Part shown: positions 1-64,000 of the stretch, in pieces
Numbering within the stretch: the first letter of the stretch is position 1
Layout of the letters: the number at the start of each line of letters is the position of its first letter
Notes under the pieces: model-generated
What the model was told of the DNA's origin: nothing
Database searches by the model: none
Seen by the model: only the letters and a program-made list of their open reading frames with translations
Source of the DNA: Blastocystis sp. Blastoise
Lineage: Eukaryota; Protista; Bigyra: Opalinata
Direction of reading: 5' to 3'
Length of the DNA stretch: 64,000 nt
Assembly (NCBI GenBank): GCA_039096225.1
Contig: JBBPEB010000011.1
Span: forward strand, 961,234-1,025,233
Program-made: the position numbers and the translations under genes

Positions 1-481
1 ATTTAAAAGAATATTCTTATTTAAAGAAATGTACACATAGTTTGGACACTAATTGTAGATTGTTCTAGACACAAAATATAACTGAGAGTCAAATTATATC
101 ATTTAATTAATTTGTCTGGTGTTGCAACAAAATGCATTATGAAGTTGTTTTGATGCTAATAAATGTAAGATATTATAAAAATAAACATACATATTTGTTA
201 AAATATGCTTTTAATACTATTCTGAAATAATGATAGAACATAAATCATAATTTTCTAATAATGAAAACGATATGATATTGATAAAAACGTATATAGATTT
301 AAAAAAAAAACGTCTATGTTTAAATTAAACTATTGTAATGTTGACTGATAATTAATTACAATAGAATAATAGCTTAAAACAATGTGAGCAAGAAATATAC
401 TAACAAATTATATATAAAATATGAATAAAAAGTCATAAACAATAACAATAAAACAAATAAGCATACAAAAAGGGCAAATGT

Positions 482-1065
482 TTAATCGTTTTTCTTTTCT
501 TCAGAAGTTTTTTCTTCATGAGATTCTACAGATTCTTCAGTGTGTTTAGGAGAAATATGTTCTTTACTAGCTTCTCTATAGGCTTGATATTGACTGAGTA
601 ATGAAGGAAGGCATAATAATAAATAACTTAAAAGAACAGAAAGAACGTTTATAGCAATGTTTCTTTGATATTTAACTATTTTTCTTATTAAATGTTTATA
701 GTCTTTACTAGCATTTCTTCTATGATCAAGTTCAGTAAGATTATAAGCATGAGAAGCACTACTCATTTTATAGATGTTGTCTATTTAAATATACTTGTAA
801 ATATTGTTATCCAATTAAAAAAATTAATAAAAAAAAAGATAAAAAAAAACATACAAATGATATAACCAACACTTCCGATAAGAGTAACCCAATTGATAGG
901 TACAGCTTTATTTAAGAAAGCCATGTATTTCGAACGTAAAACAGCACCAATAGGTAAAGTGAGAATCAACACACCAATAAATTGGATGATATCGATAGCA
1001 ACAAAAGCAATATAATTGAGATTAAGAGCCTCAATGTTTGCAGTAACAATACGAGGAATACGCAT
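482..1065 (-). CDS. BAP29/BAP31 (Yet)-family ER membrane protein, ~169 aa, 2 exons (1065-855, 780-482)
   Basis: ORFs 781..1065 and 482..766 join in frame via intron 854-781 (GTATGT...AATAG, 74 nt), giving ...GSVGYII-YNIYK-MSSASH.... The product has three hydrophobic segments, 'LILTLP' at the end of TM1, 'KYQRN' before TM3 (BAP31 family has AQRN), a charged tail and C-terminal KKND, a KKxx ER-retrieval motif. Family call is from motif recognition, not a database search. Confidence 0.72.
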
Positions 1066-1863
1066 TTTATTTTATACTCAAAGATTAAATAATTATATCA
1101 ATTTTTTTTTTTCTTCTTGAGAAGATCATGGAACTTCCAGAAGAAACACAAATTCTTTTCTCTTAGAAAAACTTCTGTTTATTATATTTGATTACTCTAT
1201 CACCAAACTGTACTTTTTCAACAGGGTTTGCCATAGGCGATCCAAGTTATAATGCATTCCAAAAGTTTTTATCCTACGCCTTGAGCCACCAACAGTACCC
1301 CCTACAACTGGTTCTTTTGGGTTCTTTGTACCCCAGTAGAGTCTTCATGGCGAACCCTGAATGTAGGTTAGCGCCGAACACTAAGAAAGTTTTTCTGTAT
1401 GCCTTAAGAGTCGCAAAGTACCCATAAAAACGGTTTAAAGAACTTTTTTTCTACAAAAGAATTCTTGTGGCGGACCTTAGTTTTTCAAAAGTCAAATTTG
1501 GCCTGTATATCAACATGATTCTTTAATGAAAAAGTTGGCCTACCCTAAAAAGGCTTCTTTTCACAACATTGTTGAACTCAATAAAAACTGGCTCTCTAAA
1601 TATCTCAAGAGAGTTTTTTTGCTGATAAGAAATAATTCTTGGTAATTTGGTTAAGGTGTTGACAAAAAAATAAATTCTTGTGTTATTTGTTGTTCAAAGC
1701 TTAGCTGTGTATAACATAATAAAGTATTTATTTTTTTAAAAGTCAAGCATCATTTACGATACCTTTATATTTCAGAAAGAATAAACTTCGACAAATGAAA
1801 CAAAACAATACCACGTTTGAAACTATTGATTAAATCTTGCTGTTATATAAACAAATTGTATAT

Positions 1864-4280
1864 CTAATTATAGGATGTAATTGTAATTATATTTTTATAA
1901 ACTGAAACTTCTGAATTTATGGTTAAAGTTTTATATAGTTCAATGGCTCTGATGACATTATTTATGCTGTTATTAATATTGGTAATGACAGTGTCTTTAT
2001 CAGTACTAAGAACTTCTATACGAACAGAATATTGGAGATCATCCTCGTCATTAGATACTTTTATTGTTTCTGGAGAATGAACTTTTAATGTAAACAAAGG
2101 AACACGAATCGATCTAATTACAGCTCTTTCTAAATCTATCATAAAGAGACATGATAGACTTTTATGATTCATATATTTTACATTGTATGTATAATCAACA
2201 TATATATGGTTATTGGGAGGATTAATTGGTAGACAACCATAGATAATTTCTTGATTCCATTCACCCATAATTCCATTTTGAGAACATTCTTTTCCAATTC
2301 TACCACCAAGATTTTCATAAGGGCAACTAATGTACTTAATGTATCCAGTTTCGCTTGCAGGCCATGTTTCGTCTCCAAGACAATAAGCTCCATTATATGC
2401 AACATAGTCTTCAAGAGGGGTAAGATCTGTATAATGATGGAAAATTTTTGGTGACAAACTCTTTAATTGTCTAGCTAGATACTCAGTCTTAACAGCAGCA
2501 TTTTTGATTAAATCATCTTGAAATAGGACATTTGACCCAAGTCGTACATTCAATTCAACGTTATAAATATTATACTATATATGATCATAAAAGAGATAGT
2601 TAACAGAAAATTAAAAAAAAATAACATTAAAAAATACATCAATTGTTCTGTTTCTAAAAACCATAAATTCAATTTCATATAATATATATTGATAAGTTCG
2701 TAAATAAGCTCTCAATAAAGTATATTTTGCAGAATCGTCAATTGCTGTTACATAAATATTATGTAAAAGAACTCGTGAAAAGTATTCAGTATGTCCTGCA
2801 GCTGCTTCTTTTAACTCTATAAATAATAAAAACAATAGTTTTATTATATACAATTTTACTAGAATAAAAGATATAAAAATACGACAACCACGTGGATTTG
2901 GATCTTTGTTATTAAAATGACCTGTTCTGACTCCATCAACAACTTGTAGATCACATTGATATGACGTATAACCAAAATGTGTATCATTATCACATGGTTT
3001 TTGATATGTGGTTCCAATGAGCATTTCGGGTGGTGGTGGTCTTTTTGCTTCATAGATATTTGTACAGGTAACTATTTTCACACACTCATTATTGTATACA
3101 CGTTCATCTTCATTACATAATTGACAGTTAGTATTACCAGAGTCATCTCCAGACACAATTCCAAAACATAGTTGACAAGGAGAAGAACCAGTTTCAGAAT
3201 AGTACTGACCATAACAAGGATAACTTGTTTCAACAGGAGCTGAATCTGTACAAAAAGCAATTGATGTACTTTTCACAGGAGAATAAGGTCTATCTTCAGG
3301 ACACTTAAAACGTCTCCCACCACTACAATAATAACCTTCCTCACAATTAGCCTGATCTGAACGAATAGTCTCTTTAACTGTCAAAGGAATCGTATAACAG
3401 CCTGAAGAAACCTCAATTGGATAACCTGATTGTTTAGGACAGTAAACATCAACTGAACCACACTCTTTATCATGAATAGATGTACTACCACGAGGACAAT
3501 AATATCCTTCTGCACAGTATTCAACACAGTAAAGACTGGCAATTTCAGATGCTGCTAAACCGGGTTCACACAAAGCACATGCTTCAAGATTTCCTCCACA
3601 GCAATCATATCTCTGTCTTCCAGGAGGACAAACATGTCGAATTCCTTTCTCACAATAGCCACCTATAAATATGTACTTCTAAAGGAATAAAATATACCTC
3701 CTTCACAATACTCATAACCAATACTAACAGTAACAGTTTCATTATATACTTTTTGAGAAATTCTAGTTGCATATGGGATCTAAAAGCATTATTATTATAT
3801 AACAGAATAAATACTGGTATCTTAACAGAAGTTCCTCTTGGACAATAATAGTCAGTATCTGTACAAGGAAAATCATTTTTTGTATATTTTGATAATCCTA
3901 TTAGTATATTAATAAAGAATAAGATGATAATAGTAAATACCAGCAGGACATATAAAACCCATATCACATTCTCCACCACAGCCTTTTGTAGAAGTCCATT
4001 CAGAGATAGGTTGCTCGTACGTACCATAAGTACCTATAAGGTTATAATGAATAAATAAATTTATACCTGGTAAACATAATTCACATTCTTCTGTATATTC
4101 AGAATAAAAACATGCTAAAACTGATTAATAAGAAATAAAACATATTATTACTCATAGGACATTTCTCTAGTTCGTCCGGATTAACTAAAATATTATGAAA
4201 CAATAAAATAATTACATACTTTGACAATTGACTAAATTGAAAAATAAAGGGACTATTACATATAATACAAGGTATCTCAT
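1864..4280 (-). CDS. Secreted Cys-rich multidomain protein, ~689 aa: signal peptide, CxxGxYC (GCC2_GCC3/ephrin-receptor-like) modules, then two HormR-like + alpha/beta (possibly SEA-like) modules; 9 exons
   Basis: ATG 4280 gives MRYLVLYVIVPLFFNLVNCQ (signal-peptide-like). Exons 4280-4220, 4184-4152, 4114-4067, 4033-3941, 3897-3815, 3779-3698, 3662-2883, 2816-2638, 2574-1864 total 2070 nt and stay in frame. GT-AG introns are 35, 37, 33, 43, 35, 35, 66 and 63 nt. The model unites track ORFs 3650..4027 (part), 2611..3573 and 1864..2553. An alternative in-frame acceptor at 4121 is possible for intron 2. Confidence 0.85.
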
Positions 4281-4570
4281 GTAATGTAAATAATAAAAAT
4301 ATCCAAAATCATTCATTTCTTTTCATAAAATAATAAAGATACGTATTCATAAATATTATTGGCTGACTTTATTTCTTTTCATGTGACTTTGAGATTAGGT
4401 TTTTTCTAAATATATTCTCACGGGAATCAGCTAGAAATAGCTCAAAAAATAAAAAGTTTCTTTTCAAATACATAGAGAAAAAGTTGAAACAAGAAATTAT
4501 TATTGGAACATATTAATGTAATACAAAAATATAAAATTATATTTTTTTGCTTTAAGTTTCTTAACAAGAA
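4281..4570. promoter_or_regulatory. Putative bidirectional promoter between two divergently transcribed paralogues
   Basis: Only 290 bp separate ATG 4280 (minus) and ATG 4571 (plus). The interval is AT-rich with a few GC-containing words (TTGGCTGAC ~4359, CACGGGAATCAGC ~4419). Inferred from position only. Confidence 0.55.
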
Positions 4571-7500
4571 ATGTACGTGAAATTTTTGATTTATTTATTT
4601 TTAATCATTTCGGCTTTGGGCCAAGGTATATATATTATGTTTTTTTCCTAAAATTCTTTAGAATGCTTGTATTATCCTGAAGGAGAAGGGTCAGGAGAGG
4701 TATATATTTATTAAAAAACTATTATATATATCAATAGCTTCCACCAGAGGGATATTATGCAGATCCTGTAGAGGAAGATTATTTCCCTGATTTCTATGAT
4801 ATTTGTCCGATAGGTATGACTTCTTTGTTGTATATATTAACTAATTATTATAGGTTACTATTGTACAAATGGATGTAAATACCCTTGTCCACCAACTAAT
4901 TACGGAAGTGAAGAAGGCTTGACAACATCAGAATGTAGTGGAAAGTGCAAAGAGGGTGATTATTATTTAATTTATTAATTAATAGTATATAGGTTATATT
5001 GGTAGCGACGGTCTATATATATTTAAAACAGAAAGTTGTCTAGGAAAATGCAAACAAGGCTATGCTTGCCCATACAAAGGTATATAATAAATTATTTATG
5101 ACATCAAATTTCGTTTGTTTAGGAATGACTGATAAAACAATGATACCGTGTAGCACATATGGAGAAAATTATTATTGCCCATCTGGAACAGTAAACCCTT
5201 TGAAAGTAAAAAATATATTTATATGTATATAATTCAATAAATAGGTAAGTCTGGGATATTATATAATTAAAGATACAAATAGCAATGGTATAAGCCAAAG
5301 AAAATGCGAAAAAGGTAATTATTGTATAGAAGGTATTAAATATTCTTGTCCATCTGGTTCTTATGGTAATGAAACTGGTCTTTATAATAATAATTGTAGT
5401 GGTAAATGTTTAGAAGGTTATTATTGTTTAGAAGGATCTATATCATCAATTGAAAATGAATGTGGTAATGCAAATGTATATTGTCCTTTAGGTTCTTCTT
5501 CTCCTATTAATGTTCCTTTAGGTTCTTATTCTATTCCTCTTGATGTTAATTCTACAATTCGTTCTAATTTTGTTATTTGTGAAGAAGGTAATTATTGTAT
5601 AGAAGGTATTAAATATTCTTGTCCATCTGGTTCTTATGGTAATGAAACTGGTCTTTATAATAATAATTGTAGTGGTAAATGTTTAGAAGGTTATTATTGT
5701 TTAGAAGGATCTATATCATCAATTGAAAAATGAATGTGGTAATGCAAATGTATATTGTCCTTTAGGTTCTTCTTCTCCTATTAATGTTCCTTTAGGTTCT
5801 TATTCTATTCCTCTTGATGTTAATTCTACAATTCGTTCTAATTTTGTTATTTGTGAAGAAGGTAATTATTGTATAGAAGGTATTAAATATTCTTGTCCAT
5901 CTGGTTCTTATGGTAATGAAACTGGTCTTTATAATAATAATTGTAGTGGTAAATGTTTAGAAGGTTATTATTGTTTAGAAGGATCTATATCATCAATTGA
6001 AAATGAATGTGGTAATGCAAATGTATATTGTCCTTTAGGTTCTTCTTCTCCTATTAATGTTCCTTTAGGTTCTTATTCTATTCCTCTTGATGTTAATTCT
6101 ACAATTCGTTCTAATTTTGTTATTTGTGAAGAAGGTAATTATTGTATAGAAGGTATTAAATATTCTTGTCCATCTGGTTCTTATGGTAATGAAACTGGTC
6201 TTTATAATAATAATTGTAGTGGTAAATGTTTAGAAGGTTATTATTGTTTAGAAGGATCTATATCATCAATTGAAAATGAATGTGGTAATGCAAATGTATA
6301 TTGTCCTTTAGGTTCTTCTTCTCCTATTAATGTTCCTTTAGGTTCTTATTCTATTCCTCTTGATGTTAATTCTACAATTCGTTCTAATTTTGTTATTTGT
6401 GAAGAAGGTAATTATTGTATAGAAGGTATTAAATATTCTTGTCCATCTGGTTCTTATGGTAATGAAACTGGTCTTTATAATAATAATTGTAGTGGTAAAT
6501 GTTTAGAAGGTTATTATTGTTTAGAAGGATCTATATCATCAATTGAAAATGAATGTGGTAATGCAAATGTATATTGTCCTTTAGGTTCTTCTTCTCCTAT
6601 TAATGTTCCTTTAGGTTCTTATTCTATTCCTCTTGATGTTAATTCTACAATTCGTTCTAATTTTGTTATTTGTGAAGAAGGTAATTATTGTATAGAAGGT
6701 ATTAAATATTCTTGTCCATCTGGTTCTTATGGTAATGAAACTGGTCTTTATAATAATAATTGTAGTGGTAAATGTTTAGAAGGTTATTATTGTTTAGAAG
6801 GATCTATATCATCAATTGAAAATGAATGTGGTAATGCAAATGTATATTGTCCTTTAGGTTCTTCTTCTCCTATTAATGTTCCTTTAGGTTCTTATTCTAT
6901 TCCTCTTGATGTTAATTCTACAATTCGTTCTAATTTTGTTATTTGTGAAGAAGGTAATTATTGTATAGAAGGTATTAAATATTCTTGTCCATCTGGTTCT
7001 TATGGTAATGAAACTGGTCTTTATAATAATAATTGTAGTGGTAAATGTTTAGAAGGTTATTATTGTTTAGAAGGATCTATATCATCAATTGAAAATGAAT
7101 GTGGTAATGCAAATGTATATTGTCCTTTAGGTTCTTCTTCTCCTATTAATGTTCCTTTAGGTTCTTATTCTATTCCTCTTGATGTTAATTCTACAATTCG
7201 TTCTAATTTTGTTATTTGTGAAGAAGGTAATTATTGTATAGAAGGTATTAAATATTCTTGTCCATCTGGTTCTTATGGTAATGAAACTGGTCTTTATAAT
7301 AATAATTGTAGTGGTAAATGTTTAGAAGGTTATTATTGTTTAGAAGGATCTATATCATCAATTGAAAATGAATGTGGTAATGCAAATGTATATTGTCCTT
7401 TAGGTTCTTCTTCTCCTATTAATGTTCCTTTAGGTTCTTATTCTATTCCTCTTGATGTTAATTCTACAATTCGTTCTAATTTTGTTATTTGTGAAGAAGG

Positions 7501-10500
7501 TAATTATTGTATAGAAGGTATTAAATATTCTTGTCCATCTGGTTCTTATGGTAATGAAACTGGTCTTTATAATAATAATTGTAGTGGTAAATGTTTAGAA
7601 GGTTATTATTGTTTAGAAGGATCTATATCATCAATTGAAAATGAATGTGGTAATGCAAATGTATATTGTCCTTTAGGTTCTTCTTCTCCTATTAATGTTC
7701 CTTTAGGTTCTTATTCTATTCCTCTTGATGTTAATTCTACAATTCGTTCTAATTTTGTTATTTGTGAAGAAGGTAATTATTGTATAGAAGGTATTAAATA
7801 TTCTTGTCCATCTGGTTCTTATGGTAATGAAACTGGTCTTTATAATAATAATTGTAGTGGTAAATGTTTAGAAGGTTATTATTGTTTAGAAGGATCTATA
7901 TCATCAATTGAAAATGAATGTGGTAATGCAAATGTATATTGTCCTTTAGGTTCTTCTTCTCCTATTAATGTTCCTTTAGGTTCTTATTCTATTCCTCTTG
8001 ATGTTAATTCTACAATTCGTTCTAATTTTGTTATTTGTGAAGAAGGTAATTATTGTATAGAAGGTATTAAATATTCTTGTCCATCTGGTTCTTATGGTAA
8101 TGAAACTGGTCTTTATAATAATAATTGTAGTGGTAAATGTTTAGAAGGTTATTATTGTTTAGAAGGATCTATATCATCAATTGAAAATGAATGTGGTAAT
8201 GCAAATGTATATTGTCCTTTAGGTTCTTCTTCTCCTATTAATGTTCCTTTAGGTTCTTATTCTATTCCTCTTGATGTTAATTCTACAATTCGTTCTAATT
8301 TTGTTATTTGTGAAGAAGGTAATTATTGTATAGAAGGTATTAAATATTCTTGTCCATCTGGTTCTTATGGTAATGAAACTGGTCTTTATAATAATAATTG
8401 TAGTGGTAAATGTTTAGAAGGTTATTATTGTTTAGAAGGATCTATATCATCAATTGAAAATGAATGTGGTAATGCAAATGTATATTGTCCTTTAGGTTCT
8501 TCTTCTCCTATTAATGTTCCTTTAGGTTCTTATTCTATTCCTCTTGATGTTAATTCTACAATTCGTTCTAATTTTGTTATTTGTGAAGAAGGTAATTATT
8601 GTATAGAAGGTATTAAATATTCTTGTCCATCTGGTTCTTATGGTAATGAAACTGGTCTTTATAATAATAATTGTAGTGGTAAATGTTTAGAAGGTTATTA
8701 TTGTTTAGAAGGATCTATATCATCAATTGAAAATGAATGTGGTAATGCAAATGTATATTGTCCTTTAGGTTCTTCTTCTCCTATTAATGTTCCTTTAGGT
8801 TCTTATTCTATTCCTCTTGATGTTAATTCTACAATTCGTTCTAATTTTGTTATTTGTGAAGAAGGTAATTATTGTATAGAAGGTATTAAATATTCTTGTC
8901 CATCTGGTTCTTATGGTAATGAAACTGGTCTTTATAATAATAATTGTAGTGGTAAATGTTTAGAAGGTTATTATTGTTTAGAAGGATCTATATCATCAAT
9001 TGAAAATGAATGTGGTAATGCAAATGTATATTGTCCTTTAGGTTCTTCTTCTCCTATTAATGTTCCTTTAGGTTCTTATTCTATTCCTCTTGATGTTAAT
9101 TCTACAATTCGTTCTAATTTTGTTATTTGTGAAGAAGGTAATTATTGTATAGAAGGTATTAAATATTCTTGTCCATCTGGTTCTTATGGTAATGAAACTG
9201 GTCTTTATAATAATAATTGTAGTGGTAAATGTTTAGAAGGTTATTATTGTTTAGAAGGATCTATATCATCAATTGAAAATGAATGTGGTAATGCAAATGT
9301 ATATTGTCCTTTAGGTTCTTCTTCTCCTATTAATGTTCCTTTAGGTTCTTATTCTATTCCTCTTGATGTTAATTCTACAATTCGTTCTAATTTTGTTATT
9401 TGTGAAGAAGGTAATTATTGTATAGAAGGTATTAAATATTCTTGTCCATCTGGTTCTTATGGTAATGAAACTGGTCTTTATAATAATAATTGTAGTGGTA
9501 AATGTTTAGAAGGTTATTATTGTTTAGAAGGATCTATATCATCAATTGAAAATGAATGTGGTAATGCAAATGTATATTGTCCTTTAGGTTCTTCTTCTCC
9601 TATTAATGTTCCTTTAGGTTCTTATTCTATTCCTCTTGATGTTAATTCTACAATTCGTTCTAATTTTGTTATTTGTGAAGAAGGTAATTATTGTATAGAA
9701 GGTATTAAATATTCTTGTCCATCTGGTTCTTATGGTAATGAAACTGGTCTTTATAATAATAATTGTAGTGGTAAATGTTTAGAAGGTTATTATTGTTTAG
9801 AAGGATCTATATCATCAATTGAAAATGAATGTGGTAATGCAAATGTATATTGTCCTTTAGGTTCTTCTTCTCCTATTAATGTTCCTTTAGGTTCTTATTC
9901 TATTCCTCTTGATGTTAATTCTACAATTCGTTCTAATTTTGTTATTTGTGAAGAAGGTAATTATTGTATAGAAGGTATTAAATATTCTTGTCCATCTGGT
10001 TCTTATGGTAATGAAACTGGTCTTTATAATAATAATTGTAGTGGTAAATGTTTAGAAGGTTATTATTGTTTAGAAGGATCTATATCATCAATTGAAAATG
10101 AATGTGGTAATGCAAATGTATATTGTCCTTTAGGTTCTTCTTCTCCTATTAATGTTCCTTTAGGTTCTTATTCTATTCCTCTTGATGTTAATTCTACAAT
10201 TCGTTCTAATTTTGTTATTTGTGAAGAAGGTAATTATTGTATAGAAGGTATTAAATATTCTTGTCCATCTGGTTCTTATGGTAATGAAACTGGTCTTTAT
10301 AATAATAATTGTAGTGGTAAATGTTTAGAAGGTTATTATTGTTTAGAAGGATCTATATCATCAATTGAAAATGAATGTGGTAATGCAAATGTATATTGTC
10401 CTTTAGGTTCTTCTTCTCCTATTAATGTTCCTTTAGGTTCTTATTCTATTCCTCTTGATGTTAATTCTACAATTCGTTCTAATTTTGTTATTTGTGAAGA

Positions 10501-13500
10501 AGGTAATTATTGTATAGAAGGTATTAAATATTCTTGTCCATCTGGTTCTTATGGTAATGAAACTGGTCTTTATAATAATAATTGTAGTGGTAAATGTTTA
10601 GAAGGTTATTATTGTTTAGAAGGATCTATATCATCAATTGAAAATGAATGTGGTAATGCAAATGTATATTGTCCTTTAGGTTCTTCTTCTCCTATTAATG
10701 TTCCTTTAGGTTCTTATTCTATTCCTCTTGATGTTAATTCTACAATTCGTTCTAATTTTGTTATTTGTGAAGAAGGTAATTATTGTATAGAAGGTATTAA
10801 ATATTCTTGTCCATCTGGTTCTTATGGTAATGAAACTGGTCTTTATAATAATAATTGTAGTGGTAAATGTTTAGAAGGTTATTATTGTTTAGAAGGATCT
10901 ATATCATCAATTGAAAATGAATGTGGTAATGCAAATGTATATTGTCCTTTAGGTTCTTCTTCTCCTATTAATGTTCCTTTAGGTTCTTATTCTATTCCTC
11001 TTGATGTTAATTCTACAATTCGTTCTAATTTTGTTATTTGTGAAGAAGGTAATTATTGTATAGAAGGTATTAAATATTCTTGTCCATCTGGTTCTTATGG
11101 TAATGAAACTGGTCTTTATAATAATAATTGTAGTGGTAAATGTTTAGAAGGTTATTATTGTTTAGAAGGATCTATATCATCAATTGAAAATGAATGTGGT
11201 AATGCAAATGTATATTGTCCTTTAGGTTCTTCTTCTCCTATTAATGTTCCTTTAGGTTCTTATTCTATTCCTCTTGATGTTAATTCTACAATTCGTTCTA
11301 ATTTTGTTATTTGTGAAGAAGGTAATTATTGTATAGAAGGTATTAAATATTCTTGTCCATCTGGTTCTTATGGTAATGAAACTGGTCTTTATAATAATAA
11401 TTGTAGTGGTAAATGTTTAGAAGGTTATTATTGTTTAGAAGGATCTATATCATCAATTGAAAATGAATGTGGTAATGCAAATGTATATTGTCCTTTAGGT
11501 TCTTCTTCTCCTATTAATGTTCCTTTAGGTTCTTATTCTATTCCTCTTGATGTTAATTCTACAATTCGTTCTAATTTTGTTATTTGTGAAGAAGGTAATT
11601 ATTGTATAGAAGGTATTAAATATTCTTGTCCATCTGGTTCTTATGGTAATGAAACTGGTCTTTATAATAATAATTGTAGTGGTAAATGTTTAGAAGGTTA
11701 TTATTGTTTAGAAGGATCTATATCATCAATTGAAAATGAATGTGGTAATGCAAATGTATATTGTCCTTTAGGTTCTTCTTCTCCTATTAATGTTCCTTTA
11801 GGTTCTTATTCTATTCCTCTTGATGTTAATTCTACAATTCGTTCTAATTTTGTTATTTGTGAAGAAGGTAATTATTGTATAGAAGGTATTAAATATTCTT
11901 GTCCATCTGGTTCTTATGGTAATGAAACTGGTCTTTATAATAATAATTGTAGTGGTAAATGTTTAGAAGGTTATTATTGTTTAGAAGGATCTATATCATC
12001 AATTGAAAATGAATGTGGTAATGCAAATGTATATTGTCCTTTAGGTTCTTCTTCTCCTATTAATGTTCCTTTAGGTTCTTATTCTATTCCTCTTGATGTT
12101 AATTCTACAATTCGTTCTAATTTTGTTATTTGTGAAGAAGGTAATTATTGTATAGAAGGTATTAAATATTCTTGTCCATCTGGTTCTTATGGTAATGAAA
12201 CTGGTCTTTATAATAATAATTGTAGTGGTAAATGTTTAGAAGGTTATTATTGTTTAGAAGGATCTATATCATCAATTGAAAATGAATGTGGTAATGCAAA
12301 TGTATATTGTCCTTTAGGTTCTTCTTCTCCTATTAATGTTCCTTTAGGTTCTTATTCTATTCCTCTTGATGTTAATTCTACAATTCGTTCTAATTTTGTT
12401 ATTTGTGAAGAAGGTAATTATTGTATAGAAGGTATTAAATATTCTTGTCCATCTGGTTCTTATGGTAATGAAACTGGTCTTTATAATAATAATTGTAGTG
12501 GTAAATGTTTAGAAGGTTATTATTGTTTAGAAGGATCTATATCATCAATTGAAAATGAATGTGGTAATGCAAATGTATATTGTCCTTTAGGTTCTTCTTC
12601 TCCTATTAATGTTCCTTTAGGTTCTTATTCTATTCCTCTTGATGTTAATTCTACAATTCGTTCTAATTTTGTTATTTGTGAAGAAGGTAATTATTGTATA
12701 GAAGGTATTAAATATTCTTGTCCATCTGGTTCTTATGGTAATGAAACTGGTCTTTATAATAATAATTGTAGTGGTAAATGTTTAGAAGGTTATTATTGTT
12801 TAGAAGGATCTATATCATCAATTGAAAATGAATGTGGTAATGCAAATGTATATTGTCCTTTAGGTTCTTCTTCTCCTATTAATGTTCCTTTAGGTTCTTA
12901 TTCTATTCCTCTTGATGTTAATTCTACAATTCGTTCTAATTTTGTTATTTGTGAAGAAGGTAATTATTGTATAGAAGGTATTAAATATTCTTGTCCATCT
13001 GGTTCTTATGGTAATGAAACTGGTCTTTATAATAATAATTGTAGTGGTAAATGTTTAGAAGGTTATTATTGTTTAGAAGGATCTATATCATCAATTGAAA
13101 ATGAATGTGGTAATGCAAATGTATATTGTCCTTTAGGTTCTTCTTCTCCTATTAATGTTCCTTTAGGTTCTTATTCTATTCCTCTTGATGTTAATTCTAC
13201 AATTCGTTCTAATTTTGTTATTTGTGAAGAAGGTAATTATTGTATAGAAGGTATTAAATATTCTTGTCCATCTGGTTCTTATGGTAATGAAACTGGTCTT
13301 TATAATAATAATTGTAGTGGTAAATGTTTAGAAGGTTATTATTGTTTAGAAGGATCTATATCATCAATTGAAAATGAATGTGGTAATGCAAATGTATATT
13401 GTCCTTTAGGTTCTTCTTCTCCTATTAATGTTCCTTTAGGTTCTTATTCTATTCCTCTTGATGTTAATTCTACAATTCGTTCTAATTTTGTTATTTGTGA

Positions 13501-16500
13501 AGAAGGTAATTATTGTATAGAAGGTATTAAATATTCTTGTCCATCTGGTTCTTATGGTAATGAAACTGGTCTTTATAATAATAATTGTAGTGGTAAATGT
13601 TTAGAAGGTTATTATTGTTTAGAAGGATCTATATCATCAATTGAAAATGAATGTGGTAATGCAAATGTATATTGTCCTTTAGGTTCTTCTTCTCCTATTA
13701 ATGTTCCTTTAGGTTCTTATTCTATTCCTCTTGATGTTAATTCTACAATTCGTTCTAATTTTGTTATTTGTGAAGAAGGTAATTATTGTATAGAAGGTAT
13801 TAAATATTCTTGTCCATCTGGTTCTTATGGTAATGAAACTGGTCTTTATAATAATAATTGTAGTGGTAAATGTTTAGAAGGTTATTATTGTTTAGAAGGA
13901 TCTATATCATCAATTGAAAATGAATGTGGTAATGCAAATGTATATTGTCCTTTAGGTTCTTCTTCTCCTATTAATGTTCCTTTAGGTTCTTATTCTATTC
14001 CTCTTGATGTTAATTCTACAATTCGTTCTAATTTTGTTATTTGTGAAGAAGGTAATTATTGTATAGAAGGTATTAAATATTCTTGTCCATCTGGTTCTTA
14101 TGGTAATGAAACTGGTCTTTATAATAATAATTGTAGTGGTAAATGTTTAGAAGGTTATTATTGTTTAGAAGGATCTATATCATCAATTGAAAATGAATGT
14201 GGTAATGCAAATGTATATTGTCCTTTAGGTTCTTCTTCTCCTATTAATGTTCCTTTAGGTTCTTATTCTATTCCTCTTGATGTTAATTCTACAATTCGTT
14301 CTAATTTTGTTATTTGTGAAGAAGGTAATTATTGTATAGAAGGTATTAAATATTCTTGTCCATCTGGTTCTTATGGTAATGAAACTGGTCTTTATAATAA
14401 TAATTGTAGTGGTAAATGTTTAGAAGGTTATTATTGTTTAGAAGGATCTATATCATCAATTGAAAATGAATGTGGTAATGCAAATGTATATTGTCCTTTA
14501 GGTTCTTCTTCTCCTATTAATGTTCCTTTAGGTTCTTATTCTATTCCTCTTGATGTTAATTCTACAATTCGTTCTAATTTTGTTATTTGTGAAGAAGGTA
14601 ATTATTGTATAGAAGGTATTAAATATTCTTGTCCATCTGGTTCTTATGGTAATGAAACTGGTCTTTATAATAATAATTGTAGTGGTAAATGTTTAGAAGG
14701 TTATTATTGTTTAGAAGGATCTATATCATCAATTGAAAATGAATGTGGTAATGCAAATGTATATTGTCCTTTAGGTTCTTCTTCTCCTATTAATGTTCCT
14801 TTAGGTTCTTATTCTATTCCTCTTGATGTTAATTCTACAATTCGTTCTAATTTTGTTATTTGTGAAGAAGGTAATTATTGTATAGAAGGTATTAAATATT
14901 CTTGTCCATCTGGTTCTTATGGTAATGAAACTGGTCTTTATAATAATAATTGTAGTGGTAAATGTTTAGAAGGTTATTATTGTTTAGAAGGATCTATATC
15001 ATCAATTGAAAATGAATGTGGTAATGCAAATGTATATTGTCCTTTAGGTTCTTCTTCTCCTATTAATGTTCCTTTAGGTTCTTATTCTATTCCTCTTGAT
15101 GTTAATTCTACAATTCGTTCTAATTTTGTTATTTGTGAAGAAGGTAATTATTGTATAGAAGGTATTAAATATTCTTGTCCATCTGGTTCTTATGGTAATG
15201 AAACTGGTCTTTATAATAATAATTGTAGTGGTAAATGTTTAGAAGGTTATTATTGTTTAGAAGGATCTATATCATCAATTGAAAATGAATGTGGTAATGC
15301 AAATGTATATTGTCCTTTAGGTTCTTCTTCTCCTATTAATGTTCCTTTAGGTTCTTATTCTATTCCTCTTGATGTTAATTCTACAATTCGTTCTAATTTT
15401 GTTATTTGTGAAGAAGGTAATTATTGTATAGAAGGTATTAAATATTCTTGTCCATCTGGTTCTTATGGTAATGAAACTGGTCTTTATAATAATAATTGTA
15501 GTGGTAAATGTTTAGAAGGTTATTATTGTTTAGAAGGATCTATATCATCAATTGAAAATGAATGTGGTAATGCAAATGTATATTGTCCTTTAGGTTCTTC
15601 TTCTCCTATTAATGTTCCTTTAGGTTCTTATTCTATTCCTCTTGATGTTAATTCTACAATTCGTTCTAATTTTGTTATTTGTGAAGAAGGTAATTATTGT
15701 ATAGAAGGTATTAAATATTCTTGTCCATCTGGTTCTTATGGTAATGAAACTGGTCTTTATAATAATAATTGTAGTGGTAAATGTTTAGAAGGTTATTATT
15801 GTTTAGAAGGATCTATATCATCAATTGAAAATGAATGTGGTAATGCAAATGTATATTGTCCTTTAGGTTCTTCTTCTCCTATTAATGTTCCTTTAGGTTC
15901 TTATTCTATTCCTCTTGATGTTAATTCTACAATTCGTTCTAATTTTGTTATTTGTGAAGAAGGTAATTATTGTATAGAAGGTATTAAATATTCTTGTCCA
16001 TCTGGTTCTTATGGTAATGAAACTGGTCTTTATAATAATAATTGTAGTGGTAAATGTTTAGAAGGTTATTATTGTTTAGAAGGATCTATATCATCAATTG
16101 AAAATGAATGTGGTAATGCAAATGTATATTGTCCTTTAGGTTCTTCTTCTCCTATTAATGTTCCTTTAGGTTCTTATTCTATTCCTCTTGATGTTAATTC
16201 TACAATTCGTTCTAATTTTGTTATTTGTGAAGAAGGTAATTATTGTATAGAAGGTATTAAATATTCTTGTCCATCTGGTTCTTATGGTAATGAAACTGGT
16301 CTTTATAATAATAATTGTAGTGGTAAATGTTTAGAAGGTTATTATTGTTTAGAAGGATCTATATCATCAATTGAAAATGAATGTGGTAATGCAAATGTAT
16401 ATTGTCCTTTAGGTTCTTCTTCTCCTATTAATGTTCCTTTAGGTTCTTATTCTATTCCTCTTGATGTTAATTCTACAATTCGTTCTAATTTTGTTATTTG

Positions 16501-19500
16501 TGAAGAAGGTAATTATTGTATAGAAGGTATTAAATATTCTTGTCCATCTGGTTCTTATGGTAATGAAACTGGTCTTTATAATAATAATTGTAGTGGTAAA
16601 TGTTTAGAAGGTTATTATTGTTTAGAAGGATCTATATCATCAATTGAAAATGAATGTGGTAATGCAAATGTATATTGTCCTTTAGGTTCTTCTTCTCCTA
16701 TTAATGTTCCTTTAGGTTCTTATTCTATTCCTCTTGATGTTAATTCTACAATTCGTTCTAATTTTGTTATTTGTGAAGAAGGTAATTATTGTATAGAAGG
16801 TATTAAATATTCTTGTCCATCTGGTTCTTATGGTAATGAAACTGGTCTTTATAATAATAATTGTAGTGGTAAATGTTTAGAAGGTTATTATTGTTTAGAA
16901 GGATCTATATCATCAATTGAAAATGAATGTGGTAATGCAAATGTATATTGTCCTTTAGGTTCTTCTTCTCCTATTAATGTTCCTTTAGGTTCTTATTCTA
17001 TTCCTCTTGATGTTAATTCTACAATTCGTTCTAATTTTGTTATTTGTGAAGAAGGTAATTATTGTATAGAAGGTATTAAATATTCTTGTCCATCTGGTTC
17101 TTATGGTAATGAAACTGGTCTTTATAATAATAATTGTAGTGGTAAATGTTTAGAAGGTTATTATTGTTTAGAAGGATCTATATCATCAATTGAAAATGAA
17201 TGTGGTAATGCAAATGTATATTGTCCTTTAGGTTCTTCTTCTCCTATTAATGTTCCTTTAGGTTCTTATTCTATTCCTCTTGATGTTAATTCTACAATTC
17301 GTTCTAATTTTGTTATTTGTGAAGAAGGTAATTATTGTATAGAAGGTATTAAATATTCTTGTCCATCTGGTTCTTATGGTAATGAAACTGGTCTTTATAA
17401 TAATAATTGTAGTGGTAAATGTTTAGAAGGTTATTATTGTTTAGAAGGATCTATATCATCAATTGAAAATGAATGTGGTAATGCAAATGTATATTGTCCT
17501 TTAGGTTCTTCTTCTCCTATTAATGTTCCTTTAGGTTCTTATTCTATTCCTCTTGATGTTAATTCTACAATTCGTTCTAATTTTGTTATTTGTGAAGAAG
17601 GTAATTATTGTATAGAAGGTATTAAATATTCTTGTCCATCTGGTTCTTATGGTAATGAAACTGGTCTTTATAATAATAATTGTAGTGGTAAATGTTTAGA
17701 AGGTTATTATTGTTTAGAAGGATCTATATCATCAATTGAAAATGAATGTGGTAATGCAAATGTATATTGTCCTTTAGGTTCTTCTTCTCCTATTAATGTT
17801 CCTTTAGGTTCTTATTCTATTCCTCTTGATGTTAATTCTACAATTCGTTCTAATTTTGTTATTTGTGAAGAAGGTAATTATTGTATAGAAGGTATTAAAT
17901 ATTCTTGTCCATCTGGTTCTTATGGTAATGAAACTGGTCTTTATAATAATAATTGTAGTGGTAAATGTTTAGAAGGTTATTATTGTTTAGAAGGATCTAT
18001 ATCATCAATTGAAAATGAATGTGGTAATGCAAATGTATATTGTCCTTTAGGTTCTTCTTCTCCTATTAATGTTCCTTTAGGTTCTTATTCTATTCCTCTT
18101 GATGTTAATTCTACAATTCGTTCTAATTTTGTTATTTGTGAAGAAGGTAATTATTGTATAGAAGGTATTAAATATTCTTGTCCATCTGGTTCTTATGGTA
18201 ATGAAACTGGTCTTTATAATAATAATTGTAGTGGTAAATGTTTAGAAGGTTATTATTGTTTAGAAGGATCTATATCATCAATTGAAAATGAATGTGGTAA
18301 TGCAAATGTATATTGTCCTTTAGGTTCTTCTTCTCCTATTAATGTTCCTTTAGGTTCTTATTCTATTCCTCTTGATGTTAATTCTACAATTCGTTCTAAT
18401 TTTGTTATTTGTGAAGAAGGTAATTATTGTATAGAAGGTATTAAATATTCTTGTCCATCTGGTTCTTATGGTAATGAAACTGGTCTTTATAATAATAATT
18501 GTAGTGGTAAATGTTTAGAAGGTTATTATTGTTTAGAAGGATCTATATCATCAATTGAAAATGAATGTGGTAATGCAAATGTATATTGTCCTTTAGGTTC
18601 TTCTTCTCCTATTAATGTTCCTTTAGGTTCTTATTCTATTCCTCTTGATGTTAATTCTACAATTCGTTCTAATTTTGTTATTTGTGAAGAAGGTAATTAT
18701 TGTATAGAAGGTATTAAATATTCTTGTCCATCTGGTTCTTATGGTAATGAAACTGGTCTTTATAATAATAATTGTAGTGGTAAATGTTTAGAAGGTTATT
18801 ATTGTTTAGAAGGATCTATATCATCAATTGAAAATGAATGTGGTAATGCAAATGTATATTGTCCTTTAGGTTCTTCTTCTCCTATTAATGTTCCTTTAGG
18901 TTCTTATTCTATTCCTCTTGATGTTAATTCTACAATTCGTTCTAATTTTGTTATTTGTGAAGAAGGTAATTATTGTATAGAAGGTATTAAATATTCTTGT
19001 CCATCTGGTTCTTATGGTAATGAAACTGGTCTTTATAATAATAATTGTAGTGGTAAATGTTTAGAAGGTTATTATTGTTTAGAAGGATCTATATCATCAA
19101 TTGAAAATGAATGTGGTAATGCAAATGTATATTGTCCTTTAGGTTCTTCTTCTCCTATTAATGTTCCTTTAGGTTCTTATTCTATTCCTCTTGATGTTAA
19201 TTCTACAATTCGTTCTAATTTTGTTATTTGTGAAGAAGGTAATTATTGTATAGAAGGTATTAAATATTCTTGTCCATCTGGTTCTTATGGTAATGAAACT
19301 GGTCTTTATAATAATAATTGTAGTGGTAAATGTTTAGAAGGTTATTATTGTTTAGAAGGATCTATATCATCAATTGAAAATGAATGTGGTAATGCAAATG
19401 TATATTGTCCTTTAGGTTCTTCTTCTCCTATTAATGTTCCTTTAGGTTCTTATTCTATTCCTCTTGATGTTAATTCTACAATTCGTTCTAATTTTGTTAT

Positions 19501-22500
19501 TTGTGAAGAAGGTAATTATTGTATAGAAGGTATTAAATATTCTTGTCCATCTGGTTCTTATGGTAATGAAACTGGTCTTTATAATAATAATTGTAGTGGT
19601 AAATGTTTAGAAGGTTATTATTGTTTAGAAGGATCTATATCATCAATTGAAAATGAATGTGGTAATGCAAATGTATATTGTCCTTTAGGTTCTTCTTCTC
19701 CTATTAATGTTCCTTTAGGTTCTTATTCTATTCCTCTTGATGTTAATTCTACAATTCGTTCTAATTTTGTTATTTGTGAAGAAGGTAATTATTGTATAGA
19801 AGGTATTAAATATTCTTGTCCATCTGGTTCTTATGGTAATGAAACTGGTCTTTATAATAATAATTGTAGTGGTAAATGTTTAGAAGGTTATTATTGTTTA
19901 GAAGGATCTATATCATCAATTGAAAATGAATGTGGTAATGCAAATGTATATTGTCCTTTAGGTTCTTCTTCTCCTATTAATGTTCCTTTAGGTTCTTATT
20001 CTATTCCTCTTGATGTTAATTCTACAATTCGTTCTAATTTTGTTATTTGTGAAGAAGGTAATTATTGTATAGAAGGTATTAAATATTCTTGTCCATCTGG
20101 TTCTTATGGTAATGAAACTGGTCTTTATAATAATAATTGTAGTGGTAAATGTTTAGAAGGTTATTATTGTTTAGAAGGATCTATATCATCAATTGAAAAT
20201 GAATGTGGTAATGCAAATGTATATTGTCCTTTAGGTTCTTCTTCTCCTATTAATGTTCCTTTAGGTTCTTATTCTATTCCTCTTGATGTTAATTCTACAA
20301 TTCGTTCTAATTTTGTTATTTGTGAAGAAGGTAATTATTGTATAGAAGGTATTAAATATTCTTGTCCATCTGGTTCTTATGGTAATGAAACTGGTCTTTA
20401 TAATAATAATTGTAGTGGTAAATGTTTAGAAGGTTATTATTGTTTAGAAGGATCTATATCATCAATTGAAAATGAATGTGGTAATGCAAATGTATATTGT
20501 CCTTTAGGTTCTTCTTCTCCTATTAATGTTCCTTTAGGTTCTTATTCTATTCCTCTTGATGTTAATTCTACAATTCGTTCTAATTTTGTTATTTGTGAAG
20601 AAGGTAATTATTGTATAGAAGGTATTAAATATTCTTGTCCATCTGGTTCTTATGGTAATGAAACTGGTCTTTATAATAATAATTGTAGTGGTAAATGTTT
20701 AGAAGGTTATTATTGTTTAGAAGGATCTATATCATCAATTGAAAATGAATGTGGTAATGCAAATGTATATTGTCCTTTAGGTTCTTCTTCTCCTATTAAT
20801 GTTCCTTTAGGTTCTTATTCTATTCCTCTTGATGTTAATTCTACAATTCGTTCTAATTTTGTTATTTGTGAAGAAGGTAATTATTGTATAGAAGGTATTA
20901 AATATTCTTGTCCATCTGGTTCTTATGGTAATGAAACTGGTCTTTATAATAATAATTGTAGTGGTAAATGTTTAGAAGGTTATTATTGTTTAGAAGGATC
21001 TATATCATCAATTGAAAATGAATGTGGTAATGCAAATGTATATTGTCCTTTAGGTTCTTCTTCTCCTATTAATGTTCCTTTAGGTTCTTATTCTATTCCT
21101 CTTGATGTTAATTCTACAATTCGTTCTAATTTTGTTATTTGTGAAGAAGGTAATTATTGTATAGAAGGTATTAAATATTCTTGTCCATCTGGTTCTTATG
21201 GTAATGAAACTGGTCTTTATAATAATAATTGTAGTGGTAAATGTTTAGAAGGTTATTATTGTTTAGAAGGATCTATATCATCAATTGAAAATGAATGTGG
21301 TAATGCAAATGTATATTGTCCTTTAGGTTCTTCTTCTCCTATTAATGTTCCTTTAGGTTCTTATTCTATTCCTCTTGATGTTAATTCTACAATTCGTTCT
21401 AATTTTGTTATTTGTGAAGAAGGTAATTATTGTATAGAAGGTATTAAATATTCTTGTCCATCTGGTTCTTATGGTAATGAAACTGGTCTTTATAATAATA
21501 ATTGTAGTGGTAAATGTTTAGAAGGTTATTATTGTTTAGAAGGATCTATATCATCAATTGAAAATGAATGTGGTAATGCAAATGTATATTGTCCTTTAGG
21601 TTCTTCTTCTCCTATTAATGTTCCTTTAGGTTCTTATTCTATTCCTCTTGATGTTAATTCTACAATTCGTTCTAATTTTGTTATTTGTGAAGAAGGTAAT
21701 TATTGTATAGAAGGTATTAAATATTCTTGTCCATCTGGTTCTTATGGTAATGAAACTGGTCTTTATAATAATAATTGTAGTGGTAAATGTTTAGAAGGTT
21801 ATTATTGTTTAGAAGGATCTATATCATCAATTGAAAATGAATGTGGTAATGCAAATGTATATTGTCCTTTAGGTTCTTCTTCTCCTATTAATGTTCCTTT
21901 AGGTTCTTATTCTATTCCTCTTGATGTTAATTCTACAATTCGTTCTAATTTTGTTATTTGTGAAGAAGGTAATTATTGTATAGAAGGTATTAAATATTCT
22001 TGTCCATCTGGTTCTTATGGTAATGAAACTGGTCTTTATAATAATAATTGTAGTGGTAAATGTTTAGAAGGTTATTATTGTTTAGAAGGATCTATATCAT
22101 CAATTGAAAATGAATGTGGTAATGCAAATGTATATTGTCCTTTAGGTTCTTCTTCTCCTATTAATGTTCCTTTAGGTTCTTATTCTATTCCTCTTGATGT
22201 TAATTCTACAATTCGTTCTAATTTTGTTATTTGTGAAGAAGGTAATTATTGTATAGAAGGTATTAAATATTCTTGTCCATCTGGTTCTTATGGTAATGAA
22301 ACTGGTCTTTATAATAATAATTGTAGTGGTAAATGTTTAGAAGGTTATTATTGTTTAGAAGGATCTATATCATCAATTGAAAATGAATGTGGTAATGCAA
22401 ATGTATATTGTCCTTTAGGTTCTTCTTCTCCTATTAATGTTCCTTTAGGTTCTTATTCTATTCCTCTTGATGTTAATTCTACAATTCGTTCTAATTTTGT

Positions 22501-25500
22501 TATTTGTGAAGAAGGTAATTATTGTATAGAAGGTATTAAATATTCTTGTCCATCTGGTTCTTATGGTAATGAAACTGGTCTTTATAATAATAATTGTAGT
22601 GGTAAATGTTTAGAAGGTTATTATTGTTTAGAAGGATCTATATCATCAATTGAAAATGAATGTGGTAATGCAAATGTATATTGTCCTTTAGGTTCTTCTT
22701 CTCCTATTAATGTTCCTTTAGGTTCTTATTCTATTCCTCTTGATGTTAATTCTACAATTCGTTCTAATTTTGTTATTTGTGAAGAAGGTAATTATTGTAT
22801 AGAAGGTATTAAATATTCTTGTCCATCTGGTTCTTATGGTAATGAAACTGGTCTTTATAATAATAATTGTAGTGGTAAATGTTTAGAAGGTTATTATTGT
22901 TTAGAAGGATCTATATCATCAATTGAAAATGAATGTGGTAATGCAAATGTATATTGTCCTTTAGGTTCTTCTTCTCCTATTAATGTTCCTTTAGGTTCTT
23001 ATTCTATTCCTCTTGATGTTAATTCTACAATTCGTTCTAATTTTGTTATTTGTGAAGAAGGTAATTATTGTATAGAAGGTATTAAATATTCTTGTCCATC
23101 TGGTTCTTATGGTAATGAAACTGGTCTTTATAATAATAATTGTAGTGGTAAATGTTTAGAAGGTTATTATTGTTTAGAAGGATCTATATCATCAATTGAA
23201 AATGAATGTGGTAATGCAAATGTATATTGTCCTTTAGGTTCTTCTTCTCCTATTAATGTTCCTTTAGGTTCTTATTCTATTCCTCTTGATGTTAATTCTA
23301 CAATTCGTTCTAATTTTGTTATTTGTGAAGAAGGTAATTATTGTATAGAAGGTATTAAATATTCTTGTCCATCTGGTTCTTATGGTAATGAAACTGGTCT
23401 TTATAATAATAATTGTAGTGGTAAATGTTTAGAAGGTTATTATTGTTTAGAAGGATCTATATCATCAATTGAAAATGAATGTGGTAATGCAAATGTATAT
23501 TGTCCTTTAGGTTCTTCTTCTCCTATTAATGTTCCTTTAGGTTCTTATTCTATTCCTCTTGATGTTAATTCTACAATTCGTTCTAATTTTGTTATTTGTG
23601 AAGAAGGTAATTATTGTATAGAAGGTATTAAATATTCTTGTCCATCTGGTTCTTATGGTAATGAAACTGGTCTTTATAATAATAATTGTAGTGGTAAATG
23701 TTTAGAAGGTTATTATTGTTTAGAAGGATCTATATCATCAATTGAAAATGAATGTGGTAATGCAAATGTATATTGTCCTTTAGGTTCTTCTTCTCCTATT
23801 AATGTTCCTTTAGGTTCTTATTCTATTCCTCTTGATGTTAATTCTACAATTCGTTCTAATTTTGTTATTTGTGAAGAAGGTAATTATTGTATAGAAGGTA
23901 TTAAATATTCTTGTCCATCTGGTTCTTATGGTAATGAAACTGGTCTTTATAATAATAATTGTAGTGGTAAATGTTTAGAAGGTTATTATTGTTTAGAAGG
24001 ATCTATATCATCAATTGAAAATGAATGTGGTAATGCAAATGTATATTGTCCTTTAGGTTCTTCTTCTCCTATTAATGTTCCTTTAGGTTCTTATTCTATT
24101 CCTCTTGATGTTAATTCTACAATTCGTTCTAATTTTGTTATTTGTGAAGAAGGTAATTATTGTATAGAAGGTATTAAATATTCTTGTCCATCTGGTTCTT
24201 ATGGTAATGAAACTGGTCTTTATAATAATAATTGTAGTGGTAAATGTTTAGAAGGTTATTATTGTTTAGAAGGATCTATATCATCAATTGAAAATGAATG
24301 TGGTAATGCAAATGTATATTGTCCTTTAGGTTCTTCTTCTCCTATTAATGTTCCTTTAGGTTCTTATTCTATTCCTCTTGATGTTAATTCTACAATTCGT
24401 TCTAATTTTGTTATTTGTGAAGAAGGTAATTATTGTATAGAAGGTATTAAATATTCTTGTCCATCTGGTTCTTATGGTAATGAAACTGGTCTTTATAATA
24501 ATAATTGTAGTGGTAAATGTTTAGAAGGTTATTATTGTTTAGAAGGATCTATATCATCAATTGAAAATGAATGTGGTAATGCAAATGTATATTGTCCTTT
24601 AGGTTCTTCTTCTCCTATTAATGTTCCTTTAGGTTCTTATTCTATTCCTCTTGATGTTAATTCTACAATTCGTTCTAATTTTGTTATTTGTGAAGAAGGT
24701 AATTATTGTATAGAAGGTATTAAATATTCTTGTCCATCTGGTTCTTATGGTAATGAAACTGGTCTTTATAATAATAATTGTAGTGGTAAATGTTTAGAAG
24801 GTTATTATTGTTTAGAAGGATCTATATCATCAATTGAAAATGAATGTGGTAATGCAAATGTATATTGTCCTTTAGGTTCTTCTTCTCCTATTAATGTTCC
24901 TTTAGGTTCTTATTCTATTCCTCTTGATGTTAATTCTACAATTCGTTCTAATTTTGTTATTTGTGAAGAAGGTAATTATTGTATAGAAGGTATTAAATAT
25001 TCTTGTCCATCTGGTTCTTATGGTAATGAAACTGGTCTTTATAATAATAATTGTAGTGGTAAATGTTTAGAAGGTTATTATTGTTTAGAAGGATCTATAT
25101 CATCAATTGAAAATGAATGTGGTAATGCAAATGTATATTGTCCTTTAGGTTCTTCTTCTCCTATTAATGTTCCTTTAGGTTCTTATTCTATTCCTCTTGA
25201 TGTTAATTCTACAATTCGTTCTAATTTTGTTATTTGTGAAGAAGGTAATTATTGTATAGAAGGTATTAAATATTCTTGTCCATCTGGTTCTTATGGTAAT
25301 GAAACTGGTCTTTATAATAATAATTGTAGTGGTAAATGTTTAGAAGGTTATTATTGTTTAGAAGGATCTATATCATCAATTGAAAATGAATGTGGTAATG
25401 CAAATGTATATTGTCCTTTAGGTTCTTCTTCTCCTATTAATGTTCCTTTAGGTTCTTATTCTATTCCTCTTGATGTTAATTCTACAATTCGTTCTAATTT

Positions 25501-28500
25501 TGTTATTTGTGAAGAAGGTAATTATTGTATAGAAGGTATTAAATATTCTTGTCCATCTGGTTCTTATGGTAATGAAACTGGTCTTTATAATAATAATTGT
25601 AGTGGTAAATGTTTAGAAGGTTATTATTGTTTAGAAGGATCTATATCATCAATTGAAAATGAATGTGGTAATGCAAATGTATATTGTCCTTTAGGTTCTT
25701 CTTCTCCTATTAATGTTCCTTTAGGTTCTTATTCTATTCCTCTTGATGTTAATTCTACAATTCGTTCTAATTTTGTTATTTGTGAAGAAGGTAATTATTG
25801 TATAGAAGGTATTAAATATTCTTGTCCATCTGGTTCTTATGGTAATGAAACTGGTCTTTATAATAATAATTGTAGTGGTAAATGTTTAGAAGGTTATTAT
25901 TGTTTAGAAGGATCTATATCATCAATTGAAAATGAATGTGGTAATGCAAATGTATATTGTCCTTTAGGTTCTTCTTCTCCTATTAATGTTCCTTTAGGTT
26001 CTTATTCTATTCCTCTTGATGTTAATTCTACAATTCGTTCTAATTTTGTTATTTGTGAAGAAGGTAATTATTGTATAGAAGGTATTAAATATTCTTGTCC
26101 ATCTGGTTCTTATGGTAATGAAACTGGTCTTTATAATAATAATTGTAGTGGTAAATGTTTAGAAGGTTATTATTGTTTAGAAGGATCTATATCATCAATT
26201 GAAAATGAATGTGGTAATGCAAATGTATATTGTCCTTTAGGTTCTTCTTCTCCTATTAATGTTCCTTTAGGTTCTTATTCTATTCCTCTTGATGTTAATT
26301 CTACAATTCGTTCTAATTTTGTTATTTGTGAAGAAGGTAATTATTGTATAGAAGGTATTAAATATTCTTGTCCATCTGGTTCTTATGGTAATGAAACTGG
26401 TCTTTATAATAATAATTGTAGTGGTAAATGTTTAGAAGGTTATTATTGTTTAGAAGGATCTATATCATCAATTGAAAATGAATGTGGTAATGCAAATGTA
26501 TATTGTCCTTTAGGTTCTTCTTCTCCTATTAATGTTCCTTTAGGTTCTTATTCTATTCCTCTTGATGTTAATTCTACAATTCGTTCTAATTTTGTTATTT
26601 GTGAAGAAGGTAATTATTGTATAGAAGGTATTAAATATTCTTGTCCATCTGGTTCTTATGGTAATGAAACTGGTCTTTATAATAATAATTGTAGTGGTAA
26701 ATGTTTAGAAGGTTATTATTGTTTAGAAGGATCTATATCATCAATTGAAAATGAATGTGGTAATGCAAATGTATATTGTCCTTTAGGTTCTTCTTCTCCT
26801 ATTAATGTTCCTTTAGGTTCTTATTCTATTCCTCTTGATGTTAATTCTACAATTCGTTCTAATTTTGTTATTTGTGAAGAAGGTAATTATTGTATAGAAG
26901 GTATTAAATATTCTTGTCCATCTGGTTCTTATGGTAATGAAACTGGTCTTTATAATAATAATTGTAGTGGTAAATGTTTAGAAGGTTATTATTGTTTAGA
27001 AGGATCTATATCATCAATTGAAAATGAATGTGGTAATGCAAATGTATATTGTCCTTTAGGTTCTTCTTCTCCTATTAATGTTCCTTTAGGTTCTTATTCT
27101 ATTCCTCTTGATGTTAATTCTACAATTCGTTCTAATTTTGTTATTTGTGAAGAAGGTAATTATTGTATAGAAGGTATTAAATATTCTTGTCCATCTGGTT
27201 CTTATGGTAATGAAACTGGTCTTTATAATAATAATTGTAGTGGTAAATGTTTAGAAGGTTATTATTGTTTAGAAGGATCTATATCATCAATTGAAAATGA
27301 ATGTGGTAATGCAAATGTATATTGTCCTTTAGGTTCTTCTTCTCCTATTAATGTTCCTTTAGGTTCTTATTCTATTCCTCTTGATGTTAATTCTACAATT
27401 CGTTCTAATTTTGTTATTTGTGAAGAAGGTAATTATTGTATAGAAGGTATTAAATATTCTTGTCCATCTGGTTCTTATGGTAATGAAACTGGTCTTTATA
27501 ATAATAATTGTAGTGGTAAATGTTTAGAAGGTTATTATTGTTTAGAAGGATCTATATCATCAATTGAAAATGAATGTGGTAATGCAAATGTATATTGTCC
27601 TTTAGGTTCTTCTTCTCCTATTAATGTTCCTTTAGGTTCTTATTCTATTCCTCTTGATGTTAATTCTACAATTCGTTCTAATTTTGTTATTTGTGAAGAA
27701 GGTAATTATTGTATAGAAGGTATTAAATATTCTTGTCCATCTGGTTCTTATGGTAATGAAACTGGTCTTTATAATAATAATTGTAGTGGTAAATGTTTAG
27801 AAGGTTATTATTGTTTAGAAGGATCTATATCATCAATTGAAAATGAATGTGGTAATGCAAATGTATATTGTCCTTTAGGTTCTTCTTCTCCTATTAATGT
27901 TCCTTTAGGTTCTTATTCTATTCCTCTTGATGTTAATTCTACAATTCGTTCTAATTTTGTTATTTGTGAAGAAGGTAATTATTGTATAGAAGGTATTAAA
28001 TATTCTTGTCCATCTGGTTCTTATGGTAATGAAACTGGTCTTTATAATAATAATTGTAGTGGTAAATGTTTAGAAGGTTATTATTGTTTAGAAGGATCTA
28101 TATCATCAATTGAAAATGAATGTGGTAATGCAAATGTATATTGTCCTTTAGGTTCTTCTTCTCCTATTAATGTTCCTTTAGGTTCTTATTCTATTCCTCT
28201 TGATGTTAATTCTACAATTCGTTCTAATTTTGTTATTTGTGAAGAAGGTAATTATTGTATAGAAGGTATTAAATATTCTTGTCCATCTGGTTCTTATGGT
28301 AATGAAACTGGTCTTTATAATAATAATTGTAGTGGTAAATGTTTAGAAGGTTATTATTGTTTAGAAGGATCTATATCATCAATTGAAAATGAATGTGGTA
28401 ATGCAAATGTATATTGTCCTTTAGGTTCTTCTTCTCCTATTAATGTTCCTTTAGGTTCTTATTCTATTCCTCTTGATGTTAATTCTACAATTCGTTCTAA

Positions 28501-31500
28501 TTTTGTTATTTGTGAAGAAGGTAATTATTGTATAGAAGGTATTAAATATTCTTGTCCATCTGGTTCTTATGGTAATGAAACTGGTCTTTATAATAATAAT
28601 TGTAGTGGTAAATGTTTAGAAGGTTATTATTGTTTAGAAGGATCTATATCATCAATTGAAAATGAATGTGGTAATGCAAATGTATATTGTCCTTTAGGTT
28701 CTTCTTCTCCTATTAATGTTCCTTTAGGTTCTTATTCTATTCCTCTTGATGTTAATTCTACAATTCGTTCTAATTTTGTTATTTGTGAAGAAGGTAATTA
28801 TTGTATAGAAGGTATTAAATATTCTTGTCCATCTGGTTCTTATGGTAATGAAACTGGTCTTTATAATAATAATTGTAGTGGTAAATGTTTAGAAGGTTAT
28901 TATTGTTTAGAAGGATCTATATCATCAATTGAAAATGAATGTGGTAATGCAAATGTATATTGTCCTTTAGGTTCTTCTTCTCCTATTAATGTTCCTTTAG
29001 GTTCTTATTCTATTCCTCTTGATGTTAATTCTACAATTCGTTCTAATTTTGTTATTTGTGAAGAAGGTAATTATTGTATAGAAGGTATTAAATATTCTTG
29101 TCCATCTGGTTCTTATGGTAATGAAACTGGTCTTTATAATAATAATTGTAGTGGTAAATGTTTAGAAGGTTATTATTGTTTAGAAGGATCTATATCATCA
29201 ATTGAAAATGAATGTGGTAATGCAAATGTATATTGTCCTTTAGGTTCTTCTTCTCCTATTAATGTTCCTTTAGGTTCTTATTCTATTCCTCTTGATGTTA
29301 ATTCTACAATTCGTTCTAATTTTGTTATTTGTGAAGAAGGTAATTATTGTATAGAAGGTATTAAATATTCTTGTCCATCTGGTTCTTATGGTAATGAAAC
29401 TGGTCTTTATAATAATAATTGTAGTGGTAAATGTTTAGAAGGTTATTATTGTTTAGAAGGATCTATATCATCAATTGAAAATGAATGTGGTAATGCAAAT
29501 GTATATTGTCCTTTAGGTTCTTCTTCTCCTATTAATGTTCCTTTAGGTTCTTATTCTATTCCTCTTGATGTTAATTCTACAATTCGTTCTAATTTTGTTA
29601 TTTGTGAAGAAGGTAATTATTGTATAGAAGGTATTAAATATTCTTGTCCATCTGGTTCTTATGGTAATGAAACTGGTCTTTATAATAATAATTGTAGTGG
29701 TAAATGTTTAGAAGGTTATTATTGTTTAGAAGGATCTATATCATCAATTGAAAATGAATGTGGTAATGCAAATGTATATTGTCCTTTAGGTTCTTCTTCT
29801 CCTATTAATGTTCCTTTAGGTTCTTATTCTATTCCTCTTGATGTTAATTCTACAATTCGTTCTAATTTTGTTATTTGTGAAGAAGGTAATTATTGTATAG
29901 AAGGTATTAAATATTCTTGTCCATCTGGTTCTTATGGTAATGAAACTGGTCTTTATAATAATAATTGTAGTGGTAAATGTTTAGAAGGTTATTATTGTTT
30001 AGAAGGATCTATATCATCAATTGAAAATGAATGTGGTAATGCAAATGTATATTGTCCTTTAGGTTCTTCTTCTCCTATTAATGTTCCTTTAGGTTCTTAT
30101 TCTATTCCTCTTGATGTTAATTCTACAATTCGTTCTAATTTTGTTATTTGTGAAGAAGGTAATTATTGTATAGAAGGTATTAAATATTCTTGTCCATCTG
30201 GTTCTTATGGTAATGAAACTGGTCTTTATAATAATAATTGTAGTGGTAAATGTTTAGAAGGTTATTATTGTTTAGAAGGATCTATATCATCAATTGAAAA
30301 TGAATGTGGTAATGCAAATGTATATTGTCCTTTAGGTTCTTCTTCTCCTATTAATGTTCCTTTAGGTTCTTATTCTATTCCTCTTGATGTTAATTCTACA
30401 ATTCGTTCTAATTTTGTTATTTGTGAAGAAGGTAATTATTGTATAGAAGGTATTAAATATTCTTGTCCATCTGGTTCTTATGGTAATGAAACTGGTCTTT
30501 ATAATAATAATTGTAGTGGTAAATGTTTAGAAGGTTATTATTGTTTAGAAGGATCTATATCATCAATTGAAAATGAATGTGGTAATGCAAATGTATATTG
30601 TCCTTTAGGTTCTTCTTCTCCTATTAATGTTCCTTTAGGTTCTTATTCTATTCCTCTTGATGTTAATTCTACAATTCGTTCTAATTTTGTTATTTGTGAA
30701 GAAGGTAATTATTGTATAGAAGGTATTAAATATTCTTGTCCATCTGGTTCTTATGGTAATGAAACTGGTCTTTATAATAATAATTGTAGTGGTAAATGTT
30801 TAGAAGGTTATTATTGTTTAGAAGGATCTATATCATCAATTGAAAATGAATGTGGTAATGCAAATGTATATTGTCCTTTAGGTTCTTCTTCTCCTATTAA
30901 TGTTCCTTTAGGTTCTTATTCTATTCCTCTTGATGTTAATTCTACAATTCGTTCTAATTTTGTTATTTGTGAAGAAGGTAATTATTGTATAGAAGGTATT
31001 AAATATTCTTGTCCATCTGGTTCTTATGGTAATGAAACTGGTCTTTATAATAATAATTGTAGTGGTAAATGTTTAGAAGGTTATTATTGTTTAGAAGGAT
31101 CTATATCATCAATTGAAAATGAATGTGGTAATGCAAATGTATATTGTCCTTTAGGTTCTTCTTCTCCTATTAATGTTCCTTTAGGTTCTTATTCTATTCC
31201 TCTTGATGTTAATTCTACAATTCGTTCTAATTTTGTTATTTGTGAAGAAGGTAATTATTGTATAGAAGGTATTAAATATTCTTGTCCATCTGGTTCTTAT
31301 GGTAATGAAACTGGTCTTTATAATAATAATTGTAGTGGTAAATGTTTAGAAGGTTATTATTGTTTAGAAGGATCTATATCATCAATTGAAAATGAATGTG
31401 GTAATGCAAATGTATATTGTCCTTTAGGTTCTTCTTCTCCTATTAATGTTCCTTTAGGTTCTTATTCTATTCCTCTTGATGTTAATTCTACAATTCGTTC

Positions 31501-34500
31501 TAATTTTGTTATTTGTGAAGAAGGTAATTATTGTATAGAAGGTATTAAATATTCTTGTCCATCTGGTTCTTATGGTAATGAAACTGGTCTTTATAATAAT
31601 AATTGTAGTGGTAAATGTTTAGAAGGTTATTATTGTTTAGAAGGATCTATATCATCAATTGAAAATGAATGTGGTAATGCAAATGTATATTGTCCTTTAG
31701 GTTCTTCTTCTCCTATTAATGTTCCTTTAGGTTCTTATTCTATTCCTCTTGATGTTAATTCTACAATTCGTTCTAATTTTGTTATTTGTGAAGAAGGTAA
31801 TTATTGTATAGAAGGTATTAAATATTCTTGTCCATCTGGTTCTTATGGTAATGAAACTGGTCTTTATAATAATAATTGTAGTGGTAAATGTTTAGAAGGT
31901 TATTATTGTTTAGAAGGATCTATATCATCAATTGAAAATGAATGTGGTAATGCAAATGTATATTGTCCTTTAGGTTCTTCTTCTCCTATTAATGTTCCTT
32001 TAGGTTCTTATTCTATTCCTCTTGATGTTAATTCTACAATTCGTTCTAATTTTGTTATTTGTGAAGAAGGTAATTATTGTATAGAAGGTATTAAATATTC
32101 TTGTCCATCTGGTTCTTATGGTAATGAAACTGGTCTTTATAATAATAATTGTAGTGGTAAATGTTTAGAAGGTTATTATTGTTTAGAAGGATCTATATCA
32201 TCAATTGAAAATGAATGTGGTAATGCAAATGTATATTGTCCTTTAGGTTCTTCTTCTCCTATTAATGTTCCTTTAGGTTCTTATTCTATTCCTCTTGATG
32301 TTAATTCTACAATTCGTTCTAATTTTGTTATTTGTGAAGAAGGTAATTATTGTATAGAAGGTATTAAATATTCTTGTCCATCTGGTTCTTATGGTAATGA
32401 AACTGGTCTTTATAATAATAATTGTAGTGGTAAATGTTTAGAAGGTTATTATTGTTTAGAAGGATCTATATCATCAATTGAAAATGAATGTGGTAATGCA
32501 AATGTATATTGTCCTTTAGGTTCTTCTTCTCCTATTAATGTTCCTTTAGGTTCTTATTCTATTCCTCTTGATGTTAATTCTACAATTCGTTCTAATTTTG
32601 TTATTTGTGAAGAAGGTAATTATTGTATAGAAGGTATTAAATATTCTTGTCCATCTGGTTCTTATGGTAATGAAACTGGTCTTTATAATAATAATTGTAG
32701 TGGTAAATGTTTAGAAGGTTATTATTGTTTAGAAGGATCTATATCATCAATTGAAAATGAATGTGGTAATGCAAATGTATATTGTCCTTTAGGTTCTTCT
32801 TCTCCTATTAATGTTCCTTTAGGTTCTTATTCTATTCCTCTTGATGTTAATTCTACAATTCGTTCTAATTTTGTTATTTGTGAAGAAGGTAATTATTGTA
32901 TAGAAGGTATTAAATATTCTTGTCCATCTGGTTCTTATGGTAATGAAACTGGTCTTTATAATAATAATTGTAGTGGTAAATGTTTAGAAGGTTATTATTG
33001 TTTAGAAGGATCTATATCATCAATTGAAAATGAATGTGGTAATGCAAATGTATATTGTCCTTTAGGTTCTTCTTCTCCTATTAATGTTCCTTTAGGTTCT
33101 TATTCTATTCCTCTTGATGTTAATTCTACAATTCGTTCTAATTTTGTTATTTGTGAAGAAGGTAATTATTGTATAGAAGGTATTAAATATTCTTGTCCAT
33201 CTGGTTCTTATGGTAATGAAACTGGTCTTTATAATAATAATTGTAGTGGTAAATGTTTAGAAGGTTATTATTGTTTAGAAGGATCTATATCATCAATTGA
33301 AAATGAATGTGGTAATGCAAATGTATATTGTCCTTTAGGTTCTTCTTCTCCTATTAATGTTCCTTTAGGTTCTTATTCTATTCCTCTTGATGTTAATTCT
33401 ACAATTCGTTCTAATTTTGTTATTTGTGAAGAAGGTAATTATTGTATAGAAGGTATTAAATATTCTTGTCCATCTGGTTCTTATGGTAATGAAACTGGTC
33501 TTTATAATAATAATTGTAGTGGTAAATGTTTAGAAGGTTATTATTGTTTAGAAGGATCTATATCATCAATTGAAAATGAATGTGGTAATGCAAATGTATA
33601 TTGTCCTTTAGGTTCTTCTTCTCCTATTAATGTTCCTTTAGGTTCTTATTCTATTCCTCTTGATGTTAATTCTACAATTCGTTCTAATTTTGTTATTTGT
33701 GAAGAAGGTAATTATTGTATAGAAGGTATTAAATATTCTTGTCCATCTGGTTCTTATGGTAATGAAACTGGTCTTTATAATAATAATTGTAGTGGTAAAT
33801 GTTTAGAAGGTTATTATTGTTTAGAAGGATCTATATCATCAATTGAAAATGAATGTGGTAATGCAAATGTATATTGTCCTTTAGGTTCTTCTTCTCCTAT
33901 TAATGTTCCTTTAGGTTCTTATTCTATTCCTCTTGATGTTAATTCTACAATTCGTTCTAATTTTGTTATTTGTGAAGAAGGTAATTATTGTATAGAAGGT
34001 ATTAAATATTCTTGTCCATCTGGTTCTTATGGTAATGAAACTGGTCTTTATAATAATAATTGTAGTGGTAAATGTTTAGAAGGTTATTATTGTTTAGAAG
34101 GATCTATATCATCAATTGAAAATGAATGTGGTAATGCAAATGTATATTGTCCTTTAGGTTCTTCTTCTCCTATTAATGTTCCTTTAGGTTCTTATTCTAT
34201 TCCTCTTGATGTTAATTCTACAATTCGTTCTAATTTTGTTATTTGTGAAGAAGGTAATTATTGTATAGAAGGTATTAAATATTCTTGTCCATCTGGTTCT
34301 TATGGTAATGAAACTGGTCTTTATAATAATAATTGTAGTGGTAAATGTTTAGAAGGTTATTATTGTTTAGAAGGATCTATATCATCAATTGAAAATGAAT
34401 GTGGTAATGCAAATGTATATTGTCCTTTAGGTTCTTCTTCTCCTATTAATGTTCCTTTAGGTTCTTATTCTATTCCTCTTGATGTTAATTCTACAATTCG

Positions 34501-37500
34501 TTCTAATTTTGTTATTTGTGAAGAAGGTAATTATTGTATAGAAGGTATTAAATATTCTTGTCCATCTGGTTCTTATGGTAATGAAACTGGTCTTTATAAT
34601 AATAATTGTAGTGGTAAATGTTTAGAAGGTTATTATTGTTTAGAAGGATCTATATCATCAATTGAAAATGAATGTGGTAATGCAAATGTATATTGTCCTT
34701 TAGGTTCTTCTTCTCCTATTAATGTTCCTTTAGGTTCTTATTCTATTCCTCTTGATGTTAATTCTACAATTCGTTCTAATTTTGTTATTTGTGAAGAAGG
34801 TAATTATTGTATAGAAGGTATTAAATATTCTTGTCCATCTGGTTCTTATGGTAATGAAACTGGTCTTTATAATAATAATTGTAGTGGTAAATGTTTAGAA
34901 GGTTATTATTGTTTAGAAGGATCTATATCATCAATTGAAAATGAATGTGGTAATGCAAATGTATATTGTCCTTTAGGTTCTTCTTCTCCTATTAATGTTC
35001 CTTTAGGTTCTTATTCTATTCCTCTTGATGTTAATTCTACAATTCGTTCTAATTTTGTTATTTGTGAAGAAGGTAATTATTGTATAGAAGGTATTAAATA
35101 TTCTTGTCCATCTGGTTCTTATGGTAATGAAACTGGTCTTTATAATAATAATTGTAGTGGTAAATGTTTAGAAGGTTATTATTGTTTAGAAGGATCTATA
35201 TCATCAATTGAAAATGAATGTGGTAATGCAAATGTATATTGTCCTTTAGGTTCTTCTTCTCCTATTAATGTTCCTTTAGGTTCTTATTCTATTCCTCTTG
35301 ATGTTAATTCTACAATTCGTTCTAATTTTGTTATTTGTGAAGAAGGTAATTATTGTATAGAAGGTATTAAATATTCTTGTCCATCTGGTTCTTATGGTAA
35401 TGAAACTGGTCTTTATAATAATAATTGTAGTGGTAAATGTTTAGAAGGTTATTATTGTTTAGAAGGATCTATATCATCAATTGAAAATGAATGTGGTAAT
35501 GCAAATGTATATTGTCCTTTAGGTTCTTCTTCTCCTATTAATGTTCCTTTAGGTTCTTATTCTATTCCTCTTGATGTTAATTCTACAATTCGTTCTAATT
35601 TTGTTATTTGTGAAGAAGGTAATTATTGTATAGAAGGTATTAAATATTCTTGTCCATCTGGTTCTTATGGTAATGAAACTGGTCTTTATAATAATAATTG
35701 TAGTGGTAAATGTTTAGAAGGTTATTATTGTTTAGAAGGATCTATATCATCAATTGAAAATGAATGTGGTAATGCAAATGTATATTGTCCTTTAGGTTCT
35801 TCTTCTCCTATTAATGTTCCTTTAGGTTCTTATTCTATTCCTCTTGATGTTAATTCTACAATTCGTTCTAATTTTGTTATTTGTGAAGAAGGTAATTATT
35901 GTATAGAAGGTATTAAATATTCTTGTCCATCTGGTTCTTATGGTAATGAAACTGGTCTTTATAATAATAATTGTAGTGGTAAATGTTTAGAAGGTTATTA
36001 TTGTTTAGAAGGATCTATATCATCAATTGAAAATGAATGTGGTAATGCAAATGTATATTGTCCTTTAGGTTCTTCTTCTCCTATTAATGTTCCTTTAGGT
36101 TCTTATTCTATTCCTCTTGATGTTAATTCTACAATTCGTTCTAATTTTGTTATTTGTGAAGAAGGTAATTATTGTATAGAAGGTATTAAATATTCTTGTC
36201 CATCTGGTTCTTATGGTAATGAAACTGGTCTTTATAATAATAATTGTAGTGGTAAATGTTTAGAAGGTTATTATTGTTTAGAAGGATCTATATCATCAAT
36301 TGAAAATGAATGTGGTAATGCAAATGTATATTGTCCTTTAGGTTCTTCTTCTCCTATTAATGTTCCTTTAGGTTCTTATTCTATTCCTCTTGATGTTAAT
36401 TCTACAATTCGTTCTAATTTTGTTATTTGTGAAGAAGGTAATTATTGTATAGAAGGTATTAAATATTCTTGTCCATCTGGTTCTTATGGTAATGAAACTG
36501 GTCTTTATAATAATAATTGTAGTGGTAAATGTTTAGAAGGTTATTATTGTTTAGAAGGATCTATATCATCAATTGAAAATGAATGTGGTAATGCAAATGT
36601 ATATTGTCCTTTAGGTTCTTCTTCTCCTATTAATGTTCCTTTAGGTTCTTATTCTATTCCTCTTGATGTTAATTCTACAATTCGTTCTAATTTTGTTATT
36701 TGTGAAGAAGGTAATTATTGTATAGAAGGTATTAAATATTCTTGTCCATCTGGTTCTTATGGTAATGAAACTGGTCTTTATAATAATAATTGTAGTGGTA
36801 AATGTTTAGAAGGTTATTATTGTTTAGAAGGATCTATATCATCAATTGAAAATGAATGTGGTAATGCAAATGTATATTGTCCTTTAGGTTCTTCTTCTCC
36901 TATTAATGTTCCTTTAGGTTCTTATTCTATTCCTCTTGATGTTAATTCTACAATTCGTTCTAATTTTGTTATTTGTGAAGAAGGTAATTATTGTATAGAA
37001 GGTATTAAATATTCTTGTCCATCTGGTTCTTATGGTAATGAAACTGGTCTTTATAATAATAATTGTAGTGGTAAATGTTTAGAAGGTTATTATTGTTTAG
37101 AAGGATCTATATCATCAATTGAAAATGAATGTGGTAATGCAAATGTATATTGTCCTTTAGGTTCTTCTTCTCCTATTAATGTTCCTTTAGGTTCTTATTC
37201 TATTCCTCTTGATGTTAATTCTACAATTCGTTCTAATTTTGTTATTTGTGAAGAAGGTAATTATTGTATAGAAGGTATTAAATATTCTTGTCCATCTGGT
37301 TCTTATGGTAATGAAACTGGTCTTTATAATAATAATTGTAGTGGTAAATGTTTAGAAGGTTATTATTGTTTAGAAGGATCTATATCATCAATTGAAAATG
37401 AATGTGGTAATGCAAATGTATATTGTCCTTTAGGTTCTTCTTCTCCTATTAATGTTCCTTTAGGTTCTTATTCTATTCCTCTTGATGTTAATTCTACAAT

Positions 37501-40500
37501 TCGTTCTAATTTTGTTATTTGTGAAGAAGGTAATTATTGTATAGAAGGTATTAAATATTCTTGTCCATCTGGTTCTTATGGTAATGAAACTGGTCTTTAT
37601 AATAATAATTGTAGTGGTAAATGTTTAGAAGGTTATTATTGTTTAGAAGGATCTATATCATCAATTGAAAATGAATGTGGTAATGCAAATGTATATTGTC
37701 CTTTAGGTTCTTCTTCTCCTATTAATGTTCCTTTAGGTTCTTATTCTATTCCTCTTGATGTTAATTCTACAATTCGTTCTAATTTTGTTATTTGTGAAGA
37801 AGGTAATTATTGTATAGAAGGTATTAAATATTCTTGTCCATCTGGTTCTTATGGTAATGAAACTGGTCTTTATAATAATAATTGTAGTGGTAAATGTTTA
37901 GAAGGTTATTATTGTTTAGAAGGATCTATATCATCAATTGAAAATGAATGTGGTAATGCAAATGTATATTGTCCTTTAGGTTCTTCTTCTCCTATTAATG
38001 TTCCTTTAGGTTCTTATTCTATTCCTCTTGATGTTAATTCTACAATTCGTTCTAATTTTGTTATTTGTGAAGAAGGTAATTATTGTATAGAAGGTATTAA
38101 ATATTCTTGTCCATCTGGTTCTTATGGTAATGAAACTGGTCTTTATAATAATAATTGTAGTGGTAAATGTTTAGAAGGTTATTATTGTTTAGAAGGATCT
38201 ATATCATCAATTGAAAATGAATGTGGTAATGCAAATGTATATTGTCCTTTAGGTTCTTCTTCTCCTATTAATGTTCCTTTAGGTTCTTATTCTATTCCTC
38301 TTGATGTTAATTCTACAATTCGTTCTAATTTTGTTATTTGTGAAGAAGGTAATTATTGTATAGAAGGTATTAAATATTCTTGTCCATCTGGTTCTTATGG
38401 TAATGAAACTGGTCTTTATAATAATAATTGTAGTGGTAAATGTTTAGAAGGTTATTATTGTTTAGAAGGATCTATATCATCAATTGAAAATGAATGTGGT
38501 AATGCAAATGTATATTGTCCTTTAGGTTCTTCTTCTCCTATTAATGTTCCTTTAGGTTCTTATTCTATTCCTCTTGATGTTAATTCTACAATTCGTTCTA
38601 ATTTTGTTATTTGTGAAGAAGGTAATTATTGTATAGAAGGTATTAAATATTCTTGTCCATCTGGTTCTTATGGTAATGAAACTGGTCTTTATAATAATAA
38701 TTGTAGTGGTAAATGTTTAGAAGGTTATTATTGTTTAGAAGGATCTATATCATCAATTGAAAATGAATGTGGTAATGCAAATGTATATTGTCCTTTAGGT
38801 TCTTCTTCTCCTATTAATGTTCCTTTAGGTTCTTATTCTATTCCTCTTGATGTTAATTCTACAATTCGTTCTAATTTTGTTATTTGTGAAGAAGGTAATT
38901 ATTGTATAGAAGGTATTAAATATTCTTGTCCATCTGGTTCTTATGGTAATGAAACTGGTCTTTATAATAATAATTGTAGTGGTAAATGTTTAGAAGGTTA
39001 TTATTGTTTAGAAGGATCTATATCATCAATTGAAAATGAATGTGGTAATGCAAATGTATATTGTCCTTTAGGTTCTTCTTCTCCTATTAATGTTCCTTTA
39101 GGTTCTTATTCTATTCCTCTTGATGTTAATTCTACAATTCGTTCTAATTTTGTTATTTGTGAAGAAGGTAATTATTGTATAGAAGGTATTAAATATTCTT
39201 GTCCATCTGGTTCTTATGGTAATGAAACTGGTCTTTATAATAATAATTGTAGTGGTAAATGTTTAGAAGGTTATTATTGTTTAGAAGGATCTATATCATC
39301 AATTGAAAATGAATGTGGTAATGCAAATGTATATTGTCCTTTAGGTTCTTCTTCTCCTATTAATGTTCCTTTAGGTTCTTATTCTATTCCTCTTGATGTT
39401 AATTCTACAATTCGTTCTAATTTTGTTATTTGTGAAGAAGGTAATTATTGTATAGAAGGTATTAAATATTCTTGTCCATCTGGTTCTTATGGTAATGAAA
39501 CTGGTCTTTATAATAATAATTGTAGTGGTAAATGTTTAGAAGGTTATTATTGTTTAGAAGGATCTATATCATCAATTGAAAATGAATGTGGTAATGCAAA
39601 TGTATATTGTCCTTTAGGTTCTTCTTCTCCTATTAATGTTCCTTTAGGTTCTTATTCTATTCCTCTTGATGTTAATTCTACAATTCGTTCTAATTTTGTT
39701 ATTTGTGAAGAAGGTAATTATTGTATAGAAGGTATTAAATATTCTTGTCCATCTGGTTCTTATGGTAATGAAACTGGTCTTTATAATAATAATTGTAGTG
39801 GTAAATGTTTAGAAGGTTATTATTGTTTAGAAGGATCTATATCATCAATTGAAAATGAATGTGGTAATGCAAATGTATATTGTCCTTTAGGTTCTTCTTC
39901 TCCTATTAATGTTCCTTTAGGTTCTTATTCTATTCCTCTTGATGTTAATTCTACAATTCGTTCTAATTTTGTTATTTGTGAAGAAGGTAATTATTGTATA
40001 GAAGGTATTAAATATTCTTGTCCATCTGGTTCTTATGGTAATGAAACTGGTCTTTATAATAATAATTGTAGTGGTAAATGTTTAGAAGGTTATTATTGTT
40101 TAGAAGGATCTATATCATCAATTGAAAATGAATGTGGTAATGCAAATGTATATTGTCCTTTAGGTTCTTCTTCTCCTATTAATGTTCCTTTAGGTTCTTA
40201 TTCTATTCCTCTTGATGTTAATTCTACAATTCGTTCTAATTTTGTTATTTGTGAAGAAGGTAATTATTGTATAGAAGGTATTAAATATTCTTGTCCATCT
40301 GGTTCTTATGGTAATGAAACTGGTCTTTATAATAATAATTGTAGTGGTAAATGTTTAGAAGGTTATTATTGTTTAGAAGGATCTATATCATCAATTGAAA
40401 ATGAATGTGGTAATGCAAATGTATATTGTCCTTTAGGTTCTTCTTCTCCTATTAATGTTCCTTTAGGTTCTTATTCTATTCCTCTTGATGTTAATTCTAC

Positions 40501-43500
40501 AATTCGTTCTAATTTTGTTATTTGTGAAGAAGGTAATTATTGTATAGAAGGTATTAAATATTCTTGTCCATCTGGTTCTTATGGTAATGAAACTGGTCTT
40601 TATAATAATAATTGTAGTGGTAAATGTTTAGAAGGTTATTATTGTTTAGAAGGATCTATATCATCAATTGAAAATGAATGTGGTAATGCAAATGTATATT
40701 GTCCTTTAGGTTCTTCTTCTCCTATTAATGTTCCTTTAGGTTCTTATTCTATTCCTCTTGATGTTAATTCTACAATTCGTTCTAATTTTGTTATTTGTGA
40801 AGAAGGTAATTATTGTATAGAAGGTATTAAATATTCTTGTCCATCTGGTTCTTATGGTAATGAAACTGGTCTTTATAATAATAATTGTAGTGGTAAATGT
40901 TTAGAAGGTTATTATTGTTTAGAAGGATCTATATCATCAATTGAAAATGAATGTGGTAATGCAAATGTATATTGTCCTTTAGGTTCTTCTTCTCCTATTA
41001 ATGTTCCTTTAGGTTCTTATTCTATTCCTCTTGATGTTAATTCTACAATTCGTTCTAATTTTGTTATTTGTGAAGAAGGTAATTATTGTATAGAAGGTAT
41101 TAAATATTCTTGTCCATCTGGTTCTTATGGTAATGAAACTGGTCTTTATAATAATAATTGTAGTGGTAAATGTTTAGAAGGTTATTATTGTTTAGAAGGA
41201 TCTATATCATCAATTGAAAATGAATGTGGTAATGCAAATGTATATTGTCCTTTAGGTTCTTCTTCTCCTATTAATGTTCCTTTAGGTTCTTATTCTATTC
41301 CTCTTGATGTTAATTCTACAATTCGTTCTAATTTTGTTATTTGTGAAGAAGGTAATTATTGTATAGAAGGTATTAAATATTCTTGTCCATCTGGTTCTTA
41401 TGGTAATGAAACTGGTCTTTATAATAATAATTGTAGTGGTAAATGTTTAGAAGGTTATTATTGTTTAGAAGGATCTATATCATCAATTGAAAATGAATGT
41501 GGTAATGCAAATGTATATTGTCCTTTAGGTTCTTCTTCTCCTATTAATGTTCCTTTAGGTTCTTATTCTATTCCTCTTGATGTTAATTCTACAATTCGTT
41601 CTAATTTTGTTATTTGTGAAGAAGGTAATTATTGTATAGAAGGTATTAAATATTCTTGTCCATCTGGTTCTTATGGTAATGAAACTGGTCTTTATAATAA
41701 TAATTGTAGTGGTAAATGTTTAGAAGGTTATTATTGTTTAGAAGGATCTATATCATCAATTGAAAATGAATGTGGTAATGCAAATGTATATTGTCCTTTA
41801 GGTTCTTCTTCTCCTATTAATGTTCCTTTAGGTTCTTATTCTATTCCTCTTGATGTTAATTCTACAATTCGTTCTAATTTTGTTATTTGTGAAGAAGGTA
41901 ATTATTGTATAGAAGGTATTAAATATTCTTGTCCATCTGGTTCTTATGGTAATGAAACTGGTCTTTATAATAATAATTGTAGTGGTAAATGTTTAGAAGG
42001 TTATTATTGTTTAGAAGGATCTATATCATCAATTGAAAATGAATGTGGTAATGCAAATGTATATTGTCCTTTAGGTTCTTCTTCTCCTATTAATGTTCCT
42101 TTAGGTTCTTATTCTATTCCTCTTGATGTTAATTCTACAATTCGTTCTAATTTTGTTATTTGTGAAGAAGGTAATTATTGTATAGAAGGTATTAAATATT
42201 CTTGTCCATCTGGTTCTTATGGTAATGAAACTGGTCTTTATAATAATAATTGTAGTGGTAAATGTTTAGAAGGTTATTATTGTTTAGAAGGATCTATATC
42301 ATCAATTGAAAATGAATGTGGTAATGCAAATGTATATTGTCCTTTAGGTTCTTCTTCTCCTATTAATGTTCCTTTAGGTTCTTATTCTATTCCTCTTGAT
42401 GTTAATTCTACAATTCGTTCTAATTTTGTTATTTGTGAAGAAGGTAATTATTGTATAGAAGGTATTAAATATTCTTGTCCATCTGGTTCTTATGGTAATG
42501 AAACTGGTCTTTATAATAATAATTGTAGTGGTAAATGTTTAGAAGGTTATTATTGTTTAGAAGGATCTATATCATCAATTGAAAATGAATGTGGTAATGC
42601 AAATGTATATTGTCCTTTAGGTTCTTCTTCTCCTATTAATGTTCCTTTAGGTTCTTATTCTATTCCTCTTGATGTTAATTCTACAATTCGTTCTAATTTT
42701 GTTATTTGTGAAGAAGGTAATTATTGTATAGAAGGTATTAAATATTCTTGTCCATCTGGTTCTTATGGTAATGAAACTGGTCTTTATAATAATAATTGTA
42801 GTGGTAAATGTTTAGAAGGTTATTATTGTTTAGAAGGATCTATATCATCAATTGAAAATGAATGTGGTAATGCAAATGTATATTGTCCTTTAGGTTCTTC
42901 TTCTCCTATTAATGTTCCTTTAGGTTCTTATTCTATTCCTCTTGATGTTAATTCTACAATTCGTTCTAATTTTGTTATTTGTGAAGAAGGTAATTATTGT
43001 ATAGAAGGTATTAAATATTCTTGTCCATCTGGTTCTTATGGTAATGAAACTGGTCTTTATAATAATAATTGTAGTGGTAAATGTTTAGAAGGTTATTATT
43101 GTTTAGAAGGATCTATATCATCAATTGAAAATGAATGTGGTAATGCAAATGTATATTGTCCTTTAGGTTCTTCTTCTCCTATTAATGTTCCTTTAGGTTC
43201 TTATTCTATTCCTCTTGATGTTAATTCTACAATTCGTTCTAATTTTGTTATTTGTGAAGAAGGTAATTATTGTATAGAAGGTATTAAATATTCTTGTCCA
43301 TCTGGTTCTTATGGTAATGAAACTGGTCTTTATAATAATAATTGTAGTGGTAAATGTTTAGAAGGTTATTATTGTTTAGAAGGATCTATATCATCAATTG
43401 AAAATGAATGTGGTAATGCAAATGTATATTGTCCTTTAGGTTCTTCTTCTCCTATTAATGTTCCTTTAGGTTCTTATTCTATTCCTCTTGATGTTAATTC

Positions 43501-46500
43501 TACAATTCGTTCTAATTTTGTTATTTGTGAAGAAGGTAATTATTGTATAGAAGGTATTAAATATTCTTGTCCATCTGGTTCTTATGGTAATGAAACTGGT
43601 CTTTATAATAATAATTGTAGTGGTAAATGTTTAGAAGGTTATTATTGTTTAGAAGGATCTATATCATCAATTGAAAATGAATGTGGTAATGCAAATGTAT
43701 ATTGTCCTTTAGGTTCTTCTTCTCCTATTAATGTTCCTTTAGGTTCTTATTCTATTCCTCTTGATGTTAATTCTACAATTCGTTCTAATTTTGTTATTTG
43801 TGAAGAAGGTAATTATTGTATAGAAGGTATTAAATATTCTTGTCCATCTGGTTCTTATGGTAATGAAACTGGTCTTTATAATAATAATTGTAGTGGTAAA
43901 TGTTTAGAAGGTTATTATTGTTTAGAAGGATCTATATCATCAATTGAAAATGAATGTGGTAATGCAAATGTATATTGTCCTTTAGGTTCTTCTTCTCCTA
44001 TTAATGTTCCTTTAGGTTCTTATTCTATTCCTCTTGATGTTAATTCTACAATTCGTTCTAATTTTGTTATTTGTGAAGAAGGTAATTATTGTATAGAAGG
44101 TATTAAATATTCTTGTCCATCTGGTTCTTATGGTAATGAAACTGGTCTTTATAATAATAATTGTAGTGGTAAATGTTTAGAAGGTTATTATTGTTTAGAA
44201 GGATCTATATCATCAATTGAAAATGAATGTGGTAATGCAAATGTATATTGTCCTTTAGGTTCTTCTTCTCCTATTAATGTTCCTTTAGGTTCTTATTCTA
44301 TTCCTCTTGATGTTAATTCTACAATTCGTTCTAATTTTGTTATTTGTGAAGAAGGTAATTATTGTATAGAAGGTATTAAATATTCTTGTCCATCTGGTTC
44401 TTATGGTAATGAAACTGGTCTTTATAATAATAATTGTAGTGGTAAATGTTTAGAAGGTTATTATTGTTTAGAAGGATCTATATCATCAATTGAAAATGAA
44501 TGTGGTAATGCAAATGTATATTGTCCTTTAGGTTCTTCTTCTCCTATTAATGTTCCTTTAGGTTCTTATTCTATTCCTCTTGATGTTAATTCTACAATTC
44601 GTTCTAATTTTGTTATTTGTGAAGAAGGTAATTATTGTATAGAAGGTATTAAATATTCTTGTCCATCTGGTTCTTATGGTAATGAAACTGGTCTTTATAA
44701 TAATAATTGTAGTGGTAAATGTTTAGAAGGTTATTATTGTTTAGAAGGATCTATATCATCAATTGAAAATGAATGTGGTAATGCAAATGTATATTGTCCT
44801 TTAGGTTCTTCTTCTCCTATTAATGTTCCTTTAGGTTCTTATTCTATTCCTCTTGATGTTAATTCTACAATTCGTTCTAATTTTGTTATTTGTGAAGAAG
44901 GTAATTATTGTATAGAAGGTATTAAATATTCTTGTCCATCTGGTTCTTATGGTAATGAAACTGGTCTTTATAATAATAATTGTAGTGGTAAATGTTTAGA
45001 AGGTTATTATTGTTTAGAAGGATCTATATCATCAATTGAAAATGAATGTGGTAATGCAAATGTATATTGTCCTTTAGGTTCTTCTTCTCCTATTAATGTT
45101 CCTTTAGGTTCTTATTCTATTCCTCTTGATGTTAATTCTACAATTCGTTCTAATTTTGTTATTTGTGAAGAAGGTAATTATTGTATAGAAGGTATTAAAT
45201 ATTCTTGTCCATCTGGTTCTTATGGTAATGAAACTGGTCTTTATAATAATAATTGTAGTGGTAAATGTTTAGAAGGTTATTATTGTTTAGAAGGATCTAT
45301 ATCATCAATTGAAAATGAATGTGGTAATGCAAATGTATATTGTCCTTTAGGTTCTTCTTCTCCTATTAATGTTCCTTTAGGTTCTTATTCTATTCCTCTT
45401 GATGTTAATTCTACAATTCGTTCTAATTTTGTTATTTGTGAAGAAGGTAATTATTGTATAGAAGGTATTAAATATTCTTGTCCATCTGGTTCTTATGGTA
45501 ATGAAACTGGTCTTTATAATAATAATTGTAGTGGTAAATGTTTAGAAGGTTATTATTGTTTAGAAGGATCTATATCATCAATTGAAAATGAATGTGGTAA
45601 TGCAAATGTATATTGTCCTTTAGGTTCTTCTTCTCCTATTAATGTTCCTTTAGGTTCTTATTCTATTCCTCTTGATGTTAATTCTACAATTCGTTCTAAT
45701 TTTGTTATTTGTGAAGAAGGTAATTATTGTATAGAAGGTATTAAATATTCTTGTCCATCTGGTTCTTATGGTAATGAAACTGGTCTTTATAATAATAATT
45801 GTAGTGGTAAATGTTTAGAAGGTTATTATTGTTTAGAAGGATCTATATCATCAATTGAAAATGAATGTGGTAATGCAAATGTATATTGTCCTTTAGGTTC
45901 TTCTTCTCCTATTAATGTTCCTTTAGGTTCTTATTCTATTCCTCTTGATGTTAATTCTACAATTCGTTCTAATTTTGTTATTTGTGAAGAAGGTAATTAT
46001 TGTATAGAAGGTATTAAATATTCTTGTCCATCTGGTTCTTATGGTAATGAAACTGGTCTTTATAATAATAATTGTAGTGGTAAATGTTTAGAAGGTTATT
46101 ATTGTTTAGAAGGATCTATATCATCAATTGAAAATGAATGTGGTAATGCAAATGTATATTGTCCTTTAGGTTCTTCTTCTCCTATTAATGTTCCTTTAGG
46201 TTCTTATTCTATTCCTCTTGATGTTAATTCTACAATTCGTTCTAATTTTGTTATTTGTGAAGAAGGTAATTATTGTATAGAAGGTATTAAATATTCTTGT
46301 CCATCTGGTTCTTATGGTAATGAAACTGGTCTTTATAATAATAATTGTAGTGGTAAATGTTTAGAAGGTTATTATTGTTTAGAAGGATCTATATCATCAA
46401 TTGAAAATGAATGTGGTAATGCAAATGTATATTGTCCTTTAGGTTCTTCTTCTCCTATTAATGTTCCTTTAGGTTCTTATTCTATTCCTCTTGATGTTAA

Positions 46501-49500
46501 TTCTACAATTCGTTCTAATTTTGTTATTTGTGAAGAAGGTAATTATTGTATAGAAGGTATTAAATATTCTTGTCCATCTGGTTCTTATGGTAATGAAACT
46601 GGTCTTTATAATAATAATTGTAGTGGTAAATGTTTAGAAGGTTATTATTGTTTAGAAGGATCTATATCATCAATTGAAAATGAATGTGGTAATGCAAATG
46701 TATATTGTCCTTTAGGTTCTTCTTCTCCTATTAATGTTCCTTTAGGTTCTTATTCTATTCCTCTTGATGTTAATTCTACAATTCGTTCTAATTTTGTTAT
46801 TTGTGAAGAAGGTAATTATTGTATAGAAGGTATTAAATATTCTTGTCCATCTGGTTCTTATGGTAATGAAACTGGTCTTTATAATAATAATTGTAGTGGT
46901 AAATGTTTAGAAGGTTATTATTGTTTAGAAGGATCTATATCATCAATTGAAAATGAATGTGGTAATGCAAATGTATATTGTCCTTTAGGTTCTTCTTCTC
47001 CTATTAATGTTCCTTTAGGTTCTTATTCTATTCCTCTTGATGTTAATTCTACAATTCGTTCTAATTTTGTTATTTGTGAAGAAGGTAATTATTGTATAGA
47101 AGGTATTAAATATTCTTGTCCATCTGGTTCTTATGGTAATGAAACTGGTCTTTATAATAATAATTGTAGTGGTAAATGTTTAGAAGGTTATTATTGTTTA
47201 GAAGGATCTATATCATCAATTGAAAATGAATGTGGTAATGCAAATGTATATTGTCCTTTAGGTTCTTCTTCTCCTATTAATGTTCCTTTAGGTTCTTATT
47301 CTATTCCTCTTGATGTTAATTCTACAATTCGTTCTAATTTTGTTATTTGTGAAGAAGGTAATTATTGTATAGAAGGTATTAAATATTCTTGTCCATCTGG
47401 TTCTTATGGTAATGAAACTGGTCTTTATAATAATAATTGTAGTGGTAAATGTTTAGAAGGTTATTATTGTTTAGAAGGATCTATATCATCAATTGAAAAT
47501 GAATGTGGTAATGCAAATGTATATTGTCCTTTAGGTTCTTCTTCTCCTATTAATGTTCCTTTAGGTTCTTATTCTATTCCTCTTGATGTTAATTCTACAA
47601 TTCGTTCTAATTTTGTTATTTGTGAAGAAGGTAATTATTGTATAGAAGGTATTAAATATTCTTGTCCATCTGGTTCTTATGGTAATGAAACTGGTCTTTA
47701 TAATAATAATTGTAGTGGTAAATGTTTAGAAGGTTATTATTGTTTAGAAGGATCTATATCATCAATTGAAAATGAATGTGGTAATGCAAATGTATATTGT
47801 CCTTTAGGTTCTTCTTCTCCTATTAATGTTCCTTTAGGTTCTTATTCTATTCCTCTTGATGTTAATTCTACAATTCGTTCTAATTTTGTTATTTGTGAAG
47901 AAGGTAATTATTGTATAGAAGGTATTAAATATTCTTGTCCATCTGGTTCTTATGGTAATGAAACTGGTCTTTATAATAATAATTGTAGTGGTAAATGTTT
48001 AGAAGGTTATTATTGTTTAGAAGGATCTATATCATCAATTGAAAATGAATGTGGTAATGCAAATGTATATTGTCCTTTAGGTTCTTCTTCTCCCTATTAA
48101 TGTTCCTTTAGGTTCTTATTCTATTCCTCTTGATGTTAATTCTACAATTCGTTCTAATTTTGTTATTTGTGAAGAAGGTAATTATTGTATAGAAGGTATT
48201 AAATATTCTTGTCCATCTGGTTCTTATGGTAATGAAACTGGTCTTTATAATAATAATTGTAGTGGTAAATGTTTAGAAGGTTATTATTGTTTAGAAGGAT
48301 CTATATCATCAATTGAAAATGAATGTGGTAATGCAAATGTATATTGTCCTTTAGGTTCTTCTTCTCCTATTAATGTTCCTTTAGGTTCTTATTCTATTCC
48401 TCTTGATGTTAATTCTACAATTCGTTCTAATTTTGTTATTTGTGAAGAAGGTAATTATTGTATAGAAGGTATTAAATATTCTTGTCCATCTGGTTCTTAT
48501 GGTAATGAAACTGGTCTTTATAATAATAATTGTAGTGGTAAATGTTTAGAAGGTTATTATTGTTTAGAAGGATCTATATCATCAATTGAAAATGAATGTG
48601 GTAATGCAAATGTATATTGTCCTTTAGGTTCTTCTTCTCCTATTAATGTTCCTTTAGGTTCTTATTCTATTCCTCTTGATGTTAATTCTACAATTCGTTC
48701 TAATTTTGTTATTTGTGAAGAAGGTAATTATTGTATAGAAGGTATTAAATATTCTTGTCCATCTGGTTCTTATGGTAATGAAACTGGTCTTTATAATAAT
48801 AATTGTAGTGGTAAATGTTTAGAAGGTTATTATTGTTTAGAAGGATCTATATCATCAATTGAAAATGAATGTGGTAATGCAAATGTATATTGTCCTTTAG
48901 GTTCTTCTTCTCCTATTAATGTTCCTTTAGGTTCTTATTCTATTCCTCTTGATGTTAATTCTACAATTCGTTCTAATTTTGTTATTTGTGAAGAAGGTAA
49001 TTATTGTATAGAAGGTATTAAATATTCTTGTCCATCTGGTTCTTATGGTAATGAAACTGGTCTTTATAATAATAATTGTAGTGGTAAATGTTTAGAAGGT
49101 TATTATTGTTTAGAAGGATCTATATCATCAATTGAAAATGAATGTGGTAATGCAAATGTATATTGTCCTTTAGGTTCTTCTTCTCCTATTAATGTTCCTT
49201 TAGGTTCTTATTCTATTCCTCTTGATGTTAATTCTACAATTCGTTCTAATTTTGTTATTTGTGAAGAAGGTAATTATTGTATAGAAGGTATTAAATATTC
49301 TTGTCCATCTGGTTCTTATGGTAATGAAACTGGTCTTTATAATAATAATTGTAGTGGTAAATGTTTAGAAGGTTATTATTGTTTAGAAGGATCTATATCA
49401 TCAATTGAAAATGAATGTGGTAATGCAAATGTATATTGTCCTTTAGGTTCTTCTTCTCCTATTAATGTTCCTTTAGGTTCTTATTCTATTCCTCTTGATG

Positions 49501-52500
49501 TTAATTCTACAATTCGTTCTAATTTTGTTATTTGTGAAGAAGGTAATTATTGTATAGAAGGTATTAAATATTCTTGTCCATCTGGTTCTTATGGTAATGA
49601 AACTGGTCTTTATAATAATAATTGTAGTGGTAAATGTTTAGAAGGTTATTATTGTTTAGAAGGATCTATATCATCAATTGAAAATGAATGTGGTAATGCA
49701 AATGTATATTGTCCTTTAGGTTCTTCTTCTCCTATTAATGTTCCTTTAGGTTCTTATTCTATTCCTCTTGATGTTAATTCTACAATTCGTTCTAATTTTG
49801 TTATTTGTGAAGAAGGTAATTATTGTATAGAAGGTATTAAATATTCTTGTCCATCTGGTTCTTATGGTAATGAAACTGGTCTTTATAATAATAATTGTAG
49901 TGGTAAATGTTTAGAAGGTTATTATTGTTTAGAAGGATCTATATCATCAATTGAAAATGAATGTGGTAATGCAAATGTATATTGTCCTTTAGGTTCTTCT
50001 TCTCCTATTAATGTTCCTTTAGGTTCTTATTCTATTCCTCTTGATGTTAATTCTACAATTCGTTCTAATTTTGTTATTTGTGAAGAAGGTAATTATTGTA
50101 TAGAAGGTATTAAATATTCTTGTCCATCTGGTTCTTATGGTAATGAAACTGGTCTTTATAATAATAATTGTAGTGGTAAATGTTTAGAAGGTTATTATTG
50201 TTTAGAAGGATCTATATCATCAATTGAAAATGAATGTGGTAATGCAAATGTATATTGTCCTTTAGGTTCTTCTTCTCCTATTAATGTTCCTTTAGGTTCT
50301 TATTCTATTCCTCTTGATGTTAATTCTACAATTCGTTCTAATTTTGTTATTTGTGAAGAAGGTAATTATTGTATAGAAGGTATTAAATATTCTTGTCCAT
50401 CTGGTTCTTATGGTAATGAAACTGGTCTTTATAATAATAATTGTAGTGGTAAATGTTTAGAAGGTTATTATTGTTTAGAAGGATCTATATCATCAATTGA
50501 AAATGAATGTGGTAATGCAAATGTATATTGTCCTTTAGGTTCTTCTTCTCCTATTAATGTTCCTTTAGGTTCTTATTCTATTCCTCTTGATGTTAATTCT
50601 ACAATTCGTTCTAATTTTGTTATTTGTGAAGAAGGTAATTATTGTATAGAAGGTATTAAATATTCTTGTCCATCTGGTTCTTATGGTAATGAAACTGGTC
50701 TTTATAATAATAATTGTAGTGGTAAATGTTTAGAAGGTTATTATTGTTTAGAAGGATCTATATCATCAATTGAAAATGAATGTGGTAATGCAAATGTATA
50801 TTGTCCTTTAGGTTCTTCTTCTCCTATTAATGTTCCTTTAGGTTCTTATTCTATTCCTCTTGATGTTAATTCTACAATTCGTTCTAATTTTGTTATTTGT
50901 GAAGAAGGTAATTATTGTATAGAAGGTATTAAATATTCTTGTCCATCTGGTTCTTATGGTAATGAAACTGGTCTTTATAATAATAATTGTAGTGGTAAAT
51001 GTTTAGAAGGTTATTATTGTTTAGAAGGATCTATATCATCAATTGAAAATGAATGTGGTAATGCAAATGTATATTGTCCTTTAGGTTCTTCTTCTCCTAT
51101 TAATGTTCCTTTAGGTTCTTATTCTATTCCTCTTGATGTTAATTCTACAATTCGTTCTAATTTTGTTATTTGTGAAGAAGGTAATTATTGTATAGAAGGT
51201 ATTAAATATTCTTGTCCATCTGGTTCTTATGGTAATGAAACTGGTCTTTATAATAATAATTGTAGTGGTAAATGTTTAGAAGGTTATTATTGTTTAGAAG
51301 GATCTATATCATCAATTGAAAATGAATGTGGTAATGCAAATGTATATTGTCCTTTAGGTTCTTCTTCTCCTATTAATGTTCCTTTAGGTTCTTATTCTAT
51401 TCCTCTTGATGTTAATTCTACAATTCGTTCTAATTTTGTTATTTGTGAAGAAGGTAATTATTGTATAGAAGGTATTAAATATTCTTGTCCATCTGGTTCT
51501 TATGGTAATGAAACTGGTCTTTATAATAATAATTGTAGTGGTAAATGTTTAGAAGGTTATTATTGTTTAGAAGGATCTATATCATCAATTGAAAATGAAT
51601 GTGGTAATGCAAATGTATATTGTCCTTTAGGTTCTTCTTCTCCTATTAATGTTCCTTTAGGTTCTTATTCTATTCCTCTTGATGTTAATTCTACAATTCG
51701 TTCTAATTTTGTTATTTGTGAAGAAGGTAATTATTGTATAGAAGGTATTAAATATTCTTGTCCATCTGGTTCTTATGGTAATGAAACTGGTCTTTATAAT
51801 AATAATTGTAGTGGTAAATGTTTAGAAGGTTATTATTGTTTAGAAGGATCTATATCATCAATTGAAAATGAATGTGGTAATGCAAATGTATATTGTCCTT
51901 TAGGTTCTTCTTCTCCTATTAATGTTCCTTTAGGTTCTTATTCTATTCCTCTTGATGTTAATTCTACAATTCGTTCTAATTTTGTTATTTGTGAAGAAGG
52001 TAATTATTGTATAGAAGGTATTAAATATTCTTGTCCATCTGGTTCTTATGGTAATGAAACTGGTCTTTATAATAATAATTGTAGTGGTAAATGTTTAGAA
52101 GGTTATTATTGTTTAGAAGGATCTATATCATCAATTGAAAATGAATGTGGTAATGCAAATGTATATTGTCCTTTAGGTTCTTCTTCTCCTATTAATGTTC
52201 CTTTAGGTTCTTATTCTATTCCTCTTGATGTTAATTCTACAATTCGTTCTAATTTTGTTATTTGTGAAGAAGGTAATTATTGTATAGAAGGTATTAAATA
52301 TTCTTGTCCATCTGGTTCTTATGGTAATGAAACTGGTCTTTATAATAATAATTGTAGTGGTAAATGTTTAGAAGGTTATTATTGTTTAGAAGGATCTATA
52401 TCATCAATTGAAAATGAATGTGGTAATGCAAATGTATATTGTCCTTTAGGTTCTTCTTCTCCTATTAATGTTCCTTTAGGTTCTTATTCTATTCCTCTTG

Positions 52501-55500
52501 ATGTTAATTCTACAATTCGTTCTAATTTTGTTATTTGTGAAGAAGGTAATTATTGTATAGAAGGTATTAAATATTCTTGTCCATCTGGTTCTTATGGTAA
52601 TGAAACTGGTCTTTATAATAATAATTGTAGTGGTAAATGTTTAGAAGGTTATTATTGTTTAGAAGGATCTATATCATCAATTGAAAATGAATGTGGTAAT
52701 GCAAATGTATATTGTCCTTTAGGTTCTTCTTCTCCTATTAATGTTCCTTTAGGTTCTTATTCTATTCCTCTTGATGTTAATTCTACAATTCGTTCTAATT
52801 TTGTTATTTGTGAAGAAGGTAATTATTGTATAGAAGGTATTAAATATTCTTGTCCATCTGGTTCTTATGGTAATGAAACTGGTCTTTATAATAATAATTG
52901 TAGTGGTAAATGTTTAGAAGGTTATTATTGTTTAGAAGGATCTATATCATCAATTGAAAATGAATGTGGTAATGCAAATGTATATTGTCCTTTAGGTTCT
53001 TCTTCTCCTATTAATGTTCCTTTAGGTTCTTATTCTATTCCTCTTGATGTTAATTCTACAATTCGTTCTAATTTTGTTATTTGTGAAGAAGGTAATTATT
53101 GTATAGAAGGTATTAAATATTCTTGTCCATCTGGTTCTTATGGTAATGAAACTGGTCTTTATAATAATAATTGTAGTGGTAAATGTTTAGAAGGTTATTA
53201 TTGTTTAGAAGGATCTATATCATCAATTGAAAATGAATGTGGTAATGCAAATGTATATTGTCCTTTAGGTTCTTCTTCTCCTATTAATGTTCCTTTAGGT
53301 TCTTATTCTATTCCTCTTGATGTTAATTCTACAATTCGTTCTAATTTTGTTATTTGTGAAGAAGGTAATTATTGTATAGAAGGTATTAAATATTCTTGTC
53401 CATCTGGTTCTTATGGTAATGAAACTGGTCTTTATAATAATAATTGTAGTGGTAAATGTTTAGAAGGTTATTATTGTTTAGAAGGATCTATATCATCAAT
53501 TGAAAATGAATGTGGTAATGCAAATGTATATTGTCCTTTAGGTTCTTCTTCTCCTATTAATGTTCCTTTAGGTTCTTATTCTATTCCTCTTGATGTTAAT
53601 TCTACAATTCGTTCTAATTTTGTTATTTGTGAAGAAGGTAATTATTGTATAGAAGGTATTAAATATTCTTGTCCATCTGGTTCTTATGGTAATGAAACTG
53701 GTCTTTATAATAATAATTGTAGTGGTAAATGTTTAGAAGGTTATTATTGTTTAGAAGGATCTATATCATCAATTGAAAATGAATGTGGTAATGCAAATGT
53801 ATATTGTCCTTTAGGTTCTTCTTCTCCTATTAATGTTCCTTTAGGTTCTTATTCTATTCCTCTTGATGTTAATTCTACAATTCGTTCTAATTTTGTTATT
53901 TGTGAAGAAGGTAATTATTGTATAGAAGGTATTAAATATTCTTGTCCATCTGGTTCTTATGGTAATGAAACTGGTCTTTATAATAATAATTGTAGTGGTA
54001 AATGTTTAGAAGGTTATTATTGTTTAGAAGGATCTATATCATCAATTGAAAATGAATGTGGTAATGCAAATGTATATTGTCCTTTAGGTTCTTCTTCTCC
54101 TATTAATGTTCCTTTAGGTTCTTATTCTATTCCTCTTGATGTTAATTCTACAATTCGTTCTAATTTTGTTATTTGTGAAGAAGGTAATTATTGTATAGAA
54201 GGTATTAAATATTCTTGTCCATCTGGTTCTTATGGTAATGAAACTGGTCTTTATAATAATAATTGTAGTGGTAAATGTTTAGAAGGTTATTATTGTTTAG
54301 AAGGATCTATATCATCAATTGAAAATGAATGTGGTAATGCAAATGTATATTGTCCTTTAGGTTCTTCTTCTCCTATTAATGTTCCTTTAGGTTCTTATTC
54401 TATTCCTCTTGATGTTAATTCTACAATTCGTTCTAATTTTGTTATTTGTGAAGAAGGTAATTATTGTATAGAAGGTATTAAATATTCTTGTCCATCTGGT
54501 TCTTATGGTAATGAAACTGGTCTTTATAATAATAATTGTAGTGGTAAATGTTTAGAAGGTTATTATTGTTTAGAAGGATCTATATCATCAATTGAAAATG
54601 AATGTGGTAATGCAAATGTATATTGTCCTTTAGGTTCTTCTTCTCCTATTAATGTTCCTTTAGGTTCTTATTCTATTCCTCTTGATGTTAATTCTACAAT
54701 TCGTTCTAATTTTGTTATTTGTGAAGAAGGTAATTATTGTATAGAAGGTATTAAATATTCTTGTCCATCTGGTTCTTATGGTAATGAAACTGGTCTTTAT
54801 AATAATAATTGTAGTGGTAAATGTTTAGAAGGTTATTATTGTTTAGAAGGATCTATATCATCAATTGAAAATGAATGTGGTAATGCAAATGTATATTGTC
54901 CTTTAGGTTCTTCTTCTCCTATTAATGTTCCTTTAGGTTCTTATTCTATTCCTCTTGATGTTAATTCTACAATTCGTTCTAATTTTGTTATTTGTGAAGA
55001 AGGTAATTATTGTATAGAAGGTATTAAATATTCTTGTCCATCTGGTTCTTATGGTAATGAAACTGGTCTTTATAATAATAATTGTAGTGGTAAATGTTTA
55101 GAAGGTTATTATTGTTTAGAAGGATCTATATCATCAATTGAAAATGAATGTGGTAATGCAAATGTATATTGTCCTTTAGGTTCTTCTTCTCCTATTAATG
55201 TTCCTTTAGGTTCTTATTCTATTCCTCTTGATGTTAATTCTACAATTCGTTCTAATTTTGTTATTTGTGAAGAAGGTAATTATTGTATAGAAGGTATTAA
55301 ATATTCTTGTCCATCTGGTTCTTATGGTAATGAAACTGGTCTTTATAATAATAATTGTAGTGGTAAATGTTTAGAAGGTTATTATTGTTTAGAAGGATCT
55401 ATATCATCAATTGAAAATGAATGTGGTAATGCAAATGTATATTGTCCTTTAGGTTCTTCTTCTCCTATTAATGTTCCTTTAGGTTCTTATTCTATTCCTC

Positions 55501-58500
55501 TTGATGTTAATTCTACAATTCGTTCTAATTTTGTTATTTGTGAAGAAGGTAATTATTGTATAGAAGGTATTAAATATTCTTGTCCATCTGGTTCTTATGG
55601 TAATGAAACTGGTCTTTATAATAATAATTGTAGTGGTAAATGTTTAGAAGGTTATTATTGTTTAGAAGGATCTATATCATCAATTGAAAATGAATGTGGT
55701 AATGCAAATGTATATTGTCCTTTAGGTTCTTCTTCTCCTATTAATGTTCCTTTAGGTTCTTATTCTATTCCTCTTGATGTTAATTCTACAATTCGTTCTA
55801 ATTTTGTTATTTGTGAAGAAGGTAATTATTGTATAGAAGGTATTAAATATTCTTGTCCATCTGGTTCTTATGGTAATGAAACTGGTCTTTATAATAATAA
55901 TTGTAGTGGTAAATGTTTAGAAGGTTATTATTGTTTAGAAGGATCTATATCATCAATTGAAAATGAATGTGGTAATGCAAATGTATATTGTCCTTTAGGT
56001 TCTTCTTCTCCTATTAATGTTCCTTTAGGTTCTTATTCTATTCCTCTTGATGTTAATTCTACAATTCGTTCTAATTTTGTTATTTGTGAAGAAGGTAATT
56101 ATTGTATAGAAGGTATTAAATATTCTTGTCCATCTGGTTCTTATGGTAATGAAACTGGTCTTTATAATAATAATTGTAGTGGTAAATGTTTAGAAGGTTA
56201 TTATTGTTTAGAAGGATCTATATCATCAATTGAAAATGAATGTGGTAATGCAAATGTATATTGTCCTTTAGGTTCTTCTTCTCCTATTAATGTTCCTTTA
56301 GGTTCTTATTCTATTCCTCTTGATGTTAATTCTACAATTCGTTCTAATTTTGTTATTTGTGAAGAAGGTAATTATTGTATAGAAGGTATTAAATATTCTT
56401 GTCCATCTGGTTCTTATGGTAATGAAACTGGTCTTTATAATAATAATTGTAGTGGTAAATGTTTAGAAGGTTATTATTGTTTAGAAGGATCTATATCATC
56501 AATTGAAAATGAATGTGGTAATGCAAATGTATATTGTCCTTTAGGTTCTTCTTCTCCTATTAATGTTCCTTTAGGTTCTTATTCTATTCCTCTTGATGTT
56601 AATTCTACAATTCGTTCTAATTTTGTTATTTGTGAAGAAGGTAATTATTGTATAGAAGGTATTAAATATTCTTGTCCATCTGGTTCTTATGGTAATGAAA
56701 CTGGTCTTTATAATAATAATTGTAGTGGTAAATGTTTAGAAGGTTATTATTGTTTAGAAGGATCTATATCATCAATTGAAAATGAATGTGGTAATGCAAA
56801 TGTATATTGTCCTTTAGGTTCTTCTTCTCCTATTAATGTTCCTTTAGGTTCTTATTCTATTCCTCTTGATGTTAATTCTACAATTCGTTCTAATTTTGTT
56901 ATTTGTGAAGAAGGTAATTATTGTATAGAAGGTATTAAATATTCTTGTCCATCTGGTTCTTATGGTAATGAAACTGGTCTTTATAATAATAATTGTAGTG
57001 GTAAATGTTTAGAAGGTTATTATTGTTTAGAAGGATCTATATCATCAATTGAAAATGAATGTGGTAATGCAAATGTATATTGTCCTTTAGGTTCTTCTTC
57101 TCCTATTAATGTTCCTTTAGGTTCTTATTCTATTCCTCTTGATGTTAATTCTACAATTCGTTCTAATTTTGTTATTTGTGAAGAAGGTAATTATTGTATA
57201 GAAGGTATTAAATATTCTTGTCCATCTGGTTCTTATGGTAATGAAACTGGTCTTTATAATAATAATTGTAGTGGTAAATGTTTAGAAGGTTATTATTGTT
57301 TAGAAGGATCTATATCATCAATTGAAAATGAATGTGGTAATGCAAATGTATATTGTCCTTTAGGTTCTTCTTCTCCTATTAATGTTCCTTTAGGTTCTTA
57401 TTCTATTCCTCTTGATGTTAATTCTACAATTCGTTCTAATTTTGTTATTTGTGAAGAAGGTAATTATTGTATAGAAGGTATTAAATATTCTTGTCCATCT
57501 GGTTCTTATGGTAATGAAACTGGTCTTTATAATAATAATTGTAGTGGTAAATGTTTAGAAGGTTATTATTGTTTAGAAGGATCTATATCATCAATTGAAA
57601 ATGAATGTGGTAATGCAAATGTATATTGTCCTTTAGGTTCTTCTTCTCCTATTAATGTTCCTTTAGGTTCTTATTCTATTCCTCTTGATGTTAATTCTAC
57701 AATTCGTTCTAATTTTGTTATTTGTGAAGAAGGTAATTATTGTATAGAAGGTATTAAATATTCTTGTCCATCTGGTTCTTATGGTAATGAAACTGGTCTT
57801 TATAATAATAATTGTAGTGGTAAATGTTTAGAAGGTTATTATTGTTTAGAAGGATCTATATCATCAATTGAAAATGAATGTGGTAATGCAAATGTATATT
57901 GTCCTTTAGGTTCTTCTTCTCCTATTAATGTTCCTTTAGGTTCTTATTCTATTCCTCTTGATGTTAATTCTACAATTCGTTCTAATTTTGTTATTTGTGA
58001 AGAAGGTAATTATTGTATAGAAGGTATTAAATATTCTTGTCCATCTGGTTCTTATGGTAATGAAACTGGTCTTTATAATAATAATTGTAGTGGTAAATGT
58101 TTAGAAGGTTATTATTGTTTAGAAGGATCTATATCATCAATTGAAAATGAATGTGGTAATGCAAATGTATATTGTCCTTTAGGTTCTTCTTCTCCTATTA
58201 ATGTTCCTTTAGGTTCTTATTCTATTCCTCTTGATGTTAATTCTACAATTCGTTCTAATTTTGTTATTTGTGAAGAAGGTAATTATTGTATAGAAGGTAT
58301 TAAATATTCTTGTCCATCTGGTTCTTATGGTAATGAAACTGGTCTTTATAATAATAATTGTAGTGGTAAATGTTTAGAAGGTTATTATTGTTTAGAAGGA
58401 TCTATATCATCAATTGAAAATGAATGTGGTAATGCAAATGTATATTGTCCTTTAGGTTCTTCTTCTCCTATTAATGTTCCTTTAGGTTCTTATTCTATTC

Positions 58501-61500
58501 CTCTTGATGTTAATTCTACAATTCGTTCTAATTTTGTTATTTGTGAAGAAGGTAATTATTGTATAGAAGGTATTAAATATTCTTGTCCATCTGGTTCTTA
58601 TGGTAATGAAACTGGTCTTTATAATAATAATTGTAGTGGTAAATGTTTAGAAGGTTATTATTGTTTAGAAGGATCTATATCATCAATTGAAAATGAATGT
58701 GGTAATGCAAATGTATATTGTCCTTTAGGTTCTTCTTCTCCTATTAATGTTCCTTTAGGTTCTTATTCTATTCCTCTTGATGTTAATTCTACAATTCGTT
58801 CTAATTTTGTTATTTGTGAAGAAGGTAATTATTGTATAGAAGGTATTAAATATTCTTGTCCATCTGGTTCTTATGGTAATGAAACTGGTCTTTATAATAA
58901 TAATTGTAGTGGTAAATGTTTAGAAGGTTATTATTGTTTAGAAGGATCTATATCATCAATTGAAAATGAATGTGGTAATGCAAATGTATATTGTCCTTTA
59001 GGTTCTTCTTCTCCTATTAATGTTCCTTTAGGTTCTTATTCTATTCCTCTTGATGTTAATTCTACAATTCGTTCTAATTTTGTTATTTGTGAAGAAGGTA
59101 ATTATTGTATAGAAGGTATTAAATATTCTTGTCCATCTGGTTCTTATGGTAATGAAACTGGTCTTTATAATAATAATTGTAGTGGTAAATGTTTAGAAGG
59201 TTATTATTGTTTAGAAGGATCTATATCATCAATTGAAAATGAATGTGGTAATGCAAATGTATATTGTCCTTTAGGTTCTTCTTCTCCTATTAATGTTCCT
59301 TTAGGTTCTTATTCTATTCCTCTTGATGTTAATTCTACAATTCGTTCTAATTTTGTTATTTGTGAAGAAGGTAATTATTGTATAGAAGGTATTAAATATT
59401 CTTGTCCATCTGGTTCTTATGGTAATGAAACTGGTCTTTATAATAATAATTGTAGTGGTAAATGTTTAGAAGGTTATTATTGTTTAGAAGGATCTATATC
59501 ATCAATTGAAAATGAATGTGGTAATGCAAATGTATATTGTCCTTTAGGTTCTTCTTCTCCTATTAATGTTCCTTTAGGTTCTTATTCTATTCCTCTTGAT
59601 GTTAATTCTACAATTCGTTCTAATTTTGTTATTTGTGAAGAAGGTAATTATTGTATAGAAGGTATTAAATATTCTTGTCCATCTGGTTCTTATGGTAATG
59701 AAACTGGTCTTTATAATAATAATTGTAGTGGTAAATGTTTAGAAGGTTATTATTGTTTAGAAGGATCTATATCATCAATTGAAAATGAATGTGGTAATGC
59801 AAATGTATATTGTCCTTTAGGTTCTTCTTCTCCTATTAATGTTCCTTTAGGTTCTTATTCTATTCCTCTTGATGTTAATTCTACAATTCGTTCTAATTTT
59901 GTTATTTGTGAAGAAGGTAATTATTGTATAGAAGGTATTAAATATTCTTGTCCATCTGGTTCTTATGGTAATGAAACTGGTCTTTATAATAATAATTGTA
60001 GTGGTAAATGTTTAGAAGGTTATTATTGTTTAGAAGGATCTATATCATCAATTGAAAATGAATGTGGTAATGCAAATGTATATTGTCCTTTAGGTTCTTC
60101 TTCTCCTATTAATGTTCCTTTAGGTTCTTATTCTATTCCTCTTGATGTTAATTCTACAATTCGTTCTAATTTTGTTATTTGTGAAGAAGGTAATTATTGT
60201 ATAGAAGGTATTAAATATTCTTGTCCATCTGGTTCTTATGGTAATGAAACTGGTCTTTATAATAATAATTGTAGTGGTAAATGTTTAGAAGGTTATTATT
60301 GTTTAGAAGGATCTATATCATCAATTGAAAATGAATGTGGTAATGCAAATGTATATTGTCCTTTAGGTTCTTCTTCTCCTATTAATGTTCCTTTAGGTTC
60401 TTATTCTATTCCTCTTGATGTTAATTCTACAATTCGTTCTAATTTTGTTATTTGTGAAGAAGGTAATTATTGTATAGAAGGTATTAAATATTCTTGTCCA
60501 TCTGGTTCTTATGGTAATGAAACTGGTCTTTATAATAATAATTGTAGTGGTAAATGTTTAGAAGGTTATTATTGTTTAGAAGGATCTATATCATCAATTG
60601 AAAATGAATGTGGTAATGCAAATGTATATTGTCCTTTAGGTTCTTCTTCTCCTATTAATGTTCCTTTAGGTTCTTATTCTATTCCTCTTGATGTTAATTC
60701 TACAATTCGTTCTAATTTTGTTATTTGTGAAGAAGGTAATTATTGTATAGAAGGTATTAAATATTCTTGTCCATCTGGTTCTTATGGTAATGAAACTGGT
60801 CTTTATAATAATAATTGTAGTGGTAAATGTTTAGAAGGTTATTATTGTTTAGAAGGATCTATATCATCAATTGAAAATGAATGTGGTAATGCAAATGTAT
60901 ATTGTCCTTTAGGTTCTTCTTCTCCTATTAATGTTCCTTTAGGTTCTTATTCTATTCCTCTTGATGTTAATTCTACAATTCGTTCTAATTTTGTTATTTG
61001 TGAAGAAGGTAATTATTGTATAGAAGGTATTAAATATTCTTGTCCATCTGGTTCTTATGGTAATGAAACTGGTCTTTATAATAATAATTGTAGTGGTAAA
61101 TGTTTAGAAGGTTATTATTGTTTAGAAGGATCTATATCATCAATTGAAAATGAATGTGGTAATGCAAATGTATATTGTCCTTTAGGTTCTTCTTCTCCTA
61201 TTAATGTTCCTTTAGGTTCTTATTCTATTCCTCTTGATGTTAATTCTACAATTCGTTCTAATTTTGTTATTTGTGAAGAAGGTAATTATTGTATAGAAGG
61301 TATTAAATATTCTTGTCCATCTGGTTCTTATGGTAATGAAACTGGTCTTTATAATAATAATTGTAGTGGTAAATGTTTAGAAGGTTATTATTGTTTAGAA
61401 GGATCTATATCATCAATTGAAAATGAATGTGGTAATGCAAATGTATATTGTCCTTTAGGTTCTTCTTCTCCTATTAATGTTCCTTTAGGTTCTTATTCTA

Positions 61501-64000
61501 TTCCTCTTGATGTTAATTCTACAATTCGTTCTAATTTTGTTATTTGTGAAGAAGGTAATTATTGTATAGAAGGTATTAAATATTCTTGTCCATCTGGTTC
61601 TTATGGTAATGAAACTGGTCTTTATAATAATAATTGTAGTGGTAAATGTTTAGAAGGTTATTATTGTTTAGAAGGATCTATATCATCAATTGAAAATGAA
61701 TGTGGTAATGCAAATGTATATTGTCCTTTAGGTTCTTCTTCTCCTATTAATGTTCCTTTAGGTTCTTATTCTATTCCTCTTGATGTTAATTCTACAATTC
61801 GTTCTAATTTTGTTATTTGTGAAGAAGGTAATTATTGTATAGAAGGTATTAAATATTCTTGTCCATCTGGTTCTTATGGTAATGAAACTGGTCTTTATAA
61901 TAATAATTGTAGTGGTAAATGTTTAGAAGGTTATTATTGTTTAGAAGGATCTATATCATCAATTGAAAATGAATGTGGTAATGCAAATGTATATTGTCCT
62001 TTAGGTTCTTCTTCTCCTATTAATGTTCCTTTAGGTTCTTATTCTATTCCTCTTGATGTTAATTCTACAATTCGTTCTAATTTTGTTATTTGTGAAGAAG
62101 GTAATTATTGTATAGAAGGTATTAAATATTCTTGTCCATCTGGTTCTTATGGTAATGAAACTGGTCTTTATAATAATAATTGTAGTGGTAAATGTTTAGA
62201 AGGTTATTATTGTTTAGAAGGATCTATATCATCAATTGAAAATGAATGTGGTAATGCAAATGTATATTGTCCTTTAGGTTCTTCTTCTCCTATTAATGTT
62301 CCTTTAGGTTCTTATTCTATTCCTCTTGATGTTAATTCTACAATTCGTTCTAATTTTGTTATTTGTGAAGAAGGTAATTATTGTATAGAAGGTATTAAAT
62401 ATTCTTGTCCATCTGGTTCTTATGGTAATGAAACTGGTCTTTATAATAATAATTGTAGTGGTAAATGTTTAGAAGGTTATTATTGTTTAGAAGGATCTAT
62501 ATCATCAATTGAAAATGAATGTGGTAATGCAAATGTATATTGTCCTTTAGGTTCTTCTTCTCCTATTAATGTTCCTTTAGGTTCTTATTCTATTCCTCTT
62601 GATGTTAATTCTACAATTCGTTCTAATTTTGTTATTTGTGAAGAAGGTAATTATTGTATAGAAGGTATTAAATATTCTTGTCCATCTGGTTCTTATGGTA
62701 ATGAAACTGGTCTTTATAATAATAATTGTAGTGGTAAATGTTTAGAAGGTTATTATTGTTTAGAAGGATCTATATCATCAATTGAAAATGAATGTGGTAA
62801 TGCAAATGTATATTGTCCTTTAGGTTCTTCTTCTCCTATTAATGTTCCTTTAGGTTCTTATTCTATTCCTCTTGATGTTAATTCTACAATTCGTTCTAAT
62901 TTTGTTATTTGTGAAGAAGGTAATTATTGTATAGAAGGTATTAAATATTCTTGTCCATCTGGTTCTTATGGTAATGAAACTGGTCTTTATAATAATAATT
63001 GTAGTGGTAAATGTTTAGAAGGTTATTATTGTTTAGAAGGATCTATATCATCAATTGAAAATGAATGTGGTAATGCAAATGTATATTGTCCTTTAGGTTC
63101 TTCTTCTCCTATTAATGTTCCTTTAGGTTCTTATTCTATTCCTCTTGATGTTAATTCTACAATTCGTTCTAATTTTGTTATTTGTGAAGAAGGTAATTAT
63201 TGTATAGAAGGTATTAAATATTCTTGTCCATCTGGTTCTTATGGTAATGAAACTGGTCTTTATAATAATAATTGTAGTGGTAAATGTTTAGAAGGTTATT
63301 ATTGTTTAGAAGGATCTATATCATCAATTGAAAATGAATGTGGTAATGCAAATGTATATTGTCCTTTAGGTTCTTCTTCTCCTATTAATGTTCCTTTAGG
63401 TTCTTATTCTATTCCTCTTGATGTTAATTCTACAATTCGTTCTAATTTTGTTATTTGTGAAGAAGGTAATTATTGTATAGAAGGTATTAAATATTCTTGT
63501 CCATCTGGTTCTTATGGTAATGAAACTGGTCTTTATAATAATAATTGTAGTGGTAAATGTTTAGAAGGTTATTATTGTTTAGAAGGATCTATATCATCAA
63601 TTGAAAATGAATGTGGTAATGCAAATGTATATTGTCCTTTAGGTTCTTCTTCTCCTATTAATGTTCCTTTAGGTTCTTATTCTATTCCTCTTGATGTTAA
63701 TTCTACAATTCGTTCTAATTTTGTTATTTGTGAAGAAGGTAATTATTGTATAGAAGGTATTAAATATTCTTGTCCATCTGGTTCTTATGGTAATGAAACT
63801 GGTCTTTATAATAATAATTGTAGTGGTAAATGTTTAGAAGGTTATTATTGTTTAGAAGGATCTATATCATCAATTGAAAATGAATGTGGTAATGCAAATG
63901 TATATTGTCCTTTAGGTTCTTCTTCTCCTATTAATGTTCCTTTAGGTTCTTATTCTATTCCTCTTGATGTTAATTCTACAATTCGTTCTAATTTTGTTAT
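4571..64000 (+). CDS. Giant secreted/surface Cys-rich tandem-repeat protein, 3'-incomplete; at least ~19,700 aa if two +1 frameshifts are errors
   Basis: ATG 4571 gives MYVKFLIYLFLIISALGQ (signal-peptide-like). Exons 4571-4625, 4662-4699, 4738-4813, 4854-4955, 4993-5079, 5123-5205 and 5245-onward are separated by GT-AG introns of 36, 38, 40, 37, 43 and 39 nt. The spliced frame reads ...CPIGYYCTNGCKYPCPPTNYG...CSGKCKEGY...YYCPSGTVNPLK-VSLGYY...RKCEK-GNYCIEGIKYSCP directly into the repeat frame. Track ORF 5723..48100 is the segment between the two frameshifts. Confidence 0.85.
5726..5733 (+). other. +1 A insertion (A5 vs consensus A4) in the second repeat unit, creating in-frame TGA at 5731-5733
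   Basis: ATTGAAAAATGA here versus ATTGAAAATGA in the other units. The upstream frame reads ATT GAA AAA TGA. Confidence 0.95.
48092..48100 (+). other. +1 C insertion (CCC vs consensus CC), creating in-frame TAA at 48098-48100
   Basis: TCTCCCTATTAA here versus TCTCCTATTAA elsewhere. It ends the 14,125-aa ORF. The same repeat continues stop-free in the shifted frame for ~58 more units to 64000. Confidence 0.95.

Follow-up and report, generated by a model that had tools for sequence, protein, structure and literature searches.

The locus described here raises the question of whether a very long tandem repeat that follows a signal-peptide-like gene start forms the body of a giant secreted protein or is amplified DNA with an open frame left in it. 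The window, by which we mean the whole 64,000-nucleotide stretch analysed, comes from the genome assembly of Blastocystis sp. Blastoise (contig JBBPEB010000011.1, here C34, positions 961234-1025233). We describe the array, splice-compatible gene starts at two loci, the homology of the repeated module and its predicted fold. Our reading, which we hold to be somewhat probable, is that the 5' part of a genuine Blastocystis-lineage gene lies in the window and that this gene encodes a very large secreted protein, possibly a filament. After a signal peptide and diverged Cys-rich modules totalling about 150 aa, the reading frame would continue into a hyper-expanded array of homogenised 91-aa, 8-Cys units, and translation of the whole array would give an extracellular glycosylated filament. 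Such a filament would most plausibly be part of the filamentous surface coat or of the cyst wall, and its length would scale with copy number.

Features of the window, with positions counted from its first base
Feature	Position	Strand	Basis or remark
Divergent neighbouring paralogue, signal-peptide-like start at 4316	1864..4316	-	
Spacer of ~250 bp between the two divergent start codons	4317..4570	.	Presumed shared promoter
Exon 1: ATG and hydrophobic, signal-peptide-like N-terminus	4571..4625	+	Translation; signal peptide judged by eye
Exons 2-6	4662-4699, 4738-4813, 4854-4955, 4993-5079, 5123-5205 (within 4626..5244)	+	
Six introns	4626-4661, 4700-4737, 4814-4853, 4956-4992, 5080-5122, 5206-5244	+	
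Unique first stretch of the last exon, in frame and structural register with the unit	5245..5307	+	
273-bp (91-codon) array x 215, to the contig end	5308..64000	+	TRF and unit-by-unit comparison
A5 for A4 in unit 2: +1 frameshift leading to I-E-K-stop	5726..5733	+	Extra A at 5730
CCC for CC: second +1 frameshift	48092..48095	+	Extra C at 48094

All six introns of the gene start are short (36, 38, 40, 37, 43 and 39 nt), begin with GT and end with AG, and have a GC content of 10-20%. Exons 1-6 total 441 nt, so that the last exon begins in phase 0 at 5245 and is in frame with the unit at 5308. Exons 2-6 code for diverged Cys-rich modules, and the leader upstream of the array comprises only about 170 aa of Cys modules. 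An earlier note on this DNA had described a signal peptide, six introns of 36-43 nt, diverged Cys modules and in-frame entry into the array, and its exon/intron model proved exact. These data support a genuine secreted-protein gene start that is spliced in frame into a coding-type array. An Rfam scan of window positions 1-6000 gave no match.

The repeat itself is a single array with a period of 273, 215.0 copies, 99% matches and 0% indels by TRF, and 211 of the 213 complete units are identical letter for letter (the first unit differs by one base), in agreement with the unit length, frame compatibility and near-identity of copies noted earlier. Each unit is one open frame of 91 codons with 8 Cys and three N-x-S/T sequons. 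The remaining five frames carry 10-34 stops per two units, and just 46 of 20000 shuffles of the unit had any open circular frame. Since the last base of the window is also the last base of C34 (1025233 bp), the array is truncated by the assembly, and 215 copies is the assembly limit and not a measured gene size. The protein of at least 19,700 aa that had been proposed is thus unproven, because the array stops at the contig end and a 38-mer search found its right-hand flank in no contig of the assembly. The array 38-mer itself occurs 409 times in the forward orientation and 0 times in reverse, all accounted for by 215 copies on C34 and 194 on a second contig, C18; scanning metagenome contigs for exact 38-mers gave 0 matches.

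The array had also been taken to be one exon without stops in the gene's frame, but as assembled the frame is broken by the insertions at 5730 and 48094. The open reading frame runs for about 310 aa from the C34 ATG before a TGA in unit 2 closes it, and the array spans three frames: about 1.5 units, then an open frame of 14131 aa, then about 58 units. Homopolymer errors left over from Nanopore sequencing are the most likely cause of both frameshifts. The assembly was made from ONT R9 reads with Flye and polished with racon/Polypolish/POLCA (PMC12129017), a method that accounts for homopolymer indels as well as for contig breaks in long perfect repeats.

Only about 420 bp separate the stop in unit 2 from unique sequence, in which polishing ought to perform best, and this counts against our reading. 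It suits an alternative that we consider unlikely, in which the array is real DNA but a satellite-like amplified exon fragment that is no longer, or never was, translated as a giant ORF; C34 would then make only a secreted protein of about 310 aa, the unit-2 frameshift would be genuine and the open frame would be a leftover of recent amplification. Four further small variants or indels across the C34 and C18 arrays, and the very low level of array words in the one informative public sequencing run (see below), agree with it. Purifying selection cannot show in identical units, which allow no dN/dS test, and the open frame could be inherited from a recently amplified piece of exon. That the array is coding and not satellite DNA had been argued from a unit length that is a multiple of 3 and an open frame, and this argument is weak where a recently amplified exon fragment is concerned. 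The conclusion itself draws support from elsewhere, namely from the predicted fold, codon bias and a second locus.

All 91 codons of the unit end in A or T (68 in T). The excess of T over A in third positions is also seen in other genes of this genome (T3 0.66 in actin and 0.70 in a 1448-aa surface-protein ORF), and this likeness of coding-strand codon bias supports a coding-type array.

On C18 a different signal-peptide leader (ATG at C18:819462, five introns of 33-38 nt) enters the same 273-bp array and continues for about 194 units, likewise to the contig end. The unit offset at entry differs from that on C34, yet the junction is in frame and in module register, which provides independent support for a secreted gene start and a coding-type array. 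An untranslated exon fragment is hard to reconcile with two junctions that both keep frame and module register, or with the C18 frame, which is open for 13279 aa from the ATG through about 145 units. Moreover, the A-run insertion of C34 unit 2 recurs at C18:863272+149, as a systematic error would. A related array in Blastocystis sp. DL (ST3), assembled by the same pipeline, is also frame-broken yet has coding modules on both sides, and its frame breaks point to pipeline errors. On our reading, the C18 gene would be a paralogue carrying the same array, and the near-identity of units within and between the arrays would result from recent expansion with ongoing unequal exchange or gene conversion. 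The assembler stopped inside both arrays.

Three other accounts were rejected. Duplication of one locus as haplotigs does not fit the left flanks of C34 and C18, which have no DNA similarity outside the array. A rolling-circle or amplification concatemer is at odds with the ligation library and with the two junctions, both of which keep frame and module register. For phase variation the A4/A5 tract at the A-run is too short, and the same change recurs deep in the C18 array.

Only one public run, X1, contains any of the stretch, and only as contigs (Logan contigs; we guess that the run is RNA). It covers unit offsets of about 25-217 at a word depth of 2.3-3.0 and the 3' end of the neighbouring gene at a depth of 2.0, these depths being derived from contigs, which the tool warns against reading as copy numbers. 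The 5' exons and splice junctions are uncovered in X1, and its contig depth shows neither high expression nor the several-hundred-fold excess expected of a DNA library from the same strain. That unit words are not over-represented bears on a second alternative, which we regard as rather improbable: the 215 and 194 copies would be a size artefact of over-extension or mis-joining, with units homogenised by polishing, and the true arrays would be much shorter or more varied. Both arrays lie at contig ends with their right flank in no contig, and an Illumina-adapter-like AGATCGG block within the C18 array shows that short-read polishing misbehaved there. Flye, however, builds the ends of its contigs with genuine long reads that have an anchor in the flank, Nanopore reads from a ligation library can plausibly reach 53-59 kb, and a failure to bridge is expected if a near-identical array exceeds read size. 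In the ST3 array 3% variation between units survived this pipeline, so differences are not automatically erased, and the X1 depths are no measure of copy number.

The missing right flank could also be explained if C34 and C18 belonged to a single chromosome as its two arms, meeting tail to tail in a giant inverted array, each ORF ending where the orientation flips and the block being perhaps structural, e.g. centromere-like. The array forms the end of exactly two contigs, reading outward in both, and the start of none, so no missing contig would be needed; read in reverse, the unit has stops in every frame and would terminate each ORF, and the homogenisation typical of palindrome arms would account for the identical consensus of both arrays. 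We nevertheless think this very improbable. In ST3 the gene continues into an ordinary right flank of diverged modules, and here short contigs with a right flank may have been lost to filtering; neither C34 nor C18 starts with a telomere, which shows that the assembly is incomplete elsewhere as well. If it were so, the two arrays would face each other in one inverted block of more than 110 kb that terminates both genes and shapes the chromosome. With the post-array part of the ST3 gene as query, no right-flank candidate emerged, the results being swamped by array matches.

The preferred reading of a large secreted protein is next considered through the module and its relatives. A phmmer search against 1.84 billion representatives gave 3207 matches at E<=1e-3, of which 473 were at E<=1e-30, including proteins of Blastocystis sp. 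DL and Cantina marsupialis and MMETSP transcripts. By sequence comparison, the 91-aa module belongs to a large, unnamed, mainly stramenopile family that has no Pfam entry, and the homology is significant over the full unit of two sub-modules. An alignment of 83 family sequences has nine invariant columns, seven of them Cys. The autocorrelation of relative P0003 peaks at lags of 91, 182 and 273, and that of P0010, P0013 and P0026 at 90-91; the lag-91 peak of P0003 indicates that the 91-aa period is native to the family. The public collections searched held no protein near-identical to the unit, a homologue search with two units found nothing above 45% identity in the 100-318 aa range, and Pfam scanning gave no match for the unit, its neighbour gene or six relatives.

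The divergent neighbour also consists of Cys modules with short introns, among them a single-copy homologue of the unit (about 3298-3528), and ends in a C-terminal block of 229 aa (1867-2553). A HormR/SEA-like C-terminus beyond the window had been suggested from this paralogue and is no more than hinted at: the block has 53 paralogous matches across the genome but no Pfam family and no usable match in a protein-atlas feature search, while a distant paralogue has an HRM match of 22.5 bits, below the cut-off of 26.2. Paralogues near the starts of contigs C21 and C19 were considered as the missing 3' end and rejected, as they are complete, unrelated He_PIG/HRM-like surface proteins. Many complete family members carry a conserved C-terminal C-x3-R-x-C-C tail (P0002, P0006-P0008, P0011, P0012, P0016 and P0020).

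Pfam and AlphaFold checks on the unit had been proposed, and they diverged. Where Pfam gave no match, AF2 with the 83-sequence alignment modelled two units at a pLDDT of 97.4 and a pTM of 0.85 (three units in single-sequence mode gave a pLDDT of 36.7). In the predicted fold, each unit comprises two disulfide-rich sub-modules that are ephrin-receptor/TNFR-like. The assignment to GCC2_GCC3/ephrin-receptor-like repeats thus holds for the predicted fold but not for the Pfam HMM: PF07699 (Ephrin_rec_like, gathering score 23.1 bits) had no match at E<=1 to 5 in one, two or three units, the neighbour or the 83 relatives, with borderline scores of 23.1-23.6 bits only elsewhere in two distant long relatives. 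The predicted model matches residues 263-309 of EphA2/A4 and 547-601 of CaSR with Z of 4.8-5.4 and an rmsd of about 2 Å over 46-47 residues, and ESM Atlas clusters with PF07699 have TM scores of 0.55-0.67 to it. The Atlas clusters closest to the model, at TM 0.80-0.91, consist of unnamed proteins from oomycetes and diatoms and carry no Pfam family.

No eukaryote is commoner in the human gut than Blastocystis. Its surface coat is filamentous, carries carbohydrate, binds bacteria and varies between subtypes, and has been called "poorly studied" (PMC6115916). A conserved family of giant secreted proteins, predicted to form disulfide rods, would be a concrete candidate for the coat fibrils. Tentatively, and as a proposal that is possible but more doubtful than the gene itself, such fibrils may be micrometre-long single polypeptides with the form of disulfide-ladder rods. 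The arrays of identical modules that encode them, longer than 50 kb, would be kept uniform by continual unequal exchange, even between loci, and would expand independently in different lineages. If so, the arrays expanded independently to more than 200 units of 91 aa here and 74 units of 104 aa in the human ST3, and repeat number would directly set coat thickness. With 74 to more than 200 near-identical folded modules, these arrays would rank among the largest and most uniform coding repeats known from a unicellular eukaryote. They also mark a point at which long-read assembly and annotation fail, since these genes, truncated at contig ends and broken by homopolymer errors, are missing from public protein sets or fragmented in them. 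New here are the second locus on C18, the ST3 precedent with both flanks, the module family, widespread in stramenopiles without a Pfam model, and the predicted MST1-like rod.

Among known systems, the closest is the ST3 locus (L015), a 312-bp (104-aa) x 73.8 array with 97% matches inside a 1.2-Mb contig, with diverged modules both before and after it and a normal right flank. It has a few frame breaks, and adjacent units are 95.6% identical in protein. Its protein, KAK8815864.1, is a member of the window's module family, with 46% identity and 88 matched stretches; its annotation goes no further than hypothetical, and it receives no discussion in the genome paper. As in the window, diverged modules are followed by a long homogenised in-frame array whose unit is a multiple of 3; it differs in unit length (104 against 91 aa), in having 74 copies about 96-97% identical against more than 200 at about 100%, and in being assembled with both flanks, whereas the C34 and C18 arrays lack the right one.

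Giant secretory proteins with homogenised repeat cores are also known in the Balbiani-ring proteins of Chironomus, spidroins and mucin VNTRs, in which one very long exon of near-identical in-frame units encodes an extracellular structural polymer. Copy number in such genes is set by unequal exchange, and Balbiani-ring repeats contain Cys. Their repeats are mostly of low complexity or partly disordered, whereas the unit here is predicted to be a compact folded disulfide module, its copies are about 100% identical and the host is a unicellular, anaerobic stramenopile.

In sub-module fold, a small beta-hairpin module rich in disulfides, and in CPxGxY-type motifs, the predicted model resembles Ephrin_rec_like domains, the EphA2/A4 CRD, the Cys-rich domain of CaSR, ELAPOR1 and TNFR repeats. 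The best solved structural match to two units is the Chlamydomonas mastigoneme protein MST1 (PDB 8wa2, 9b4h and 8tx1; residues 1567-1768, Z 9.0, rmsd 3.1 Å, 161 of 182 residues aligned at 19% identity), the only solved hair-like extracellular filament of a protist. MST1 is an extracellular glycoprotein filament whose Cys-rich region is a tandem with a disulfide ladder similar to that of the ephrin-receptor CRD (PMC10602792), and the predicted model shares this tandem Cys-rich ladder. MST1 differs in having nine N-terminal Ig-like domains, a C-terminal polyproline-II helix and only six Cys-rich modules; Pfam found no Ig family in the available parts of the C34 gene and its neighbour, and a profile search of PDB sequences was empty, giving no sequence relation between unit and MST1. 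MST1 is a work-alike and not a family member, and successive units are predicted to stack, like its Cys-rich tandem, as a stiff disulfide-ladder rod.

The window extends to the final base of contig C34 (1025233) of the Blastocystis sp. Blastoise assembly, and its array of 273-bp units therefore runs into the contig end. Tandem Repeats Finder reported a single array at 5308-64000 with a period of 273, 215.0 copies, 99% matches and no indels. Splitting the array at an exact 26-mer anchor gave 213 complete units, 211 of which are letter-identical while the remaining two are 274 bp each; the first array unit is one base off the consensus. The figure of at least 215 units put forward in the earlier note is what the assembly contains, but as a bound it marks the point at which the assembler stopped. 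Of the six frames of the unit a single one is open (91 codons, 8 cysteines); counted over two units, the other five have 10-34 stops. When the unit was shuffled 20000 times, only 46 shuffles gave any open circular frame.

The proposed 5' gene model proved exact when the exons were joined for a frame check (searches and folding took contiguous sequence). The ATG at 4571 opens a hydrophobic N-terminus and is followed by six GT..AG introns of 36, 38, 40, 37, 43 and 39 nt with a GC content of 10-20%. Exons 1-6 add up to 441 nt, which puts exon 7 (from 5245) in phase 0 and in the reading frame of the unit at 5308. The array had also been described as stop-free within one exon, and as assembled it is not one open exon, since one-base insertions in the two 274-bp units break the frame. 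Read from the ATG, the frame closes at I-E-K-stop in unit 2 after ~310 aa; a second frame is then open for 14131 aa, and a third continues to the array end. Taken as a whole, the earlier observation is partly confirmed and its interpretation partly supported.

Positions of the array features and neighbouring gene in the window (contig C34) and of the second array on contig C18 of the same genome
Feature	Position	Strand	Remarks
Extra A in A-run	window 5730		unit 2; 274-bp unit
Example unit	window:5855-6127	+	
Extra C	window 48094		second 274-bp unit
Neighbour, compact paralogue	window 1864-4316	-	signal-peptide-like start
Neighbour C-terminal block	window 1867-2553	-	229 aa
C18 gene start (ATG)	C18:819462		signal-peptide-like N-terminus
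C18 array	C18:~820221 to contig end 873592		

The same unit forms a second array on C18. A 38-mer from the unit occurs 409 times in forward and 0 times in reverse orientation in the 33.3-Mb, 34-contig genome, with 215 occurrences in C34 and 194 in C18. The two consensus sequences are the same and 189 of the 193 anchor-to-anchor intervals on C18 are identical, the variants being one substitution, one four-base block, one extra T and one extra A, the last in the same A-run as the insertion in unit 2 of the window. At C18:858630+273 (about 7900 in locus L008, on C18) a unit begins GAGATCGG in place of GAAGAAGG, four adjacent changes. The four-base block gives rise to AGATCGG, the seven bases with which the Illumina adapter opens, and is probably an artefact of short-read polishing within the repeat.

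No DNA similarity was found between the left flanks of the two arrays outside the arrays themselves. Besides diverged Cys modules, the C18 leader has five GT..AG introns of 33-38 nt, and it joins the array in frame at another unit offset than on C34, the C18 frame being open for 13279 aa. The array has thus been entered twice independently, each time keeping both the reading frame and the module's structural register, and these two junctions are much stronger evidence of coding than a unit length that is a multiple of three and an open frame. That unrelated leaders run into the same array implies that sequence was recently transferred between the two loci or that conversion between them is ongoing, and mixing of reads during polishing could have blurred small differences between them. 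Because no assembled contig starts with the array, the 3' ends of both genes are missing from the assembly. Upstream of the C18 gene, the AT-rich intergenic DNA holds a GC-rich patch (C18:817700-817880; 6700-6880 in locus L002), which by eye resembles a pair of complementary arms (around tggcaattgtcac / tggcaactgtcac) and was unreported by the inverted-repeat tool at the settings chosen.

Codon usage carries a further sign of coding. Of the 91 unit codons, 68 have T and 23 have A as third base, none having G or C, and the unique exons of the C34 array gene have ~75% A/T at third positions. The frequency of T at third positions is 0.66 in actin, 0.51 in EF-1 alpha and 0.70 in a 1448-aa surface-protein ORF. 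Third-position T well above A is the coding-strand signature of this genome, and with this bias the unit looks like long-constrained coding sequence; since the units are identical, they offer no means of testing for selection within the array.

A precedent exists in Blastocystis sp. DL (ST3). Its array, at locus L015 inside a 1.2-Mb contig, comprises 73.8 copies of a 312-bp (104-aa) unit with 97% matches, and diverged modules lie both before and after it. Neighbouring units share 95.6% protein identity, and there are a few frame breaks. Homogenised giant arrays of the module are thus a Blastocystis feature, the unit differing between lineages: 104 aa in ST3 and 91 aa in the window. The paper describing this genome (GC 51.6%) does not mention the array genes, and the words cysteine, tandem repeat, surface coat and mastigoneme are absent from its text (PMC12129017). 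By eye, the post-array modules (L015:33020-34184) have mostly T-ending codons and the array is GC-rich at third positions, a sharp shift of codon usage within one gene.

The ST3 array also bears on the quality of the present assembly, which we infer came from the same pipeline: Nanopore R9 reads assembled with Flye --meta, then polished with racon, Polypolish and POLCA (PMC12129017). This pipeline would account for residual homopolymer indels, the adapter-like block and contigs that end inside a repeat longer than the reads. TTAGGG telomeres are present on other contig ends, and none was seen at the starts of C34 and C18. Since the pipeline kept 3% variation in the ST3 array, the near-perfect identity of the C34 and C18 units is probably largely real. 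The same pipeline left sporadic frameshifts in the ST3 array, and the frameshifts are accordingly probably errors, with true lesions the clearly less likely explanation.

Public runs were checked for words of window:1800-6400 (4601 letters), and a single run, X1, had any, with a share of 0.08. X1 consists of Logan contigs, whose label 'RNA?' is a guess and whose depths are not copy numbers. Exact contigs cover 1850-2054 at depth 2, taking in the final 190 nt of the neighbouring gene and 14 nt past its stop, and unit offsets ~25-217 at depth 2.3-3.0; the 5' exons and introns have none. The unit sequence is thus also found outside the assembly, possibly in the same study. The contigs gave no sign of splicing or of high expression, nor of the several-hundred-fold excess of unit words expected of a DNA library of this strain. 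As contig depths are not copy numbers, the pattern exerts only a slight pull towards sceptical readings of the array.

The modules had been assigned to GCC2_GCC3/Ephrin_rec_like. This assignment fails by sequence, as no Pfam model matched the unit, the neighbouring paralogue or any of 83 aligned relatives. A phmmer search of 1.84 billion representatives found 3207 proteins at E<=1e-3, of which 473 reach E<=1e-30, the best being a hypothetical protein of Blastocystis sp. DL, encoded at locus L015, with others from Cantina marsupialis and MMETSP transcriptomes. The 91-aa period is native to this family. Many relatives have a signal peptide and a length of 1000-1400 aa, and many have a conserved C-x3-R-x-C-C C-terminal tail; TIG, C-type lectin or multi-pass membrane regions occur in some. 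Complete secreted relatives from other organisms with the tail C-x3-R-x-C-C-x2 are P0002, P0006-P0008, P0011, P0012, P0016 and P0020. This tail has no Pfam description and is a possible site of intermolecular disulfide cross-linking.

At the level of structure the assigned fold class is right. AlphaFold2 folded two units with the 83-sequence alignment at pLDDT 97.4 and pTM 0.85. In the ESM Atlas, the closest clusters (TM 0.80-0.91) consist of unnamed proteins from oomycetes and diatoms, and clusters bearing Ephrin_rec_like come next (TM 0.55-0.67). Of the solved structures, the one closest to the predicted model is the Cys-rich tandem (residues 1567-1768) of MST1, a mastigoneme protein of Chlamydomonas, with 161 of 182 residues aligned at Z 9.0 and rmsd 3.1 A. 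This region has been likened to the ephrin-receptor Cys-rich domain, and its disulfides, ~11 A apart, form a ladder stiffening an extracellular filament (PMC10602792). Predicted single sub-modules match the cysteine-rich domain of EphA2/A4, the Cys-rich domain of CaSR, thyroglobulin and ELAPOR1 (Z ~5-7). Judged from the model, the array protein would be a work-alike of an ephrin-receptor/TNFR-type Cys rod rather than a recognisable Pfam member.

The neighbouring gene, divergently oriented to the array gene, carries one copy of a unit-like module. Its C-terminal block has no Pfam match and at least 53 paralogous matches in the genome, L012:645-4637 among them, many in open frames of ~1,000-3,500 aa and one in a frame of 8813 aa. 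A distant paralogue on contig C21 has five He_PIG Ig-like domains, a C-terminal membrane anchor and HRM-like Cys modules that match below threshold (22.5 bits against a cut-off of 26.2). By analogy, a HormR-like stalk and anchor may lie beyond the window array. Elsewhere in the window, a GC-richer element of ~100-140 nt (1222-1360) has at least 29 dispersed copies at 72-86% identity on many contigs and both strands, and matches no Rfam family. It may be a repeat of SINE/MITE type or represent a family of small RNA genes.

We picture a secreted polypeptide in which disulfide modules stack on one another and each unit carries three N-x-S/T sequons. If the ~11 A spacing of MST1 is applied to four disulfides per unit, a unit would measure roughly 4-5 nm, and ~200 units would form a rod near one micrometre. 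A review that calls the surface coat of Blastocystis "poorly studied" describes it as loose fibrils forming a layer, with mannose, GlcNAc, fucose and other sugars on it, and as variable among isolates (PMC6115916). Given this fibrillar, sugar-bearing coat, we prefer a coat or cyst-wall fibril as the function. With its assembled size bounded by contig ends, the array supplies a candidate surface-coat backbone; its product would be a giant secreted repeat protein of ephrin-receptor-like Cys modules, a kind already known, from which it stands out by its uniformity and scale.
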